This document shows positions 1 through 55,536 of a DNA stretch of 55,536 nucleotides, piece by piece (within the stretch, counting starts at the first letter, position 1; each line of letters opens with the position of its first letter). The DNA lies in IMG/VR virus record IMGVR_UViG_3300020045_005976, positions 1-55,536 of that record; one strand, given 5' to 3'. Below the pieces are notes generated by a model. It ran no database searches and was not told the DNA's origin. It was given only the letters and a program-made list of their open reading frames with translations. This DNA comes from a virus (taxonomy: Duplodnaviria > Caudoviricetes). Made by a program: the position numbers and the translations under genes.

Positions 1-121
1 ACAACGCGCTGATTGAGATTTACGGCAAGAAGTTCGCCCCGCCATTGGTGTTTGATTACGGAATTACCGCAACCGACGCCCCGCTGTTCATCATCTCGCC
101 GGAAGCCCTAGCCGACTTTGC
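1..121. repeat. Terminal direct repeat, left copy (121 bp)
   Basis: Identical to 55416-55536; an ORF reads in frame across the join. Confidence 0.97.
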
Positions 122-161
122 GAAAATGAATCGTTGGCGAAAACTTGAAGCTGGAAAATAA
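1..161 (+). CDS. 3' end of the junction-spanning lipoprotein (starts at 55208)
   Basis: Frame continues ...ALADFAKMNRWRKLEAGK to TAA at 159-161. Confidence 0.8.
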   Translation, partial: NALIEIYGKKFAPPLVFDYGITATDAPLFIISPEALADFAKMNRWRKLEAGK

Positions 162-184
162 AAACCCGGCAAATTAATGCCGGG
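156..184 (-). terminator. Intrinsic terminator between the convergent arms (possibly bidirectional)
   Basis: CCCGGCA-aattaa-TGCCGGG hairpin (165-184) followed by a T-rich tract on the minus strand; lies between convergent stops at 161 and 210. Confidence 0.7.
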
Positions 185-209
185 ATGATTTATTGCTTGG
201 TTGATTTTC

Positions 210-590
210 TTAATTCAGCTTCCCGTGCAATATTGGGCGCGTGACGTTGTATTTGTGTTTTGACTCGACACAAGCCGCAATGTCGATTCCGAGCCGTCCA
301 GCCAAGTCGAGCGCACGGATAATGATATCAGCGATTTCTTCCTCGGTCGTCGTTAGCGCCATTAGTCCCAAGTCTATCATCTTTTCGCATTTATCACACA
401 AATCACCATCCTTTCCGGCGCGCCAAGCGTCCCATAATTCCGTTACTTCGCCGTGCAAATTATTGCACTGATTGGCCATGAAATCGCGGATCGCTTGATT
501 TTCTGGATGGAATCCGTGATTGACGGCGTTTTCGTGAACCAATTCAGCTAACTGGTTCAGGTTTAGTTTTTTAATGTCTTGCGTTTTCAT
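210..590 (-). CDS. MazG-like nucleotide pyrophosphohydrolase
   Basis: HGEVTELWDAWR and EEEIADIIIRALDL motifs, plus C-terminal KHKYNVTRPILHGK; start taken at MKTQ. Confidence 0.8.
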   Translation of the reverse strand: MKTQDIKKLNLNQLAELVHENAVNHGFHPENQAIRDFMANQCNNLHGEVTELWDAWRAGKDGDLCDKCEKMIDLGLMALTTTEEEIADIIIRALDLAGRLGIDIAACVESKHKYNVTRPILHGKLN

Positions 591-976
591 TGTTTTGAAA
601 ATTCTCTGACCGTTACGAGCTTTTGCGTTTCTTTGCATGAAACGAAATAGGAGTTTTCAAGCCACGGCATACCTGATGGCTCGCCATGTTTTCCGCCTCC
701 GTGATAATATGTCCAGCCAACCCAAGTGCCATCGTCTAACATTGCGGCAACTTGTTCGCTTTCGTAACACCTTGACCATTCATCGTTTTTTATTTTAGTG
801 ATTTGACCAGATTGGCGAAACTCCTCCCGCTCGTCGGTCAGCGTGTCGTATCCGCATTCATATTCATCGTCATCGTTGAACTTGTCCCAAATTTCATCAA
901 TGTTATCGCCGTCTTTAAAGGTGTGAAGTTTGGCGTTTTTAAGGATTTGCGCCTTAATTTTTTGTTCGGCTGTCAT
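587..976 (-). CDS. Hypothetical phage protein
   Basis: ORF coupled by ATGA overlap to the next gene; WVGWTYYHGGGKHGEP motif. Confidence 0.65.
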   Translation of the reverse strand: MTAEQKIKAQILKNAKLHTFKDGDNIDEIWDKFNDDDEYECGYDTLTDEREEFRQSGQITKIKNDEWSRCYESEQVAAMLDDGTWVGWTYYHGGGKHGEPSGMPWLENSYFVSCKETQKLVTVREFSKQ

Positions 977-1120
977 ATGTTTTATTAAAAATTTCCTCAA
1001 CTCCTTTGCAACTTAGTTGCTCAAACCGAAAGTTGACGCTTTCGGCAACAAATGTTGAATTGAGGTTTTTTTCCGCCCGCAGATTTAACCGTTTAGAAAA
1101 AACTGTGGGCGAGAAAGTGT

Positions 1121-1483
1121 TTATTCGTGTCCTTGGATCATGGCTAAACATCGCGCATAACCAACCATGTCTACTGCGTTATCGCGCTTACTAGTGTGCA
1201 ATTCGCGCGCACACTTTAGCAGGATCATCATCATTGCCACGCCGTGTGCGTCCAAGGCGATTTGCGGTGATGAAATTTTCTCTCCGTTAGAATCAATGTT
1301 CTTGCTGCGTAAATAACCATTCCACATTTCGGCAATTCGCAGGTGATTTGCCAGCGGGTGGCCGTAGTTTTCTTGCCGGTCGCCATTGGTTGCGCGCAAG
1401 GCTTCAGCTAAGATTGATTCTTTCTTTTCCGGCCTGTCTGGCGTGAATGGCTTCGACGGAATGAAAGGTTTGATTATTTTCAT
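1121..1483 (-). CDS. DUF6378-like protein (often found with phage nucleotide-metabolism genes)
   Basis: ILAEA..NGDRQENYGHP..N..RIAEMWNGYL and MMILLKCARE..KRDNAVDMVGYA pattern. Confidence 0.75.
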   Translation of the reverse strand: MKIIKPFIPSKPFTPDRPEKKESILAEALRATNGDRQENYGHPLANHLRIAEMWNGYLRSKNIDSNGEKISSPQIALDAHGVAMMMILLKCARELHTSKRDNAVDMVGYARCLAMIQGHE

Positions 1484-1507
1484 GATTTTTAGCAGCTTGT
1501 CGTGGCA

Positions 1508-1720
1508 TTATTTAATTGTTTTCAGTGCGTATTTTCCGATGATTTGATCCGGCACAAGGTTTGCGCTTTTGCAAATCTCGATTGAATAGCCGCTCCCATG
1601 TCCGGTTAACTGCGATACGAAGCTCCACAGATAGCTTCCGTGCCACTTTCTTCCAGTCATGCTTATAGCGTTCGCTATTATTATGGCCGCGTTTTCGCCT
1701 GAAATTCTCATGTCTTTCAT
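1508..1720 (-). CDS. Hypothetical protein
   Basis: ORF in the leftward gene run. Confidence 0.5.
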   Translation of the reverse strand: MKDMRISGENAAIIIANAISMTGRKWHGSYLWSFVSQLTGHGSGYSIEICKSANLVPDQIIGKYALKTIK

Positions 1721-1769
1721 TTTTCAAATAGTCGTTTGGCGAATTGGCAGATGACCTCCGGGAATTTGC

Positions 1770-2171
1770 TCATAAATCGTATTGCTTCCATTTTCCGGTG
1801 GCGCGCAAAAGGGCTTCGCGAAGTTGTGCTGGTGTTGACAGCAAGCACGCAAGGCTCAAGCAGAATGGCCACTTGATTTCATGGAGATCACTTATAATCC
1901 GCGAATTAAGCTCATGAATAAAATTCAACTGCTCTCCGTATGTTTTTGTGTGCTTTTCAATCAGCGGCACCAGCACGTCTCGGGAATCGTAGTTTGGTAA
2001 AAAGTTAAGACAGTCACTAAGTCGTTGAGATTTATTGATGTCCGTCTCCCATGAGCACTTAACGTGCCCGTCGGGCGATCTCAATTGCCACAAAAGTTGA
2101 GTTCTCTCTATGGCTGATAAATTCCACCCGTCCAATTCAGCGCACGCTATGATTTGGTCGTTGATGCTCAT
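1770..2171 (-). CDS. Hypothetical phage protein
   Basis: Overlap-coupled ORF; C-terminal STPAQLREALLRATGKW. Confidence 0.6.
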   Translation of the reverse strand: MSINDQIIACAELDGWNLSAIERTQLLWQLRSPDGHVKCSWETDINKSQRLSDCLNFLPNYDSRDVLVPLIEKHTKTYGEQLNFIHELNSRIISDLHEIKWPFCLSLACLLSTPAQLREALLRATGKWKQYDL

Positions 2172-2446
2172 TTCATTTCCTTTCCGATTCGCAGTACTAG
2201 CCGCAGCGCCGCGCCAGCCTTTGCCGCTTTAGTTTGGTGGCTCACCCATGAGGGATGCTTTTTCTGGCAAGACTCGCACCAGTCGGCAAAAATAAGACCT
2301 GAAACAATGTAGCATTTAGGCTCATCCTCGCCTACTGCTTCGCATGGTCCGGCGGAAGTCGCTACCGCAACAAAATCCCGCTTCGCAATTCGAGCTTCAA
2401 GCCTTGTTTTGTATAGGTTCTTTATGGCGTCGCGCAAGTTTTTCAT
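2168..2446 (-). CDS. Hypothetical protein (CxxC)
   Basis: ATGA overlaps at both ends. Confidence 0.6.
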   Translation of the reverse strand: MKNLRDAIKNLYKTRLEARIAKRDFVAVATSAGPCEAVGEDEPKCYIVSGLIFADWCESCQKKHPSWVSHQTKAAKAGAALRLVLRIGKEMK

Positions 2447-2889
2447 TTCCCATCCTTTAATTGGTTGAATTTGGACAACGTCTCGTCCGCTATTTCAGCG
2501 TCCGCCCTTGATACAATGTAACCGAAAGAATCAAGTAGCTTTGCCATTTCTTCCGCCATCGCCTTCCATTGGTCGCGCTCTTCCCGCAGGTCATTGTGAA
2601 CCTCGATGCAATTGCGTTCGCCGGTTTCAAAAGCGGCTTTCAATTCCTTGTTTTCATTGGTCAACTTTTGAATCTCTGATAGATACTTCCCGCGCTCAAT
2701 CGCGATTGCTTTTTTGTGGTCATATTCGGCCTGTTTCGCACTGGCTTGAATCGCGTTCGTTTCACACTCCTCCGCGACAATGAACCTCGCCACCATCCCC
2801 TTGATGTGGTACAAGGGTACCACCTTTGGCGACCACTCAGAAACCAAGCTCGCAACTTCCTCCGCGCATTGTTCAATTTTGGTTTTCAT
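2443..2889 (-). CDS. Hypothetical coiled-coil protein
   Basis: Coupled ORF with heptad-like stretches. Confidence 0.6.
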   Translation of the reverse strand: MKTKIEQCAEEVASLVSEWSPKVVPLYHIKGMVARFIVAEECETNAIQASAKQAEYDHKKAIAIERGKYLSEIQKLTNENKELKAAFETGERNCIEVHNDLREERDQWKAMAEEMAKLLDSFGYIVSRADAEIADETLSKFNQLKDGK

Positions 2890-3095
2890 TAAATATACCT
2901 TTCAAAACTATTGCTTTGATTTTCTTCGGCTATTAAATCCAGTTCAGCCTTAAGCCTTGCGCACTCCTTTTTAAGGTTGTCGCGTTCCGATTTGATATTT
3001 GCGAGTTCTTTTTTAAGCGCATCGCGCTCGTGTATTAACTGAATGCGAAACGCATCTGACACCTTTAGCCGGTTAAAAAGTTTGACTTTGTTCAT
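2889..3095 (-). CDS. Hypothetical coiled-coil protein
   Basis: Coupled ORF; ERDALKKEL/ERDNLKKEC repeat. Confidence 0.55.
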   Translation of the reverse strand: MNKVKLFNRLKVSDAFRIQLIHERDALKKELANIKSERDNLKKECARLKAELDLIAEENQSNSFERYI

Positions 3096-3252
3096 TGTAA
3101 ATTCTTTCTGGCCATACTCAAAAACCAATAGGCGATTGAAAATTCAACCAACCAAAGAGCTATCCGGCCTACTTCTTTGTGAAAAGACACCGACAAAAAC
3201 GCCACGGAAAAAGTGACGATTGAAACGATGATTGCGGTTTTTAGCATAGCGT

Positions 3253-3639
3253 TTATGTCTTTCTGGCTTCCATCATAGCATCAGCCAACGCATAGCACCG
3301 TTTTGCTGTTTCACTTGACGGAAATATAAATCCGCCCGCATTTCCGCAACTAGAAAGCCATCCTTGGGCGATGTGCATTGCGAACATGTCACGCAACTGC
3401 GGCGTGTAATTGTTTCCTTCATCATCATTTGATTCAGGTTTGGCAATTTCCTTTTTTGCTTCAATCAAATCAGTCACCATCCTTTCAGCCAAGGCGGACT
3501 TACGTTTGAAATAAATCAACTTTTCATAAATCGGTTGCAACTTATTGCCGATAACTTGGGTGTTATTGGTCACGCAATCGGCCTGAAACGCTGCGACGAG
3601 CGATGCCAATTCGGCGGATAAAAGTTGTTGTGAAATCAT
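3253..3639 (-). CDS. Hypothetical phage protein
   Basis: LRDMFAM...CYALADAMMEAR, a common small phage-protein motif; start taken at MISQQ. Confidence 0.6.
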   Translation of the reverse strand: MISQQLLSAELASLVAAFQADCVTNNTQVIGNKLQPIYEKLIYFKRKSALAERMVTDLIEAKKEIAKPESNDDEGNNYTPQLRDMFAMHIAQGWLSSCGNAGGFIFPSSETAKRCYALADAMMEARKT

Positions 3640-3721
3640 AATGACAAAGCGTATTTGGTCAGCGCGAAACAGATTGCGCCGATGATTGAAATGCGAAGTA
3701 AGACGGCGGCAGTGTGGTGAT

Positions 3722-4084
3722 TCACAACCCCTCCCCGACTTCGTATTCTTGGACGATGTGAATGCAGGCGATGCGGTTGGACTTGTAATCGTCTGCGGCA
3801 ATCCTTGTGTCAAATCTCATTGACGTTTCCGGGTAAATGTTCACCCAGCAATCCAGCGTCCGCTTTTCGGGGATGTTTTTAAGATTTCGGCCATCTTCCT
3901 CACCGGCGTAAAGCTCGCCGCAAAGTGTAAAAGATGCGTGTGCAATTTCCCCCGAATGAAGCTCATAGTCGACTGACAGCGGGTAACTGTGCCCACTAAC
4001 TTTGCTTTTGCTGGTCGTTGAAATTATCCACGCGGACAGCCCGTTCTTTTGCCGCACCGGCCTTGTTAAGTCTAATGTTTTCAT
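3722..4084 (-). CDS. Hypothetical phage protein
   Basis: Coupled to the exonuclease gene. Confidence 0.6.
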   Translation of the reverse strand: MKTLDLTRPVRQKNGLSAWIISTTSKSKVSGHSYPLSVDYELHSGEIAHASFTLCGELYAGEEDGRNLKNIPEKRTLDCWVNIYPETSMRFDTRIAADDYKSNRIACIHIVQEYEVGEGL

Positions 4085-5094
4085 GGAATTATTTCGTTGT
4101 TTTCGTTGGTTGATTGTTCCTGTTGCGGTTCAATAAATTCGGCGGATCCGGTGCATTGGCGATATTTAAACAATTCATCCGGCCCGATGATTTGCGTTTT
4201 TCCAAATTGAATTCCGCGCGCTGGATAGGATGGCCATACGCCAGTTTTGAGGCATTGACAGTAAATCGCCAAAGCGCGGCGATATTTTGCGCGGCCCCAT
4301 TCGAGAAACTCAGACGAGAGGCAGGGCGGCGGGCAAACAATGTCAAAGGGTTCGGTGTTTTCAATGACCAAATGAACAAAATCCGCTCTGTCTTCGTTTG
4401 GCACGGCGGCGCGATAAAGGTCCATGTAAATCGCGGATTGCACGTCGTAACCGGAATCATTCACGACCCTTGCCCATCCTTCAGGATTTCCATTTCGCGC
4501 GGTTTTAATGTCGGCGAGCGTCTTTCCCCATGCCGGATTGCTGGCGTCTGGAATCAAGTCCAGCAACGCGGCAAATGGCACCGTGATTCCCGTAGCATCA
4601 TCGTGCCAGTCGGCCACAATCAGCACTTGCTTTTTTGAGCATTGAATCAATTCAACCGCCCACGGGTGAGACTCAATTTGGCGGACGGCATCTTGCGCGC
4701 GTCCAAGTGTTGCGTGAGAAATTGCAGTGACGCCTTTTGGCACTGATTCAAGCCATTCTTTGCACCAAGTCGAGTTCCCGCTCCACGGCTTCATGTCGCC
4801 AGTCTCAACTCCCTTTTTGTCAACCACGGGATATTCCAGCGGGCGAACGACGTATTTCTTGCCGAAGCGCTCTGGCGCGGTAAGCAGGCAATCCAGAAGC
4901 GATCCAAATTCCATCGCGTTGGTTGACTCAAACGAGTCTTTCGACTTGACCCATTTCGCCGGATTGGCGTCATCCGCAAGGCAGAATTCAACAAGCCGAC
5001 TGCGGCTCATGACATATTCCGCACTTCCGCGAGCGGGTTGGTTGGCCCCGCCGCGCTCCATCTTTTCTCCAATGATTTTTGCGTTTTTCCACAT
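4081..5094 (-). CDS. RecE/exonuclease VIII-like PD-(D/E)XK nuclease
   Basis: AMEFGS, LDLIP, LADIKT and GYDVQSAIY motifs. Confidence 0.85.
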   Translation of the reverse strand: MWKNAKIIGEKMERGGANQPARGSAEYVMSRSRLVEFCLADDANPAKWVKSKDSFESTNAMEFGSLLDCLLTAPERFGKKYVVRPLEYPVVDKKGVETGDMKPWSGNSTWCKEWLESVPKGVTAISHATLGRAQDAVRQIESHPWAVELIQCSKKQVLIVADWHDDATGITVPFAALLDLIPDASNPAWGKTLADIKTARNGNPEGWARVVNDSGYDVQSAIYMDLYRAAVPNEDRADFVHLVIENTEPFDIVCPPPCLSSEFLEWGRAKYRRALAIYCQCLKTGVWPSYPARGIQFGKTQIIGPDELFKYRQCTGSAEFIEPQQEQSTNENNEIIP

Positions 5095-5099
5095 AGAAT

Positions 5100-5270
5100 T
5101 TAGTTGTTGATTTTGAAAACCGATCCAATGATTTGATGACCGCCAGCCGCCTGTTTTAGCATTTTATCACGAATTTCTTTGGTTTTGTAAACCTCAGTAT
5201 TCGGACAATCGAGCGAATGGCCAGCGGTCATTTGTTGCACCGTGCACTAAACTCCGTTAATTGTTTTCAT
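5100..5270 (-). pseudogene. Small ORF interrupted by an in-frame TAG at codon 8
   Basis: MKTINGV*CTVQQMTAGHSLDCPNTEVYKTKEIRDKMLK...; directly follows a promoter. Confidence 0.45.
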
Positions 5271-5276
5271 ACACCA

Positions 5277-5305
5277 ACAATACTAGCCGGTTAGCTTCCG
5301 TGCAA
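5277..5305 (-). promoter_or_regulatory. Sigma70-type promoter (leaderless) with spacer operator
   Basis: TTGCAC-17-TATTGT; ATG 6 nt after the -10; spacer contains CTAACCGGCTAG. Confidence 0.65.
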
Positions 5306-5314
5306 GATTTTTCT

Positions 5315-5485
5315 TCACTTCTTTTTCGGCCTACCACCAAGCAATCCGTTTCGACGAGATGCCGCAGCTCTGGCTGGTGATTTCTTTAGCCCGCCAAGTC
5401 GGCCAAGTTCGACCGCTGCCTGGTTTTTTGGATGACCAGAGCTGTTTAGCTCTTGCGCTTTATTTGTCTGCTTTGTTTTTTTCAT
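5315..5485 (-). CDS. Small basic protein, likely nucleic-acid binding (56 aa, below the ORF-track cutoff)
   Basis: KNQAAVELGRLGGLKKSPARAAASRRNGLLGGRPKKK; ends in a GRP AT-hook-like motif. Confidence 0.65.
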   Translation of the reverse strand: MKKTKQTNKAQELNSSGHPKNQAAVELGRLGGLKKSPARAAASRRNGLLGGRPKKK

Positions 5486-5652
5486 GTTTAAAATTATTTA
5501 CCGGTCTTTCCCGGCTGTCCTTTGGCCAGCCTCCCGCGAGAAACCCTAGGATCGCGGAGATTGCTGGCTAAATTGTTCCCGGTAGTCACGCCAGGCCGTG
5601 GATGCAATCCGCTCATGCAACTAAGCTGCCGAGTAAATCCGGCATTAAGGAA

Positions 5653-6696
5653 TTATTTCAATTTTTTCTCGGTCAGGCTGATAACTGACAGTAATTCGCC
5701 CTCAGTTAATTTGTCCAAAGTCAAGGTTGGATCAAGAATCGCGTTATCCCAAAGCCATTGCTCCAGCTTCGCCCGGTCTTTTTCGTGGATTACCATTGTT
5801 AGCGTCCAGAGCTTTGCCTTCAGTTGCTTTATCGCGGCTTCAGGATTTGGCTTTGATTCCGGCACCGTTCCACCACAGATTTTGAGAATCGCCTCGGCGT
5901 GATCAAACGTATACTGCTCTCCATTTCTCGGCAGTGCCGAAAGTATTGAAGGATGCGTTGTCTTGGTGCCTTGACCAAGCGGCAATTGGAATGAGCAAAA
6001 TCCACCCTCGCCCGCGTCATTTGGCTGGACAAATCCAACCGCCAGCGCCGTCCGGGTGAGTCCAGATTCCTGAATAGGAGATTCAAATTCATTCGGTTTA
6101 GATGTTGAGACGTTAAACTTTTTCTTGGACTGAAAAAGCAAAGTTAGATTAACTTCGGCTGAAGTGATGGCATTAACCATTTTCTGATGAGTCCAAGGCT
6201 TGATTGCTGCTGCCGCTGCCGCTGCCGAACGCTTTTTCTTGGCTTCGTCATCGCCCGCCATCTGGTTTAGCCGCTCGTCTTTCAGGTCCAAATACCCGCC
6301 TTCACTGTCCCAAGCTTGCGACATTACATCCATGATCACAGTCTTGCATCCGGCCTCGGTCAGAGACTCAAGTGCTGCAATGACTTTCAGCGGATTGAAC
6401 GGCGCGTCAACGTAAATGACCTTGAATCGGCCAATCCAATCAGCCTTGCTGCCGCCGTATTTTTCCATCGCCTTGGTCGCAACAATGTCAATCGCCCAAG
6501 CCGAGCGCCGACCTTCTCCGTCAACCCATCCGATGGAACCACCCGGAGTGATCCCGATTGAATGAATTCCAGCCGTAACGCTTTTGCCTCCACCAACGCT
6601 TCCGAAAAAAGCAAATGTAATTGACCGGGCAGTGATGGCCGAAACTTCCGGCTTCATCTGCGATTTAAACGATTCCACTTCTTGTTTCCAGTTCAT
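5653..6696 (-). CDS. Sak4/AAA_24-like recombination ATPase
   Basis: Walker A GSVGGGKS, WVDGEGR, and VIMDVMSQAWDSEGG; near the RecE-like nuclease. Confidence 0.8.
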   Translation of the reverse strand: MNWKQEVESFKSQMKPEVSAITARSITFAFFGSVGGGKSVTAGIHSIGITPGGSIGWVDGEGRRSAWAIDIVATKAMEKYGGSKADWIGRFKVIYVDAPFNPLKVIAALESLTEAGCKTVIMDVMSQAWDSEGGYLDLKDERLNQMAGDDEAKKKRSAAAAAAAIKPWTHQKMVNAITSAEVNLTLLFQSKKKFNVSTSKPNEFESPIQESGLTRTALAVGFVQPNDAGEGGFCSFQLPLGQGTKTTHPSILSALPRNGEQYTFDHAEAILKICGGTVPESKPNPEAAIKQLKAKLWTLTMVIHEKDRAKLEQWLWDNAILDPTLTLDKLTEGELLSVISLTEKKLK

Positions 6697-6700
6697 AGGA

Positions 6701-7072
6701 TTAAATTTTCACCAGAAAGTTTTCGCAAAATACGTTAATGTTACCATCAGTTATCTCATCCTCGGTGACGACCACATAATGAACTAAAACGCCTTCGTTG
6801 CCCAAAACAGATGCCGCAATTGCGTTGGCCTCTTTGGCTACTTTACACATAATAACACCATCAACGCGCAGATCATCCCACATAACAGTCACGGCGTCAC
6901 CTGGTTGGAACTTATCAGCCTTCACGGACGCCCTTCCAAATAAATCTGCCAACGGCTTAAAATTGAAACGCTTCAAGATTTCATCGTCAATAATTGAATT
7001 GCACTCATCTCGAATATCAATTAAATGCTCAATCGAGCGCGCGGACCGAACTTCCTGTTTAAGCGTCATCAT
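6701..7072 (-). CDS. Hypothetical protein
   Basis: Tightly packed ORF. Confidence 0.55.
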   Translation of the reverse strand: MMTLKQEVRSARSIEHLIDIRDECNSIIDDEILKRFNFKPLADLFGRASVKADKFQPGDAVTVMWDDLRVDGVIMCKVAKEANAIAASVLGNEGVLVHYVVVTEDEITDGNINVFCENFLVKI

Positions 7073-7076
7073 AAAA

Positions 7077-7574
7077 TTACTTCCTTTCGTTACTTGTTTT
7101 GTTTGCCAAAATTACATCCAGCTTTTTAAAAGCTGATTCTTTCACTATTCCAATATTGTCGAATGTCTTACACCGGCAGCAGCATCCAACGTTTTCTGGA
7201 TTCATCTGCCGATAACCTTCGCATTCGCAATCACCGGCCTCATAAAGCTGGACCAAAAGCCTGACAAGCAAATTGACATCGTCTGGAAGTTTGACTTTTT
7301 GAGGAACGGAAACAACCGCTCCGATGCTCTCGTCGGACGGCTTGCAAGATTGGTAAATCGCGAGATCAACCTCATTCGCAATTTCTAATTGAACCACGGA
7401 GAACGGAGAAAATCGCGCCAGATATTCACGCATAGCCAGCAAGTCGGCCTGCGCCAGTTCTGCCGGAACATTGAATCCGGTAAGATTGTTAAATTTGTCA
7501 GATAGTGTGTTCATGTGTGAATAAATTATTCTATGCGCCTCGGTTTTGCAAGTTAAATCGCAATGAGTTTTCAA
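7077..7574 (-). CDS. Hypothetical Cys-containing protein (start uncertain)
   Basis: Tightly packed ORF. Confidence 0.5.
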   Translation of the reverse strand: MKTHCDLTCKTEAHRIIYSHMNTLSDKFNNLTGFNVPAELAQADLLAMREYLARFSPFSVVQLEIANEVDLAIYQSCKPSDESIGAVVSVPQKVKLPDDVNLLVRLLVQLYEAGDCECEGYRQMNPENVGCCCRCKTFDNIGIVKESAFKKLDVILANKTSNERK

Positions 7575-8591
7575 TCAGAATCCCTTCAGCCATTGCTGCA
7601 CGCGCATTTCGGCGGGCCATTCGGCGGGGTCTGCGCCTTTTTTATCTTTCAGCGAAGCTCCTGATAGCTCCCGATCTTCACCTAATGGTTCAAGCAATCC
7701 GACAGGATTTTGACCAAGCTGCTTCATGAATACCGGCACCCCTGCGGCCCGGCCCTGCTCAATTAAGCGCCGCCCCCAATCCAGATTGAACTCGCGCGCC
7801 TTCGGCCCGGACTCGCCGCCGATGATGAGCCAGTCAATTTTTGCCGCATTAATAAGAGACTTGTTTTGTTTTCGAGACTTGCCCCAAGTCCACATGTAAT
7901 AAAGTTCCACCGGCCCGAGCAGCGGTTCTAAACTCAATCCACGGCACGCCAGCGGCACCGTCAGAAACTGCGGGATGCGCTTATCCGCCTGCTCTTGGTT
8001 TTCCACCGAGCACAGACCGATGATGTTTGATGGAACCTTTACCTCGGTGCGCCAATCCATCAACCAGTGATACAGTTCAGACACTTCACTTTCTGGGGAT
8101 GGGTGGATATGCTGAATAACCGAGCACATCCGCATCAACCAACCCTCCCATCGTTTTGAACACAGAATCCACGTCACTTGATCGCACTGCCGGATGGTGT
8201 CCAACATCTCCGCGAGCCATTCGATAGGCACATCCTTGTCCAGCCAGTCGCCTAGCGACAGTGAAAAGATTCGGCGGCGATGATAACCAGTTCCGCAGCA
8301 AGCATTATCCGATGGTGAGTCGTCTTGCGCTAAACCCCATTTTAGGGGTTTCCATGACTTTCCGCACTCATCACAAATCCACGGCTTGGCATTCATTTTG
8401 AACGCTTCCTTGACAGACGACTTTGATTTCAGCCGGGGCGCACCCTTGCCGAAATGAATAACCTTTTCCTGCAACATCCGCGCATCGCGGGCCTCGGCAT
8501 AGCAATGGGCACAGCCCGCGCTTACTTTTGTGCATCCGGACCAGAAATTGAGCGTGCTGTCCGTCCAGCCGATTTTTGATTTTTCTGCCAT
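7575..8591 (-). CDS. DUF5131 (phage Gp37/Gp68) family protein
   Basis: SKIGWTDSTLNFWSGCTKVSAGCAHCYA, SVENQ, LSLEPLLG, WLIIGGESG and VPVFMKQLG motifs. Confidence 0.92.
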   Translation of the reverse strand: MAEKSKIGWTDSTLNFWSGCTKVSAGCAHCYAEARDARMLQEKVIHFGKGAPRLKSKSSVKEAFKMNAKPWICDECGKSWKPLKWGLAQDDSPSDNACCGTGYHRRRIFSLSLGDWLDKDVPIEWLAEMLDTIRQCDQVTWILCSKRWEGWLMRMCSVIQHIHPSPESEVSELYHWLMDWRTEVKVPSNIIGLCSVENQEQADKRIPQFLTVPLACRGLSLEPLLGPVELYYMWTWGKSRKQNKSLINAAKIDWLIIGGESGPKAREFNLDWGRRLIEQGRAAGVPVFMKQLGQNPVGLLEPLGEDRELSGASLKDKKGADPAEWPAEMRVQQWLKGF

Positions 8592-8598
8592 AATTGGT

Positions 8599-9048
8599 TT
8601 AGTTGATTATTTTCTGCATTTTCAACTGTCCGCCATCTTTCCAAACGAGAAAAAAATCCATTTCAGGATAAGTGGTTGCCGCCACTTTCAGCGCCAGAAT
8701 TCCTTTTGCTGCGCCTTTCATCCCTGAGCCGCCTTTGCATTCCCAGCAGGTCATTTTACCGCCCACAAGTCCGCTAATGTCCGGCTTATACCACGCGCCA
8801 TTTGCAAGCTTTAAACGCAATGACTGCGCGCGCAAATGTGTCACAATTGGATCAACTGAAAGATAATTGAACGCTTCAAGCTCAAGCCGGTTCATTAAAG
8901 GCTTTTTTTCTTGGCGAACGCGAGAACCGTCGCCGAAAACGCTTTTCTGTTTTGGAATTTCCATGACGTCACCCATCTGCTTTTGAAAAAAAGACTCCGG
9001 CGCATTGGGGAATTTCTTCCGCAGTAGTTGGATTTGCGCCGGAGTCAT
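8599..9048 (-). CDS. DUF1064/VRR-NUC-like PD-(D/E)XK endonuclease
   Basis: MNRLE, YKPDI and CWECKG motifs. Confidence 0.65.
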   Translation of the reverse strand: MTPAQIQLLRKKFPNAPESFFQKQMGDVMEIPKQKSVFGDGSRVRQEKKPLMNRLELEAFNYLSVDPIVTHLRAQSLRLKLANGAWYKPDISGLVGGKMTCWECKGGSGMKGAAKGILALKVAATTYPEMDFFLVWKDGGQLKMQKIIN

Positions 9049-9080
9049 GGTTGCGGTTAGTTGGTTTTGACTTCGTGGAG

Positions 9081-10373
9081 TCAGGAAATCTTCCCGTCGT
9101 TAACAACAAACACACCGACATTTTCGGGAATGTTTGCCGGACGTTCACCAACGATAGTGGCCAAAATTGACTTATTTTCAGACTTGGCTTTTTCGATGAA
9201 TTCAAAAATGGACTTCCCAAGCGATTCTGCGCGGTCAATTAAATCAAGACCAAACCCATCAGGGTAAAGCCCGGACAACTCAGATGACAGTCGCATGATT
9301 TGGGAATCTGAAATCATTCCCGCCGTGGTTCCGTCGTAAATAAAGTTGCCAGCGTCATCAAATCCAAGCCCATTGATTCCGCACGTCTCGCCAATGGATT
9401 TAAGCTTCGCCTGCTTTTCCGCCTTGATTTCGCGCTGGCGTTTTTCAAGGTTTTTCAGCGTAACATCGTCGGCCACCATCTGCGCGTGACGCACAAGGTT
9501 TTTCCGATATTGTTCCGCGCGAACATTCACCGCACCAGCGTCTTGGATTTGCTTTTCAATGTTAGACGTTTCTGGCCGGGCCGGTGAATCTTGGAAAGAT
9601 TTGATTTCAGGAATCAAAATCCCTGCGCGCTCGCTTTGAAGCGATTCAACTTGTTTATTAAGCCGATCAATCTCCCCATTGATGCGGTCGATTTCGATTC
9701 CAATATTCGACTTGCGTGCCAGTTTTGTATCGCGGGCGGCGTTCGACTCTGATGCAATTCGGTTTTCCAAGCTCACCTTGTCCGCTTTCGCGTCGTAATC
9801 GCTGCGGATTTTCGACAACTTTGATTGAAGCTCTGAAACGTCAACCGGATTGAATTCAGTCAAATCAATCTCGCCATAACCGGCAATTTTAGAACGCAAT
9901 TGCTGCGCATCGCGCTGGCTGTTGAATAGCTCAGTGTCAAGCGCGGAAGTGTCAACTTGAAACAGTTCGGCGAAGTATTGTTTGCGCTCAAGCTCACTTT
10001 TGTTGCGCAGAAAATCCTGATCAAGCAAGAAGGGGTTGAGTAGCCGCTTGATTTCAGAAACCGGCGACACGACCGGGCGACCGTTGCGAACAAAGGTTAC
10101 AGGCCGAGCCTTTGTGGTGTCGTCTTTTGCGCGATAAAACGAGCGCGCAATCATGCCGCCGTCAAAGTGCAGTTCGATTTCGCCGTCTTTCGCGCCATGC
10201 GTGATAATATCAGCCGGAAACTCGCCGCCGCAAACCCACCGAACAGCATTCAGGATTGTGGTTTTTCCTTGCTTGATTTCACCGTAAAACAAGATTAGCG
10301 GCTTGTTGATTTCAATCACCATTTCACCGGCGATTTTTCCAATGTTCTTAATGACTAATTTAGTTGGTTTCAT
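9081..10373 (-). CDS. SMC/SbcC-like AAA ATPase
   Basis: N-terminal Walker A GEIKQGKTT, long coiled coil, signature-like ISDSQ and Walker B LIDRAESL. Confidence 0.82.
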   Translation of the reverse strand: MKPTKLVIKNIGKIAGEMVIEINKPLILFYGEIKQGKTTILNAVRWVCGGEFPADIITHGAKDGEIELHFDGGMIARSFYRAKDDTTKARPVTFVRNGRPVVSPVSEIKRLLNPFLLDQDFLRNKSELERKQYFAELFQVDTSALDTELFNSQRDAQQLRSKIAGYGEIDLTEFNPVDVSELQSKLSKIRSDYDAKADKVSLENRIASESNAARDTKLARKSNIGIEIDRINGEIDRLNKQVESLQSERAGILIPEIKSFQDSPARPETSNIEKQIQDAGAVNVRAEQYRKNLVRHAQMVADDVTLKNLEKRQREIKAEKQAKLKSIGETCGINGLGFDDAGNFIYDGTTAGMISDSQIMRLSSELSGLYPDGFGLDLIDRAESLGKSIFEFIEKAKSENKSILATIVGERPANIPENVGVFVVNDGKIS

Positions 10374-10502
10374 ATTTATTTGTTTTCGTTTTTCAGTAAT
10401 TCTTGCACTGATTTTTCCGCTTCATCAAACGCGATTTGAATTTGTTGCGTTGATGGTTTTTCCGTGCCGCACAACAGCGCCAATCGCTCATTGTAGCGGT
10501 AA

Positions 10503-10721
10503 TTAAATTCTGCCGTTTGCTCGCTTATCGTCACGAATATTCCTAATGTAATTGCGAAATGATCGAGCGTATAATCTTTTGGACTTTTCCAGGCAAATTT
10601 CGCTGTTTTTTAAATTTTCACCATTGTTAAATGCGCAGCAAATACACTTTCCGAACAACTCAACCCGAATTGCCTGCTCGCAATTCTTTTCCCAATCAGT
10701 CTGGCAATTCGGACATTTCAT
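10503..10721 (-). CDS. Small Cys-rich protein
   Basis: CPNC...CICC; ATGA-coupled. Confidence 0.5.
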   Translation of the reverse strand: MKCPNCQTDWEKNCEQAIRVELFGKCICCAFNNGENLKNSEICLEKSKRLYARSFRNYIRNIRDDKRANGRI

Positions 10722-10924
10722 GGCCGGACAAATTCAATGTCTGTTGCCAGCTTGCGCCAGCGCATTTCGGCGCGGAACAAGTTATTCTGCCAGCAAAAAC
10801 AAGCCTTCTCGCGGCACGCGGTAATGATTTCTTCAATGTTGGCGGCATCGTGTGCAAAACGTGTTTCAATATCGAACAACTCAACCAGCGCGTTCAATTT
10901 GCTTATGTTCGGTGCAATGTTCAT
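10718..10924 (-). CDS. Hypothetical protein
   Basis: A-rich leader; coupled ORF. Confidence 0.5.
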   Translation of the reverse strand: MNIAPNISKLNALVELFDIETRFAHDAANIEEIITACREKACFCWQNNLFRAEMRWRKLATDIEFVRP

Positions 10925-11019
10925 TTTATTTGTTAACCGCGTTTACTTTTCCCTTTTCCTTAATCGCATAAAATCCGGCGCAACTGTATCAGTTCGACCC
11001 GCGTTTTATTTGATGACTG

Positions 11020-11048
11020 AATTTATCCCATGCGGTTTGATTTTGCAA
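11020..11048 (-). promoter_or_regulatory. Sigma70-type promoter with degenerate spacer operator
   Basis: TTGCAA-17-TAAATT; spacer contains CAAACCGCATGG. Confidence 0.5.
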
Positions 11049-11051
11049 GCT

Positions 11052-11348
11052 TTATTTTTCCTCGTTACTCAAAACTGAAGTGATGATATTTGCAAGTGAT
11101 CCAATTATTACGCGCGATTCAAAGTCGCAGAATGGTTTTTTGGCCATCGATTCGGAATCCACTACCGCAAGCCGATTATTCAAGGTTTCCGCAATGCTCG
11201 CCAAGAACTTTTTAAGCTCCTCGTTTTTCTGGTGCAATTCCAGGATGTCGTCTTTCATGTCGCAAAAAGCGAAGAAAACAGGGGATGGACTGTGTTTAGC
11301 CATCGCCTGCGGACTGCACTGTTTGTATCTTTCAATTGATCGCTTCAT
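11052..11348 (-). CDS. Hypothetical protein
   Basis: ORF; starts MKRSI like its neighbour. Confidence 0.55.
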   Translation of the reverse strand: MKRSIERYKQCSPQAMAKHSPSPVFFAFCDMKDDILELHQKNEELKKFLASIAETLNNRLAVVDSESMAKKPFCDFESRVIIGSLANIITSVLSNEEK

Positions 11349-11352
11349 ATAG

Positions 11353-11568
11353 TTACTTAATTGAGGTCTTGGGAATCATGAATTTCTCATCGTCGAAACT
11401 GTCTTTTTTCAGCTCTTTAGCGCGCTGGATTTGACTTTCAAGGGTCGAGATACTGCGGCCAAAACTAGCAAGATTTTCGTTTGCTAAATTGACGGATTGT
11501 ATGTCTTTTTCCATTAATAGCTTCATGCTTTTCAGGCATTGCTCGTGCCATTGGATTGATCGTTTCAT
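11353..11568 (-). CDS. Hypothetical protein, first gene of the left arm
   Basis: ORF immediately downstream of the divergent promoter. Confidence 0.6.
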   Translation of the reverse strand: MKRSIQWHEQCLKSMKLLMEKDIQSVNLANENLASFGRSISTLESQIQRAKELKKDSFDDEKFMIPKTSIK

Positions 11569-11586
11569 ATTATTTTTGAATTCCTG

Positions 11587-11618
11587 TTGACAATAGCTAG
11601 CTGCATGGGTATTGTCAA
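11587..11618. promoter_or_regulatory. Overlapping bidirectional promoter at the arm divergence
   Basis: TTGACAATA-N14-TATTGTCAA gives TTGACA-17-TATTGT on both strands. Confidence 0.75.
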
Positions 11619-11634
11619 GGCGAATTACAAAACT

Positions 11635-13032
11635 ATGAGCTACGAAAAATTCATTGAAAACAAAAGCCAGCTATCCGGTAATTTCGGATTTGAGCCGGTT
11701 TTTATGCCTGATTTTCTTTTCCCGTTCCAGAAAAATCTTTTGGAATTTGTTGTCCGCAAGGGGCGCGGACTAATCATGGCGGATTGCGGGCTTGGCAAGA
11801 CTCCCATCCAGCTTTGTTGGGCGCAAAATATCGTGCAAAAAACGAATGGGAGAGTTTTGATTTTGACGCCGCTTGCGGTCGGCCCGCAGCACGTCCGCGA
11901 GGCTAAAAAATTTGGCATTGACTGCGAGCAGTCGCGAGACGGAAAATTTGCATCAAAAATTGTAATAACCAATTATCAGCAATTGGGAAAATTTAACTGG
12001 CAAGATTTTGAAGGGGTGGCATGTGATGAATCCGGAATCCTTAAAAATTTCGACGGAGCAAGAAAGCAAAGCATAACTGAGTTCATGCGAAAGATTAAAT
12101 ATCGGTCGCTATACACTGCGACAGCGGCCCCGAACGATTACATAGAGCTGGGAACATCATCCGAGGCCCTTGGGGAGCTTGGTTACATGGATATGCTTTC
12201 TCGGTTTTTCAAAAATGCACAAAACAGTTTGCATCCATCTGTTTATCGGCATCGCGGGATGGATTTTCAAAAGCTGAATGAATCTGCAAAATGGCGCTTT
12301 CGCGGCCACGCCGAGAATGATTTTTGGCGCTGGGTTTGCAGTTGGGCGCGGGCAATCCGTAAACCGTCCGATTTGGGCTTTGATGATTCTGGATATATTC
12401 TCCCGGAATTGAAACTGGTTGAACATATTGTAAAGTCGGAAAATTTACGGGATGGATATTTGCTCGACATGCCCGCAGTCGGCCTATCAGAACAACGCGC
12501 CGAGCGCGCCAGAACGCTAAATGAGCGCTGCGAACTGGCGGCGGAATTAGTCAGCAATACCGGAAAGCCAGCGATTGCGTGGTGTCATTTAAATGCCGAA
12601 GGAAAACTTTTGGAAAAACTTATCCCTGATGCGGTCGAGGTTGACGGCAATGATTCCGATGAATTTAAGGAAGAGACTTTTGAGGCTTTTTCCGCCGGTC
12701 AAATTCGGGTATTAATCAGCAAGCCAATCATTGCTGGATACGGCTTGAACTGGCAACACTGCTCGCATCAAACATTTTTCCCGTCGCATTCTTTTGAGCA
12801 ATGGTATCAAGCGATTCGTCGATGCTATCGCTTTGGCCAGAAAAATCCCGTCAAAGTTGATATGATCGCCAGCGAAGGCGAGCGGGGCGTTTTGAGAAAC
12901 CTAAACAGAAAGAACGAAGCATCGGAAAAGATGTTTCAAAATTTAGTATCACTGATAAATAACGAGCTAAAAATAACAGCAAAAACAAATTCGGCTACCG
13001 AAATGACGTTGCCGAAATGGATGAATCAATAA
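11635..13032 (+). CDS. SNF2-like helicase
   Basis: ADCGLGKT, DESGILK, TATAAPND, GYGLNWQ and QAIRRCYRFGQ motifs. Confidence 0.9.
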   Translation: MSYEKFIENKSQLSGNFGFEPVFMPDFLFPFQKNLLEFVVRKGRGLIMADCGLGKTPIQLCWAQNIVQKTNGRVLILTPLAVGPQHVREAKKFGIDCEQSRDGKFASKIVITNYQQLGKFNWQDFEGVACDESGILKNFDGARKQSITEFMRKIKYRSLYTATAAPNDYIELGTSSEALGELGYMDMLSRFFKNAQNSLHPSVYRHRGMDFQKLNESAKWRFRGHAENDFWRWVCSWARAIRKPSDLGFDDSGYILPELKLVEHIVKSENLRDGYLLDMPAVGLSEQRAERARTLNERCELAAELVSNTGKPAIAWCHLNAEGKLLEKLIPDAVEVDGNDSDEFKEETFEAFSAGQIRVLISKPIIAGYGLNWQHCSHQTFFPSHSFEQWYQAIRRCYRFGQKNPVKVDMIASEGERGVLRNLNRKNEASEKMFQNLVSLINNELKITAKTNSATEMTLPKWMNQ

Positions 13033-13040
13033 AAACAAAA

Positions 13041-14021
13041 ATGAAAATTAAATCAAAAATTACAGAGGATTACGCACTTTACAACGGAGATTGCGTAGAA
13101 GTTATGTCAGGCATTCCGAAAAATTCAGTCGGCCTTTCGGTGTACTCTCCGCCATTTTGTGGCCTATATAATTATTCAAGCGACCCGCGTGACATGAGTA
13201 ACTGCGAGTCATACCAATCATTTTTTACACACTACGAATTTTGCGTCCGCGAGGTTGAGCGCATCACAATGCCCGGCAGAATATCGGCAGTTCACTGTAT
13301 GGATGTTGCCGGAACCGGAAACGGGGAGACGGCAAAAATGGGCTGCGGAGCGAACACCGGAACCGGACTAATTGATTTTCCGGGCGATATTATCCGGCTT
13401 CATGAAAAATGCGGATTCCAATTTTGTGGCCGACGCGCAATCTGGAAAGAGCCGCTTGGCGTGCGTCTTCGGACGATGGCAAAAGGATTGGCTCACGCAC
13501 AGATCGTTGAAGACTCCACCTTGTGTGACGTTGCTGGCGCTGATTACCTTTTGATGTTCCGCAAAAAAGGTGAAAATAAAATTCCAGTCGCGCATCCGAC
13601 CGGGCTTAAAAGCTACGCAGGCGAAAGAGTTATGCCCGCCGAATTGCAGGCTCTGAAAGATTTTGAAGGCAAGCAAACCGAGAATCGTTTTTCGCATTGG
13701 ATTTGGCGGCAATACGCATCATCGTTTTGGGATGACATCCGAATTGATAACGTGTTGCCATACGAGGAAAGCCGCGACCTAGACGACGAAAAGCACTGCC
13801 ACCCCCTGCAACTCGACGTTATAGATCGCGCAGTCCAACTATGGTCTAATGAGGGTGAGGTTGTTATGACTCCGTTCATGGGAGTGGGAAGCGAAGTCTA
13901 TTCCGCCGTTTCAGCTAATCGTCTCGGAATAGGTGCGGAAATAAAGGAAACTTTTTTCAATCAGGCAATCCGAAACTTGGAAAAAGTAAAAGAGCAAGTT
14001 AAATACACTAGCATGTTCTAA
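13041..14021 (+). CDS. DNA N4-C/N6-A methyltransferase (beta class)
   Basis: GDCVE, catalytic SPPF, HCHPLQ and SAM-binding PFMGVGSE. Confidence 0.9.
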   Translation: MKIKSKITEDYALYNGDCVEVMSGIPKNSVGLSVYSPPFCGLYNYSSDPRDMSNCESYQSFFTHYEFCVREVERITMPGRISAVHCMDVAGTGNGETAKMGCGANTGTGLIDFPGDIIRLHEKCGFQFCGRRAIWKEPLGVRLRTMAKGLAHAQIVEDSTLCDVAGADYLLMFRKKGENKIPVAHPTGLKSYAGERVMPAELQALKDFEGKQTENRFSHWIWRQYASSFWDDIRIDNVLPYEESRDLDDEKHCHPLQLDVIDRAVQLWSNEGEVVMTPFMGVGSEVYSAVSANRLGIGAEIKETFFNQAIRNLEKVKEQVKYTSMF

Positions 14022-14465
14022 ATGAAGACTCGCAAAAAATATCCCTGCCCTTGCGCAATCCCGAATTGCCGGGGGCAGGTTCTGAAATCAGGTCACTCCC
14101 CTTATTGCTCCAAGCATAAAACGCGGCGATGGAAAGAAAAATTTCCACTGCATTATTCCTTCAACAATTTGAGGAAGCGGGCAATGCAACGCGGCAAGGA
14201 TTTTCAGCTTTCGCGTGAGGAATACATTGAATTTGCGATAAAAACAGACTACGCGCGAATGAAAGGGAAGACAACACTGAGTCTTTCAATCGACCGAATC
14301 GACAACAGAAAAGGTTACGAAAAAACAAATATTCAGGCCATAACATTGCGTGCAAACTCAAGAAAAAGCTTCGTTCCCTTTTTCGCAAAACAAATGGCGA
14401 ACACAAATTACGAGCCGACCGCCGAAGAATTGGCCGAAATATCCGCGCAAATGACCGATTTATAA
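14022..14465 (+). CDS. HNH-like endonuclease
   Basis: LSIDRIDNRKGYEKTNIQ..N motif; N-terminal Cys/His cluster. Confidence 0.65.
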   Translation: MKTRKKYPCPCAIPNCRGQVLKSGHSPYCSKHKTRRWKEKFPLHYSFNNLRKRAMQRGKDFQLSREEYIEFAIKTDYARMKGKTTLSLSIDRIDNRKGYEKTNIQAITLRANSRKSFVPFFAKQMANTNYEPTAEELAEISAQMTDL

Positions 14466-14481
14466 TAATCCAAAATAAACC

Positions 14482-14510
14482 TTGCAATCCTAGCCGGATG
14501 GATTTAATCT
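14482..14510 (+). promoter_or_regulatory. Sigma70-type promoter with spacer operator
   Basis: TTGCAA-17-TAATCT; spacer contains CTAGCCGGATGG. Confidence 0.6.
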
Positions 14511-14544
14511 TTGCCAGTAAATCAACTTTAGCTAAAACATTAAA

Positions 14545-15597
14545 ATGAAAATTAAAACAAACACATTAAAGCAAGCTCTCGACAACCTGCGCCCGATCAT
14601 CGGTCGCAAAATGACGTTGCCGATTTTGTCCTGCGTCAAAATCTATTCCCACATGGGAAAACTCATCATTGAAGCCAGCAACCTTGATGAATTCATGAGC
14701 GAGACGCTAGATTGCGCTGATGACATAAAACCGTTTTGTGTCAACTACAAGCAGTTGTGCGATTCAATTGGCGGTGAGGAAACCGGGCTTTCCTTTCGAC
14801 CTGAATATGTTGACGTTTCCATCGGCATTGGAATGGCTTCAATTCAGACTTTGGATGTTGAAGAATTTCCACAACTGCCCAAGCAAAAATTCACGGCGCA
14901 TTCGGTCAACTGCGAAGAGCTTGCAAAATCCATCACTTCGGTGTCCTGGGCCGCGTGCGTTGAACCGTCCCGCCCTGTTTTGAACTCGGTCCACATGATT
15001 TCAGCCGCTAAAGTCCTGCGCGTTGAGTCGTCCAACGGTCGAGAGTTGGCTTATGTCGAAACACCGATCATCGGCTCGGTTTTTGATATTTCCATTCCCG
15101 TTTCATTCTCTGGCAATCTGGCCAGCACAATCATGCGCGCGGGTGGTATTTTATCCTCGTCTGATAGCTGGGTAAAATGCTCGCACAATTCTGGTGAATA
15201 TTATTGCAAGATTCTTGAGCAAAAATTCCCTGACGTTTCTCCGATTATTCGCGCGGAAAAGAAATTGCTCGGCGATGCGAAAACGAGTGAGCTTCAGCAG
15301 ATTTTTAACCGCTGCGATTTGTTTTCCGATCCGTCGCGGCCATCGACGGCGCGTGTTATTTTTTCCAGCGAGGGCGCATCGGTCGCGTTTTCGGGTAAGA
15401 ATTCAAAGCTTCAGTATTGCGCTTATGGAAATTTCAACCCTCACGAATCTAACTTGAACGCGAATAGCCTGAAAAACTGTTTGCGCGCGGTTAATTCTGA
15501 AATCGTGAAAATTCACGCAGCATCTGCTGGCGCTTTGATGATCATCATAGAAAGCGGAAACCTTTTTATCCACACGACCGAAATGAGGACGCAATGA
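14545..15597 (+). CDS. dnaN: DNA polymerase III beta sliding clamp
   Basis: TLPILSCVK, EEFP, SRPVLNSV, SSNGREL and KFPD motifs; 350 aa. Confidence 0.88.
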   Translation: MKIKTNTLKQALDNLRPIIGRKMTLPILSCVKIYSHMGKLIIEASNLDEFMSETLDCADDIKPFCVNYKQLCDSIGGEETGLSFRPEYVDVSIGIGMASIQTLDVEEFPQLPKQKFTAHSVNCEELAKSITSVSWAACVEPSRPVLNSVHMISAAKVLRVESSNGRELAYVETPIIGSVFDISIPVSFSGNLASTIMRAGGILSSSDSWVKCSHNSGEYYCKILEQKFPDVSPIIRAEKKLLGDAKTSELQQIFNRCDLFSDPSRPSTARVIFSSEGASVAFSGKNSKLQYCAYGNFNPHESNLNANSLKNCLRAVNSEIVKIHAASAGALMIIIESGNLFIHTTEMRTQ

Positions 15598-16175
15598 AAA
15601 ATGATTCAAAAATAATTGACGCTCACTGGACTAATGGTGGGACGGCGATAACAAACTTTACTGCCGACCGGCTATTGGTCTATCGGCTCGCCATAAGGTC
15701 TCACGGCGATCCTTCTTTTCGGATTGAAAATAAAACTTTTCACCCGCACACATGGAAAGGCTATTCACTTCACCGCGTCGGCGGACCTCAAGATTGTTCA
15801 GGTTTTTGGCAGGCGTTTGAAAAAGTAAGAAGCGGTGAATATGTTGAAAATTCAAAAATCACACTTATTGACCATCTCGAACCGGAAGAGGTGAAATCGT
15901 TTATGCGCAAACTCGCATCCGATATTTCGGAGCGATGCTACTGTGCTAGATGGATGGATGGCTTGGAGTTTGCGTTGTGGGAAGCGATTATGGCTGGCAA
16001 TCCGTTCGTTTACGGCGTTGGCACCATTGCGCGCGCAGAATCCGCCGTGCTGAAAACTATGGCTGATAGCCTTGGCATGTGGTTCGACCCAAGGCCGGGC
16101 AGGGAGTGTAAATGGCCATGTGGGAGAAAATTCATGCCGATGGAAAAATGGCTTGAGCTTTACGAGAAGGAATAA
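15594..16175 (+). CDS. Hypothetical protein
   Basis: Coupled ORF; ISERCYCARWMDGLEFALW. Confidence 0.6.
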   Translation: MKNDSKIIDAHWTNGGTAITNFTADRLLVYRLAIRSHGDPSFRIENKTFHPHTWKGYSLHRVGGPQDCSGFWQAFEKVRSGEYVENSKITLIDHLEPEEVKSFMRKLASDISERCYCARWMDGLEFALWEAIMAGNPFVYGVGTIARAESAVLKTMADSLGMWFDPRPGRECKWPCGRKFMPMEKWLELYEKE

Positions 16176-16176
16176 A

Positions 16177-16377
16177 ATGGAAGAATCACCACATGCAATC
16201 CAGTTTGCGTTCAATGATGGCATTGTTTCACTATTCCAGATAGACGCGAAAGCGGGCTGTTTTACAAACGAGATACACCTAACCTTGGAGCAATTTGGTT
16301 TTATTATCGCGCTGTTGAATAACAGACTTGATAATTTGCCAGAGTTCAAGCCGAAACCGCATTGCGCCACGCAATAA
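16177..16377 (+). CDS. Hypothetical protein
   Basis: ATG 1 nt after the previous stop. Confidence 0.45.
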   Translation: MEESPHAIQFAFNDGIVSLFQIDAKAGCFTNEIHLTLEQFGFIIALLNNRLDNLPEFKPKPHCATQ

Positions 16378-16582
16378 AACATTCATCCACGGCTTGACTT
16401 TTACAGTTAGGCCGAGGATGATTGTGAGTGCCGATAGTTTCGGCTTGGCGATTGATACCCGCCTAAAAGAAAGCAAAACACATGTCCCAAAAATTAACGT
16501 CTGCCGCCATCCAGCCATCCTTCAAAGAGCCGTCAAGGCCGCTTTCTGGTATCAATGGTTTGAGGGCGGCAGATTTTAGGAG

Positions 16583-16795
16583 TTGGAAAAAATGAAAAAG
16601 TTCTGCAATTCAATAAATATTGAATCCGATAAAATCAAGGTTTCGTTAATTCAGGAAGACCTGCTATTGGATAATGGGGAATCGGAAATCTGCATAACCA
16701 TGGAGCAAGTACCAATGGTGATTTTATGGCTTAAGCAAGCCTTAAAAGAGTCCAAAAACTATGGCAAAAAAGTGTTGAACAATAACGCCAGCTAA
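16583..16795 (+). CDS. Hypothetical protein
   Basis: AGGAG immediately upstream; true start may be ATG at 16592. Confidence 0.5.
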   Translation: MEKMKKFCNSINIESDKIKVSLIQEDLLLDNGESEICITMEQVPMVILWLKQALKESKNYGKKVLNNNAS

Positions 16796-16827
16796 CGGAG
16801 CATAACGATAGCATTAAATTAATAACG
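16783..16827 (+). promoter_or_regulatory. TAACG repeats upstream of the initiator gene
   Basis: TAACG at 16783, 16793, 16803 and 16823. Confidence 0.5.
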
Positions 16828-16829
16828 AC

Positions 16830-17717
16830 ATGGCATATACTAAATTATTCTCCTCAATTATAACTTCAACCATTTGGACCGAGGACGACGCAACTCGCAT
16901 TGTATGGATAACCATGCTGGCAACAAGCGACAAGAATGGCGAAGTTCAAGCCAGCATTCCCGGACTAGCCCGAATCGCTGGCGTCTCAATTGAGAATTGC
17001 GAAAAGGCTATTCGCGTATTCATGTCGCCAGACAAGCATTCCCGCACAAAAGACGATGAAGGCCGGAGAATAATCGAAATTGACGGGGGATGGGCGCTTT
17101 TAAATCATGCTAAATACAGGGCGATGGCTTCAAAAGAAGACGCGCAGCAATCGAATGCGGAACGCCAAAGGCGATTTCAGGAAAGGAAACTGAGGAATGC
17201 AAAACCTAACGCTGAAGTAACGGCTAATAACGCAACAGTAACGGACGCTAACGCAGAGGTAACGCAAGATAAGGACATAGCAGACACATATTCAAATACA
17301 TACCCACTTAAAGAAGATAGAGAGTCAACCGAGTCTTCAAAAGACGCTTCGCTTTCCCTCTCGGTCAAAATTTTTGAAGCGTGGAACGAAATGGCTAAAA
17401 AGGCGAATCTGCCACAATGCATTGCTGTGTCCGATAAGCGGAAGAAAAGTCTTGAGGTCAGATTAAAAGACGCTTTCTTCGCGCAGCATTGGTCCGCCGC
17501 GCTTGCTAAAATTCCGGCCAGTCCGTTTCTCGCCGGATGCTCAGAGCGTGGCTGGAAAGCTAGCTTTGATTGGTTTATCTCACGGGATGCTGTCATTAAA
17601 ATCATTGAGGGGAAATACGATTCGGCACCAGAAAAACCGGCAGCAAAACCGTTCAGCCAGCCATACAAGCCGCCATTTCAGCAAATGCCGCCGTCGAATA
17701 AAGGCGGAAATTTATGA
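16830..17717 (+). CDS. Replication initiator (lambda O-like position)
   Basis: YTKLFSSIITSTIW N-terminus and GWKASFDWF..IIEGKYD C-terminal domain; directly upstream of DnaB. Confidence 0.78.
   Translation: MAYTKLFSSIITSTIWTEDDATRIVWITMLATSDKNGEVQASIPGLARIAGVSIENCEKAIRVFMSPDKHSRTKDDEGRRIIEIDGGWALLNHAKYRAMASKEDAQQSNAERQRRFQERKLRNAKPNAEVTANNATVTDANAEVTQDKDIADTYSNTYPLKEDRESTESSKDASLSLSVKIFEAWNEMAKKANLPQCIAVSDKRKKSLEVRLKDAFFAQHWSAALAKIPASPFLAGCSERGWKASFDWFISRDAVIKIIEGKYDSAPEKPAAKPFSQPYKPPFQQMPPSNKGGNL
17207..17264 (+). repeat. Iteron-like array (putative replication origin)
   Basis: TAACG x6 at 17207, 17218, 17228, 17239, 17249 and 17260. Confidence 0.65.
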
Positions 17718-18979
17718 CGCAGAGACTGCCGCCACACGCCCCCGAAGCCGAACAGGCTTTGATAGGATGCTGTTTAACCTCTCCGGTTGAATGCATTCCG
17801 CAGGTTCAAGCCGTTTTGGCGGCAGAGGCATTTTACGAACTCAGAAACCGAACGATCTGGGAATTAATCGTCGGCATGGAGCCAAGCACGGTGAACATCA
17901 TCACGGTTCACCAGCGGCTAAAAGACGCCGAAACATTGGCAAATATCGGCGGCATTGAATACCTGAATGCGTGCTGTGATTCGTGCATCAGCGCCGCGAA
18001 CATTGAAAGCTGGATTGCGGATGTTGGCGAGAAGTTCACGCGCCGAAAAATAATCACGGCCTGCACGCTGGCGGTGGGGCTTTGTTACGAGCCGGACAAC
18101 TCAGTCACGCTTCTGGACACGATAGAGACAAGGATTTTAAGCATTCGGCCCAATCAGAAAAAATCAAACACCATCAAGGCGTTGGTCGGGTTGGCGCTTA
18201 ATAAAATTGAGGAAAAATTTAACAATCCAGACGCCATTGGCGGACTTTCCACCGGACTGATAGACTTGGACAAAATCAGCGACGGGATGCACGGAGGGGA
18301 AATGATTGTGATCGCCGGATTCCCATCCACAGGTAAAACGGCTTTGGCGGTGAATATTGCGGTCGAGTGCGCAATAAATCAAATTCCAGCCGCCATATTT
18401 TCAGCAGAAATGCGGCCTGTTCAATTGGTCATTCGCTCACTTTGTTCAAATTCTCGCGTGAATTACCACAAGCCGAATGAATCGCAATCCGGGCTTGAAA
18501 AAATGGTGCCGGAAGCACAGAGGTTGGCCAACGCTCCGCTTTTCATCGAACCGGCTAACGGAATGACTATCGGACAAGTCCAAGCTGTGGCCAGGCGTTT
18601 AAAGCAAAAGCATGACATCAAAATAATGGTGATTGATTATATCCAACTAATCCAAGGCGTTGGTGATAATCGCGAGTTGCAAGTCAGTTCAATTTCCAAA
18701 GGAATTAAAGATATTGCGCTTGAATTGGGGATACCGATTTTGGCACTATCGCAGTTAAACGACAATGGCCAGATGCGGGAGTCTCGCGCTATTGGACAGG
18801 ATGCCGATACGGTTTGGAAATTGGCCAATGAAGGCGATTGGAAGCCGGATATTCAGCCGATCAATTTGGAAATATCCAAATGCCGCGACGGGGAAACCGG
18901 CGTAGTCCCGTTGACATTTGTCAAGATTTACACGCGGTTTGAAAGTCGGGCAAAGATTGCAGATGAAGATGTTGGATGA
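17714..18979 (+). CDS. dnaB: Replicative DNA helicase
   Basis: PPH..EAEQ, AGFPSTGKT, FSAEM, IDYIQL, LSQLN and ESRAIGQDAD motifs. Confidence 0.95.
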   Translation: MTQRLPPHAPEAEQALIGCCLTSPVECIPQVQAVLAAEAFYELRNRTIWELIVGMEPSTVNIITVHQRLKDAETLANIGGIEYLNACCDSCISAANIESWIADVGEKFTRRKIITACTLAVGLCYEPDNSVTLLDTIETRILSIRPNQKKSNTIKALVGLALNKIEEKFNNPDAIGGLSTGLIDLDKISDGMHGGEMIVIAGFPSTGKTALAVNIAVECAINQIPAAIFSAEMRPVQLVIRSLCSNSRVNYHKPNESQSGLEKMVPEAQRLANAPLFIEPANGMTIGQVQAVARRLKQKHDIKIMVIDYIQLIQGVGDNRELQVSSISKGIKDIALELGIPILALSQLNDNGQMRESRAIGQDADTVWKLANEGDWKPDIQPINLEISKCRDGETGVVPLTFVKIYTRFESRAKIADEDVG

Positions 18980-19022
18980 TTTTTACGGTCAGCAAACAAC
19001 AAAACACAAAGAAAGAAACAAC

Positions 19023-19406
19023 ATGTTAAAGTCGCAGGCTAAAGAGTTTCTGCCAATCGTTGAGGCGATGGCGGACGGGAAAGTGATTCAATTCTTAGAC
19101 GCAGAGGGATGGCATGATGTCCCAGACTCCGCCAACTTTGGTTTTATTTACGATGCGGCTAATTATCGCATCAAACCCGAGCAAAAACTTCGCCCGTGGA
19201 CAGCCGATGAGGTTCCGTTTAATGCGGTTTATCGGTGCGCTGGCAGACTTGGGTTTTTTTCCTGCGTTAGGGTTTCCGATGGTTGTTTTTACCTCATTTC
19301 GGCGGGTGGAAATGTTGGAGATGTGGATCTTTCGGAGCTGGCAAAAAGCGGAGAACATAAGATTTTCGGAACAACTGAATGGCTTCCTTGCGGCGCAATC
19401 GAATAA
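19023..19406 (+). CDS. Hypothetical phage protein
   Basis: A-rich leader; AMADGKVIQ...YRIKPE motif. Confidence 0.6.
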   Translation: MLKSQAKEFLPIVEAMADGKVIQFLDAEGWHDVPDSANFGFIYDAANYRIKPEQKLRPWTADEVPFNAVYRCAGRLGFFSCVRVSDGCFYLISAGGNVGDVDLSELAKSGEHKIFGTTEWLPCGAIE

Positions 19407-19413
19407 CAAATTT

Positions 19414-19878
19414 ATGGCAACCTTTAATAAAATCGTTTTGATCGGCAATTTAACGCGCGATCCTGAAATCAAATTCACACAAAAAGGCACGGCAATCTGT
19501 AAAATCGGACTTGCTGTAAATCGCGCTTGGACGAATGACGCGGGCGAAAAGAAGGAGGAGGTTCTTTTCGTGGACGTGGATACTTTTGGCCGGACGGCTG
19601 AAAACGTCGGGCAATACATGAAGAAGGGAAGCCCAATTTTAATCGAGGGCCGATTGAAGATGGACACATGGAACGACAAGACCTCCGGCGAGAAAAAAAG
19701 CAAACTTGGCGTAGTCGCTGAAAACGTTCAATTCTTGGGCGGCGGACAGAAAGACGCCAGCGGACAAGAAAAGCGCGCCAGCGGCGAACAGCGAGGGCAA
19801 GAATCGGCATCAGGACAAAGTTCAGCACCAGCAAAAACCGCCAGTCCGGCTGACGATTCGGATTGCGTGCCTTTTTGA
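19414..19878 (+). CDS. ssb: Single-stranded DNA-binding protein
   Basis: NKIVLIGNLTRDPE, IEGRL and acidic C-terminus DDSDCVPF. Confidence 0.95.
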   Translation: MATFNKIVLIGNLTRDPEIKFTQKGTAICKIGLAVNRAWTNDAGEKKEEVLFVDVDTFGRTAENVGQYMKKGSPILIEGRLKMDTWNDKTSGEKKSKLGVVAENVQFLGGGQKDASGQEKRASGEQRGQESASGQSSAPAKTASPADDSDCVPF

Positions 19879-19879
19879 C

Positions 19880-20173
19880 ATGAATTCGCTCAAAGAAAGA
19901 ATTAACGAGCTTGAAGCCGAAAACCGGCGGCTCGGTCAACAAATCGAAATCTTTTGCGATTTTATCAACCGCGAAATGAAATTGGCGGCAAATGACGTGC
20001 GGCTGGTGGCGCTGATTGATCGGTTGGAAATCGGCGACGCGGTTAAGAAGCTTTCATCGCCAGAAAATCATCCATGCGCACATTGTTCGTATTTTTTTGG
20101 CCACGACCTGCGCTGTGGATTTCATCAAAAACAAGCAGAAAACCTCTGCCAAACTTTTAAAAAATTCAAATGA
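19880..20173 (+). CDS. Hypothetical protein (C-terminal Cys cluster)
   Basis: Coupled ORF. Confidence 0.55.
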   Translation: MNSLKERINELEAENRRLGQQIEIFCDFINREMKLAANDVRLVALIDRLEIGDAVKKLSSPENHPCAHCSYFFGHDLRCGFHQKQAENLCQTFKKFK

Positions 20174-20358
20174 CAAAAGATTGCCCAAGGAAACGGCACT
20201 TTTGGGTGGCGGGAAAATGCTTAGATTGCGGCTTTCCGCTCGGCAAATGGACAGCCGAGCAAGAGGCCAAACGCAAAAATAAATATAAAAAGAAACCGTT
20301 GATTGTAAACCAATTAGGTGAGGTCTGCGGATGAGACGAAAATAAAAGAAGAAAAGAC

Positions 20359-20387
20359 TTGTAAAGCTAGCCGCCTGGGCGCATAGT
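20359..20387 (+). promoter_or_regulatory. Leaderless promoter with spacer operator
   Basis: TTGTAA-17-CATAGT; ATG 6 nt later; spacer contains CTAGCCGCCTGG. Confidence 0.6.
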
Positions 20388-20393
20388 GTTGGC

Positions 20394-20624
20394 ATGACAA
20401 ACAACGCAAACAAAACAATCAAGCCCGGACAAACGCTTTATGCTCGCAGCGCATGTGATCACGATTGCATTTTCACCGCCGAAGTTTTGGAGCGCAAGGG
20501 GTTGTTTATTGTGGTTAAAACACAAGGGGGCACCCGCCGTGTAAAAGTTATGAGTTCTAGCGATGGGGAATTTGTTTATGCGATGGGTAAGTTTTCAATG
20601 TGCCCAATTTTTCGGGCAAAGTGA
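20394..20624 (+). CDS. Hypothetical early protein
   Basis: Leaderless start; YARSACDHDCIF. Confidence 0.65.
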   Translation: MTNNANKTIKPGQTLYARSACDHDCIFTAEVLERKGLFIVVKTQGGTRRVKVMSSSDGEFVYAMGKFSMCPIFRAK

Positions 20625-20672
20625 TAGCCTTGGTGGGCTGTAATGAATTCAACCGTTGAAAAAACTAAAACC

Positions 20673-20858
20673 ATGAAAAGTAAAATACATATCGCGAGGG
20701 ATGGCTATTCAACGGCTGTTTTGTGCGATGGGAAGCCGAAATTGTTTTGCGTCTCGCAAAGCACGGTTAAAATCCTACCTCACGAAAACCATTGCAAGCA
20801 CTGCAAAAAGGCGATGGATAAGTTAACCAACAAAATCAGCACAAATCGCTGTAAATAA
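20673..20858 (+). CDS. Small Cys-containing protein
   Basis: A-rich leader; CKHC. Confidence 0.5.
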   Translation: MKSKIHIARDGYSTAVLCDGKPKLFCVSQSTVKILPHENHCKHCKKAMDKLTNKISTNRCK

Positions 20859-20880
20859 CAACTAAACACAAGACAAAATT

Positions 20881-21204
20881 ATGAGTGAACAGACAAAAAT
20901 TCCGTGGTGGGCTGATGTACAAGGACAGATTAAAGGTTGTGACGGTGAATCTGTCACAGCAGTCCAACATTGCCGGGATTCCGAACCAACTGTGGAATCT
21001 GCGGAAAACCAGCGGTTAATTTTGGCTGCGCCCGAAATGCTGGTTGCTTTGAAGTTGGCGCTCACTGAATTCCGGGCCGTTAAGGGGTTTTTGAACGATG
21101 GTGATTCCTGCGGTGATCAGTTGATTTGGCGGATCGCAGCAACAGAATCTTTGATCAAAGAAATCGAAACGGTTATCGAAAAGGTTGAGTTGAAGACTTC
21201 GTGA
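20881..21204 (+). CDS. Hypothetical phage protein
   Basis: NQRLILAAPEMLVAL resembles the common phage NARLIAAAPELL motif. Confidence 0.65.
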   Translation: MSEQTKIPWWADVQGQIKGCDGESVTAVQHCRDSEPTVESAENQRLILAAPEMLVALKLALTEFRAVKGFLNDGDSCGDQLIWRIAATESLIKEIETVIEKVELKTS

Positions 21205-21277
21205 GCTATCAATCTGCTATCAATATTTGTGAAATTAATAGTTCGGAAACCGCATAAAGGAAAAAGAAATTCATCCA

Positions 21278-21595
21278 ATGAAACCACTGCCTGAAAAATT
21301 CACCAAAGGCGGATTTGATTTTGTTCTCGTCAAACGCATAGGGCTGGTTGCGCTTTATCAAAAAATCCGCGACTTCGATTTTAGGGTTGGAAAGGTGTGG
21401 AAGACTTTCAAACATCGAGATTCATGGGAGGTTTTTATCATCCAGCAACATGCGGCCCGTGAAATTGCTGGCGTGAAAATTGAAGCCTGCGAAGCTGTTC
21501 CTTGCAGTGAATCTTGGGGAATCAAAGGCTGGTCGTATATGACGCTGGCCGATGCTGAAAAACGCTTTAACACACTGATTAACAATGAAAAATAA
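21278..21595 (+). CDS. Hypothetical phage protein
   Basis: ORF with PCSESWGIKGWSY. Confidence 0.6.
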   Translation: MKPLPEKFTKGGFDFVLVKRIGLVALYQKIRDFDFRVGKVWKTFKHRDSWEVFIIQQHAAREIAGVKIEACEAVPCSESWGIKGWSYMTLADAEKRFNTLINNEK

Positions 21596-21740
21596 AACCC
21601 CGTGGCTTCCGGTAAAACCAAAAGGGAAAGTGCGATGCAGAAAATGCAACGGGAGCGGACTTCAATGGTTGTGGAGTGGTGGCTGGGGTGGCGGATATTC
21701 TGCCGCATGTTGCCAATGCGGAGGGAAAGGATTTAATTAG

Positions 21741-21935
21741 ATGAAAATTAAAACAAGCCAACTTAATCCAACGAAACCAATGCTCCAGCAATTGCGAGAC
21801 ATGCACCCGGTCAAAATTGGGGACGTAATTAATGGCAAAAGGGTCACGTCAACCTTTTACGAAGCGGAAAATGGCGCAAGCGTTCCGTGCTTTAAATTAG
21901 ATTTTGGATGCGAGTCATTTCGGTACAAGCACTAA
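21741..21935 (+). CDS. Hypothetical protein
   Basis: ORF in the early gene run. Confidence 0.5.
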   Translation: MKIKTSQLNPTKPMLQQLRDMHPVKIGDVINGKRVTSTFYEAENGASVPCFKLDFGCESFRYKH

Positions 21936-21941
21936 AACAAT

Positions 21942-22259
21942 ATGTGGACATTAAAAGAAGCAATCGAACTAATTCAGGAAATTGAGCCAAAATTCCAAGC
22001 CGCCGGATTTCACGTTGGCCTGACTGGCTCAGTGGTTTTCAAAGGTGAATCGAAAAAGGATTTAGACTTAATTGTCTATCCGCACGACTACGACGCGGGT
22101 AGGGGGTTTGACGTGAAGGCCGCGCGCAAATTAATTGCTGAAATTTTCTCGTCTGAGTGGTGTGATGTTTGGGGTCCGCTCTCAAAAATCCGGGACGATA
22201 AAAAAGTGGCGTGGATCAGTGCAAAAGGAAAACGCATAGACTTTTTCTTTCTAGCTTAA
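21942..22259 (+). CDS. Minimal Pol-beta-fold nucleotidyltransferase
   Basis: GLTGSV...KKDLDLIV...RIDFF. Confidence 0.7.
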   Translation: MWTLKEAIELIQEIEPKFQAAGFHVGLTGSVVFKGESKKDLDLIVYPHDYDAGRGFDVKAARKLIAEIFSSEWCDVWGPLSKIRDDKKVAWISAKGKRIDFFFLA

Positions 22260-22346
22260 CCGCAGAGCATTACACCAAACCAAGCCCGAATAAGCTTTAC
22301 TTTTTAAAAATCTCCCCAGTAAAATGGGGTATTGGAACATCCCCTC

Positions 22347-22778
22347 ATGAACGACACAATTGACACCGAGCCAGAAGAGATTCTGCCAACCGGCAAAAAA
22401 CCCACCGAGCAAGAACGCGACGTGCGCATCGCTGAAATGATCGAATACCTCGGCAAGACCGTCAACGCGCACAAGACTGAGATTCACGCATTCTTTACCG
22501 CGCGCTGGGGTTGTCACTGGATAACCGTCGACAGATATGTGATTCGCGCGAAAAAAGAAATGCTTGACCGGCTCAAACGCGATAAACCGGAAATGATCTG
22601 CGAATCTATGGCGTTTTATGAGGGAATAATGCGCGATATGACCGCAAAACCAAGTGAAAGATTGCGAGCAGCACAATTGAGAGACGAACTGCTTGGACTC
22701 CAGGAGCCGAAGCGAACATCATCGCAAATTAGTGGTGATTCGCTTGAAATCGTCGTTAAACACGCTCACGAATCATGA
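22347..22778 (+). CDS. Putative terminase small subunit or HTH protein
   Basis: HTH-like segment (ITVDRYVIRA), helical ERLRAA..ELLGL; upstream of terL. Confidence 0.5.
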   Translation: MNDTIDTEPEEILPTGKKPTEQERDVRIAEMIEYLGKTVNAHKTEIHAFFTARWGCHWITVDRYVIRAKKEMLDRLKRDKPEMICESMAFYEGIMRDMTAKPSERLRAAQLRDELLGLQEPKRTSSQISGDSLEIVVKHAHES

Positions 22779-22984
22779 TATGTCGTCCGCCTTGGGTTTC
22801 AGAATGGTTTATTTGCAGTTCTGACTGGTATTCGGATTTCAGCCGATGCGAACCGCAGTCCAGATTGACGGCAAAAGAAATCGCCGATAGATATTGGAAC
22901 CACCTAAACGGGCTATCGAAAAACAGATTCACAGCCAAGCGCAAACCGGCAAGAACCAAGCGCAAATTCAGCCAGCATTATTAA
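22775..22984 (+). CDS. Hypothetical protein
   Basis: ATGA-coupled. Confidence 0.45.
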   Translation: MICRPPWVSEWFICSSDWYSDFSRCEPQSRLTAKEIADRYWNHLNGLSKNRFTAKRKPARTKRKFSQHY

Positions 22985-22985
22985 T

Positions 22986-23216
22986 ATGAACATCACAGTA
23001 AAAAAGCCAGATGGCAGCCGAAAGAAAATCGTCATTGACGCTTCATTGCTGCCGCCTAAATTCCCGGTTTTAGAGGCGTATTGCGTCATCCGATCATGTA
23101 AAAATTATCAAGATATTGCGTTTCACATTTCAGAAAAGTTTAGCAAATTTGGCGCATCTCAGGAATCAATCACGAATCTCGTTAACCAAATCAACGAACA
23201 ACTAAAGGACACATGA
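22986..23216 (+). CDS. Hypothetical protein
   Basis: Coupled ORF. Confidence 0.5.
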   Translation: MNITVKKPDGSRKKIVIDASLLPPKFPVLEAYCVIRSCKNYQDIAFHISEKFSKFGASQESITNLVNQINEQLKDT

Positions 23217-23438
23217 ATAACACCGACTTAATCAACCGTTTACGCTACCACGCATCGGAAACGATGACCGGCTATCCCGTCGAAAGGCGGGGGGGGGGAG
23301 CTTCTGCTTGAGGCCATCGCCGAAATTGATCGGCTGAATGCGGAAATCGCCAAAGAAAGGCAAAATGTCTGCTGGTTCACAGGGAAAGACTTCGGCGAAC
23401 CGCTTGCAGATAATCCACTTACACAATCCGAAAAATAA
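23213..23438 (+). pseudogene. Small phage gene frameshifted at a G10 tract
   Basis: Removing one G at 23289-23298 gives MNNTDLINRLR...ELLLEAIAEIDRLNAEI...SEK (74 aa). Confidence 0.6.
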
Positions 23439-23461
23439 TTCATCTTTTTTGCAATCAACCG

Positions 23462-23490
23462 TTGACAATCTTGGCGGTTAGGTTTAATCT
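23462..23490 (+). promoter_or_regulatory. Leaderless promoter with spacer operator
   Basis: TTGACA-17-TAATCT; ATG 6 nt later; spacer contains CTTGGCGGTTAG. Confidence 0.7.
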
Positions 23491-23496
23491 TTAGGC

Positions 23497-23751
23497 ATGA
23501 CAAACAACGCAACACAAAACGCCAGCATCAACACTAACGGTAACTTTTTTAAGCACGAATCCGCCGCCCGGTTAGGGTGGGGAGATTCGGGCATAGCCCA
23601 CAACTTCTACCCCACCGCCGAGGTGGGGGAATGTCTGACTGGATGGGAGTGGCGCCGTGGCGGATGCACCGAACAGGTGCATTACACCAAGGCGCAGATG
23701 AAGTGGCTCCCCAGGCTAGGACGAAACGGGGGCAACCCCGTCCGGCGTTAA
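23497..23751 (+). CDS. Hypothetical early protein (3' end overlaps the ribozyme)
   Basis: Leaderless start MTNNA shared with the 20394 gene. Confidence 0.55.
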   Translation: MTNNATQNASINTNGNFFKHESAARLGWGDSGIAHNFYPTAEVGECLTGWEWRRGGCTEQVHYTKAQMKWLPRLGRNGGNPVRR

Positions 23752-23770
23752 ATACGCCGCTGATGAGTCC
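23719..23770 (+). ncRNA. Type II hammerhead ribozyme
   Basis: GGAC GAAA CGGGG-GCAA-CCCCG TC/ CGGCG-ttaaata-CGCCG CTGATGA GTCC; all core nucleotides and three perfect stems present. Confidence 0.9.
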
Positions 23771-23811
23771 AACAATCGACATCCAGAAGCCCGAGCAACA
23801 AAATAAAAATT

Positions 23812-24021
23812 ATGAAATTAATCACATTAAGCGCACCCAGCGGCGGTGAAATCTATGTCTGCAAAAAATGCAATGACAAGATGAATGCGGGAAAAATCGT
23901 CATGCGAGACGTAAACGGCGAGCAATTTTGCCAGACCTTGCGCGGATTAACGAGCATCCCCAAGGCAGCATGTGATTGCTGCGCCGCGATCCGCGAAGGG
24001 TCGGTTGTTGAGAAAAAATAA
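23812..24021 (+). CDS. Small Zn-finger-like protein
   Basis: CKKC...CDCC; A-rich leader. Confidence 0.6.
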   Translation: MKLITLSAPSGGEIYVCKKCNDKMNAGKIVMRDVNGEQFCQTLRGLTSIPKAACDCCAAIREGSVVEKK

Positions 24022-24063
24022 AGGCGAAACGCCGGGGAGCAATCCCCGGCAACAAAATAAAAC

Positions 24064-24390
24064 ATGAAATACATCGTCCAACAAACATTTGAAACACTAG
24101 GCGATCCGTGCGCCAAAACTTTTGGATCAAAGTTCCATGCATCGGAATATTCCAACATTCTCAAATGCGCGGTTGCGCAAGCGGTCTCGGTGATGGACAC
24201 GCCGGAGCGTGGAGAAAATGCGTGCGCCATACTTTCTGAATCGGACGCTTGGTATGACGCGCTTGCGATTTGCGGATGGGTTTTTGGCGTTGACGGCGGG
24301 CGGATGAATGGAAGCGCTAGCAAATACGGAATTCGGGCAGGCGAATGCATCGCTGAAGCTGCGGTGAAGATTGAAGAGGTGGAATCATGA
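24064..24390 (+). CDS. Hypothetical protein
   Basis: A-rich leader; follows the GCAA hairpin at 24031-24050. Confidence 0.55.
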   Translation: MKYIVQQTFETLGDPCAKTFGSKFHASEYSNILKCAVAQAVSVMDTPERGENACAILSESDAWYDALAICGWVFGVDGGRMNGSASKYGIRAGECIAEAAVKIEEVES

Positions 24391-24578
24391 GACTAAACAA
24401 AAACTCAAAAGAGGCCGACCTTGTTCGGATGTTCGCCAACCTTGCATCCGATAGCGCGAGGGAGCGCAAGGAAATCGAAGACCTGCGGGAGGTCAGGGTA
24501 TCATATTACCACAAGGGTCGGCAGCAAGCTTTTATTCAGTGCGCCAAGAGTGTGGCGATTAAATTTTCAATAGATTGA
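24387..24578 (+). CDS. Hypothetical protein
   Basis: ATGA-coupled. Confidence 0.5.
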   Translation: MRLNKNSKEADLVRMFANLASDSARERKEIEDLREVRVSYYHKGRQQAFIQCAKSVAIKFSID

Positions 24579-24593
24579 TTTCGATTTAACTTT

Positions 24594-24809
24594 ATGCCAA
24601 CTCAAAAACAAATTGACGCTCATTCCAAGAATATGGACAGTTTTCGCAGGTTTTTATCCGATAAGGAAAAGCTGGCGCAGGCCAAAAAAGCTTATGCGAA
24701 ACGAAAAACCAGCGAACGCCGCAAGGAACTGCGAGACGAATTCCAGAAGCTGCGCGAGAAAGAGCGCGCCGAAGCGCGGCGCTCAAATGGTGGCAAACTC
24801 AAAAACTAA
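24594..24809 (+). CDS. Small basic helical protein
   Basis: K/R-rich ORF upstream of terL. Confidence 0.5.
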   Translation: MPTQKQIDAHSKNMDSFRRFLSDKEKLAQAKKAYAKRKTSERRKELRDEFQKLREKERAEARRSNGGKLKN

Positions 24810-24848
24810 GTGGTGTTCTGCGCGGTGCGGTGGTAGTGTGGCTGTTGG

Positions 24849-26102
24849 TTGAGGCGCATAATTACATTACCGAAGCTGCATTCGGCGCAAATTGAAATCG
24901 TCAAGGCGGTTGAACGCTTCCTTGTGATTTCAGGTGGGCGGCGATTTGGCAAGGGCGTCGTCGGCATCGGCGAAGGGTACAAGCGTGGGATTCACGGGGG
25001 GAAATGTCGCTGGATTTCGCCGTCTTACGCATCGGATTCGTTTCAGGCCGGTTGGAATATGGCCGTGAACCTGGCCAACCAAATACCCGGCGTTGACATT
25101 CACCAGCAGCGAAAAGAGTTTTCGTTTCGGCGGATTGGTGGCGGATTCCTGCAATTCAGGACAGCGGAGGAGCCAGACGGGTTGCGCGGTGAGGGCATCG
25201 ACTTTGTAATTTTCGACGAGGCGGCACACATTCGCGGCTTGAAGGATATTTGGGACCTATGTGTCCGTCCGTCACTTATGGACCGCAAGGGAAGCGCATG
25301 GTTTATCTCAACACCAAAAGGCCACAACGATTTCGCTGAATTCTTCAAGCGGGCTGAAATTGACAAGGATTGGCGCAGCTTTATTTTTCCAACTTGCTCG
25401 AATCCATATATCGAAAAGTCTGAAATTGAATCGATGCGAAAAGGGTTGCCGTCGCTTGTTGCTCGACAAGAAATTGACGCGGAATTTGTTCAACTCGCGG
25501 GCATGTTGTTCAAGCGGGAGTTGATTCGATTCATCGATGAGGAGCCGCAGAACGTGCGCTGGGTCAGGTCCTGGGATTTGGCGTTCACCGAGAAAACAAC
25601 GTCAGACTTCACCGCATCTGCGAAAATGGCCGTCGCTGCGGACGGGACAGTGATTGTATCAGACGTTATCCATTTGCGCGCGGATTGGCCTGCTGTAGTG
25701 CGTCTAATCAAGCATACCGCACAAATGGACGGTCCGACGGTCGTGCAGGGAATCGAAGTCGTCGGCGCTCAAGTCGGGATGCTGCAAACACTCATGGCCG
25801 ATCCGATGATGGTCGCGACTCCGTTTAAAGCCATTCAAGTGACGAAAGACAAAGTGACGCGGGCCTTGCCGCTGGTGGCGCGGGCCGAGCAAGGCAAGCT
25901 GGTTTTTGTCCGTGGCGCGTGGAATAAATCCGCGCTTGATGAGATTTCCGCATTTCCCGAAAGCGAACATGATGACCAAGTGGATGCCATGTCGGGCGGA
26001 CTCAACATGCTGTCCGAACCATCCCCGGCGTTTAAATCCACCAGTGAAATAATTACCGGGAAAAGTGATTTCGACATTGACAGAGTGAACTTTTTAGAAT
26101 AG
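24849..26102 (+). CDS. terL: Terminase large subunit
   Basis: GGRRFGKG, GLRGEGIDFVIFDEAA, ISTPKG, RSWDLA and HDDQVDA motifs. Confidence 0.95.
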   Translation: MRRIITLPKLHSAQIEIVKAVERFLVISGGRRFGKGVVGIGEGYKRGIHGGKCRWISPSYASDSFQAGWNMAVNLANQIPGVDIHQQRKEFSFRRIGGGFLQFRTAEEPDGLRGEGIDFVIFDEAAHIRGLKDIWDLCVRPSLMDRKGSAWFISTPKGHNDFAEFFKRAEIDKDWRSFIFPTCSNPYIEKSEIESMRKGLPSLVARQEIDAEFVQLAGMLFKRELIRFIDEEPQNVRWVRSWDLAFTEKTTSDFTASAKMAVAADGTVIVSDVIHLRADWPAVVRLIKHTAQMDGPTVVQGIEVVGAQVGMLQTLMADPMMVATPFKAIQVTKDKVTRALPLVARAEQGKLVFVRGAWNKSALDEISAFPESEHDDQVDAMSGGLNMLSEPSPAFKSTSEIITGKSDFDIDRVNFLE

Positions 26103-26296
26103 GGTCAGTGCATCAAATCCTCGCATAAAGAAACAAACCCTATTTTCCCTAAAGACATGTGTATCACATGGCCGGAAGGAATGGGCATCACTCGCAAATA
26201 TGTTGACTCAGAAAGCTTTAAAAATCCATCGCTGGAAATCAAGGATGCGTTCAAGTCGGTGATGATTGTGGGTAACGAAAAGCCGAAAGGAAAAGT

Positions 26297-26443
26297 GTGA
26301 ATCAAAGCACGACTACATTTTGGGAAAACGCATTCCTGATTATTCGGGTTGCATTGATTGTGATTTGGCTAACCGTTTTGGCCGGATTTGTTGCGCGATT
26401 CATGTGCAAACTATTCATGATCGGATTTAACGCTTTTCAATAA
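26297..26443 (+). CDS. Small membrane protein (48 aa)
   Basis: GTG start overlapping the previous stop; AFLIIRVALIVIWLTVLAGFVA. Confidence 0.45.
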   Translation: MNQSTTTFWENAFLIIRVALIVIWLTVLAGFVARFMCKLFMIGFNAFQ

Positions 26444-26446
26444 TTT

Positions 26447-26707
26447 ATGAATAACACCTGTGAACGATGCCAGCATTTCCGCTGTTTTTATGCCGAGAAG
26501 CAAGGCCGATGCTTTGGCCAACCTCCGCAAATGTTTCAGAACGGATTTCAGCAAACCAACCAGCCAATCGTGAAAACGGACCGACCTGCCTGTTTCTTTT
26601 TCAAGCCGATTCCAATTGATGCCGAGGTTATCACATTCACGAAGGCCAGCCCTGAAACCCCAGGCGACGCGGCAAAACAGGCCGTGGCGCTGAAGAAAAA
26701 GAAGTAG
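26447..26707 (+). CDS. Small Cys-rich protein
   Basis: CERCQHF..GRCFGQPP..AC motif. Confidence 0.65.
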   Translation: MNNTCERCQHFRCFYAEKQGRCFGQPPQMFQNGFQQTNQPIVKTDRPACFFFKPIPIDAEVITFTKASPETPGDAAKQAVALKKKK

Positions 26708-26825
26708 AATTTTCCGCGCATAGAACGCCATGCCGGTGGCGCGAATCCAATGTGTGCGACGGGTGCGGAAACTGGGTGCTGTTGACCCAGATTTGTAGCC
26801 CTAATTGGATACCGGCAACTATTTT

Positions 26826-26963
26826 ATGAAAAACTTAACAAGTGAAGATATTATGAATGCTGCCGCTGCAATTTTGCTTGCCTGCGCCTGCTTGATGGTT
26901 ATAAAAACGACATGGCTTTTCATGTTTGCGTCAAGGGTCGAATTAATGGAAATGGCAAAATAA
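26826..26963 (+). CDS. Small membrane protein (45 aa)
   Basis: Single hydrophobic segment; ttttATG start. Confidence 0.45.
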   Translation: MKNLTSEDIMNAAAAILLACACLMVIKTTWLFMFASRVELMEMAK

Positions 26964-26964
26964 T

Positions 26965-27090
26965 ATGAAAATTACAAAAAACAATTTACTGACTGCGTTC
27001 ATTGGATTAACGATGGCTTGTCTTTTGATTATTCTTGTGAATATTACATGGGCGATATCTGCCATGCCTTCCGGTCAGCTTTTTAGGTGA
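26965..27090 (+). CDS. Small membrane protein (41 aa)
   Basis: LLTAFIGLTMACLLIILVNITWAI; 1 nt after the previous stop. Confidence 0.45.
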   Translation: MKITKNNLLTAFIGLTMACLLIILVNITWAISAMPSGQLFR

Positions 27091-27094
27091 TTTT

Positions 27095-27178
27095 ATGACA
27101 CTGCTTTTTTACACCATCGCTTTTCTAATCTGTTTAGGCTGGATTATTGCCAGTCATCACAATCCAACCGAATTATGA
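27095..27178 (+). CDS. Small membrane peptide (27 aa)
   Basis: MTLLFYTIAFLICLGWIIA; ATGA-coupled to the next gene. Confidence 0.4.
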   Translation: MTLLFYTIAFLICLGWIIASHHNPTEL

Positions 27179-27366
27179 AACTTGACGAGCCGTTTATCTG
27201 TCCGACCTGCGGGAAGGTTTGGCGATTCCACAACCACTGCGTTACTTGCGACAGAATTTCCAAGGCGCTTGACCCGAAGGATGACCCGACAATGACCCCG
27301 CTCGGGGATGGTGGATACATGCGGCGGTCGTTCATTGCGCAGGAATGCGGCAGGCCAAATGATTAG
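27175..27366 (+). CDS. Zn-ribbon-like small protein
   Basis: CPTC...CVTC. Confidence 0.5.
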   Translation: MKLDEPFICPTCGKVWRFHNHCVTCDRISKALDPKDDPTMTPLGDGGYMRRSFIAQECGRPND

Positions 27367-27403
27367 TCGCGACATTTGAAACGCTTTTCGGAAAGATTAA
27401 ATC

Positions 27404-27658
27404 ATGAAATACAAACTAATAACCACGCAAGAAGGAAAGAAAAAAGTCGCGTTTCGCTACTCAGTCAATGATCGTTTCACCGTGCGCGAGACATTCAGGG
27501 ATAAGTCGGTAAAAGTCTATTGCCGGATGGATGACGGTGCGATTGTGGGAGCTGGCAGCGTTGCGGCACCTGACGCACCGCCGAAAAAGAAAGCCTTTCC
27601 CGTTTCGGCAATCAAGTCGGCTGCGGATCATCTTTTGAATTTTGGAGGTGCGAAATGA
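27404..27658 (+). CDS. Hypothetical protein
   Basis: Coupled ORF. Confidence 0.55.
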   Translation: MKYKLITTQEGKKKVAFRYSVNDRFTVRETFRDKSVKVYCRMDDGAIVGAGSVAAPDAPPKKKAFPVSAIKSAADHLLNFGGAK

Positions 27659-27918
27659 ATGCAATCACTTTGCTTTTCATTATTTCGGCAATTCTCATAA
27701 TTGCAGTTGTTGTCTTAGTGGTGAAAATTGCTGCCGTTGAAGGAAGAATTAATAGAATTGCTTGGCGTATCGACGAAGCTAAAGAACTTGTTTTAAAAAG
27801 TGAAAACTCGAACCACGTTGATATGATTGCGGAGGAGGTTTGCGCCATTAAAGACCATCTTAATATTGACGCTGTTTATGTGAAGAAGCACGTCGAAATG
27901 AGGAGTAAGACGAAATGA
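27655..27918 (+). CDS. Membrane-anchored protein
   Basis: N-terminal TM helix; GGAGG upstream. Confidence 0.6.
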   Translation: MNAITLLFIISAILIIAVVVLVVKIAAVEGRINRIAWRIDEAKELVLKSENSNHVDMIAEEVCAIKDHLNIDAVYVKKHVEMRSKTK

Positions 27919-27994
27919 CAATTATAGAATTTGGATTTAATGTCTCGGCATGTTTGCTTGGGTTTTGGGTTGCGGGTAAAATCTTTAAAATAAA

Positions 27995-28207
27995 ATGAAA
28001 ACAAAAAGGCGTTCAGCGGCATCAATGTGTCCACACTTAACACGAAAGCGTGCGCTTAAGCGCCTTCGTAAATTCAAAAAGTTTTACAATGAAGGGAAAA
28101 AGCTTTATTTAGACGAGGGAATTAGATTCTTTCCAGAGGTTTTAAATTACGCAATGATGAAGCTGAGGCGTTACAATCGCAATATCACATACAGGAAAAC
28201 GAGATGA
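27995..28207 (+). CDS. Basic hypothetical protein
   Basis: Coupled ORF. Confidence 0.45.
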   Translation: MKTKRRSAASMCPHLTRKRALKRLRKFKKFYNEGKKLYLDEGIRFFPEVLNYAMMKLRRYNRNITYRKTR

Positions 28208-28488
28208 AAAATGATTTAAGCGAATTCCTCGTTAAGAAAACGTTCAGACTTACTGAATGTGAGTTTTTGAGCATTTACGCTGCGCTTGAGGTGTCAAAAC
28301 ATGTTGCGCACATGAATTGTATCTATATAAATTCGGCAATGAATCGCTTGCAAACAGAAGATGACATCCGAAAATCGACAAGTGCAATCATTCATGAAAA
28401 GATAATCGGTGAATCACTTGCGCTTTTGGATGGAATGCTTCGGATTGAAAGCGGAAAGCCGCATTGGAGAATTGAGGAAATCACATGA
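28204..28488 (+). CDS. Hypothetical protein
   Basis: Coupled ORF. Confidence 0.5.
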   Translation: MKNDLSEFLVKKTFRLTECEFLSIYAALEVSKHVAHMNCIYINSAMNRLQTEDDIRKSTSAIIHEKIIGESLALLDGMLRIESGKPHWRIEEIT

Positions 28489-28834
28489 AACCGCTGACTC
28501 GAAAGCGTAAAATCAAACGATGGCGGCAATATGTTCGTTCTGTAAATGGGAGAATCTCGGAGTCAGTAAGTTTTAATGAACTTGATCAAGCGGTTAGTGA
28601 TTTTTTCACGTCAGCAATCGCGGGGCTTGAAATCGCAAGGGATTATGATCGTCGGCATCGATAATAATCAAAATCAATTTTTGACGCGCGCAGTCTAAAC
28701 TTGTGGTAGAATTCCACCTGTGGCCCAGCTAGCCAGCGCAACGTTAGCCGTTGATCTGCGCGCGTCAAATTCGGTAAACCAAAAACGAAAGGAATATATG
28801 AAAGGATACTAAACGAAATCCATTTATTGTTGTG

Positions 28835-28868
28835 GCCGCGCTCATTAGGTACTTGGGCGCGGCTTTTT
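28835..28868 (+). terminator. Intrinsic terminator upstream of the portal gene
   Basis: GCCGCGCTCA-9-TGGGCGCGGC followed by TTTTT. Confidence 0.65.
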
Positions 28869-29037
28869 CGTGCCCATATTGCGCACGATAAAAATCGAAT
28901 GGTGCGTAATTGAGTAGTCAAGTATTCCTTGTCAACTGAGTTTGGAATCCATAAACCGGAAACCCCCTATTTCCGGTAGATCATCATTTTCGGTAAAAAT
29001 CTGTTGCTTCCCACTTGACGCAATTCAATTTTGGATT

Positions 29038-30789
29038 GTGGCGAGAATTTTAGGCCTTGACATAACACTCCGCAAAGCTCCTTCAAAGGTGCCGGAAATC
29101 ACCGGCAGTAACTTTGCGGCGTTATCTGTTCGTGCAACGGTGGCATCTGCCAGTGTGCCTGCGAATGAGGCTAACTCGTCATTTATCCAAGCAACTGGTG
29201 AATTGCCCGTAACGCTTCCCAAGCGCAGGGCAGACGCGCAAGGTTTGTCAACGCGCAATGTAAGCGCGTCTCCGTTGGACGATTGGTTTATGGCGATACC
29301 TTCAAAGGTGCCGCCCAAGCAAGTTGACAGCATCCTTCGTGGCGCTGCCGCCGGTAATCTCTGGAATCAATACCAGCTATCCCGGCGAATGGAAGAAAGT
29401 TGGCCGGTTTACAAAAAGTGCGTTCTTGAACTAAAAACAGCAGTCGCTTCGGCAAAGTACGTTGTTCATCCGCACTGTGAACCAGGCCAAGAGCCAACGC
29501 CGTCCGCAATTGAGAAAGCCGATGTTGTCCGTCGCGCCATCCAAGGTTTTCAGCCGGACCGTTTCGCGGATGAAGACGGCTTTAACGGGATGGTTTTCGA
29601 CCTTTGCGAGGCGGTAATGAATGGCATTTCCATTGTCGAATTGATTTGGAATGAGCGCGCCATTGATCCGAATGGTGGGCCGGAATCGGTTGTAAAATCT
29701 TCTTCGTGGGTAAATCCGCGCAATATTTCCTTCAAATCTGACGGCTCGCTTGGTGTCGCCCGCGCTTCTGAGTCAGGCAATATGTCGTTCTCAAACCAAG
29801 TTCGAGACGACCTAATGAGCGACCCCGATAAGTTTCTCGTTGCTAAAATTAAAAGCAAATCCGGCTCGCCTTTGACTGCTGGACTCATGCGGACCTTGGC
29901 GCAAATGTGGGTAATGGTTGTCTATGGCCGCGACTACGCGCTCAATTTTGCGCAGAAATACGGCAATCCTTTTTTTGACATCACATTTGACACAAAGGTA
30001 ACTGGCAATAACGACAAGAATGACTTTGAACGACTCGCTAAAGACGCGGTGAATCAAGGGTGGTGCGTTCATCCGCTTGGGACTGAGTTGAAGTTGGGGG
30101 CGGCACATACAATGGGCAGTGAAAACGCCCACATGACATTGATGAAGTTTGCCGACGAGCAATGCCAATTGCTTTTGCTTGGCCAAACTTTGACGACTTC
30201 TGTTGGCGCTTCTGGTTCTCGCGCACTTGGCTCGGTCCATGAAAACGTGCGTCAAGAAATCATTGAGCACTATGCGCAGTGGATTGCCGGAATCTTGACT
30301 GACCAATTTGCAGACTCGGTTTGCCGGGTAAATTTCGGAACGTCTTACACCAAGAATCCCGAGCGCCCGACCATTGTCGCCGACTTCTCTCGCCCGTTGA
30401 GCGTCATGGAGACCGCCGAATATTTGCAGAAATTGTCTAATGTTTCCGTGCCTTTGGTGGCGGACGAGATTTACAAGTTGGCCAACGTCCAGCAACCCGC
30501 CGCTGGCGATAAGTCATTAAATCACGGCAATCTTATAATTGCGGAAGAGCCGATGACTGAAACCGAGAAAAGGCAAAAAGATTTTGACACTCAAATGGCC
30601 CAGCAAGAATCTGTTAATGAAATGACGAGTAATGCACAGGTTCAAGGCGCTATAACTTCCGCATCTTATGATGATCGGTGGCAGCTTGAAAGCCTTGTGT
30701 CTGCCGCTGAAAAGGCCACGCATTTAAACGGTGAAGCAACTGCCGTTAAAAACAAAGTTGCAGAACTTTTGACCAATAAAACGCGATGA
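29038..30789 (+). CDS. Portal protein, DUF935/Mu gp29-like (start uncertain)
   Basis: AVMNGISIVELIW, FAQKYGNP and LLLLGQTLTT..GSRALGSVHENVR motifs. Confidence 0.9.
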   Translation: MARILGLDITLRKAPSKVPEITGSNFAALSVRATVASASVPANEANSSFIQATGELPVTLPKRRADAQGLSTRNVSASPLDDWFMAIPSKVPPKQVDSILRGAAAGNLWNQYQLSRRMEESWPVYKKCVLELKTAVASAKYVVHPHCEPGQEPTPSAIEKADVVRRAIQGFQPDRFADEDGFNGMVFDLCEAVMNGISIVELIWNERAIDPNGGPESVVKSSSWVNPRNISFKSDGSLGVARASESGNMSFSNQVRDDLMSDPDKFLVAKIKSKSGSPLTAGLMRTLAQMWVMVVYGRDYALNFAQKYGNPFFDITFDTKVTGNNDKNDFERLAKDAVNQGWCVHPLGTELKLGAAHTMGSENAHMTLMKFADEQCQLLLLGQTLTTSVGASGSRALGSVHENVRQEIIEHYAQWIAGILTDQFADSVCRVNFGTSYTKNPERPTIVADFSRPLSVMETAEYLQKLSNVSVPLVADEIYKLANVQQPAAGDKSLNHGNLIIAEEPMTETEKRQKDFDTQMAQQESVNEMTSNAQVQGAITSASYDDRWQLESLVSAAEKATHLNGEATAVKNKVAELLTNKTR

Positions 30790-32558
30790 ATGTAAAAGCA
30801 CACGAAGCAACCGGCCACGTCACTATGCATGGGCACGCAATGAAGCTGCATTCCGCCGTTAATCGCGCCATCCAAGACGATGCCCGGTTCAATATCCCAC
30901 CGCAGGACGCCGCGAATCTGTGCTATAAGCCGAAGCCCTATGTTGTGGACATTATCACGCCCGACGAAAACGGCAATCATTTCGCGGTAATTAGCACGGC
31001 GCGCGGAGAATTGCTGCGTCATGGATTTGAATACAACACGGAAGACGGCGCGGTGAAATTGGCCGATGGCGAATCATCCAAGACAGAATCAACGCACGTC
31101 TATTCGCGTGAGTGCGAAAAGTTTGATGCGCTAATCAAGGCGCATTCGTCCGATTTTATTCAGTGCCGGGCGTCCAGCGGCGTGAAGCTTTCCGCCAAAG
31201 AGGTCTGGGAATCGGGCAAGCCTGTGTCATTCATTTACGCCCCCGGCGGCACGACGACGATTAACGCAGGTTTCCGCAAGGGTGAATCCATTACCTGCTG
31301 CGTTCAAATCGACGAGGACACCGCGAAAGATTTGCAAGACTCGTTTGATTTTGTCTGCGCTACGGAAAAGCAGGAGCCGTATTCAGATGAAGACCATGAG
31401 GCTAAGAAGGCCACTTTGCGCTTTCCGAAAGGCCAAGTCAATTTCACTTATGGCACGATTCGCGGCGAGGAAGGCATCATTGTCAGTGGGGCGGAGCCGA
31501 CATCTTACGGGGCTGAAGCGGTCAATGGCAAGGTGTATGCATCGTGGTCGCCTGAATTTGCGACGGATGCCAATTATGAAAAAGCGAAGTGCAAGAAAGG
31601 CCACTGGACCTTTCCAGATGGTGTTCGCGGCTCGGCTTCAAACCCTGCGCGAATGGTGGCCATTTCATTTGTCACTGGGGCTTTGACCAATAAGCCCGCG
31701 TTCAAAAACATGCCGAACGTGAAAGCGAAGAAGGTTGAAAACGAAGTGGAAAAAGCGCCATCCATCGGTTCGCTGATTAACTTCATTTCGCTGGTGAAAA
31801 TCGCTCATTTCAACGCGGATACTAAGACAAACGACCATGAATCGTTGGGTGAATTGTATGACGATTTGGCTGATTTAGCCGATTCGTTCGCGGAAACATT
31901 CTGCGGCGCTTTTGGCGTCAAGGTGGAAAACGAACCAGTTGACATGGCTGCCAGCTCTGACTTCACCGCGATTCTCGACAAGGGGACTGAAATTGTTGCC
32001 GCGCTCCGCGTGGCCTGCGAAGGAAAAGAGGACTTGCTCAATCTTTTGGCGGACATGGACAAAGCTTTGAACCATTCACGATTCTTGCTTAAAGCGACGG
32101 ACCAAGTCGAGGGTGAAACGGTTAAGGCTGGCGACTTTCCTGGCCATCCCTTTCGTGGAAATCAGCACATGTCCGGTCACGGCTCGGGGCCACATCACAG
32201 CGCCAGCCGGAAAGCGCACTTTTCCAGCAAAAAAGCAAAAGACAAAAAGAGTCATGAAGAAGCTGCGGCGCATCACGAAAAAGCGGCCAAGTCGTGGAGT
32301 AAGCAAGATGACGGAGACGAGGCTTCAGATTATCACACGACCATGTCTGAATTTCACAAGCGCGCAGCTTTGAAAAAGGAGAAGAAAGCCGCCGTGAAAA
32401 CAACCGAAGCACCAACAGAAGATCTGATCATTAAAGCATTTTTCGCCAAGACCGAGGCGGAAAAAGCGATTGCCCATCAATTTACCAAACGGATTCCCGG
32501 TATTGATACCCGTGAAACTGTTGCCCAATTTCTTGCCCGGTCGGGTAAGAACGGCTGA
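30786..32558 (+). CDS. Mu gp32/I-like prohead protease polyprotein with a ferritin-like (DUF5856/Dps-like) domain and His-rich tail
   Basis: YASWSPEF and GALTNKPAF protease motifs; KIAHF..HESLGELYDDL..LADSFAE four-helix motif; GDFPGHPFRGNQH. Confidence 0.75.
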   Translation: MNVKAHEATGHVTMHGHAMKLHSAVNRAIQDDARFNIPPQDAANLCYKPKPYVVDIITPDENGNHFAVISTARGELLRHGFEYNTEDGAVKLADGESSKTESTHVYSRECEKFDALIKAHSSDFIQCRASSGVKLSAKEVWESGKPVSFIYAPGGTTTINAGFRKGESITCCVQIDEDTAKDLQDSFDFVCATEKQEPYSDEDHEAKKATLRFPKGQVNFTYGTIRGEEGIIVSGAEPTSYGAEAVNGKVYASWSPEFATDANYEKAKCKKGHWTFPDGVRGSASNPARMVAISFVTGALTNKPAFKNMPNVKAKKVENEVEKAPSIGSLINFISLVKIAHFNADTKTNDHESLGELYDDLADLADSFAETFCGAFGVKVENEPVDMAASSDFTAILDKGTEIVAALRVACEGKEDLLNLLADMDKALNHSRFLLKATDQVEGETVKAGDFPGHPFRGNQHMSGHGSGPHHSASRKAHFSSKKAKDKKSHEEAAAHHEKAAKSWSKQDDGDEASDYHTTMSEFHKRAALKKEKKAAVKTTEAPTEDLIIKAFFAKTEAEKAIAHQFTKRIPGIDTRETVAQFLARSGKNG

Positions 32559-32600
32559 CCCGCAAGCCGTGAGTAGCGGACAAAAAGACAAAACCAAAAA

Positions 32601-34295
32601 ATGAAAATCACACTAACTAAAGTCCCGCAAGGCTCGACTGCAAAAGCGGGTGATAACCAAGACGCCACTGGTGTCGAAATGGACGCCTTGCGCGCCAATG
32701 GTTACGAGTTCCAAACCGACGCCGAATTGCGCTTGCTGAAAGCTCGCGAAGTCGCCGTTGACAATGCAATCCGGGCTTCCAAGGCCTTCGCGCCAAAAGA
32801 AGACACCAGCGAAATTAAGGCTACGGCCATTGCCCTTGAAGGCATCAAGGACGGTTCCGGCGTAACTTACATTCAGTCGCTTTCTCCCAAGGTGTCTGAA
32901 TTGAGTCAGCGAGTTACCGCGTCCGATGCGGCCCAGTCTGTTCATTCGGTGAGCATGGGCGAGGTTGGCCTGCGTGAAACCGTTCGCGGCTTCTTGCAAG
33001 CCAGCGAGCAGGACATGAAGATGCTGAAAAACGGCGGCATTATCCGCGCGACGCACAAGGATGCGAAGGGTATTTCCGATGCCGTTTCCATGTCGCAGGA
33101 AAAGAGTCTTATCAGCGCGAAAATGGCCGATATGATTGCTCGCGGTGGCGACTTCCGCATGACTGAGGACTTTGTCAAAGCGGCTTACGATGGCTACGCC
33201 GATGCGAATGGCGCTTTGGGTGTGCTCAATTCCGCGTTGACGCTGCAATGGAATCTGGGTCATCTGGAAAACCAGTTGATTATGCTGGACGACATTTGCA
33301 CGGACGTTAGCGGCACTCCGGTTCTGTACAATCAACAGGCCCGCACCCGCTACATCAAAGTTCCTGGCGTGCAGCTCAAGACGGCTACGAATGCGTGGTC
33401 GGGCACGGCTGGTAACGATGTTGACGTGAACGTACTGATGAACAACTACGCAGGTGTTCCGATCAGCGTGAACAACGCCATCATTAATTCTACGGCTCGT
33501 CAGTTGATGAACGAGCAGAAGCAGCCGCAGCTTTACGGCTTGGCTGAATATATTCTGTACACGCTGATCAAAACGGCCATCGACGGTTCGACTCGTTTTG
33601 ACAACACCGGAATTGCCTCGGCGATCCAGAAAGCTGCCTCGGCGTTTAGCGATCCGACTTTTGGCCCCGGTTATTTCAACGTGGCTGGCGCGACGCTGAA
33701 AACCTTCGTTTCCGACCTCCCGGCGGCTCAAGATTTGAGCAAGTTCCCCGGCGGCGACGAAGCCCCCGGTGCGGCTGATTTGCTGCGTTGGGCTTGGGTG
33801 CATACCAGCCTTTACGCTTCCATCGCTGGCGATAGCAGCTTCCAGCTCAACCAGTCCATTCAGGGTATCCGCCAGCAGCCTGACCAAAACCTGATTCGCA
33901 CTGGTCGGTTCAGCGAATTGGGCAATAACAAGTTCCGCAAATCGCAATTGATGGTGGATAACAACTCCACTACCGGCACTGGCGCGGATGGTGGTGCAAA
34001 TGCGATGTTTGTCACGCCTGGTGCTTACGGCGAGGCCAAGGTTGTCGGTCTGGCTGGTACTCGTTCCGGTCTGCTGTTTGTTTCCCGCGTGCCGCTGGAT
34101 TACACCAAGGTGATGCCGGAAATCCCCAGCACGGCGGCGATTGAGTTGTTCACGACCCCGAAACTCGGCATCCCGTTCATGATCGTGAAATACCTCGACC
34201 ACGCCTACGAAACGGCCAACATGCGCGCGCAGCTCATGTGGGGTTCCGCCGTCGGCGACGAGCGCCAGCTCATGTTGCTCAAGCAGCAAGCCTAG
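32601..34295 (+). CDS. Major capsid protein with N-terminal scaffold-like extension
   Basis: Position after the protease, 564 aa and strong codon bias; no diagnostic motif recognised. Confidence 0.75.
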   Translation: MKITLTKVPQGSTAKAGDNQDATGVEMDALRANGYEFQTDAELRLLKAREVAVDNAIRASKAFAPKEDTSEIKATAIALEGIKDGSGVTYIQSLSPKVSELSQRVTASDAAQSVHSVSMGEVGLRETVRGFLQASEQDMKMLKNGGIIRATHKDAKGISDAVSMSQEKSLISAKMADMIARGGDFRMTEDFVKAAYDGYADANGALGVLNSALTLQWNLGHLENQLIMLDDICTDVSGTPVLYNQQARTRYIKVPGVQLKTATNAWSGTAGNDVDVNVLMNNYAGVPISVNNAIINSTARQLMNEQKQPQLYGLAEYILYTLIKTAIDGSTRFDNTGIASAIQKAASAFSDPTFGPGYFNVAGATLKTFVSDLPAAQDLSKFPGGDEAPGAADLLRWAWVHTSLYASIAGDSSFQLNQSIQGIRQQPDQNLIRTGRFSELGNNKFRKSQLMVDNNSTTGTGADGGANAMFVTPGAYGEAKVVGLAGTRSGLLFVSRVPLDYTKVMPEIPSTAAIELFTTPKLGIPFMIVKYLDHAYETANMRAQLMWGSAVGDERQLMLLKQQA

Positions 34296-34302
34296 CAATC
34301 AC

Positions 34303-34330
34303 GCCGGGCGGGTGAAATAAACCGCCCGGC
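34303..34330 (+). other. GC-rich hairpin after the capsid gene (no U-tract)
   Basis: GCCGGGCGG(G)T-gaaataa-ACCGCCCGGC. Confidence 0.55.
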
Positions 34331-34361
34331 ACAATTCAAACCAAATAAATAAAATAAGAAA

Positions 34362-34916
34362 ATGAAATTTATCACTTCTCTCTTTGCGGTTGCCATTCTG
34401 TTTTTGGCGACTTATACGCAGGCGGCAACTACTGTTGGCGTCCTGCCATCTACCGCTGTCGCTGTAATTAACAGCACGTCTACGACAAATCAGCTCGTCA
34501 ACTTCCCGGCTTGGCCTGTGGTGGTTGCCGGGGCGACTTCCGTGACTAACTTCACGACCATTGACATCACTGGATACAATGATGTTGCCTTGAAGTTTGT
34601 TTGCCAGACGACCAACACGACCAGCACGTCAAACGTGGTTTGGACCATCTATCGCGATGTTCCTAATCGATTCCCGACCAATGCGGTCGGCACGGGCGTT
34701 AATTGCGCCATCCTTGGCACCGTGACCAACATCCTGAATGGTGTTGCGCCCGTAACAGCTATTGCCAGCTATAACGGCGTTCCTCGCACCACGGCTAGCA
34801 CATACCAAAGCACTGATGCTGGCATCGCTGGTATCTCCACGCTATATATTGGCTATGTGACCGTCCCCGGACTGTCAGGCATCACCAATTATCAAGTCTA
34901 CGTTAGTAAGAAATAG
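34362..34916 (+). CDS. Signal-peptide protein at the capsid-decoration position
   Basis: MKFITSLFAVAILFLATYTQA/ATT Sec-type leader; beta-rich, Thr/Asn-rich. Confidence 0.7.
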   Translation: MKFITSLFAVAILFLATYTQAATTVGVLPSTAVAVINSTSTTNQLVNFPAWPVVVAGATSVTNFTTIDITGYNDVALKFVCQTTNTTSTSNVVWTIYRDVPNRFPTNAVGTGVNCAILGTVTNILNGVAPVTAIASYNGVPRTTASTYQSTDAGIAGISTLYIGYVTVPGLSGITNYQVYVSKK

Positions 34917-34978
34917 CCTGCCGTTACTGACGGCGTGCGCCTCAATCTGCTTTGAAGCGTGCGCCGTCCCTCTGTTTT

Positions 34979-35632
34979 ATGGAAACAAAATGGGTCACAT
35001 TAAAGGCGAGTGATTTGGCGCGAGTTATCGCCGTCGAAGTTCTTGGCAAGTCAAATGAGAACATTGATGCCGATAGCGTTGCGAATAAATTAGCCAATGC
35101 CGAAAGCCGGGCGGCATATGACCCGACGCTTGACGACCGGGCAACCCAGCAGATTTCAATGGCGGTTGCTGAATGTCGCGGGGCAATTCAAATGGGCGAC
35201 AAGTCGGCGCTTTCATTGGAAGTTGGCGCGGTGCCACCTGAATGCGTGGTTCACGTTCTTTACCTTGCGGCATATCGGCTGGTTAACAGTTCGCCGAATC
35301 TGCAAATGGTGATTCTTTCGGACAAAGGCGCGTATTCGCCGCTGACCGACAATTTCAAATCGGCGCAGAAGTATATTGAATTGTTGTCCAACGGCAAGCC
35401 GACCGTTCCACCAAGCGAGCCAACTGGCCGCGACTATTTGACGGCGATTAATACGCCGTGGTTCTGTAATTCGCCATCGCCGTTTCCGCCCTACAATCCA
35501 GATTTGCCAATCAATCCGCCGGTTGCTGGTGTGCGCTTTGGCGGATCAACCCGTGCCGACTTGAGCACGTTTGACTCTATTTTTATGTCGCCCGCTCCGC
35601 TGGGGTGGCCGTCAAGCATTGGCCAGCCATGA
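34979..35632 (+). CDS. Head-tail adaptor (Mu gp36/DUF1320-like)
   Basis: Synteny; ISMAVAECRG..VPPEC..LAAYRL..FKSAQKYIELLSNGK pattern. Confidence 0.65.
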   Translation: METKWVTLKASDLARVIAVEVLGKSNENIDADSVANKLANAESRAAYDPTLDDRATQQISMAVAECRGAIQMGDKSALSLEVGAVPPECVVHVLYLAAYRLVNSSPNLQMVILSDKGAYSPLTDNFKSAQKYIELLSNGKPTVPPSEPTGRDYLTAINTPWFCNSPSPFPPYNPDLPINPPVAGVRFGGSTRADLSTFDSIFMSPAPLGWPSSIGQP

Positions 35633-36642
35633 TAACTCTACAGGAAAGAATTTCCGCGCGAGCTTTGGCGATGCGGGCTTTGAATATTATCAAGGCGACG
35701 CACATTAAGGAATACACCAAAGTCGTTGACGGAAAAACTGTAACTGTAAAACAGCACGAAGACAGCCGAGACAAATGGACCGGCGGCGCTGGCGGAATTC
35801 ACCTAAAGCGAACCGGAGAAGGAAAAGAGGGCAAATGGGTGACGCACGACGATAAAGAGATACCGGAACACGCCAAGAAATTGGTCATTCCGCCAGCTTG
35901 GAAGAATGTTCGCGTCGCCCCCGATGAAAGCCATGATTTGCAGGCCATTGGCGAGGACTCAAAGAATCGCGTTCAAAGAATTTATTCGGAAGAGGCGACT
36001 CAGAAAGCGGCAGACCAAAAGTTTTCGCGCAATTCTGAGTTACTTAAAAAGCAGGGATATATTTTCAAGCAGAACGAAGCCAATCGGAAAAGCGAGAATC
36101 TAAAAACGCGCGAAGCTGCCGATTGCATGAAGTTGATTCAAGAAACCGGAATCAGGCCGGGTAGCGACGCGGATACAGGCGCGAAGAAAAAAGCTTATGG
36201 CGCAACCACGCTTGAAGCGCGCCACATTGTCATCAGTTCCAGTGGTTCCGTTAGCCTGCAATTTGTTGGCAAAAAAGGCGTTGAACTAAACATTCCAGTG
36301 CATGACGAAAGCACGATTGAAATGCTGAAAGAAAAGAAAGAAAGGTTTAGCGACGATGAAAGAATTTTCTCAACATCTGACGCAATGCTGCGGGAATATT
36401 CGCACACACTGGACGGCGGAAGCTTCAAGCCGAAAGATTTTCGCACACTGAAAGGCACAAATACCGCCGTCGAAGAAATCGAAAAGAATCCAAAGCCAGC
36501 GAAGACGATGGATGAATATAAAAAGCGAGTAATGGAAATTGCCAAAAAGGTTTCGCAAGCGTTAGGTAATACTCCAATAATCGCATTGCAATCATATATT
36601 AATCCTTTTGTTTTTGATGTCATTAAACCAATTTCCGAATGA
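35629..36642 (+). CDS. DNA topoisomerase IB (bacterial/poxvirus type)
   Basis: IPPAWKNV, LQAIGED, GIRPG, YGATTL, FVGKKG, KDFRT, LGNTP and QSYINP; full catalytic set. Confidence 0.93.
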   Translation: MITLQERISARALAMRALNIIKATHIKEYTKVVDGKTVTVKQHEDSRDKWTGGAGGIHLKRTGEGKEGKWVTHDDKEIPEHAKKLVIPPAWKNVRVAPDESHDLQAIGEDSKNRVQRIYSEEATQKAADQKFSRNSELLKKQGYIFKQNEANRKSENLKTREAADCMKLIQETGIRPGSDADTGAKKKAYGATTLEARHIVISSSGSVSLQFVGKKGVELNIPVHDESTIEMLKEKKERFSDDERIFSTSDAMLREYSHTLDGGSFKPKDFRTLKGTNTAVEEIEKNPKPAKTMDEYKKRVMEIAKKVSQALGNTPIIALQSYINPFVFDVIKPISE

Positions 36643-37478
36643 GTCTTGAACCTAAAATAGTTGATTGGCGAAAGAGTGCCAAGGATACGGACTTCGACCC
36701 GGACGACACCGAGATGGCCGAAACTCCGCGCGATGTTATTTTGGCGCTTGGATTTGATCCAAAGGAATTGAGCGAAGAAAGCGTAAAGGCAAGCGACGCC
36801 GGTGCAGATATTCAAGACGCAATTCGGCGCGAGTCCGAAGAATTGTTTCAATCCGCCATTGACGAGTTTCTGATTCACGCAAAGGCTGATGCGCTGGCGA
36901 AGAAGCGGAAAAAGCGGCAGGAGATGGACGAAATTTTCCTTTTGCTTATGACTGATTCGGCGAGCGAATCATACAAGATTGTTTATACAAAGCTTGAAAA
37001 GTTCAACGAGGCCAAGAATCCAATGGCGGCAAAAGAAGTTGCGAAAGCCGCAGAAGTCTATGCCGGAGCGCGCGAGAAGTTTTTAAAGAATTTCCCAGAT
37101 GAAGTGGCCGACAAGTTGGCCAAGGTTAAAGACGACGCAGAGCTGGCCGACAAGACGCCAGCCGAAGTCCGAAAAGAGGTTAGCAAGGCGGCTGGCGCTA
37201 TTAGCGAAGGCCAAGGAAAAGTTGTCGCCGAAACTGAAGCGCAGGTTTGCTATGGATCGGCAGTCATTGCTGCCATAAAGCGAGCCGGAAAGACGCACAA
37301 GTTTTGGCAGACCATGCAAGACGATCATGTTCGCCATTCGCATGAGCAATGTCAGCTTCAAGGGACGATTCCGGTTGGCAACATGTTCCATAATTTGATG
37401 CTTTATCCTGGCGATCCAAACGGCGCTCCAGAGGAAATTATCAATTGCCGGTGCATCCTTTTTGGCGTCACAAAATGA
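36639..37478 (+). CDS. MuF/SPP1 gp7-like head morphogenesis protein with acidic N-terminal peptide
   Basis: VAETE, KFWQTMQDDHVRHSH and YPGDP..PEEIINCRC motifs. Confidence 0.88.
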   Translation: MSLEPKIVDWRKSAKDTDFDPDDTEMAETPRDVILALGFDPKELSEESVKASDAGADIQDAIRRESEELFQSAIDEFLIHAKADALAKKRKKRQEMDEIFLLLMTDSASESYKIVYTKLEKFNEAKNPMAAKEVAKAAEVYAGAREKFLKNFPDEVADKLAKVKDDAELADKTPAEVRKEVSKAAGAISEGQGKVVAETEAQVCYGSAVIAAIKRAGKTHKFWQTMQDDHVRHSHEQCQLQGTIPVGNMFHNLMLYPGDPNGAPEEIINCRCILFGVTK

Positions 37479-37927
37479 CCATAACCGCCACAGTTGATAC
37501 GTCAAAGTTTGAGTCTGATTTAGCTGAAAAGATGAATCACGCCAAGGTTTTTACGCTTGAAGCTATGCGTGACAGGCTTTACGAAATTGTGATTGGCAAC
37601 TTTGGTGCGTTTCCGGTGGATAGGCCGGATTGGGAAACGAATTATCTTTCGATGCAATACGCAAAGAGGGTTGGCAGAAATGTGGCAACAATGGTTGAAA
37701 GCGGATCCATGCGAGACGCGGTAATGAAAGGCGGAACTGGCGGAAATTCAACGTCGGTATCGCTCTCAAATTCATCCGTCCCGTATGCCACGGTTCATCA
37801 TTTTGGGAATGGAAACATGCCGAGACGGCCAGTTTTTCCAATTGAAGAAGACGGAACAATTCGCTCATTCACGCAAATGTCCGTAATTAACGCAGCCAAC
37901 CAAGCTTTCGCGGAGGCAATGCAATGA
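37475..37927 (+). CDS. Mu gpG-like virion morphogenesis protein
   Basis: ESGSMRDAV and VPYATVHHFG..NMPRRPVF motifs. Confidence 0.75.
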   Translation: MTITATVDTSKFESDLAEKMNHAKVFTLEAMRDRLYEIVIGNFGAFPVDRPDWETNYLSMQYAKRVGRNVATMVESGSMRDAVMKGGTGGNSTSVSLSNSSVPYATVHHFGNGNMPRRPVFPIEEDGTIRSFTQMSVINAANQAFAEAMQ

Positions 37928-38478
37928 ATATTTCAGGCAATGGAAATCCAAGTCCAACCGTGCGCGAAGATGCGCTCGCTATCAAGTCGCAGCTTGACAC
38001 CTACGCACTTCCGCGCGGCGGCAAGGTTAAAATCATGGCGAACATGCGCCATTTATGGGAAGAGGTCCTGGACACGACTTCAAGCGAGACGCCAAGAATT
38101 TTGATTTGTTGGCAAGGCGAGACTGCGCGCGGCGAATACGCGGGTGGTGTTCGCACCAACATGCACCGCGTGGACCGCAATTGGCAAGTGGTGGTAATGC
38201 GCGGCCACGGGTTCAAAAGCCTTGTCACTGAATCCATCGGCCAACCGGGCACGCCGGGATATTACGAGGATTTTTACGACGCCGTGGAGACAATCCGCGA
38301 CGGCATCCGCGTTATGTCCAACATCACCGCCGAGGATTTGGTTGATTACAAAGGCATCAAGCCGCTGCCCAATGTCGGCCCGTCGCCATCCGCCAACGTG
38401 TTCCTTGACGCTTTCCAGATTGAATTTTCCACCGCCGCCGACATTCCGCAAATCCTTTCAAATGGCACCACCGGATAA
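37924..38478 (+). CDS. Putative tail terminator
   Basis: Synteny and size. Confidence 0.5.
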   Translation: MNISGNGNPSPTVREDALAIKSQLDTYALPRGGKVKIMANMRHLWEEVLDTTSSETPRILICWQGETARGEYAGGVRTNMHRVDRNWQVVVMRGHGFKSLVTESIGQPGTPGYYEDFYDAVETIRDGIRVMSNITAEDLVDYKGIKPLPNVGPSPSANVFLDAFQIEFSTAADIPQILSNGTTG

Positions 38479-38543
38479 AAACGGCAAAAACCAGTTGCAA
38501 TAAAAACCACCAAACTCAAAGTTGAGATAGAAAGAAAAAAATC

Positions 38544-38936
38544 ATGGCCACTACATCAAACGCAGTTCAAATTACCGCCAGCCTGACATCTTCGCTGCTG
38601 ACCAATCCGCCAATTGGGCAGTCCGGCTCTATGTCGCTGTCTTTTACGGATGGCGATTCGGCATCTGACACTTATGTCAATGTCACAACCGCAACCGCCT
38701 TGAATGCCGACATTGTGGGCGGTGGTTTTGCGTTAATCTCCAATCCTGCATTAATTAGCGGTGTAGCTAATACCGTTGACGTTCTGTTGAAGATTTCAAC
38801 CACTGCCATCGGAACGCTTAAGCCGGGTGCGTTGGCGCTGATTCCGCTTGATTCTGGAACGGTTATTACAGGGACGGCATCGTCCGGGGCAGTAAACATC
38901 GGCGTAACAGTTATCGAGTGCGACCCGAACGCCTAA
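38544..38936 (+). CDS. Putative structural protein
   Basis: Beta-rich ORF in the neck/tail module. Confidence 0.55.
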   Translation: MATTSNAVQITASLTSSLLTNPPIGQSGSMSLSFTDGDSASDTYVNVTTATALNADIVGGGFALISNPALISGVANTVDVLLKISTTAIGTLKPGALALIPLDSGTVITGTASSGAVNIGVTVIECDPNA

Positions 38937-38965
38937 CAATTAACACTTAAAGAAAGACTAAAATT

Positions 38966-39415
38966 ATGTGGCCAACAACTGGAGCAACCGGAAACGCAAA
39001 CGTAGCAACTGGGCAATATATCGCCAGCGGAACGGCGTCAAAGATTCTGTGGGGAACTCATGCAATGGCCGGACTTAGTGCTATCGCTGGTTTTTTGACG
39101 ATCACTAAAATCTCACAAAAGCCGATCATTGCTTTTGACGTGAACCTTGAAAACGGAAACGGCCACGTCGCCGGAAAGGTTTTAGGAATTGACGGTTTCA
39201 AGATGGAAATCGAAGTCCGTGACGACACAGATCAGCCAACAAACCTTTTAACGGTCGGCAATCGCATTACGGTTTATGACTACGCCGGACAAGCTCCGGG
39301 CGGAAACAGGAACGCAAGTTATTCCGCTATCATATCTGATTGTGGATGGGACGCCGCGCCAAAGACGCCAGCCGGAAGAACTTTGACCGTTGAGAAATTC
39401 TTGTTAATCGCATGA
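38966..39415 (+). CDS. Putative tail tube protein
   Basis: Position before the chaperone and tape measure; 149 aa. Confidence 0.55.
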   Translation: MWPTTGATGNANVATGQYIASGTASKILWGTHAMAGLSAIAGFLTITKISQKPIIAFDVNLENGNGHVAGKVLGIDGFKMEIEVRDDTDQPTNLLTVGNRITVYDYAGQAPGGNRNASYSAIISDCGWDAAPKTPAGRTLTVEKFLLIA

Positions 39416-39924
39416 ACGAAGCAATTCCTCCGCATATAATTGCGGCAATGGCCAGGCAGGACGCCGAACAAGCGAAAGAAGATTCGGCAGGCATTCAGGC
39501 GGCAACAGCAACCTTGCCCGGCCCCATGCTGGCGATGTTTTCGCCGTCGCCAAGTATCTCGGTCGGTCCGTATTCCGTCCGCCGCTTTGTTGATCGGGAT
39601 TTTATTCTGCTTTCCGCGCTTGACCACCCACTAAAGAGCGTGTCAGAAATTGAATCTTACCCGTTTCACCCAACCGGCGAACACGCTTGGCAGTTATGCT
39701 GGCTGTTAACGCGAGACGTTAAAGTGGCAAAGCTGGCGTTTAAAAACGGCGTTGCTGCGGTCAAAGAATTGGCATCCGACGAGTTCGGCGACTATTCGTT
39801 TCATGAAATTGCCGCTATCACCAAAGCCATATTGGAACAAATCCGCATTTACGGCTCGGCCCGACTTGATTACAAACCAGCCTCAACCGGCGCGGAGGGT
39901 GAGAATAGCAGCCCCCCGCAATAG
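39412..39924 (+). CDS. Tail assembly chaperone (gpG-like)
   Basis: Position; ends at a slippery C-run. Confidence 0.65.
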   Translation: MNEAIPPHIIAAMARQDAEQAKEDSAGIQAATATLPGPMLAMFSPSPSISVGPYSVRRFVDRDFILLSALDHPLKSVSEIESYPFHPTGEHAWQLCWLLTRDVKVAKLAFKNGVAAVKELASDEFGDYSFHEIAAITKAILEQIRIYGSARLDYKPASTGAEGENSSPPQ

Positions 39925-40157
39925 TTCCGGCAGCAATTGACGGGCTTGGTTGGCTAGCGGAAAAGCTTTGCCGGTTGCTTAAAACATACCCGTCAATGAC
40001 CGAGGATTATATCCTTGACGAGTTAGATGGCGCAAAGGGCTGGATGATGTTCAACTGGTCGGTGGCGAATGAATCAACCGTGTGGGGCAGTGGTGTGCAA
40101 ATCGAAGGCGACGGCTACATTGCCCAAGAACGAAAACGAATAAGAAAAAATGGCTAG
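39909..40157 (+). CDS. gpT-like -1 frameshift extension of the tail chaperone
   Basis: The -1 frame is open from 39909; C CCC CCG heptamer at 39912-39918. Confidence 0.6.
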   Translation, partial: QPPAIVPAAIDGLGWLAEKLCRLLKTYPSMTEDYILDELDGAKGWMMFNWSVANESTVWGSGVQIEGDGYIAQERKRIRKNG

Positions 40158-41370
40158 CGAAATTTCAATCGAGTTAAAATTGCAGACTGAAAACCTGAAA
40201 AGGCAAGCCGGTCAAGCTGCGTCGTCGATTAAAAAGGAGTTTTCAAAACAGCAAGCTGGAATTGATCCGTCAAGCGTTCAAATAACCGATTACGCAAAAG
40301 CTGACAGAATCAAGGCGCACAAGGAAATGGTTGCAAGGATAACCAGAAATCGGATGCTTGACGAAAAAGACGCCGCAAAAGAAAGGAAGGAGCAAGAAAA
40401 GCTTTTAAGGATTAAGAAGCCAGTAATGGCACCTCAAATCAGCGGAATGCAATCAGTTAGAAATGCGATATTGCCAATAGGTCAAGTTCTGGCGTCGTTT
40501 AGTTTAATTACAAGGGCGATTAGTGTGGCGCTAACCCCGATCTATGCATTTTCTCGCGCCTTAACTGAAAGCGCAAGAAATGCAAGGGATTTGTTTGCAA
40601 AAGCCACTTTGAGCGGATTTGGGATACAGGGATCCTCAATGCGTGGTTCAATAGCTTCTATTATTGGAGTTAGCGAAAAGGATATTTATAGCTTTGGAAA
40701 ACAAATTGAGTTTTTAGGAAACAAACTAAGGGCGTCGTCAAATGTTGCCAAGATAACAAATCCAGACCTTACTGAATTCTCATACAACCTATCAATCTTG
40801 AAGATAAACTTCAAGGCCGCAACCGATTCGCTTCTTCAGGGATTCATTCCGGCTATTTTAAAAGTCGTAAAGGCGACAAGTGATGAGCTTGCTGATTTTG
40901 CAAGTAAAACAGCCGAGAGAACACTCAAGCAAAAGGCAGCTCTTAAATTTACGGAAGAAAACAAAGGCGTTTCAATAACTAGGGAATACGACTATGAAGC
41001 GATGAGGAAGGCTGACAAGGAATACGAAAAGAAAACCGGAAGGCCAAACGCGCCAAACAATGAAATTTTTAAGTATGATGTATCACTGAATGGTAAAAAG
41101 TCAGAAGAATACCAGAAAAAGTTTGAAAAGTTTGCGTCAAAGTTTCAGGATGGCAAATTCACTCCAGAGCCGTACATGAAGCAAATGACCGGCGTATCCG
41201 CTTGGGAAAAGATGGGATTGCAAGTTGGCGCTGGTGGCGGAACAAATTACAACATGCAGACCGCAACCAATACCAAGAAATCGAATGTTTTTCTTGAGCG
41301 GCTTTTGCGCGCAGTTGAATCAAATAAAATGAGCGTTACAAAACCGCAAGGCATGACGGCTAAACCATAA
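40150..41370 (+). CDS. Tape measure protein (short)
   Basis: Position, helical A/K-rich sequence with hydrophobic middle; C-terminal QTATNTKKSNVFLERL. Confidence 0.7.
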   Translation: MASEISIELKLQTENLKRQAGQAASSIKKEFSKQQAGIDPSSVQITDYAKADRIKAHKEMVARITRNRMLDEKDAAKERKEQEKLLRIKKPVMAPQISGMQSVRNAILPIGQVLASFSLITRAISVALTPIYAFSRALTESARNARDLFAKATLSGFGIQGSSMRGSIASIIGVSEKDIYSFGKQIEFLGNKLRASSNVAKITNPDLTEFSYNLSILKINFKAATDSLLQGFIPAILKVVKATSDELADFASKTAERTLKQKAALKFTEENKGVSITREYDYEAMRKADKEYEKKTGRPNAPNNEIFKYDVSLNGKKSEEYQKKFEKFASKFQDGKFTPEPYMKQMTGVSAWEKMGLQVGAGGGTNYNMQTATNTKKSNVFLERLLRAVESNKMSVTKPQGMTAKP

Positions 41371-41373
41371 TTT

Positions 41374-41550
41374 ATGAAGCTGATTCAAAATATCACGACG
41401 CCTTGGATTGGTGCGATGGAAAAACTTAAAGCAATTAGGCCGCGTTCCGATTTTGATTATGATGGAAAACGGTTTGTGGTATTGTCCGCCAAAATATGCA
41501 GGCAGGATGATTCGGCTGTTTTAACAACGGTTTCAGAACAAATTCAATGA
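41374..41550 (+). CDS. Small hypothetical protein (58 aa)
   Basis: Fills the gap; ATGA-coupled to the next gene. Confidence 0.45.
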   Translation: MKLIQNITTPWIGAMEKLKAIRPRSDFDYDGKRFVVLSAKICRQDDSAVLTTVSEQIQ

Positions 41551-42485
41551 AAGCACTTTCTCTAACAGTGTCAGGTGATCCAATCGCGTCAAGGTTGTAT
41601 CCGGCAACTGTAACGCCGAGCCTGATTTCAATGCGGCAAGTGACGATTCACAACTTCCCTGCATCAAACCCTAACTTTTCGCGAGCTATTCGTGCGACGG
41701 ATGAATACGTCATCATCCAGCGGGGAGCTGCGCAGGTTGCGTTTTCCATTCCTGATTTAATCACGCTGGCACTGACTCAGGAAACTGGGTTAACTTGGAC
41801 GCCTCCCGTTCCACTTGGTCAACCATCATCCGCCACCGCAGCAGGGACGGCCTACGCCACGCAAGCGTTAACCAGCGATAACACAAATGTTTCCGATGCT
41901 GAAACGGTAACTATTGGTTCAACTGTTTACAGGTTCAAATCAACAATGGATTCAGCTTACGACGTTCAAATCGGAACTGATGCCGATTCGTCATTACTGA
42001 ATTTAGCAAAAGCAATTAACGCCAGCGGAACGGCGGCAAATTATTACACAGGAACTCTGATTCACCCAACTGTTTCCGCGTCCGAAACAATCGCGGCTCA
42101 TGTTTTGACCGCAACCGCAAAGGCAAAAGGAGTCGCCGGGAATTCGATTGCCACCACTGAAACCAGCGCGCATTTGGCTTGGGGTAACACCACGCTTTTA
42201 GGTGGCACCGGAACGGCGGTTGCGTCTTTCATTTTTCCTGCTGGAAGTGAGTATGCATTGACTTATGCTTGGTACGAGTCAGCCGACGATGGCGCTACAT
42301 GGGGTTCCGCCTTAACGACTACGGGCGTTTATAATGTCGCCACACCGGGAACGTTAACAATCACCAATCCGTCATTTACGATGAATGGAAACTATTACAA
42401 GTGCATTGTGACTGACGACGCCGGAAGTTACGGATTAACCAATGGGTCAATCACTTCTGATTTGGCGATTCTAACCGTTGCTTAA
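41547..42485 (+). CDS. Tail-associated protein with Ig-like elements
   Basis: YAWYES..TLTIT..NGNYYKCIVT Ig-like signature; Thr/Ala-rich. Confidence 0.6.
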   Translation: MKALSLTVSGDPIASRLYPATVTPSLISMRQVTIHNFPASNPNFSRAIRATDEYVIIQRGAAQVAFSIPDLITLALTQETGLTWTPPVPLGQPSSATAAGTAYATQALTSDNTNVSDAETVTIGSTVYRFKSTMDSAYDVQIGTDADSSLLNLAKAINASGTAANYYTGTLIHPTVSASETIAAHVLTATAKAKGVAGNSIATTETSAHLAWGNTTLLGGTGTAVASFIFPAGSEYALTYAWYESADDGATWGSALTTTGVYNVATPGTLTITNPSFTMNGNYYKCIVTDDAGSYGLTNGSITSDLAILTVA

Positions 42486-42486
42486 T

Positions 42487-43791
42487 ATGCCTAACGTCCC
42501 CAATAACGTCTTGCAAGTCGACAATCTGGCGCATGGCGCGGATTGGAACGACGGACTAAGCGGACGAGGTGGAACAGCTTCAAAGTCAAGCCAGATCAAG
42601 GTTTACGCATCAAACGGCGCGCTTGTTACTGAGGGAATTCCGATTGAAGAACTGCCAGACTCGCCCACTTTTGAGCGGGCCGAACAATGCACAGTCACGC
42701 ATCATTACCGCATGTCGTGGATTGAGGCATTGACAAGGATAAGCTTTTATGGCCGAGGCGTTCTTCTTGAGGATTCATACGGCAACTTTTACCGCGTCTT
42801 GTCGTCAACAATTCAGCGTCAAACCGGCAATCTCGCGATTTTAACGGTGGTTTCGGAGTCCGTTTCTTTCGACGTTCCGCCCGACGAATTCAGCATAACG
42901 CCGGTCAAAATGGGACTGGATATTCTAAAGCATCCGCGCTACTTTTACGCTCTGATGCCGACCAATCAGATTCCGAATTACACCGGCACCGCAGACACGC
43001 CTGAACAAATATCGGCAAAACAGCAAATTGTCAGGGCAATTCAAGCCTACCGAGAAAATCCATTTATTCCAACCCCAGGAAACATAAATAATATATCTGG
43101 ACTACTTCACGACAACACGTTAATAAGCTTAACCAGCGGAAAATTTCCCGTGATTCAGAGTAATCCCAATTACGTTTTGATGCTGAAAGCGACAGACACG
43201 CCAACCATAGGAACTCTTTTTGCTGGCGGATTACCGTATCCGCCCGCAGCAACCGCGCAAGGTCAAGACAATCCTCCAGGCTATTGGGCAAACGTCACAA
43301 CTACCGTTTCGCAATCTACCAGCGTATTACTTGCGCTTAGAGCCGCCCAAGAAATCATTGGAAAACTTTGGCGAATGGAAGACTCTCCAATGATTAACGG
43401 AATCGAAGTCACGCATTCAGAATATTTTTGGTATTCCCCAAGGATTGACTTGGGTGGATATATCCAAGACCCGCGCGACGCAGACCCGCAGTTTCCTGAT
43501 TATTTTTACTATCTAAACGGGCAATCCGGTGAAAACATTTTTCAATCGCTCGCAGAAATAAACCCGCAATGCTTCAGCAGCACTGGAAAGACTGGCGGAA
43601 ACACAGTTATTTCATGGCTTCGCGACGCCGATGTTATTGATCGTCAGCGAACCATTGTTAAGCGCACGCGCAAATGGCTTGGTGCTCCCGTCGGCGCGTT
43701 TGATTCCGATATTTATTCCAAGATTGATCGCCCTGATTCGTTGACGTATACAAACAACCCGCCATACGGATACCGACCGCTAGTATCATGA
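42487..43791 (+). CDS. Putative tail tip/hub protein
   Basis: Synteny. Confidence 0.5.
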   Translation: MPNVPNNVLQVDNLAHGADWNDGLSGRGGTASKSSQIKVYASNGALVTEGIPIEELPDSPTFERAEQCTVTHHYRMSWIEALTRISFYGRGVLLEDSYGNFYRVLSSTIQRQTGNLAILTVVSESVSFDVPPDEFSITPVKMGLDILKHPRYFYALMPTNQIPNYTGTADTPEQISAKQQIVRAIQAYRENPFIPTPGNINNISGLLHDNTLISLTSGKFPVIQSNPNYVLMLKATDTPTIGTLFAGGLPYPPAATAQGQDNPPGYWANVTTTVSQSTSVLLALRAAQEIIGKLWRMEDSPMINGIEVTHSEYFWYSPRIDLGGYIQDPRDADPQFPDYFYYLNGQSGENIFQSLAEINPQCFSSTGKTGGNTVISWLRDADVIDRQRTIVKRTRKWLGAPVGAFDSDIYSKIDRPDSLTYTNNPPYGYRPLVS

Positions 43792-44204
43792 TTTCGTGCG
43801 CACCATCCGCGAAGATTGTATTGCCGACTCCACACGAAGGCTCTCCGCAGCGTGTGGCGCGCGACGCTTCGGACGTGTCGCAACAATGGAAGCAAGTAAG
43901 CAAGGCGCTTGACCAGATTCGCAACTTGCACGCGGTTGTTGAAACGCAATCGCAGACGATTAACAAGATTCGTCGGCGCATTCTTGGCGGCTCTGGCGGG
44001 CAAGCGTCATCATCTCAGTTTCGTGGAGAATACAGCACCGGTGAGTCCTATGCTATTGGCGATATGGTGGTAATTCGCGCGGGCGTAAGTCGCGGCGGTT
44101 ATATTTGCATTCAAGCAAACTCAAACCAAGCTCCGCAATTGCCGGACATTGGAAATCTTTATTGGGTCAGCCTTTCGGGAAACGCCAGCGAATGGATGGT
44201 ATGA
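43788..44204 (+). CDS. Tail protein with CBM5/12-like C-terminus
   Basis: RGEYSTGESYAIGDMV...YIC....YW pattern. Confidence 0.5.
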   Translation: MISCAPSAKIVLPTPHEGSPQRVARDASDVSQQWKQVSKALDQIRNLHAVVETQSQTINKIRRRILGGSGGQASSSQFRGEYSTGESYAIGDMVVIRAGVSRGGYICIQANSNQAPQLPDIGNLYWVSLSGNASEWMV

Positions 44205-46678
44205 GTGTAATAACTCAATCCGAATTAGACGACTTGGCTACAATGGCCAATGGATGCCTGTTGCCGATTGTAAATAATTACATGGCGACAGAAGAAATCA
44301 ACTGGGTTTTAAATACTGGATACGATAAGCACACGGGATATTACTCTTATCCTGGAGTCTACGCTTCTCCGCAACCGCCATATTCATTCAAAATAGCTCC
44401 GTTTGAAAATCTGGTTCCATCCGGTTCTGTTTTTGGAGTTGATGGATCGTTTCAAATCACGATAACCGAAACGGGCGACTATGATGTTTTAATGGGGCAG
44501 AATGAGGGTTTAGACGAAGATGAATTTTCGTTTCGGGTAAACATTCATGGTTATAATTTTTACGTCCGCTGCCTATATATAACGGAGGGCCAAACTGTAA
44601 CCGTTTACGGAACTGCCGGAAATTCGGTGACAGCAATTATATCAAAATCCCAGTCGACGTTTATTAATGAGATTAACCGAATTCGCGGCGACGCAATGGG
44701 CTTGCTAGTTGGCCCAAATGGAACTCCGGTTCCTGGCGGTGAAGTTCTTTACAAGAACAGGGACGCGGTTATGTCTGGGCCGTGGGTTGTCGGGGTGGTG
44801 GACATGGACACGTTTCCGAATAATTATTTCGGCGGAATATTCAGTAGGCTTTCGGGGAGCGTCGTCAACTTGCCTGGATTTCCAATTTTTAGGAATGTCG
44901 AATTTGTTGGACACGACTTGCCGGATGGATTTTTGGTTTATAGCGGTAATGTTGGTTTCCCGTTGATTGACATAACGCCGGGATTTAGATCAACCAGCGA
45001 TGACGAAGGCGAGCTGACGATTTTTATCAGATTTGCCTCTGATTACGGAACTGCCATTTGGGATGATATTGGATTTTCTTGTCCTTCGGCCGATTCCGTA
45101 ACGCTAATTTCAACTGAATCGGTATCTGGCGGATATTGGTTTCATGTTAAAATAGTCATAACGCTTTCTTCCGGTGTCAGCGATCATCCTTTTTCATACG
45201 GAATACCCGATGGCCACATTGGAACAAGCGTTGAAGAGTTTAGGCTTGTCACAAGCTCCATTGGGGACCTTGCTCCATGTAACGCCATCGGATACGCGGA
45301 AGGAAGTAAAATATCATCCATTGACGTTGGTGGGTTTTTAATGGAGCGAATAGACTCAATTGGGGCCGGAGAAAATTTTGCGTGGGGCGTGATAAGTTGG
45401 TGGATTTCGGATCAAACAGTAAAGGGGATTTGGATTGCAAAAACGCTCCCGATTCCGGCCAATAATGTCTTTCTAGATCAAGACATTCCCACTTATATCG
45501 GGAAAGATTATCCCGAGTTTATGGGATACACTGAAGGAAATAAAGTGACAGCTTCAGTCTCCAAAAGCTTTAATGGAACTGGTCCGCGCGCAACATCTAT
45601 GCGCCAGCAATCGCCAATAGAAGCCGAAAATAAAGTCAATCCAATGTCTCCGGGGTTAACCGCAAGGCCAGCAAAGTGGCCAGCGTTTAGGGACACGGAT
45701 TCCTTTACGCCGACTGTTCCATTCTTCCAGTATTCGCGCACTGCTTTATATTGGGACGAAACGCATGAATATGGATTGAACGATTATGCGCGTGCTGATT
45801 TCGGTAGAATATATCGCGGTCGCCACGCTTTAAATACTGGAAATCCGCTACCAGCAAGAGCGCAAGATGACAATACTTATTGGTGGGCTTTGGTTCCAGT
45901 TGACGCAATGGGTGTAGCTGAATGTTTTAGTTATGTTTTAAATGGATCGCCGGGCGTCAAGTCCTTCACTTCCACATTATCGGGCGATCAATCCAACATG
46001 TGGCACGTGAAGCCGATACCTAAAAGCGGGTATTGCATTTTCTCCGTTCGCGCCACGCGCATGGCCGAAAGCATCGGAAACGGAATAAACATTACTCCGA
46101 CTAGCGGGAACGAAATAGTGGTAAAGATTGGCCAAAAAATATCTGGTGTTTTTACGCCGTTTAAGTCAGATGATGGAATTGAAGATTTAACCATAACAAT
46201 TCCCGCAACTGGACGCGACACGGGAGACGTGAAGGTTTTTATTCCGGTCCTCGACGGCAATGAATTAATATGGCAATCAGATTCCCTTGTTGTTTTTGAG
46301 GCTTGTGTAAATTGGCAACCTATTTTCTTCAATGTGGCTTATAGTCGCGGTCAATTCCCAATTGATCCACAGTATGGATTCAATACCGCAGAGCCGGAAA
46401 TTTTCCAACACGCCTTGAGCTTTGAAAACCATTTTGACGTTACTTCTGCTGGATGGGCTTTTCCGCGAAATAGACTTGATGAATTTGGGTCAGGGACTCA
46501 GCCGCCTGCGGTGGTTGTCTACCCTGTGTTCCGAGAGCTTTACGATGACCTTGTGGCGCTTTTAAAGCTGCTTGGCGGCGAGCTGCCGGACGGCAATACC
46601 GCCAGCGGCGCGGGCGGCAGCGGCAGTGCTGGTGACAATATTGGATCAGGGGATGACAACGGCGGCGGAATGCTGTAA
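44201..46678 (+). CDS. Large tail protein
   Basis: Synteny; beta-rich; no signal peptide. Confidence 0.55.
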   Translation: MSVITQSELDDLATMANGCLLPIVNNYMATEEINWVLNTGYDKHTGYYSYPGVYASPQPPYSFKIAPFENLVPSGSVFGVDGSFQITITETGDYDVLMGQNEGLDEDEFSFRVNIHGYNFYVRCLYITEGQTVTVYGTAGNSVTAIISKSQSTFINEINRIRGDAMGLLVGPNGTPVPGGEVLYKNRDAVMSGPWVVGVVDMDTFPNNYFGGIFSRLSGSVVNLPGFPIFRNVEFVGHDLPDGFLVYSGNVGFPLIDITPGFRSTSDDEGELTIFIRFASDYGTAIWDDIGFSCPSADSVTLISTESVSGGYWFHVKIVITLSSGVSDHPFSYGIPDGHIGTSVEEFRLVTSSIGDLAPCNAIGYAEGSKISSIDVGGFLMERIDSIGAGENFAWGVISWWISDQTVKGIWIAKTLPIPANNVFLDQDIPTYIGKDYPEFMGYTEGNKVTASVSKSFNGTGPRATSMRQQSPIEAENKVNPMSPGLTARPAKWPAFRDTDSFTPTVPFFQYSRTALYWDETHEYGLNDYARADFGRIYRGRHALNTGNPLPARAQDDNTYWWALVPVDAMGVAECFSYVLNGSPGVKSFTSTLSGDQSNMWHVKPIPKSGYCIFSVRATRMAESIGNGINITPTSGNEIVVKIGQKISGVFTPFKSDDGIEDLTITIPATGRDTGDVKVFIPVLDGNELIWQSDSLVVFEACVNWQPIFFNVAYSRGQFPIDPQYGFNTAEPEIFQHALSFENHFDVTSAGWAFPRNRLDEFGSGTQPPAVVVYPVFRELYDDLVALLKLLGGELPDGNTASGAGGSGSAGDNIGSGDDNGGGML

Positions 46679-46688
46679 AATAAAACAC

Positions 46689-48713
46689 ATGAAAAAAACA
46701 ATCTTAACACTTTTCCTTTTTGCTTTTGCGGCAAGCGCGCAATTGCAATTCGTTGATTTGACAACAGTCACGACCAACAGACTGACAAACACAGCAAACA
46801 TCGTAATAACTAACGCCCTAATTCCGGGCATTGCGACAAACGTAAGCTTATTTGGGCAATATCAAACATGGAATACAAATAACAGAGTCATCGGCGACAC
46901 GCTTCCAAATGCGTTCACGAAGATAAACGCAAACTCGACTTGGCTTTCTAGCGCGGTCCGCACAAATGGAAATTCCGGCTCTGGATTCATCCCTATTTCA
47001 ACTAATGCTTATCCCGGTTATTTTTGGGGCAGTAATTCGGCGGGTGGAATATCTGCCGCAACAGCGACAAACATTGCGGCATATCAGTCGATGCTGGCTA
47101 CGAATGGACTAACAGCGGGCGGCGGAACTGCATCAAATGCGATTGCAAACAACTACGGTGCAGGCACAAACATTTCATTTTTTGGTAAAACCTTGATGAA
47201 CGATTCTAATTTATATTTTTCAGCAAATTCAGAAGTTCCAAAAACATTGTCCTTATACACTATAACAAATCTTGCAAATGGAATAATCCCAACAATGACA
47301 CCTAGCGACACAAATAAAGCTTTTTGTTCACCGGATCAATATATTAATTTTTATGCATATAAAGCTTTTGATTACTACACTGGATCACCCTGGCAATCAG
47401 GTGGTGGTTCCAATGTTGTTTACATAGGATACAACTTCCCTTCAGTTAAAAAATTAGGTGCGTTAGTTGGATTCTTCTATATAACCGGAGGCGGATCAAC
47501 TGGTGGTGGAACTATATCTGTTCAAGTTGATGGGCCTAATTGGCGTACAGTATATTCAACCCACTTAACAAATGGAGCGCCAGCAGATTCGTTTCCAACT
47601 CTTTTTAATAGTACAAATAACTTAGTCATGTTTGATTCATTAAGCACAACAAATATTAGAGTCTTATTTTCAACTGCAAATTATCCAAGGATTAGTGGCT
47701 GGTTTCAGGTTTATGAAGAAGCTGGAAATTTAATAAAATCAGACACCTCAACATTGAGAATAATATCAACAAATGGAGTTGCTATAAATTCCGCCTACGC
47801 AGGAACAAACATGCTAAGAGTTTCTGGCAACATTGATTCAACTGTTGGATTCTCGATTAACGGAGTTCCAATCAACAATTCATCCAGCGATAATTTAAAT
47901 GGTGTGGTTTCTGGGTATTATTCAAACAATTTTTTCAGCGTAGTTGGAACAAATATGATAAAATCAATTTCTGGATCAATTAACGCTGGCGGTGTGGTTT
48001 CTGGCTATTTAACAAATCAGTCATTCAGCATATTGGGAACAAACGCAATAGCATCAATAGCCTCATCTGCATCATCTGGTAAAATTAAAACCTTATACGG
48101 ATTTGGAACCAATTTGACGCTTTATGGTTTCGCTGATGCCGTGACAACGAATCATGAAACTTTTATCCTGTCCGGCACAACTACTCACAATGGAACATAC
48201 ACCTGGAATGGCGTAAATGTTTTTGTGAATAATACAAATTCATCTCCTTCATATTATATTTATCCTTCCGAGGACGTTAGCGGCGGAGTTTATTACCCAT
48301 ATTATTCAACCAACGGATTCGTTATGAATTACGTGAACGGCGATTATCCAGACGGTCCATTTTATTCCATTGGAAGTGATTTAACTGCGGGTCCGTGGTA
48401 TAGCAGGGCGACTGGATTGGTTGACACAAACGTTATCGCGAGGTGGTATTTGTATACCACAAACCAAGTGCCCGGAACGGCTCAATTTGTAAATGGCGGA
48501 ATAATTGCTGATGGCTCGATTACGTCAACGAATGGCTTTTCGCTCCCGCAACTATCGTCAATCCCTACAAACAAAGTTCCGGTCAGCGATTCGGCGCGCA
48601 CGAATTGGCTACAGATAAACTTGAACGGAAGTGTTTATCTGGTGGCAACAAATTTCGCGTCTGGCGGCTGGCTTTATTCCAAGCAGACGGCATCAATAAC
48701 GACATCGCCGTAA
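46689..48713 (+). CDS. Signal-peptide, TN-rich fibre-like protein with a discoidin (F5/8C)-like segment
   Basis: MKKTILTLFLFAFAASA/QLQ leader; GDTLPNAFTKINAN fibre-like motif; AYKAFD..SPWQS..YIGYNF. Confidence 0.7.
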   Translation: MKKTILTLFLFAFAASAQLQFVDLTTVTTNRLTNTANIVITNALIPGIATNVSLFGQYQTWNTNNRVIGDTLPNAFTKINANSTWLSSAVRTNGNSGSGFIPISTNAYPGYFWGSNSAGGISAATATNIAAYQSMLATNGLTAGGGTASNAIANNYGAGTNISFFGKTLMNDSNLYFSANSEVPKTLSLYTITNLANGIIPTMTPSDTNKAFCSPDQYINFYAYKAFDYYTGSPWQSGGGSNVVYIGYNFPSVKKLGALVGFFYITGGGSTGGGTISVQVDGPNWRTVYSTHLTNGAPADSFPTLFNSTNNLVMFDSLSTTNIRVLFSTANYPRISGWFQVYEEAGNLIKSDTSTLRIISTNGVAINSAYAGTNMLRVSGNIDSTVGFSINGVPINNSSSDNLNGVVSGYYSNNFFSVVGTNMIKSISGSINAGGVVSGYLTNQSFSILGTNAIASIASSASSGKIKTLYGFGTNLTLYGFADAVTTNHETFILSGTTTHNGTYTWNGVNVFVNNTNSSPSYYIYPSEDVSGGVYYPYYSTNGFVMNYVNGDYPDGPFYSIGSDLTAGPWYSRATGLVDTNVIARWYLYTTNQVPGTAQFVNGGIIADGSITSTNGFSLPQLSSIPTNKVPVSDSARTNWLQINLNGSVYLVATNFASGGWLYSKQTASITTSP

Positions 48714-48775
48714 TTCTGGTAAATAATTATTGAATAATTATTTGGGATTGAGTCAATTGTTTTCAGACTTCAAAC

Positions 48776-49585
48776 ATGAATAACAAAACCGAGCTTCTGG
48801 TGGTTGTTTCCGATACCCACTGCGGCTCAGTCGTCGGACTCGCGCCACCGGAAACAAAAACGGAACACGGAAACATGATCGGTTTTGGAGATAATGTTCA
48901 CCAAGAATGGCTATGGGAAAACTGGCTAAAAACAGCCAAGGAAGCAAAGGAAATCATCGGAAAGTCAAAGGCGGCGATGCTGATTAATGGGGATGCAACG
49001 GAAGGTGTTCACCACCGGAACGAGGCTGAAATCGTTGCTGCCGCAATTCTTACGCATACCAAAATGGCAATTGAATGCCTGAAGCCATTTCTTAAAATGT
49101 GCGGAAAGCGGTTTGTGGTGGCGGGTACGGAATGCCATACGCGCGACATGGAGACCTTCCTTGCGAACGAGATTGGCGCAGTTGAATCGAAAGCAAAAGA
49201 CAAGTGGCTTTTTGAAATCAATGGGTGCCTGATTGATGCCGCGCACCACATGACGACAACTAGCCGCGCACACCTTGAAGCTGGGGCTATGTCCATCATG
49301 ATGGGTAATGCGCGCAATAACGCAGTCAGGTCAGGGCATCGGGTGCCAAGTGTTTTTCTCCGCGCGCATCGGCACTGTGGTGGATACTTTTCAGACGGGG
49401 CCGGGTTGTGGGGCGTCACTGGCGCATGGCAATTCCTCACTCGTCACGGCTTCAAGGTCGTCACCGACTCAATCCCCCGCCCGACGGCTTTAATCCTTGA
49501 TTGGCGCGGCAAGAAATCGGGCGCACTGCCTCACGTTCACGAAATTGTTTGCACTCCTCCACAAGAAAGCATCACCAAAATATGA
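48776..49585 (+). CDS. Calcineurin-like metallophosphoesterase
   Basis: VSDTHCG, NGDATEG, GTECH, AHH and RAHRH motifs. Confidence 0.8.
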   Translation: MNNKTELLVVVSDTHCGSVVGLAPPETKTEHGNMIGFGDNVHQEWLWENWLKTAKEAKEIIGKSKAAMLINGDATEGVHHRNEAEIVAAAILTHTKMAIECLKPFLKMCGKRFVVAGTECHTRDMETFLANEIGAVESKAKDKWLFEINGCLIDAAHHMTTTSRAHLEAGAMSIMMGNARNNAVRSGHRVPSVFLRAHRHCGGYFSDGAGLWGVTGAWQFLTRHGFKVVTDSIPRPTALILDWRGKKSGALPHVHEIVCTPPQESITKI

Positions 49586-49815
49586 AAGCATTCAGCGCGG
49601 AAAAAATAACCAAATCGGCAATGAAGGCGTCAGACCTTTTTGAGGTTAGGGAATTCGATGAATCGTCTGAAACCGTTGAAGAAATCGCAGGAAAAATAGG
49701 CGTCAGCATAACCGAGGCTCGCCGCCAATGCTCTAAACTTGTAAAAGACGGAAAGCTTGAAAAGGTTTGGAAAAAAGGAACACGAAATCCGATTGTATCG
49801 TATCGCCCAAAATGA
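49582..49815 (+). CDS. Winged-HTH small protein
   Basis: TVEEIAGKIGVSITEARRQCSKLVKDGKL. Confidence 0.7.
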   Translation: MKAFSAEKITKSAMKASDLFEVREFDESSETVEEIAGKIGVSITEARRQCSKLVKDGKLEKVWKKGTRNPIVSYRPK

Positions 49816-50054
49816 AAACCACCAAAAAGCAGGTTGCCATAACTTCGGATTTAGTGGCGCGAACCATCCAAAACCTTGACGAGTTGGCGGTTGATTATGC
49901 GGTGGTAATCAAAGGTGTTCACACAATTTTCAGCAATGTGGACAGGCCGTTTGCGATGACTATTTTACGCGACGAAATACAGCTTCAGGATAAAATTGAC
50001 GATTTCAAAATTGAAGAAATTGCTGAAAAGCTGTCCGCAATACCAGGCGTCTGA
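49812..50054 (+). CDS. Hypothetical protein
   Basis: ATGA-coupled. Confidence 0.5.
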   Translation: MKTTKKQVAITSDLVARTIQNLDELAVDYAVVIKGVHTIFSNVDRPFAMTILRDEIQLQDKIDDFKIEEIAEKLSAIPGV

Positions 50055-50111
50055 ATTTGTGGCAAAAATGAATTGCAAACCAATCTTTCAAAAGCTTAGT
50101 GTTTTAATCAA

Positions 50112-53100
50112 ATGAGATTTTATCTTGTCTTTGTTTTTGTAGCCGCTCTGCTTTCCGCTGATTTGCAAGGGCAAAGCAATGTTCTTTCGGGAAATGTGGC
50201 GTCGTTCGGTATGGCAGGCAGAACTAATTTAACGATGACTCTGACGATTATCTCGCCAAGGAATCGGAAAATTGGAAATTCGCTTATCAGCAATGACCCA
50301 ATCACGACTCAGACCGACACAAATGGCAATTTCTCATTCTCGAATGTTGTTTTTGGCTACTACGGGCTAACCTCGTCCGATTCAACTGGAAGCCGCTGGC
50401 CGATCATGGTCTTTACCGACACCACGAACGACGTTCAATTGGTAAATCTGGTCAATTGGGCAGTGGCGACGCCGCCGAATAATTGGTCAAACTATTACAA
50501 TATCCCGCAAATAAACTCACTGCTTGAAAGTGTCGCGAGTAGCACAAATACGGGCGTCGCGGGCGTAACGAACGCGGCTAGCACGAATGCAATCGAGCCG
50601 ATTGTGATTAGCTCCACAGTTTTCATTCCAGCACAGACCAACCAAGTAACCGCGCAGAATGTTTTCTCCGCCGTGCCGGGGTTGTTGACCAATTCCTACA
50701 CCGGAGAATATTCCTACCTGCGCATCCAAAGCCCAACGAACGACGCATTTTTATCACTCGGTGCGGGCAGTCAATTGGTCTCCGATAACATCGATCTTCT
50801 ATCGACCGGCGGGCGTCTCACCGTCAGCCCTTATGGCATCTCGCTAGGGTCGGGCTTCTCTAGCGTCGAGATTCTGACCAACGGCACGCTGTCGCTGGCA
50901 GATAAACACGGAGCCGCACTGGTCAGCGATGAGTCAGGGGGATGGTCAATCACCGGGCCGCTGGCCGCAGTGGAGCCAGTCGCCCTCAGTGGATTCCAAA
51001 TTGCCGGTTCGCAAATCTCCTCCCCCATCAGCATCACCAATCTGCCGCCAGGATCGTCAGCAAATGGCCGCAGCCTGAATATTGAATCAGGGCTTTACAA
51101 TTGGAAATTGGCCTTGCAGCGCACCAATGCCGTTCGGCTAATGTTTGTTGGCGACTCAACCGCTACGCTAGTGAATGGCTCTCGGGCGTATGGCGTAAAG
51201 TCTTTTTTCAGTGAGTTTCTGCCGAATGTGCAAAAGCTTTTCCTCTCCGCCGAGAGTTACCCAAAAAGTGCCAACGTTTCATTCGGCGGCGATGACACCA
51301 ACTGGTTCGCGCGCTATCTGCAAATGCCCGCCAACTCGTTCGCGACAAACGACGGATACAACACGCCGCTGATTGGCGCGGACAACATCAAATTTGCTGG
51401 CATCTCATGGCCGCACGGCGGGACGGTGAATGTTTACACTATCAGTTCAACGGTTTCGGTTCCGGTTTTGGTGGCGAGTATCAGCCTGTCCAACAGCATC
51501 GGATCGGTTGGATTCATCACCAACATTCCGGTTTCTGGGACCTATTACACATATGTTCAATCAGTGACGGCAGATGCGGGATACTCAAACAGTGTCTTAT
51601 TCTGCATCGCGGAAAAGTCAGCCACGAAAAACCTGATTGTCTATGATGTTGGCTACGGCGGGCAGGCTGTGACTGATTGGGTGAATGTGAACACGAACAT
51701 ATTCTATCCGGTCTGGGCCGGACTGTCTAATGACGTGGTTATCGTTGCACAAAAGAATTCAACTGGCGTGATGATTGAAACAAACATGGCGGCACTACAG
51801 ACCATGTTCACCAACGCAAGCCCAAAGTCTGACATGGTTTGGTTATCGGCATTTCCGGCGTGGGCACCAGGTTGGGACATTGATGGAATCAATCAGCAGT
51901 TCTACCTAAACGCGCAACGCACCGGCCAAGTTTTTTACGATGACGGAAGTCAATTGCCGCCTACAAACACTATGTTTTCAATGGGATTAATGACAGATGG
52001 CGTTCACCTGACAACCCTTGGTGGCACGCTGACCGGCGGATTGTTGGCGCGCGAATTAAAGCGGGTGGCCTCTGGTTACGATTGGACAACCAAGCCGACG
52101 CTCTCAATCTCTGGCGTGTCGTCTCTGGCTGGCGCAGTCACGGCAAATTCTCAGGTCTCAATCTTAGGGCAGTCGTCCAGTCAGAATTTGATCCTGAATA
52201 ACACAGGCAACGACCAGACGTTGATTGGTTACAACGTGCGCGGGAGCGGTTACAATTCTTGGCGCGTCGGGGCGATAGCTGGCACTGGAAATTCAACCGG
52301 AGCGCATCCAAACTATGGATGGATTCCAATCACGCCCGCTGGTGGATATGCCCTCGGTGGCACGCATTTGGCTTTAGAGCTAACCACGAATGGCAATGCT
52401 ATTTTTGGAGGAGTTGCCACCGGCAACGGCTCCGGCCTGACCAACGTTACGGCTGACTATCTCAGTACATCGTTAACGAACTGGATAGTTGACCAAATCG
52501 CCGAAAGTATCAACGTCTCGTTCTACTCTTCGGCAGTGACGAATTCAACCATCGGAGTAAGCAACTGTGTAATCATGACGACTGTTCCGGCTGTTCTTGC
52601 TCAGACGAACACTTATCTCCTGAACGGACTGGCTAATAACTATTATCTGGCGGCATTCACGACCAACCTTGTCACAGGCGTAACTGCTGGCAATGCCACC
52701 GTTCACAGATTCTATTCTGTCGCGGGAGGAACTTTTACGGACAGGCCAGAGCTGTACATTGTCACGACCAATGGAACGCTGGTTGAACTTGGAGTTGGCG
52801 CATACACCGTTAAAAGTTCAATCGTATTGACTGAGGAAATAGCTTCAATCGTGATAAACATATCCACAAATCCTCCCGGAGGTTGTTATGTTGGGGTTCG
52901 TTGGTTGCTGGCTTCTGAAACTGGAAATCCTACCGTAACAGCAGTTAGTGGTGATGGATACGGATCGCGAATCGAATTGAATGCATCTGAAGGATCAGAG
53001 TCGCTTAACGAGGCGAAGCTTAATGAGAATAACACTTTCACCGGCGTGAATACTTTCACGCAGCCGATTGTTGGGAGCGGGGAATTGATAACGAATGTAA

Positions 53101-53492
53101 ATGTATCAGCGCTGCGGTTTTCCATTGGAACATCTAATACCGTTTCAGTGAACACGAACGCGGCAAATGGGGTAAACTATGGTGGAACTGCATTCGTCAG
53201 CGGAACTGATACGGCTGGAATAATTACAGTTATCACCGGATCAGGAACACAGCCAGCATCGCCAATTCTCTGCACTAACATTTTCAGTTCCGCGTTTAAA
53301 CAGGCGTTATCAAATGCAACTCCAGTTGTTATAATTAACTACATGCAGACAGTTTCTAGTTATTATGCCGGAACCATAAACAGAGCGTATCTATCAAGGG
53401 TTACAACAAATGGATTCTGCATAAGTTGGGTTGGCGGAATAATGGATACATCCTCAACAAATCATTTCAGTTATTTAGTTGTCAGACCATGA
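50112..53492 (+). CDS. Signal-peptide, TN-rich fibre/spike-like protein with an SGNH hydrolase domain
   Basis: MRFYLVFVFVAALLSADLQG leader; VGDST, GYGG and TDGVH blocks; GNGSGLTNV and NNTFTGVNTFT fibre-like motifs. Confidence 0.75.
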   Translation: MRFYLVFVFVAALLSADLQGQSNVLSGNVASFGMAGRTNLTMTLTIISPRNRKIGNSLISNDPITTQTDTNGNFSFSNVVFGYYGLTSSDSTGSRWPIMVFTDTTNDVQLVNLVNWAVATPPNNWSNYYNIPQINSLLESVASSTNTGVAGVTNAASTNAIEPIVISSTVFIPAQTNQVTAQNVFSAVPGLLTNSYTGEYSYLRIQSPTNDAFLSLGAGSQLVSDNIDLLSTGGRLTVSPYGISLGSGFSSVEILTNGTLSLADKHGAALVSDESGGWSITGPLAAVEPVALSGFQIAGSQISSPISITNLPPGSSANGRSLNIESGLYNWKLALQRTNAVRLMFVGDSTATLVNGSRAYGVKSFFSEFLPNVQKLFLSAESYPKSANVSFGGDDTNWFARYLQMPANSFATNDGYNTPLIGADNIKFAGISWPHGGTVNVYTISSTVSVPVLVASISLSNSIGSVGFITNIPVSGTYYTYVQSVTADAGYSNSVLFCIAEKSATKNLIVYDVGYGGQAVTDWVNVNTNIFYPVWAGLSNDVVIVAQKNSTGVMIETNMAALQTMFTNASPKSDMVWLSAFPAWAPGWDIDGINQQFYLNAQRTGQVFYDDGSQLPPTNTMFSMGLMTDGVHLTTLGGTLTGGLLARELKRVASGYDWTTKPTLSISGVSSLAGAVTANSQVSILGQSSSQNLILNNTGNDQTLIGYNVRGSGYNSWRVGAIAGTGNSTGAHPNYGWIPITPAGGYALGGTHLALELTTNGNAIFGGVATGNGSGLTNVTADYLSTSLTNWIVDQIAESINVSFYSSAVTNSTIGVSNCVIMTTVPAVLAQTNTYLLNGLANNYYLAAFTTNLVTGVTAGNATVHRFYSVAGGTFTDRPELYIVTTNGTLVELGVGAYTVKSSIVLTEEIASIVINISTNPPGGCYVGVRWLLASETGNPTVTAVSGDGYGSRIELNASEGSESLNEAKLNENNTFTGVNTFTQPIVGSGELITNVNVSALRFSIGTSNTVSVNTNAANGVNYGGTAFVSGTDTAGIITVITGSGTQPASPILCTNIFSSAFKQALSNATPVVIINYMQTVSSYYAGTINRAYLSRVTTNGFCISWVGGIMDTSSTNHFSYLVVRP

Positions 53493-53541
53493 ACAACGAC
53501 AACCAAGACATCTATCAAAACGACGGCTTCTGGCATTGATT

Positions 53542-53871
53542 ATGAGCGATAATGATACCCAATTTGGCGAGCACGAAGCCCGCATCCGGGCGCTGGAACT
53601 TAGTCGCGTTGAGCAGCGCGAAGATAACCGGCGTATCTTCTCCAAGCTGGAAGAAATCGCGCAAGCTGTCGCGGTGGCCAGCAGTAAGCCGACCTGCCCC
53701 GACCCCGGCGCGTGCGTCCGGCTGGAGCGGTCGGCGTCCGACCTGAATCGCCGCTTGATGATGCTTGAGCTTTCGGAGCAAAAGCGCAATGGAGTTATCG
53801 TGGCATGCTCGTCATTCGGCGTAATTGTCGGTGCGGTTATTACTTGGGCAATTTCACTTTTTCACAAATGA
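53542..53871 (+). CDS. Coiled-coil protein with C-terminal TM (XhlA/holin-like)
   Basis: EHEARIRALE; C-terminal hydrophobic helix. Confidence 0.6.
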   Translation: MSDNDTQFGEHEARIRALELSRVEQREDNRRIFSKLEEIAQAVAVASSKPTCPDPGACVRLERSASDLNRRLMMLELSEQKRNGVIVACSSFGVIVGAVITWAISLFHK

Positions 53872-54188
53872 GCATGACCTGGAAAAAATGGCGGATCGGT
53901 TTTTGGCTGGCGTTGTTCTTGGGCACGCTGTCGGCCGGGGCCGGGCTGTGCGTCGGCATGGCGTGGCAAGCGTTCGTCGCAGTGCTTTGCACCAGCATTG
54001 CGACACACATTGGCGCTTATCTAATGCGCTCGCCACTGGATGCTGTGGAAGATGAAACCGAGCCGAAAAAGTATCCAGATTGCTATGCCCCATACGGCGG
54101 GTTGCCGCCGATTTATCCACCAGCCCCGCCAATCCTGAAAAAATCCGTTCACGACGATAATTCACCCGCAACCCGCTGCGAAGATTAA
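53868..54188 (+). CDS. Putative holin (2 TM)
   Basis: Two hydrophobic helices and an M-S-M possible dual start. Confidence 0.55.
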   Translation: MSMTWKKWRIGFWLALFLGTLSAGAGLCVGMAWQAFVAVLCTSIATHIGAYLMRSPLDAVEDETEPKKYPDCYAPYGGLPPIYPPAPPILKKSVHDDNSPATRCED

Positions 54189-54191
54189 TTT

Positions 54192-54311
54192 ATGAAAAAA
54201 CAACTATCCGAACAATCCGCCGAAAGACTTTGGAAAATGTTCTTTCCCAAGTTTGACCGCGAACATGGGATTGCAATGGTTCATGACTTATTTGCCAATT
54301 TCAAGCGGTAA
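54192..54311 (+). CDS. Small hypothetical protein (39 aa)
   Basis: Fills the gap; tttATG start. Confidence 0.35.
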   Translation: MKKQLSEQSAERLWKMFFPKFDREHGIAMVHDLFANFKR

Positions 54312-54320
54312 AACTAAACC

Positions 54321-54398
54321 ATGAAAACCATCATCATCCTAACTCTGCTTGGGCTTCTCGGCTCGGGCTGTGCGTTCGTTCAACCATTCGTTCATTAA
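54321..54398 (+). CDS. Micro-lipoprotein (25 aa)
   Basis: MKTIIILTLLGLLGSG/CAFVQPFVH; A-rich leader. Confidence 0.5.
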   Translation: MKTIIILTLLGLLGSGCAFVQPFVH

Positions 54399-54402
54399 CA
54401 CC

Positions 54403-54867
54403 ATGAAAACTCTCGTCATCCTATCCATCCTGACCGCTGGCCTGTTGCTCGCAATGCTTACCGGCTGCGTCACCGCGTCCAATCCATCCGGCGTTGTCGC
54501 CGTAGGTGGCGTCAATCTTGATCCAGAGTTCACTGGCCGCGCCGCAGAAATGGCGGCAAAGCTGGGGGGCATCGCGGCCATTCAGCGAAATCCTGAAGTG
54601 CGCCAGTATTTCTTGGACGCATCGCTTGCCATCGGAGTGATCGTGGCCAGCGGCGACGCGACGCCTGAAAAAGTTGAAGCCGCGTTGGATGGCATCACGA
54701 AAGACCTGCTTGTAACTGTCGCGATTTCTGACGCGCTTGACCTGTATTCCGACTACTACGGGAAGTTATTGGCCGCGAAGCTGGCGGATAAGTCGCCCTA
54801 CACCGTTCCGGTTTTGACCGGATTGAGTAACGGATTAATGGAAGCTTACATGCTCACCGTTCCATGA
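54403..54867 (+). CDS. Lipoprotein
   Basis: MKTLVILSILTAGLLLAMLTG/C lipobox. Confidence 0.75.
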   Translation: MKTLVILSILTAGLLLAMLTGCVTASNPSGVVAVGGVNLDPEFTGRAAEMAAKLGGIAAIQRNPEVRQYFLDASLAIGVIVASGDATPEKVEAALDGITKDLLVTVAISDALDLYSDYYGKLLAAKLADKSPYTVPVLTGLSNGLMEAYMLTVP

Positions 54868-55028
54868 TCACACCAAAGACAACGCGCCGCCGCCATCGCC
54901 AGAAATGTCCCGCCTGCCAGCAGCGCTTAACGAAGAAATATTTGCGCAGCCTGTCGCCTCTGGAATGGCAGAAACACCAAACGGCCTGCTGGATGGCGGC
55001 TTGGAATAAAGCAATAAACGTAAAATAA
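54864..55028 (+). CDS. Small basic CxxC protein (54 aa)
   Basis: ATGA-coupled; ends 1 nt before the next ATG. Confidence 0.4.
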   Translation: MITPKTTRRRHRQKCPACQQRLTKKYLRSLSPLEWQKHQTACWMAAWNKAINVK

Positions 55029-55029
55029 T

Positions 55030-55236
55030 ATGGAAACCATAACCGCTAGCATTGTCGCCGTTTTCGGCGCCATCCGTGAGTTTTTCGGCTACAGCCGCGA
55101 GCGGGTCGCGCTCAAAAACGCAGCCGATGTGAAGCAAGCCGCGAAGGCTCAGGACGCCGCCGACCTCGACGGAAAAACCAACTTGGCAATCAAAAATAAG
55201 GACACTGATGAAATTCGTCTTGAGCTTTCGGAATAG
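55030..55236 (+). CDS. i-spanin-like protein
   Basis: N-terminal hydrophobic helix plus short helical domain; overlaps the lipoprotein gene. Confidence 0.5.
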   Translation: METITASIVAVFGAIREFFGYSRERVALKNAADVKQAAKAQDAADLDGKTNLAIKNKDTDEIRLELSE

Positions 55237-55536
55237 CGTCTGGCTGGCGATTCTAGCTGTCGCTTTGTGCGTCGGCTCTGGTTGTACGAATACCGTGACG
55301 CCGCCGCCCGTGGTGGCCTCTGGCGCGTCCTATGACGGCACCAATTACAACAGTGGCTTTGAAGGCTGGCTGGCCGATGGGAGCGGCATGATTACGCCGC
55401 ACGCGCGCGACCGATACAACGCGCTGATTGAGATTTACGGCAAGAAGTTCGCCCCGCCATTGGTGTTTGATTACGGAATTACCGCAACCGACGCCCCGCT
55501 GTTCATCATCTCGCCGGAAGCCCTAGCCGACTTTGC
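55208..55536 (+). CDS. o-spanin-like lipoprotein (continues across the junction to 161)
   Basis: WLAILAVALCVGSG/CTNTVTPPP; Pro-rich after the Cys. Confidence 0.6.
   Translation, partial: MKFVLSFRNSVWLAILAVALCVGSGCTNTVTPPPVVASGASYDGTNYNSGFEGWLADGSGMITPHARDRYNALIEIYGKKFAPPLVFDYGITATDAPLFIISPEALADF
55416..55536. repeat. Terminal direct repeat, right copy
   Basis: Identical to 1-121. Confidence 0.97.

Follow-up and report, generated by a model that had tools for sequence, protein, structure and literature searches.

A predicted type II hammerhead ribozyme likely to cut a long phage transcript ahead of the terminase gene

A 52-base element at positions 23719–23770 on the plus strand of a complete virus genome (55,536 bases with direct terminal repeats, analysed over its whole length and referred to here as the window) is very probably a type II self-cleaving hammerhead ribozyme whose likeliest role is to cut a long plus-strand phage transcript once. 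All of its core positions are canonical, and the original prediction of a complete type II hammerhead was confirmed part by part, with each named element present where it had been placed and the ribozyme lying on the strand of the surrounding genes (Table 1). Stem II is open-ended, while stems I and III are capped by loops, which is the topology that defines type II. The stems comprise 6, 4 and 6 pairs with no mismatch across the 16 helix pairs, and the requirement for a base other than G at position 17 is satisfied by C23742. With our own descriptor for types I, II and III, this was the only hammerhead motif in the window on either strand.

Table 1 Features of the hammerhead element and the adjoining reading frames. 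Positions are those of the window; the fetch pattern is the search pattern with which other class members were collected.
Feature	Position	Strand	Details
ORF84 (84 codons, orphan)	23497–23751	+	Extends 33 nt into the ribozyme
A directly 5′ of stem II	23718	+	A in 160 of 188 class members; outside the fetch pattern
Stem II, 5′ strand (11.4–11.1)	23719–23722	+	GGAC/GUCC pairing with 23767–23770
Core G12-A13-A14	23723–23725	+	Columns invariant in 77 of 77 class members
Stem III hairpin (16 nt)	23726–23741	+	A15.1–U16.1 (A23726–U23741) and five G–C pairs
Stem III GCAA tetraloop	23732–23735	+	
C17 and predicted scissile bond	23742/23743	+	From the hammerhead consensus; boundary of ORF84 codons 82 and 83
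Stem I hairpin (17 nt)	23743–23759	+	Five G–C pairs and one U–A pair
Loop I (5 nt)	23749–23753	+	
TAA ending ORF84	23749–23751	+	Opening triplet of loop I; seven nt past the cut
Core C3-U4-G5-A6-U7-G8-A9 (CUGAUGA)	23760–23766	+	
Stem II, 3′ strand (10.1–10.4)	23767–23770	+	G23767–C23722 is the G10.1–C11.1 closing pair
A directly 3′ of stem II	23771	+	A in 136 of 188 class members; outside the fetch pattern
Next ORF (69 codons)	23812–24021	+	41 nt past the ribozyme; opens the run of small ORFs ahead of the large terminase

For the isolated 52-mer, the lowest-energy fold predicted is the hammerhead structure itself, at −23.9 kcal/mol. When 30–60 flanking bases were included, the best hammerhead-compatible fold lay 0.6–1.2 kcal/mol above the optimum, and an 81-base fold contained one competing pairing, between the core and bases 23705–23714. 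An outer helix formed by 23703–23717 and 23788–23799, which was also seen in the folds, was rejected as a feature of the element after its strength was equalled in 6.4% of shuffles and in 26% of genome segments of the same geometry. Between loop I and the 3′ tail, the best complement consisted of three contiguous pairs, one of which borrows a base of stem I. Across the class described below, loop I and the 3′ tail showed no excess of pairing over permuted tails by a crude measure.

A motif of this quality did not arise in random sequence. Run at lax settings on 300 random sequences of 55.5 kb each from a first-order Markov model, the descriptor returned two hits of type II and six of type III, none of which was as good as the element in the window and none of which had stems as long. 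By a rough calculation, a few chance motifs could still turn up when very many windows are scanned, and independent members were therefore sought. A fetch pattern was derived from the window element; it specified only the core and three pairs of stem II, left the gaps free, and had matches in at least 120 viral contigs of IMG/VR (loci L081–L200). In 113 of the 120 fetched loci, the descriptor identified a total of 206 hammerheads, with up to eight in a single locus; two or more copies were present in 42 of these 113 loci, and the window has one. Among the matches to the pattern alone, 137 of 152 form a stem I of at least 5 bp together with a stem III of at least 4 bp, and 61 of the 206 descriptor hammerheads do not fit the fetch pattern.

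An alignment (A1) was assembled from 77 of 81 selected members with stem lengths near those of the window. The four rows left out comprised two that were identical in the element apart from the 5′ flank, one with two differences in flanking bases and one locus with a single stem III difference. In A1, 99.0% of the helix cells pair, although the members were chosen by a descriptor that requires pairing, so that the match to the core and part of the 99% are given by construction. Changes on both sides were found for 13 of the 16 pairs, the covariation score was reached by none of 500 shuffles, and pairing fell to 28–42% when the partners were slid. The double changes indicate that the helices, rather than their sequences, are what is kept. 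The window element shares with the class several features that lie outside the fetch pattern, namely the fourth pair of stem II, the A residues at −1 and +1, the first U of loop I, which is invariant in the class as represented by the 77-member alignment, and the pairing of a 16-nt stem III with a 17-nt stem I, the combination of lengths found most often among the class hammerheads (25 of 206).

A covariance model (R1) built from the 77 members of A1, with the window excluded, matched the window at 23716–23776 over its full length with a score of 69.3 bits (E = 3.7e-16); the second-best match in the window scored 11.7 bits. Control searches with R1 covered phage loci picked by terminase similarity (1.03 Mb) and gave no match in 527 kb and one 26-bit match in 499 kb. 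Judged by sequence, the element is a member of a widespread class of phage hammerheads, and the ribozyme appears to be a genuine, solid and ordinary type II hammerhead with predicted activity. The 26-bit match in the controls (L246, positions 2031–2101, minus strand, E = 8e-4) is located on a marine-type contig, on the strand opposite the terminase match.

Infernal searches with Rfam models, which had been put forward as a check on the original prediction, did not recover the element, as no hammerhead model reached its gathering score. A gathering scan of the whole window returned no hammerhead at threshold, and cmscan of two segments that hold the element, 301 and 91 bases long, returned none at E ≤ 10. 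Used alone, RF02276 (gathering threshold 37 bits) gave no match at E ≤ 10, and RF00008 gave a partial match in permuted order at 23741–23803 that scored 12.2 bits, below its threshold. In eight class loci that contain 30 descriptor hammerheads, the same gathering scan detected none of them (L081, L086, L087, L093, L094, L095, L100 and L109), and RF00008 scored 16.6 bits on one other class locus. We read the failure of Rfam to find these 30 hammerheads as a limited reach of the models, and we do not count the missing match against the element. The compact phage class would escape annotation pipelines that depend on these Rfam hammerhead models.

The ribozyme is embedded in a long array of plus-strand genes that extends from 11.6 kb to the end of the genome. 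Genes for a methylase, a sliding-clamp-like protein, DnaB and SSB precede it, and those for the large terminase (24849–26102) and the portal follow, with the predicted cut ~1.1 kb before the terminase gene. The coding density around the spacer that holds the ribozyme is high. A leaderless promoter had been proposed at 23462, but it was not listed by a sigma-70 scan; an exact TTGACA is present, without a passing −10 hexamer at 16–18 nt spacing. No terminator-like site was found on the plus strand between 22500 and 24541, and with none from 22500 to the ribozyme, read-through from upstream is as possible as initiation at a local promoter. Many starts in the genome lack a Shine–Dalgarno motif, and the motif TANNTTTG, the Bacteroidota −7 promoter element, was not enriched (31 found, 38 expected).

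Two further features of the neighbourhood were observed. The ORFs that begin at 23812 and 24064 have near-identical A-rich leaders followed by ATGAAA (23795–23817 and 24047–24069), possibly a repeated translation-initiation or promoter-proximal element. Further upstream, a run of ten G residues (23289–23298) divides what appears to be a single small gene at 23213–23438: the frame from the ATG at 23213 ends at 23309–23311 after 32 codons, and another frame carries on with protein-like sequence, starting at the G run and ending in a TAA at 23436–23438. A sequencing error in the homopolymer, phase variation of the tract and programmed or accidental frameshifting at this site are all possible explanations of the G run. 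With this split gene taken into account, most of the sequence ahead of ORF84 is coding.

Relatives of the region were sparse. A blastn search of 23300–24900 against phage records gave no relative of the locus, and a DnaB search of genome contigs likewise gave none. Terminase relatives were found in phage records, viral contigs and metagenome contigs, at no more than 39% identity over long segments, and the only class hammerhead match among them was the 26-bit one. No orthologous locus that would show conservation of the ribozyme at this position was found in the searched collections. A search for sequencing runs covering 22900–24900 likewise returned none, of RNA or otherwise.

The geometry proposed for the reading frame that begins at 23497 (ORF84) was borne out, in that its stop at 23749–23751 lies downstream of the predicted cut and within loop I. 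Loop I opens with a stop triplet in 46 of the 77 class members of the alignment, and the TAA of ORF84 is a feature of the ribozyme that happens to end the frame. ORF84 is the sole long plus-strand frame in the 373-nt space at 23439–23811. In 20,000 simulations in which the ribozyme was held fixed, an ATG-initiated ORF of at least 84 codons occurred in that space in 4.2% of cases, and in 8.3% when GTG and TTG starts were included. The codon score of ORF84, 0.111 per codon, is the best among the competing frames on both strands and is intermediate between those of the two reference sets, real 85-codon chunks having a mean of 0.212 (sd 0.084) and wrong-frame ORFs a mean of −0.074 (sd 0.13); it is closer to the real genes than to the wrong-frame ORFs, yet below the 95th percentile of the latter (0.167).

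Searches for homologues of ORF84 were uniformly negative. No Pfam or PHROG family was assigned, no relative was found in viral contigs or in a word search of 5.8 billion proteins, and a protein atlas gave no usable match. A protein collection that includes five of ten tested ORFs from the contig of the window contains neither the exact ORF84 nor a version of 46–147 aa that shares words with it. HMMER returned five hits among 1.84 billion representatives, all of them long proteins of 562–1247 aa; for the best of these (1217 aa), BLASTP showed the score to be the sum of many weak matches to repeats of 15–30 residues, and the hits were therefore rejected as spurious. ORF84 is absent from the gene calls of the source, its single-sequence AlphaFold model is uninformative (mean pLDDT 40.7), and its start lacks the A-rich leader common to the next two ORFs (23812 and 24064). 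We put the odds that ORF84 is translated at about even.

The position of ORF84 relative to the ribozyme is unusual for the class. We surveyed 192 non-identical class hammerheads for the longest upstream frame of at least 70 codons that ends within 150 bases, and 163 of them have such a frame. In 90 of these 163, the first base of the stop codon falls in the interval −6 to −1 relative to the ribozyme, most often at −2 (28) or −3 (22). Only 4 of the 192 hammerheads have a longest nearby frame whose stop lies within stem I or loop I; other surveyed frames stop in the core or 3′ strand (6) or upstream of the cut (5). When the threshold was lowered to 50 codons, 37 frames were found to enter and stop inside the ribozyme among the 192 hammerheads, most of them with a competitor that ends flush with it. 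Four cases were left without a flush-ending competitor, of which three are ORFs of 55–73 codons and one has no start codon. Such competitor-free overlaps are few and short, so that the overlap seen in the window is not a recurrent design. A stop placed flush before the ribozyme is the rule in the class, and ORF84 of the window departs from it.

The flush position in the window is occupied by a TAG at 23717–23719, but the frame that it ends has no more than 5 open codons. ORF84 would come into frame with this TAG, a stop position shared by 28 of the 163 class members, through a shift of one base at any point in 23702–23716, a segment that includes a CCCC run at 23709–23712 followed by AGG. The overlap may be the outcome of a recent one-base change from a flush arrangement; translational frameshifting near 23702–23716 is a purely speculative alternative.

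The 3′ tails of the class showed features of their own. Many of those in L081–L200 carry a motif that resembles a ribosome-binding site, as judged by eye. In 50 of 188 class tails, at least 5 contiguous bases are complementary to the CUGANGA core, typically as AUCAG right after stem II, where ~20 such tails would be expected from letter-shuffled tails. A tail of this kind could mask the core in a hairpin; in the tail of the window the complementary stretch is 4 bases only.

Hammerheads cleave by internal transesterification, and the position of the cut, after C17, is established by the hammerhead consensus. Once position 23770 has been transcribed, the RNA of the window would fold into the three-helix junction and cleave itself at the C23742–C23743 bond. 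This would yield a 5′ product with a 2′,3′-cyclic phosphate just past the stem III hairpin and a 3′ product with a 5′-OH where the stem I hairpin begins. The cut would separate the upstream message from one that carries ORF 23812 through terminase, and the two products, having different ends, would probably differ in stability. The location of the ribozyme in a run of small plus-strand ORFs, between the replication genes and those for terminase and portal, makes a role in transcript cutting the likeliest. We infer cleavage, the transcript and the biological role; the motif, its predicted fold and its class membership are what was found in the window.

The possibility that the motif arose by chance, or has decayed and no longer cleaves, would fit the lack of an Rfam match over threshold, the absence of a clear tertiary pseudoknot and the expectation that a very large scan of many windows meets rare chance motifs. 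It is a very improbable reading in view of the 69.3 bits scored against a model of 77 independent members, compared with 11.7 bits for the next site, of a core and 16 helix pairs that contain no mismatch, of class features shared outside the core, and of 300 random sequences that yielded nothing as good. The hammerhead explanation is independent of whether ORF84 is translated. That ORF84 is not a gene, so that the ribozyme occupies an untranslated spacer at 23439–23811 and the overlap is accidental, is a substantial possibility that we rate somewhat below even. ORF84 is an orphan that was not called at the source, its codon score is intermediate and its predicted fold is of low confidence, its start lacks the leader of the two ORFs that follow, and class hammerheads are intergenic; yet a chance 84-codon ATG frame appeared in only ~4–8% of simulations, the surrounding coding density is high, and the codon score favours the ORF84 frame over all others.

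Were ORF84 translated, the cut would remove its last two sense codons and the stop, which would leave a non-stop mRNA on which ribosomes stall at the cyclic-phosphate end and are rescued, with tagging of the protein and degradation of the message; conversely, a ribosome that reads or terminates on 23719–23751 would unfold the ribozyme, and translation would gate cleavage. These consequences would follow logically from translation of the frame, and a ribosome on the last eleven codons of ORF84 would be expected from its known footprint size to cover most of the ribozyme. We consider this reading unlikely overall. The frame is open from 23497 and stops seven bases past the cut, it is of a size seldom produced by chance, and its codon score is the best of the competing frames; on the other hand, no search returned a homologue, the source did not call the gene, and the codon score is below both the 95th percentile of wrong-frame ORFs and the mean of real genes. 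In addition, the stop is a loop triplet typical of the class (46 of 77), stops in the class are mostly flush (90 of 163) and rarely lie in stem I or loop I (4 of 192), and the sigma-70 scan did not list the promoter at 23462. A more elaborate version, which we regard as improbable, would make the ribozyme a built-in remover of the stop codon: its firing would shut off the ORF84 protein by way of ribosome rescue, hasten decay of the upstream fragment and release a packaging-gene message with a hairpin-capped 5′-OH end, and ribosomes on the last eleven codons would keep the ribozyme unfolded, so that the rate of translation would set the switch. We favour the reading in which the ribozyme cuts a long plus-strand transcript once, whatever the status of ORF84.

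Type II hammerheads of phages have been known in kind since the work of Perreault et al. in 2011, and the window adds one well-formed member. In that description they are common in bacteria, flank genes in prophages and possibly process long phage transcripts (PMC3088659). The element in the window resembles these type II hammerheads, represented by RF02276, in its catalytic core, permuted topology, intergenic context on the coding strand of a phage and proposed role, but RF02276 does not score it. In the published picture a gene is flanked by several copies; the complete genome in the window has one. According to Perreault et al., loop I and the 3′ tail of most type II hammerheads form a pseudoknot of at least four pairs, and many hammerheads lack that tertiary contact (PMC3088659); in the window a pseudoknot of this size is not evident, and an open frame runs into the element. 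The alignments in Dataset S1 of Perreault et al. could bear on whether the compact class is already catalogued.

With the compact phage class from IMG/VR, the window element shares the sequence and length of stem II and a loop I that begins with U and opens with a stop triplet. The difference lies in the upstream frame, since the class stop is usually flush with the 5′ end of the ribozyme and the only ORF of the window stops inside loop I. Three type II hammerheads of Desulfovibrio vulgaris, located near phage-like genes, are reported to cleave in vivo on the basis of cyPhyRNA-seq, a method that detects RNA ends of the kind predicted for the window (PMC8782182). They and the window element are both of type II and near hypothetical or phage-like genes, a likeness of description; theirs are on a bacterial chromosome, whereas the window is a free phage genome. 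For phage hammerheads in general, processing of long transcripts into pieces that meet different fates has been suggested (PMC3088659; PMC6765202), with the biological purpose described as still unproven (PMC6765202).

Full-text searches of the literature returned no paper on a natural hammerhead whose cut, placed ahead of a stop codon, gives rise to a non-stop message. The closest parallel is the arfA mRNA of E. coli, which is cut by RNase III. This programmed non-stop message is cut inside a hairpin before the stop codon and stays translatable, and its protein yield is tied to ribosome rescue (PMC10107115). The arfA arrangement involves a protein nuclease, is conserved and tested, and serves a gene of known function, whereas the window presents a predicted RNA self-cut within a putative ORF of similar geometry. 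If ORF84 is translated, the locus would offer a natural test case both of the competition between translation and ribozyme folding and of a non-stop message made by a ribozyme. If, in addition, the ribozyme serves to remove the stop codon, it would do with RNA alone what the arfA/RNase III circuit does with a protein nuclease.

Follow-up and report, generated by a model that had tools for sequence, protein, structure and literature searches.

Conserved predicted signal peptides and a Thr-Asn-rich composition in fibre-slot and capsid-adjacent proteins of a tailed phage tentatively linked to Verrucomicrobiota

Three proteins encoded in the window (the whole 55,536-nucleotide stretch of DNA analysed, IMG/VR virus record IMGVR_UViG_3300020045_005976) carry predicted Sec-type leaders that are conserved among their homologues, together with a bias towards the dipeptide Thr-Asn (TN). 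The proteins are named here by the first position of their genes: 34362 lies beside the putative capsid gene, and 46689 and 50112 are modular proteins in the slot of the side fibres. The trait extends beyond this phage, to related and unrelated ones. Our proposal, which is tentative, is that a group of tailed phages tied by MAG labels to Verrucomicrobiota may split virion assembly between two compartments: the cytoplasm would yield heads and tails, while all side fibres (and, in one lineage, the capsid-adjacent jelly-roll protein) would pass through Sec, often exposing Gln, fold in the periplasm and be added when the envelope is breached, with the TN-rich, near-uncharged composition marking the class.

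Predicted leaders and their conservation

The original prediction was that three genes of this region begin with classic cleavable signal peptides, with conservation of the leaders in related phages proposed as a check. The coordinates and starts of the three genes were verified as correct, and leaders were called by rule-based reading and script (basic n-region, uncharged h-region of about 7–15 residues or more, small residues at -3/-1) together with conservation in homologues.

34362-34424, + strand: leader of 34362 (aa 1-21), MKFITSLFAVAILFLATYTQA, predicted cut before ATTV
46689..46739, + strand: leader of 46689 (aa 1-17), MKKTILTLFLFAFAASA, predicted cut before QLQF, Q at +1
50112..50171, + strand: leader of 50112 (aa 1-20), MRFYLVFVFVAALLSADLQG, predicted cut before QSNV, likely G20/Q21

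By these rules all three have the Sec / signal peptidase I layout: 12–16 uncharged hydrophobic residues in a row follow a basic n-region, and the residues at -3/-1 are small. A second TM-grade segment was found in none of them. Residues 2-21 of 46689 form a helix in an AF2 monomer model of low confidence (pLDDT 47, unusable as a whole). A leader is present in 5/5 database homologues of 34362 and in 3/3 further relatives from related phages (8/8 in all), an equivalent in 17/17 N-terminal relatives of 46689, and a leader in the 50112 counterparts of both complete sister phages (G001 and G002), where the G20/Q21 cut aligns with APA/Q and CRA/Q. The three related-phage relatives of 34362 have a conserved hydrophilic N-domain of about 45 aa, followed by a hydrophobic segment ending AxA/AT[VI]IGV, which the cut context in the window (QA/ATTVGV) resembles. 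Leader sequence drifts among homologues while the hydrophobic leader as a feature is retained in every one examined, and no conserved downstream start bypassing it was found among them. This conservation of secretion signals, which is indirect but strong support, makes it likely that the three proteins are exported from the cytoplasm. Cysteines are few (2, 1 and 5 in 34362, 46689 and 50112), so a disulfide rationale is weak.

Q-rule substrates of Bacteroidetes have Gln directly after the cut. Gln occupies +1 of the predicted cut in 46689 and 50112 but not in 34362, and, by eye, in 11/17 TN-rich leader proteins listed over the phage loci and 11/17 homologues of 46689. In a crude sample of the two Verrucomicrobia MAGs with family members it was found at +1 in 4/18 and 1/15; Verrucomicrobia lie outside the analysis of the Q-rule paper (PMC10367356).

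Composition of the leader-bearing proteins

Expected TN was the mean of 5000 composition-preserving shuffles per protein. Protein 34362 has 6 TN in 184 aa against 2.4 expected (reached in 1.6% of shuffles), 46689 has 30 in 674 aa against 8.3 and 50112 has 32 in 1126 aa against 10.5, neither of the latter counts being reached in any of the 5000 shuffles. The predicted TN enrichment thus exceeds what composition would give, and the reverse dipeptide NT is rare (1, 3 and 10, respectively). The leaderless neighbour 44201, which had been described as almost free of TN, has none against 2.9 expected and 17% charged residues, and the leaderless putative capsid protein has 1 against 2.0. Throughout the 34362 family the TN positions do not vary, and TN is a structural motif that is kept in an all-beta domain.

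Across 15 phage loci the 31 leader-positive ORFs together hold 314 TN against 112.2 expected (about 2.8), compared with 222 against 201.9 (about 1.1) in the 199 other ORFs, the 46689 ORF being taken in this count from an upstream TTG start. Median observed/expected ratios were 2.79 and 0.95 (p 3e-8, a value that overstates independence because the loci are related to each other and were partly chosen through the family), and charged residues made up 9% and 23%, respectively. Since this TN-rich, 6–9% charged composition is unlike that of virion proteins without leaders from the same phages, it argues for a different folding environment.

N-x-S/T sequons are indeed many in 50112 (21), as had been noted, but not above expectation (21.1), and the same applies to 34362 (3 against 3.2) and 46689 (13 against 16.2). 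The suggestion of glycosylation by the host envelope machinery is therefore without support.

Position and modular architecture of 46689 and 50112

44201..46678, + strand: tail-tip-like protein of 825 aa without a leader (neighbour used as internal control)
46740..47108, + strand: conserved N-module of 46689 (about aa 18-140), containing the GDTLPNAFTKIN motif (aa 69-80)
47355..47693, + strand: weak discoidin (F5/8 type C)-like stretch of 46689 (aa 223-335)
48477..48713, + strand: conserved C-terminal module of 46689 (about aa 597-674; no Pfam match)
50172..50606, + strand: conserved N-terminal module of 50112 (about aa 21-165)
51063..52448, + strand: central module of 50112 (aa 318-779), 60% identical to a 724-aa protein that lacks a leader
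52449..53492, + strand: distal part of 50112 (no relatives found)

Both genes had been assigned to tail-fibre slots, and their surroundings bear this out: they lie downstream of a tail-tip gene in the late operon, 46689 beginning 10 nt after 44201 and 50112 following three small genes ahead of a lysis-like cluster with two lipoproteins. Protein 44201 has a homologue in G002, the 1201-aa protein encoded ahead of the leader-bearing genes there.

Both proteins combine a conserved N-terminal module with exchanged distal modules. In 46689, phmmer matched the N-module (aa 1-139/165) in 17 proteins and the C-module alone in 18, where it forms the C-terminal end of proteins that otherwise differ (P0010-P0014 were read), whereas the discoidin match is below the Pfam cut-off (E 0.0018, 18.8 bits against 28.2) and recurs in 2/18 family members. 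Residues 3-195 of 50112 are 52% identical in G001 and 35% in G002; this N-module is probably a transthyretin/CarboxypepD_reg-like sandwich, judging from sub-threshold Pfam CarboxypepD_reg matches in two of the three proteins (E 0.013–0.079) and from ESM Atlas leads, which are leads only, to CarboxypepD_reg and phage_tail_N clusters. GDS and DG[VI]H motifs in the central module of 50112 are conserved with P0009 by eye only; no Pfam family matched aa 318-680 at E<=10 and no PDB sequence matched, so that neither family models nor catalytic blocks I, III and V support an SGNH/GDSL hydrolase, and esterase is a tentative reading.

Pfam and PHROG fibre families gave no match to window proteins. The mature N-terminus carries GDxLPxAFxKxN, a motif that leaderless fibre-slot proteins with Pfam 'phage tail repeat' (in L011 and L018) have at their extreme N-terminus; hhalign gave 92% probability over 24 columns for the 46689 N-module against these fibre N-termini, a comparison that is partly circular because the leaderless fibres were fetched with the same motif. 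Position, modularity and the N-terminal motif support the predicted fibre or receptor-binding nature of 46689 and 50112, and we infer that their N-terminal module may serve attachment. The large tail-tip proteins could themselves hold receptor-binding function.

Elsewhere, too, leader-bearing, low-charge, TN-rich proteins are the products of the genes that follow a large tail-tip gene. In G001 a 1211-aa leaderless tail protein is followed by leader proteins of 999 and 151 aa, in G002 the 1201-aa protein by leader proteins of 742 and 851 aa, and similar runs occur in viral contigs (L009, L013, L014, L016 and L017); two Verrucomicrobia-labelled MAGs also have them, in prophage-like tail modules (L023 and L033). 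No leaderless fibre gene follows the tail-tip gene in any of these stretches.

The capsid-adjacent protein 34362

32601..34295, + strand: putative major capsid protein, after the portal (62–76% identical in 5 related viral loci)
34303..34330, + strand: G+C-rich 9-bp hairpin without a T-run after it, between the capsid gene and 34362
34362..34916, + strand: 184-aa protein 34362 (leader, then an all-beta Thr/Val-rich, 6% charged domain with conserved TN motifs)

That 34362 directly follows the capsid gene agrees with the position of the capsid candidate after a portal (phrog_113, E 5e-54) and with the match of 1/5 of its family members to phrog_283 'major head protein' (8.5e-6); no model matched the window protein itself in profile searches. 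The intervening hairpin folds at -22.3 kcal/mol (z -5.3), with 0/200 shuffles equally stable. All six records with a relative of the capsid gene have, like the window, a 34362-type gene beside it. The 34362 family was missing from 5 other records of leader-fibre phages. It evolves faster than the capsid protein (31% against 76% identity in L003).

The 34362 family has 9 members, each with a hydrophobic segment just ahead of the conserved domain. An AF2 model of 34362 is an 8-strand sandwich (pLDDT 66.5) whose fold matches are generic jelly rolls, none at E<=0.001 in the PDB, and an ESM lead points to Bbp16 (score 0.82). A small beta-sandwich encoded beside the capsid gene has the position of a decoration or cement protein; 34362 may be a capsid decoration protein, a claim made from this position and the generic jelly-roll model.

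Late operon, lysis-like cluster and host

54403..54867, + strand: ORF with a lipoprotein-type leader (LTG/C) in the lysis-like cluster (not TN-rich)
55208..55536, + strand: second lipoprotein-type ORF, spanning the 121-bp terminal repeat (122 aa read through)

The phage has a terminase, portal, capsid candidate, tape-measure-like gene and lysis-like cluster. Promoter-like sites numbered 33 against 25.5±4.7 in shuffles (with a sigma-70 model only) and terminator-like sites 20 against 26.5, with no excess of either. Given this and the 10-nt gap before 46689, the leader genes are late-operon genes and not insulated cassettes; the absent signal excess and the retention of the genes in all relatives speak against autonomous moron cassettes.

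The lipoprotein-type leader in the lysis-like cluster suggests, from context, a diderm host. The named genomes with family members are only MAGs, labelled Verrucomicrobia (2) and Bifidobacteriaceae (1); the former labels tentatively link the phage group to Verrucomicrobiota.

Export and the place of the proteins in the virion

In our proposal the three fibre- or lectin-like proteins would be co-transcribed with the late structural genes and sent through the host Sec translocon on leaders cleavable by signal peptidase I, folding in the periplasm after cleavage. Proteins 46689 and 50112 would be the side-fibre equivalents of the phage, with an N-module that docks on a conserved partner and swappable distal carbohydrate-binding or enzyme-like modules, and 34362 would be the small jelly-roll protein encoded beside the capsid gene. 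Once the envelope gives way to holin, endolysin and spanin, otherwise complete particles would pick the proteins up, which we judge the most likely course, and part of the virion would thus be built in a second compartment. Attachment to virions at lysis is possible on this reasoning, short of an even chance. Virions of tailed phages assemble in the cytoplasm and we know of no tailed phage with exported fibres, which gives attachment a low prior. Fibres would also be diluted at lysis.

Alternatively, the exported proteins never enter the virion and act on the infected cell's own envelope, a reading we regard as a serious if somewhat doubtful contender. As periplasmic or surface lectin- or esterase-like proteins they could alter, hide or break down the receptor glycan (superinfection exclusion, sparing progeny from debris) or loosen capsule or EPS to aid release, with 34362 as a bitopic or periplasmic sensor or exclusion protein. 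The phage proteins known to carry signal peptides (lambda Lom and Bor, T5 Llp, HK97 gp15, and T4 Imm and RI) belong to this envelope type. Two sources add precedents: Q-rule signal-peptide proteins of Porphyromonas gingivalis phages were interpreted as envelope modifiers (PMC10367356), and surface proteins with signal peptides, as well as OMPs, have been described from huge phages (bioRxiv 10.64898/2026.10.24.761521). The family has lectin-type modules (the weak discoidin match, and Laminin_G_3 in P0011), the N-domain ahead of the membrane segment in three relatives of 34362 would be cytoplasmic as in bitopic proteins, one of the records with a family member is annotated as a provirus, and two members come from chromosome contigs of MAGs. 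However, the proteins are large (674–1189 aa), multiple and in the fibre slot with no leaderless fibre alongside, and their mature N-terminus retains the fibre motif. Late expression would leave a short time for surface remodelling, and Pfam found no integrase among the 20 larger window proteins scanned. Outer-leaflet receptors are, moreover, beyond a periplasmic protein without a further secretion step, and neither Pfam nor NCBIfam matched a T9SS, autotransporter or PEP-CTERM sorting domain over their full length or within the last 69 aa, which are conserved; the C-terminus ends in ITTSP, its final residue not being aromatic.

It is unlikely that the three are ordinary cytoplasmic virion fibres and decoration proteins whose hydrophobic N-terminus, unused for export, is a transient membrane tether, a removable assembly or trimerisation element, or a segment skipped via an internal start. 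Cytoplasmic assembly is the rule and a leaderless homologue of the 50112 core exists, but an MKK-hydrophobic-AxA leader would engage the Sec machinery of a living cell, every relative keeps it with signal-peptide-like drift, and the composition of the proteins is sharply unlike that of leaderless virion proteins. In-frame TTG codons near the predicted cuts (codon 19 of 46689, codon 18 of 50112) make leaderless isoforms possible, yet they are unconserved, relatives having Ile or other residues. Signal-peptide calls on phage capsid proteins have elsewhere been taken for something else (PMC10367356).

An artefact, with hydrophobic N-termini and TN excess arising by chance from composition or from wrong starts, is very improbable: Thr and Asn are abundant in these proteins and the public gene model of 46689 begins 21 codons further upstream, giving 695 aa, but the shuffles of 46689 and 50112 and the invariant TN positions of the 34362 family speak against it, as does the ATG of 46689, 10 nt past the previous stop and in agreement with the starts of 17 homologues.

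Relation to known systems

The filamentous phage virion proteins pIII and pVIII have Sec leaders that are cleaved and are assembled outside the cytoplasm, as is proposed here from predicted leaders; filamentous phages, however, extrude without lysis and have neither head nor tail, unlike this phage. Known side fibres lack a signal peptide and assemble in the cytoplasm. Like siphophage side fibres of the lambda Stf type, the proteins are encoded behind the tail-tip gene and pair a conserved N-module with exchanged distal ones; 50112 has weak CarboxypepD_reg/phage_tail_N-like signals, and an N-terminal GDxLxxAFxKxN motif is shared with the PTR-bearing leaderless fibres. Every fibre-slot protein here, however, has a leader and a TN-rich, low-charge composition absent from the leaderless tail proteins of the same phages. 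Exported accessory proteins (Lom, Bor, Llp, gp15 and the P. gingivalis Q-rule genes, PMC10367356) likewise lie in or beside the structural module, with host-type signal peptides and often Gln exposed at the predicted cut; they are small cassettes of one domain, mostly expressed in lysogeny, whereas the window-type proteins are 180–1190 aa, fibre-homologous and modular, and keep their position across divergent phages. Secreted glycan-active enzymes or adhesins of Verrucomicrobiota also come close: a 1305-aa leader-bearing ORF in L046 (Glyco_hydro_cc, Laminin_G_3 and PATR) has a signal peptide, lectin modules, 10% charge and 26 TN against 12.0 expected, but lies outside a phage tail module and has no detectable sequence homology to the window proteins.

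Against textbook tailed-phage assembly, which is wholly cytoplasmic, a lineage-wide secretion signal on every fibre-slot protein would mean, if attachment is true, an undescribed periplasmic branch of virion assembly or, if action on the cell is true, a large unrecognised family of fibre-derived proteins exported onto the host envelope. Either outcome bears on annotating, expressing and engineering receptor-binding proteins of uncultured phages. The combination of a leader, a TN observed/expected ratio >2 and <10% charged residues is easily detected and could therefore mark this phage class, possibly its host range.

Leaders and composition of the three proteins

The three genes proposed to encode exported proteins, namely 34362 (184 aa, adjacent to the capsid gene) and the two fibre-slot genes 46689 (674 aa) and 50112 (1126 aa), begin as the original prediction had it, with MKFITSLFAVAILFLATYTQA|ATTV, MKKTILTLFLFAFAASA|QLQF and MRFYLVFVFVAALLSADLQG|QSNV, respectively. 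The leader calls, made by manual reading and a crude rule-based script, show in each case a hydrophobic, uncharged stretch of 12–16 residues behind a basic start, with small residues at −3/−1 and predicted cuts at A21|A22, A17|Q18 and G20|Q21, and no further transmembrane-grade segment was present in any of the three proteins. The predicted enrichment in the Thr-Asn dipeptide (TN) also held, with 6, 30 and 32 pairs (34362, 46689 and 50112, in that order throughout) against 2.4, 8.3 and 10.5 in composition-keeping shuffles; for 34362, 1.6% of 5000 shuffles had at least as many pairs, for each of the others none of 5000 did, and the reverse dipeptide NT was scarce (1, 3 and 10). The leaderless 825-aa tail-tip-like neighbour 44201 was TN-poor, as described (0 vs 2.9 expected). 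The three proteins contain 6.0, 7.6 and 8.9% charged residues, versus 17–20% in 44201 and the capsid candidate (32601–34295).

The N-x-S/T sequons are numerous, as had been noted, but are not enriched (3, 13 and 21 vs 3.2, 16.2 and 21.1 expected); because the count equals the composition expectation it carries no signal, and the suggested glycosylation is unsupported. TN pairs occur in the context hydrophobic-x-T-N-(G/A/Q)-hydrophobic; we take them to punctuate strand turns in all-beta folds rather than to mark sites of modification. Signals for T9SS, autotransporter or PEP-CTERM sorting were looked for and not found, a disulfide rationale for export was weak, and the flanking signals of a moron were absent. 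None of the three proteins had an above-threshold match in Pfam, PHROGs or NCBIfam, and PDB sequence searches gave no match.

Fibre-slot families

Leaders are kept in relatives of all three proteins, and by this conservation we regard them as real. A word-based search with 46689 returned only itself, while exhaustive phmmer returned 39 other proteins, 17 of which match residues 1 to ~140 from their own first residues, each opening with a leader of the form MK-hydrophobic-small residue and continuing with (L/I)QxVDxTTxTTN; in a further 18 the match covers just the C-terminal ~70 residues of 46689 and lies at the very C-terminus of the homologue, and the remaining four align with the middle of 46689. 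In the public annotation, 46689 (P0007, 695 aa) is given a GTG start 21 codons upstream, inside the preceding gene (extension 46626–46688); this call is probably too long, since the starts of 17/17 homologues agree with the ATG at 46689. A discoidin match in 46689 was sub-threshold, with two of 18 family members matching; the family member P0011 has Laminin_G_3 and another has a YadA-head repeat, which hints at lectin-type modules in these sequences. The AF2 model of 46689 from a 40-row alignment was too poor to use (pLDDT 47).

The motif GDxLPxAFxKxN of the 46689 N-module is also found at residues ~15–27 of leaderless fibre-slot proteins that have the Pfam 'phage tail repeat' and are encoded in two loci (L011 and L018). 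Profile-profile comparison of the N-module with these leaderless N-termini gave 92% probability (E 6e-7, 24 columns), a result that is partly circular because the leaderless proteins were retrieved through the same motif.

The first ~160–190 residues of 50112 are matched by leader-bearing proteins of both sister phages, G001 (52%) and G002 (35%), with aligned cut sites (APA|QTN, CRA|QAN, LQG|QSN). Its single database homologue, P0009 (724 aa), shares the common core only (60% identity over residues 318–779) and has a different, leaderless N-terminus. The 50112 N-module gave sub-threshold CarboxypepD_reg-type matches in two of three relatives, and ESM Atlas placed it with CarboxypepD_reg and prophage-tail-fibre-N clusters (scores 0.75–0.82, leads only). 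By eye, the GDS and DG[VI]H motifs of the core resemble those of SGNH esterases, a reading that found no model support in Pfam or PDB sequence searches. At the sequence level, the leader proteins have the architecture of receptor-binding fibres, with a conserved N-module and exchanged distal modules.

The 34362 family

Five database homologues of 34362 (47–59% identical) all start with a hydrophobic leader of differing sequence. Three loci with related capsid proteins (L003, L004 and L006) encode a 234–244-aa relative after the capsid gene, the L005 relative being the same protein as that of L004; these have a conserved hydrophilic N-domain of ~45 residues and then a hydrophobic segment ending ...A[NS]A|AT[VI]IGV, in register with QA|ATTVGV of the window protein. 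All nine family sequences share three TN pairs without exception, and the six closer ones share five. A 34362 profile found no member in the three metagenome-assembled genomes (MAGs) with fibre-family members or in five other leader-fibre phage records.

AF2 modelled the family as a modest 8-strand sandwich (pLDDT 66.5). Foldseek found no PDB match at E≤0.001, and the 48 weak BFVD matches were all generic jelly-roll, C1q-like or fibre-tip folds (TM <0.5), so that the predicted fold is described here as 'jelly-roll-like' and nothing narrower is drawn. An ESM lead ties 34362 to the Bbp16 cement family (score 0.82). Complex prediction for mature 34362 with the capsid candidate ended in 'no answer' (score 0.00), which weighs neither way. 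In L007, the closest relative by 34362 protein, a second small leader-bearing gene (12651–13067; 138 aa, GITNS repeats, TN 7 vs 2.1 expected) directly follows the 34362 homologue.

Distribution of the trait

The combination of leader and TN richness is not private to the window phage. The 12-residue N-module motif of 46689, back-translated for searching, matched 11 viral stretches, seven of which (L009, L010, L012, L013, L014, L016 and L017, with L009 and L012 containing the same genes) have a leader-bearing TN-rich ORF. Such ORFs, often in runs of several, lie directly 3′ of genes for large tail proteins without leaders, as in L009 (419, 180 and 1189 aa, with TN 17, 6 and 37 vs 6.5, 1.8 and 14.2 expected). 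In genome contigs the motif matched 20 stretches, three of which have the family architecture: two stand at the ends of tail modules, in MAGs with the labels Verrucomicrobia subdivision 3 and Verrucomicrobiia, and the third (L027) is in G008, a 5.3-Mb MAG labelled Bifidobacteriaceae. The G008 member has a diderm-type leader, and the bin label looks doubtful.

In a composition survey of 230 ORFs (≥100 aa) from the window and 14 loci, which are related and partly selected via the family, and in which leaders were called by the crude script and the 46689 ORF was taken from an upstream TTG, pooled TN was 314 vs 112.2 expected in 31 leader-positive ORFs and 222 vs 201.9 in the 199 others. Among ORFs with an expectation of at least 1, the median observed/expected ratio was 2.79 (n=21) versus 0.95 (n=62; one-sided Mann-Whitney p 3e-8), and median charged content over the survey was 9% in leader-positive and 23% in other ORFs. 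Lysis-type leader proteins were not TN-rich, and the only two leader-negative ORFs above twice the expectation were the L004 and L006 relatives of 34362, in which the hydrophobic segment is internal.

A comparison with host secreted proteins, proposed alongside the original prediction, was made in crude samples of two Verrucomicrobia-labelled MAGs. The ratio was 1.77 in 21 leader-like ORFs versus 1.37 in the rest for G006 (140 ORFs) and 1.44 in 20 versus 1.65 for G007 (93 ORFs). TN richness as a general property of candidate-host exported proteins is thus not supported by these samples, although single secreted enzymes such as that of L046 do share it.

Two further kinds of low-charge or TN-rich protein were observed in relatives. 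In the prophage-like tail modules of L023 (11–1315) and L033 (6047–7132), TN-rich proteins of 361–434 aa (14 vs 3.8 and 14 vs 4.5) lie directly upstream of a tape-measure-like gene and, as they have several N-terminal hydrophobic segments, appear to be membrane proteins in a tail-assembly slot. Every relative has a small, very low-charge protein between the neck and the tail-tube candidate; that of L003 (16338–16802) has a leader (…SADA|QFS) and TN 7 vs 2.0 expected, those of the window (38544–38936), L004 and L006 are leaderless, and sequence similarity between the versions was not detected.

Glutamine at +1 and the candidate host

By our own reading, Gln follows a small residue at the leader end in 46689 and 50112, and occupies +1 in 11 of 17 TN-rich leader proteins of the survey and in 11 of 17 homologues of 46689. 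PMC5837995 reports that most signal peptidase I substrates of Bacteroidetes expose Gln, which is then cyclised, and the cyclisation is reported to stabilise exported proteins (PMC10653852). Verrucomicrobia were not among the groups analysed in PMC5837995; in our crude sample of the two MAGs labelled Verrucomicrobia, Q at +1 occurred in only 4/18 and 1/15 leader-like ORFs. The lysis genes of lipoprotein type suggest a diderm host, and the MAG labels point to Verrucomicrobiota as candidate host of family members. Bacteroidota would also fit, given the Q pattern and the few Shine-Dalgarno sites (core at only 6/35 window gene starts, with A-rich leaders).

The genome and its late gene block

The window record of 55,536 bases is complete, with direct terminal repeats (exact repeat 121 bp) and a completeness estimate of 100%. 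Its genes include those for DnaB, a sliding clamp, SSB, large terminase and a portal matching phrog_113 (E 5e-54); no integrase-family Pfam match was found among 20 window proteins scanned, nor any tRNA gene in the window. The 564-aa capsid candidate itself matched no Pfam or PHROGs model, one of its five relatives matches phrog_283 'major head protein', and searches of 50,697 cultured-phage records and of genome contigs found nothing. The tail-gene run downstream ends with the leaderless 825-aa protein (44201–46678), and a 10-nt gap lies 5′ of 46689. Promoter- or terminator-like sites showed no excess. With the leader-protein genes sitting tightly within the late operon, the three proteins would be made late, with the virion parts. 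One RNA feature stood out:

34303–34330, perfect 9-bp G+C hairpin without a T-run, directly 3′ of the capsid gene (−22.3 kcal/mol, z −5.3)

This hairpin could act as an attenuator, or as an element of mRNA stability, that balances capsid against downstream expression.

Export and assembly

Because the leaders are canonical, the proteins are probably sent through Sec. Our tentatively preferred reading is that 46689 and 50112 would be the phage's fibres and 34362 a head-associated protein, and that all three would fold in the periplasm, attaching to particles once the envelope breaks. It is favoured by the fibre slot, where leader proteins occur with no leaderless fibre alongside in the window phage and both sister phages (G000, G001 and G002) and in L009, and by the N-modules, which are conserved like attachment modules and whose mature N-terminus retains the fibre N-terminal motif. 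Fibres can join particles afterwards in vitro, as in T4 complementation work.

Almost as likely, the leader proteins never enter the virion and instead act on envelope glycans by binding or modifying them, for exclusion, for avoiding adsorption to debris or for release. The bitopic arrangement in relatives of 34362 fits this, and every characterised signal-peptide precedent in tailed-phage genomes known to us is of the envelope-acting type. Such precedents include the Q-rule genes of P. gingivalis phages (PMC10367356) and huge-phage envelope proteins (bioRxiv 10.64898/2026.10.24.761521). A reading without export is unlikely; it would include isoforms lacking the leader, translated from in-frame TTG at codons 19 (46689) and 18 (50112), which relatives do not conserve.

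Signal peptides on phage accessory genes are already known. On tail-fibre homologues they were not found in literature titles and abstract openings, a coverage outside which most subscription journals fall, nor was the rule suggested by these sequences, a leader on all fibre-slot proteins of several phage lineages combined with a TN-rich, nearly uncharged composition. Assembly of exported fibres and 34362 onto particles at envelope breakage would, if true, be categorically new.

Other genes of the window

Four further genes were noted:

35605–36642 (+), type IB topoisomerase within the head-morphogenesis block (Pfam Topoisom_I E 1e-19, Top1B_N_bact E 1e-9), directly preceding a Mu-F-like head protein (36639–37478)
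41547–42485 (+), leaderless 312-aa protein in the distal-tail slot (Thr 15%, charged 10.6%)
48776–49585 (+), 269-aa protein between the two fibre-slot genes
7575–8591 (−), DUF5131 protein (phage Gp37/Gp68-type, E 1.9e-51) in the early region

The location of the topoisomerase is unusual for such an enzyme, which could be packaged in the virion. The 48776–49585 protein has, by eye, a metallophosphoesterase-like start (VVVSDTHCG), matched no Pfam or PHROG model and is missing between the corresponding G002 genes. TN is not raised in the distal-tail protein (3 vs 2.3 expected), whose C-terminus is Ig-like by eye (…YKCIVTDDAGS…LTV), and AAA_23 and PDDEXK-like (DUF3799) genes adjoin the DUF5131 gene.

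Follow-up and report, generated by a model that had tools for sequence, protein, structure and literature searches.

We propose, with confidence somewhat better than even, that the phage genome analyzed here encodes a split and re-linked capsid-cargo cassette built around a type IB DNA topoisomerase (TopIB), in which an acidic peptide borne on a MuF-like minor head protein plugs the active site of the enzyme and tethers it for packaging. An active-looking TopIB of the bacterial type would be produced together with the phage head proteins; in most relatives TopIB would be a C-terminal passenger of portal or MuF, with an acidic peptide of ~45 residues encoded just behind it. In the present phage, the acidic N-terminus of MuF would bind across the catalytic cleft of TopIB, and this plug would hold the enzyme off DNA both inside the producing cell and within the head once it is filled with DNA. 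The plug would also tie TopIB to MuF, a portal-associated minor head protein, such that the enzyme is built into the procapsid; at infection, TopIB would exit with the DNA, shed the plug, and relax supercoils of the incoming genome. Packaging, inhibition, tethering via MuF, ejection, and the host-side substrate of TopIB are steps that we infer.

The window, i.e., the whole stretch of 55,536 nt that was analyzed, is a complete phage genome (55.5 kb) that makes up an entire IMG/VR virus record; its terminal direct repeats are 121 nt long (positions 1-121 recur at 55416-55536). An earlier note on this DNA had placed TopIB far from the replication genes, and this was borne out: replication genes lie at 11.5-20 kb, and the TopIB gene is found ~15 kb away, inside a Mu-like head module. 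TerL is encoded at 24849-26102, and the structural module starts with a Mu-type portal protein of 615 aa (28942..30789, plus strand; PF06074 Portal_Mu, E 5.8e-57; phrog_113 portal), five genes away from TopIB, a separation that counts against the capsid-cargo explanation. Behind the portal gene lies that of a 590-aa head protein with a Dps/ferritin-like middle domain (30786..32558, plus strand; phrog_858; DUF5856 at 31.3 bits, below cut-off), in which a tag scan detected one canonical cargo-type tag, GHPFRGNQH, at nt 32145. Directly upstream of TopIB is a 226-aa gene (34952..35632, plus strand), which the earlier note had called an adaptor. That label was not confirmed, as this gene had no Pfam or PHROG match and the sole basis for it is a language-model likeness to Mu gp36 clusters (Atlas feature score of 0.97 to clusters with PF07030 in 28-63% of members); a Mu gp36-like head-tail adaptor is possible, as a lead only. 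A Neck1 or tail-completion-like gene follows MuF (37445..37927, plus strand; phrog_26, E 9e-06). Searches of the window for tRNAs and Rfam families gave no match, and no integrase was found among the window's open reading frames (ORFs) of 110 aa or more.

The TopIB gene (35629..36642, plus strand) encodes a free-standing protein of 337 aa when read from the ATG at 35629; a GTG at 35605 is also a possible start. The protein, identified by Pfam, alignment to Deinococcus radiodurans TopIB, AF2 modeling, and Foldseek, matched the catalytic core domain PF01028 with E 1e-19 and 71.3 bits against a cut-off of 23.7 (72.6 bits in the whole-genome search) and, over residues 75-110, the bacterial-type N-terminal domain PF21338 (38.3 bits, cut-off 27). 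It aligned to the D. radiodurans enzyme (2f4q) with E 8.4e-23, and residues R176, K215, R272, N314, and Y323, which are invariant in 28 homologs, fell on the catalytic residues of 2f4q. The AF2 model had a pLDDT of 86.9, and its best solved structures by Foldseek were 2f4q (8e-15), 3m4a (1.7e-14), and the variola TopIB 2h7f (2.2e-13). With Pfam scores above cut-offs, the pentad kept, and the fold predicted, the description of TopIB as intact stands, and the enzyme is active-looking, retaining the full catalytic set of a rejoining topoisomerase. Enzymes of this type remove supercoils by way of a 3'-phosphotyrosyl intermediate, as the phage protein would be expected to do. The gene shares ATGA overlaps with both of its neighbors (35629-35632 and 36639-36642), again as claimed before, and as read from these junctions TopIB is translationally coupled with the head genes on either side.

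Ahead of the TopIB N-domain lies a leader of residues 1-56 (35629..35796, plus strand), delimited by AF2 secondary structure and modeled as a helix (residues 4-23) followed by a beta hairpin (26-43), with disorder over residues 44-56 and low pLDDT at residues 43-46. Both the extra leader and the segment singled out earlier are present, the latter, HIKEYTKVVDGKTVTVKQH (HIKEY..VKQH), being residues 25-43 (nt 35701-35757). The leader ends in a degenerate cargo tag, HEDSRDKWTGGAGG (residues 43-56, nt 35755-35796), and fused TopIB relatives carry an HPR..G[KR][FW]..GGG linker at the matching position. In the nearest homologs, P0002 and P0003, the arrangement of helix, hairpin, and tag is kept behind other N-terminal sequence. 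The recurrence of HPR..G.F tags at domain borders suggests that the domains may be cut free. The leader tag of the window TopIB is itself degenerate, which we counted against the capsid-cargo explanation.

The partner peptide stands at the N-terminus of a MuF-like minor head protein of 279 aa (36639..37478, plus strand), the start of which overlaps the TopIB stop (ATGA). Its conserved acidic motif, VDWRKSAKDTDFDPDDTEMAETPRDVILALGFDPKEL, covers MuF residues 8-45 (36660..36773, plus strand); the peptide follows the pattern DWR..DPDDEEL.TP.DV..LGFDP, and L37, G38, D40, and P41 are invariant in the family, as aligned over 64 sequences. The peptide family comprises 1,048 cluster representatives at E<=1e-3. 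Net charge over MuF residues 1-80 is -5 to -6 in each 30-residue window, so the very acidic start described in the earlier note is real and its sequence is as quoted; the same note had the peptide ending at VKAS, but nothing marks VKAS as an end or cut site, and the conserved motif stops near residue 45. The peptide has no sequence likeness to any named DNA mimic. We also considered that it might be a decoy copy of the active-site helix, given that MAFFT placed free peptides on the TopIB C-terminal segment, and rejected this candidate at a profile-profile probability of 0.08%.

The pairing of TopIB with this peptide was surveyed across 80 related viral loci with 76 distinct TopIB ORFs, the relatives all being uncultured contigs; a search of viral contigs with the single TopIB protein gave no match, and the homologs came only from an alignment-based search. 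The peptide was encoded downstream of TopIB at 71 of the 80 loci by a strict pattern (70 by an acidity-filtered regular expression, plus L036, which lay below the filter and was recognized by reading) and at 75 when four diverged copies were included. Of the five loci with no adjacent peptide, L028 had none in its remaining 400 nt, L025 and L026 continue into other sequence, and L032 lies at a contig end. Where the peptide has its own ORF, the start codon of that ORF overlaps the TopIB gene end or directly adjoins it in 60 of 68 cases, and the ORF is 110 aa or less in 38 of the 68; at three loci, the peptide is fused in frame to TopIB. A programmed frameshift from TopIB into the peptide was considered unlikely, the frame offset varying among loci (31 with +1, 35 with +2, and 2 with 0). 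A start codon is present at the junction in most loci, and in the window the peptide frame is closed by a stop four codons ahead of the ATG.

Reverse scans, in which two degenerate DNA patterns for the peptide motif were used, gave a matching picture. Among 45 real motif copies in the first scan, 41 had a full TopIB directly upstream, three a TopIB remnant, and one a TopIB elsewhere on the contig; of its 11 non-motif matches, one was a spurious frame and ten came from a single unrelated 383-aa family carrying DVMTMLGFDPQSL. In the second scan, TopIB was directly upstream of all 23 assessable copies (23/23), and 12 further matches were due to chance. None of the seven cellular TopIB loci examined carried the motif (7/7 without it). 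The co-occurrence of acidic peptide and TopIB thus held in both directions (75/80 loci forward; 41/45 and 23/23 copies directly behind a full TopIB in reverse), and by these surveys the peptide is a near-obligate partner of the phage-clade TopIB. By gene layout, its usual form is a separate small gene right behind TopIB, a point that the earlier note lacked, and the fusion to MuF is the unusual feature of the window phage.

Co-folding of the window TopIB with MuF residues 1-56 gave a score of 0.70 (0.74, 0.69, and 0.70 in the individual runs), compared to 0.00 for the best of three controls. Among solved complexes, 116 of 157 attained this score, compared with 2 of 215 mismatched pairs; these counts are only roughly valid here because our own unpaired alignments were used. 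The runs had at least 57% of contacts in common, with a partner pLDDT of at least 55, and the predicted interface comprised TopIB residues 176, 215-216, 269, 312-318, and 320-322 and peptide residues 20-45. The peptide was placed across the catalytic cleft, on R176, K215, and N314 and beside Y323, which is the site expected of the inhibitor or DNA mimic that the earlier note had supposed. Co-occurrence and co-folding, the two computational checks that the note had proposed, thus both favor its inference. In a natural TopIB-peptide fusion (L055) modeled by AF2 as a single chain, the peptide had a pLDDT of 28-62 and was not confidently docked, with only four alignment rows covering it. The predicted grip of the peptide on the active site suggests that TopIB may travel switched off in the virus particle.

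Phages carry enzymes in the head via fusion to MuF or portal, and the relatives of the window TopIB show such linkage. A portal domain lies N-terminal of TopIB in 28 of the 76 viral TopIB ORFs, and MuF is fused in 4 of the 76; among the other 44, portal or MuF is encoded within two same-strand ORFs in 23, and TerL, a prohead protease, a cement protein, or DUF2213 at that distance in another 11. Further fusion partners of TopIB are InPase, NUDIX, and ART domains. Because the clade is fused to or encoded near portal and MuF, TopIB is probably capsid cargo. In these layouts the linkage of the window is swapped: here TopIB is unfused and MuF bears the peptide at its N-terminus, whereas in relatives TopIB is often fused to portal or MuF and the peptide is separate. 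This swap argues that TopIB, peptide, and MuF meet physically. The clade is found in only 8 loci among 185,579 species-representative genomes, all of them metagenome-assembled genomes (MAGs), and one branch with support of 100 separates it from seven sampled cellular TopIBs in an unrooted tree, from which the direction of bacterial TopIB origin is therefore unreadable. Bacteroides phage BS162P1 top1E, the only cultured-phage match, was rejected as a model, with 33% identity over half the protein and a location among small hypothetical genes.

The portal fusions also bear on the best surviving alternative, that TopIB acts at the portal, removing twist while DNA is pumped in or released, and stays in the capsid as a peptide-gated enzyme and not an injected effector. 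With TopIB C-terminal in all 28 portal fusions, about twelve copies would be put at the portal, and the modeled position of the peptide on the catalytic cleft would suit a gate. We nevertheless regard this alternative as improbable: TopIB stands apart from portal and MuF in 44 of 76 relatives as well as in the window, polyproteins of the clade combine it with NUDIX, ART, and InPase domains that the available text of PMC5512222 interprets as delivered effectors, and the repeated HPR..G.F border tags suggest release of the domains.

The MuF protein itself scored 27.2 bits (E 6.9e-06) against PF04233, just below the cut-off of 29.6, but matched PHROG head-morphogenesis and portal-MuF families at 1e-21 to 4e-23, and we therefore consider it a divergent MuF member and not a non-member. 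In an alignment with five PF04233-bearing or related proteins, R232, H233, S234, and H235 together with N269, C270, R271, and C272 were invariant; the protein stops at this NCRC motif and is without C-terminal cargo. Its place is unusual, behind capsid and adaptor-like genes and not behind portal, in a head module with TerL, portal, and the Neck1-like gene. The nearest MuF relatives are without the peptide, and none of 12 MuFs adjoining TopIB at other loci begins with it. P0233 is a second peptide-MuF fusion, the only one besides the window among the best 150 peptide matches, and its MuF part gave no BLASTP alignment to the window MuF; by this comparison, the peptide-MuF fusion is apparently specific and has recurred. 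Many downstream proteins of unrelated kinds also begin with the peptide (DUF2213, ART, XkdF protease, Acb1, and a ferritin-like protein, among others), and for this reason the MuF fusion may have arisen simply because the genes adjoin and a stop codon was lost, and not as a tether. Internal starts could also yield a peptide-free MuF.

Slightly less probable than action at the portal, in our estimate, is a MuF-type polymorphic toxin-immunity pair, in which TopIB would be toxic to competitors or host and the acidic peptide would be the immunity protein of the producer. In keeping with it, MuF C-terminal toxin domains are followed by small putative immunity ORFs in PMC5576092, as far as its available text goes, the small ORF overlaps the TopIB end in those 60 of 68 separate-ORF cases, and the peptide is predicted to cover the active site. 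However, the MuF toxin family is tied to temperate phages, whereas the TopIB clade occurs in so few genomes, all MAGs, and the window ORFs of 110 aa or more include no integrase; moreover, TopIB retains all residues of a rejoining topoisomerase, and the word topoisomerase is absent from the available main text of PMC5576092. That TopIB is an ordinary replication or transcription helper in a late operon, with the acidic stretch a mere variable MuF N-terminus, would fit its free-standing form in the window and the wide variation of MuF N-termini, but the surveys speak strongly against this very improbable alternative, with two-way TopIB-peptide co-occurrence, clade fusions to portal and MuF, a co-fold passing controls, and a peptide family of 1,048 representatives.

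The capsid-cargo cassette with a MuF-borne plug thus stays our preferred reading. A bolder extension of it, which we put forward as a long shot, is a modular plug-and-socket, in which any protein with the N-terminal peptide (MuF here; elsewhere ADP-ribosyltransferases, Acb1, head protease, DUF2213, and ferritin-like proteins) would dock on a capsid-anchored TopIB and outgoing DNA would displace the plug, giving TopIB a double role, as the hub at which injected cargo is loaded and as a release switch gated by DNA; on the same speculative footing, the clade could also be the viral TopIB group, then "not yet discovered", from which Forterre and Gadelle reportedly proposed in 2009 that bacterial TopIB had come.

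If the cassette functions as proposed, many uncultured phages, like poxviruses, would supply the infected cell with a DNA-relaxing enzyme of their own, and a 45-residue plug would keep TopIB off beside tightly packed DNA. The peptide would be a natural inhibitor of a TopIB, the arrangement would provide a testable rule for capsid cargo loading, and the missing viral relatives of bacterial TopIB would have a concrete candidate in this clade. Our literature search found no paper describing a topoisomerase as MuF or portal cargo, a dedicated peptide capping its active site, or such a cassette.

Among known systems, D. radiodurans TopIB (2f4q/3m4a) has in common with the phage enzyme the two-domain fold and the Arg-Lys-Arg-Asn-Tyr set, but the phage clade differs in its N-terminal leader and tag, its head-module location, and its acidic partner. 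Poxvirus TopIB (vaccinia H6R, variola 2h7f), which has a role in early transcription, matches in fold and sets a precedent for a virion-carried TopIB; its sequence likeness is weak (E 2.4e-07), and it differs in belonging to a eukaryotic virus without portal, MuF, or acidic partner. In the available text of two reports, the vaccinia H6R topoisomerase is listed among known virion enzymes (PMC1540416) and the poxvirus enzyme is described as a small TopIB made late (PMC11980589). Phage-type polyvalent proteins offer a second likeness, as TopIB relatives share polypeptides with portal, MuF, InPase, NUDIX, and ART-PolyVal domains. InPase, NUDIX, and ART are described by Iyer et al. 2017 as virion-delivered polyvalent-protein domains, and architectures of this kind are interpreted there as packaged and injected (PMC5512222); in the available main text of that paper, TopIB is not among the domains named, "topoisomerase" occurring only in the reference list, and a dedicated partner peptide is no part of the concept. 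The window TopIB is encoded among virion and packaging genes and is a single-enzyme protein without two or more effector domains, and we therefore regard it as working like a split polyvalent protein and not as a member of that class, though many relatives do carry several domains.

The MuF polymorphic toxins, for which the available text of Jamet et al. 2017 describes C-terminal toxin domains with small putative immunity ORFs behind (PMC5576092), likewise have MuF-linked enzymatic cargo followed by a small cognate ORF. They differ from the window, where TopIB is separate and upstream and is followed by the peptide-MuF fusion, the cargo is a rejoining topoisomerase, and the small ORF is fused to MuF; they are also linked to temperate phages, a lifestyle of which the window ORFs of 110 aa or more give no hint. 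T4 55.2, a small phage protein inhibiting E. coli topoisomerase I according to the available text of PMC4396842, resembles the peptide as a short phage protein directed against a topoisomerase, but it targets the host type IA enzyme, whereas the partner of the window peptide is a type IB enzyme encoded by the phage itself. Finally, the peptide may be a DNA-mimic inhibitor of the Ocr/ArdA kind, in which an acidic surface fills the DNA-binding site of the target enzyme: its net charge is -5 to -6 per 30 residues, and its predicted contacts lie on the catalytic cleft.

The virus record analyzed here, which is complete and uncultured, comprises 55,536 bases with direct terminal repeats of 121 nt. 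Early genes occupy the minus strand up to ~10.4 kb, and a replication block at 11.5-20 kb encodes helicases, a methylase, a sliding-clamp-like protein, a DnaD-like loader, DnaB, and SSB. Beyond the large terminase (24849-26102) and a Mu-type portal (28942-30789) come, in order, genes for a 590-aa and a 564-aa protein, a 184-aa gene, a 226-aa gene, the genes for the type IB topoisomerase (TopIB) and the minor head protein MuF, a Neck1-like gene, and the tail genes. Family searches of the window ORFs gave no match for the 564-aa protein, which is presumably the capsid protein; a 561-aa open frame antisense to nearly all of its gene (minus strand, 32613-34298) is probably an artefact of composition. 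The 2.8 kb that separate the large terminase from the portal (26102-28942) contain only small ORFs of 63-106 aa and no family-sized gene, an unusual gap within a packaging-head operon. The tail region contains two 68-nt copies with 74% identity, 90 nt apart (47901-48058), within a 713-aa ORF (46572-48713).

The TopIB gene (35629-36642) matches both Pfam domains above their cut-offs, and alignment with the Deinococcus radiodurans enzyme (E 8.4e-23) places the catalytic columns at R176, K215, R272, N314, and Y323, which are the same in all 28 homologs. Its AF2 model is confident (pLDDT 86.9), with 2f4q, 3m4a, and variola TopIB as the best-matching solved structures. ATGA overlaps join the gene at both ends, to the upstream gene's stop and the downstream gene's start. 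Residues 1-56 form an extra leader made of a helix, a beta hairpin (the HIKEY..VKQH segment), and the disordered stretch HEDSRDKWTGGAGG. The downstream gene (36639-37478) encodes a divergent MuF, just below the Pfam cut-off at 27.2 bits, with strong PHROG matches and the RHSH and NCRC columns kept; its N-terminal ~50 residues are strongly acidic. These results confirm what the earlier note had read from the DNA, namely, an intact TopIB coupled on both sides, its additional leader and hairpin segment, and the acidic start of MuF. Of the two neighbors it named, MuF stands, as a divergent member, while "adaptor" for the upstream gene is a lead only, and nothing supports its choice of VKAS as the boundary of the peptide.

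In fused relatives, a motif of the form ..HPR..G(K/R)(F/W)..GGG lies just N-terminal of TopIB; a crude pattern that misses many variants detected it in 45 of 70 ORFs, no more than 85 residues from the PPAW motif, and it is repeated at several domain borders inside single polyproteins. The window TopIB leader carries a degenerate copy, and the 590-aa head protein (30786-32558) carries the canonical GHPFRGNQH. The latter protein combines this tag with a Dps/ferritin-like middle domain (DUF5856, phrog_858) and a Lys/Ala/Glu-rich tail; at two viral loci (L058 and L061), TopIB is followed by a ferritin-domain protein with the acidic peptide at its N terminus.

A protein search returned 494 TopIB relatives, many with extra domains; in those sampled, the Pfam domains N-terminal of TopIB were MuF, portal, ART-PolyVal, InPase, or NUDIX. 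When viral contigs were scanned with an alignment, 169 loci proved to encode a TopIB relative, and the best 80 of them yielded 76 distinct TopIB ORFs. Among these 76, a portal domain from one of four portal families is present in 28 and MuF in 4, TopIB always being C-terminal of the anchor; six are NUDIX fusions, and further ones contain InPase, ART, or a GATase. For the 44 ORFs unfused to portal or MuF, the two closest ORFs of the same strand on each side were inspected: 23 had a portal or MuF there, 11 had TerL, a prohead protease, a cement protein, or DUF2213, and 10 had none of these. Seven loci (L008, L029, L043, L048, L052, L063, and L076) share the window's gene order, with TopIB followed by MuF. 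TopIB in this clade is a head-linked enzyme. A quick tree built from 93 TopIB cores requires 18 changes of the portal-fused state, and well-supported branches force at least 5 of these; fusion and fission have therefore been frequent, and the window groups with the related proteins P0002 and P0003 among free or differently headed forms. In the phage collection searched, only one cultured phage had any TopIB match, a distant one, and 185,579 species-representative genomes yielded only 8 loci of the clade, all in MAGs. Intein-splicing-domain matches were seen in two head-module ORFs adjoining or fused to TopIB (L013:3977-5779 and L030:3688-6789), one of them inside a MuF-TopIB fusion.

The earlier note had proposed surveying TopIB neighborhoods for the acidic DPDD..TP.DV..LGFDP peptide. 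By a six-frame pattern search, this motif lies directly 3' of TopIB in nearly every related locus. A strict pattern with an acidity filter recovered it in 70 of the best 80 of 169 loci; L036, just below the filter, raises this to 71/80, and with the diverged copies in L052, L062, L070, and L081 counted it is 75/80, so the predicted co-occurrence was borne out. No motif was present in the 400 nt remaining after TopIB in L028, L025 and L026 continue into other sequence, and the contig ends in L032. The peptide is a separate ORF at 68 loci, its start codon overlapping or abutting the TopIB gene end in 60; it is at most 110 aa long in 38 and the N-terminal part of a larger protein in 30. The frame offsets of the 68 ORFs relative to TopIB are mixed: +1 at 31 loci, +2 at 35, and 0 at 2. 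This mix speaks against a programmed frameshift from TopIB into the peptide. In L055, L056, and L080, TopIB itself continues in frame into the peptide. The consensus of 64 distinct copies is ..D.HFG.......DWR.....D.DPDDEEL..TP.DV...LGFDP, with L37, G38, D40, and P41 (MuF numbering) invariant.

The reverse survey gave a matching picture. A DNA pattern for DV..MLGFDP hit 56 viral loci, of which 45 carry the real acidic motif and 11 an unrelated protein family or a spurious frame. A full TopIB lies directly upstream of 41 of the 45; in three, just the TopIB N-domain precedes the peptide, in one reading frame with it, and one is on a contig with TopIB elsewhere. In those three (L089, L107, and L129), the N-domain (..LPPAWADVRYSD) runs straight into the peptide and the catalytic domain is entirely missing, as if precisely deleted. 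Ten contigs (L091, L092, L104, L108, L115, L118, L124, L131, L132, and L134) share a conserved ~383-aa protein with DVMTMLGFDPQSL; this protein is non-acidic and has no relationship to the TopIB partner peptide, and its match to the first pattern is coincidental. A second pattern, DV..(L)LGFDP, gave 37 loci that were sorted by acidity before TopIB was looked up: TopIB lies 108-147 nt upstream in 22 of 24 acidic loci, the other two being one that is not the motif and one preceded by no more than 81 nt of sequence. TopIB also accompanies one true motif that fell slightly below the acidity threshold, and none of 12 chance matches has it alongside.

Searched with a profile of the peptide, 1.84 billion representatives yielded 1,048 family members at E<=1e-3, or 409 when the threshold was E<=1e-10. 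Among the best 150 matches, 113 are at most 110 aa, 36 have the motif at the N terminus of a longer protein, and 1 has it after TopIB. Pfam gave no family for 23 of these 37 longer proteins and a match for 14: DUF2213 in four (in P0242 together with TopIB), ART in three, and MuF, XkdF protease, Acb1, weak GNAT, weak ATLF-like, and HIPIP in one each. An anti-CBASS Acb1 domain also lies immediately 3' of the peptide ORF in L021 (7478-7960), and in P0246 Acb1 is fused behind the peptide; these two cases link the TopIB-peptide cassette to known counter-defence cargo.

The motif is absent at all 7 cellular TopIB loci drawn from ~200 genomes, which have basic C-terminal tails instead. In an unrooted tree with 34 randomly chosen phage rows, leaving out L062 (long branch) and L192 (unpublished genome), a single fully supported branch splits the 7 cellular enzymes from 40 phage-clade sequences. 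The phage clade is a candidate for the "not yet discovered" viral group that Forterre and Gadelle (2009) proposed as the origin of bacterial TopIB, although an unrooted tree gives no direction.

Co-folding of the window TopIB with MuF residues 1-56, also suggested by the earlier note, scored 0.70 (runs 0.74, 0.69, and 0.70) against 0.00 for the best control. Among solved complexes, 116 of 157 attained 0.70, as did 2 of 215 mismatched pairs, a calibration that is only rough because our own alignments were used, one for each partner. The runs had at least 57% of contacts in common, with partner pLDDT of at least 55. The confident interface covers TopIB residues 124-132, 176, 215-218, 269, 294-305, 312-322, and 326-333 and peptide residues 20-45. 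Direct contacts are predicted to three of the five catalytic residues (R176, K215, and N314), and residues beside the other two are contacted too (269 near R272, and 320-322 next to Y323). Binding of the peptide across the catalytic residues is predicted rather than measured; when a natural TopIB-peptide fusion was modelled as a single chain with AF2, the position of the peptide was not confident.

In other loci, TopIB is attached to the anchor (portal or MuF), and the peptide stands alone or at the start of the next gene; in the window, by contrast, MuF carries the peptide and TopIB is unattached. At ~30% identity, the nearest MuF relatives are without the peptide, which is not at the start of any of the 12 MuFs adjoining TopIB in other loci. 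The MuF part of P0233, a second peptide-MuF fusion, does not align with the window MuF by BLASTP, and this fusion therefore seems to have arisen more than once. Together, the peptide-MuF and MuF-TopIB fusions argue, in the manner of a three-way Rosetta stone, that MuF, TopIB, and the peptide come into contact; since downstream genes of many kinds carry the peptide as a fusion, being adjacent could by itself account for one.

The reading that we favor, and hold to be somewhat probable as a whole, is that the acidic head of MuF would cap the TopIB cleft and hold the enzyme inactive, that this capping would bring TopIB into the procapsid together with MuF, and that TopIB would exit with the DNA and then work on the incoming genome. 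That TopIB, so often fused to the portal, acts there on DNA twist and is not injected appears unlikely, and that it is a MuF-type toxin, with the peptide, predicted to lie over its active site, serving as immunity, slightly less likely still. An ordinary late-expressed enzyme with a meaningless acidic neighbor, set beside a motif that recurs behind TopIB in locus after locus, is very improbable. Altogether, computation supports the original interpretation, in which TopIB would be packaged and injected or act in packaging and the acidic peptide would be its cognate inhibitor or DNA mimic.

A full-text literature search found no paper on phage TopIB linked to portal, MuF, or virions. In the accessible text of Iyer et al. 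2017 (PMC5512222), "topoisomerase" occurs only in the reference list, and the supplements may list more domains; the word is absent from the accessible text of Jamet et al. 2017 (PMC5576092). PMC11980589 assigns vaccinia H6R to the late class, and PMC1540416 names it as a known virion enzyme. Enzyme cargo delivered by the capsid is a known kind of system; what is new in the window is that the putative cargo is TopIB, with a dedicated, predicted active-site peptide borne by MuF.
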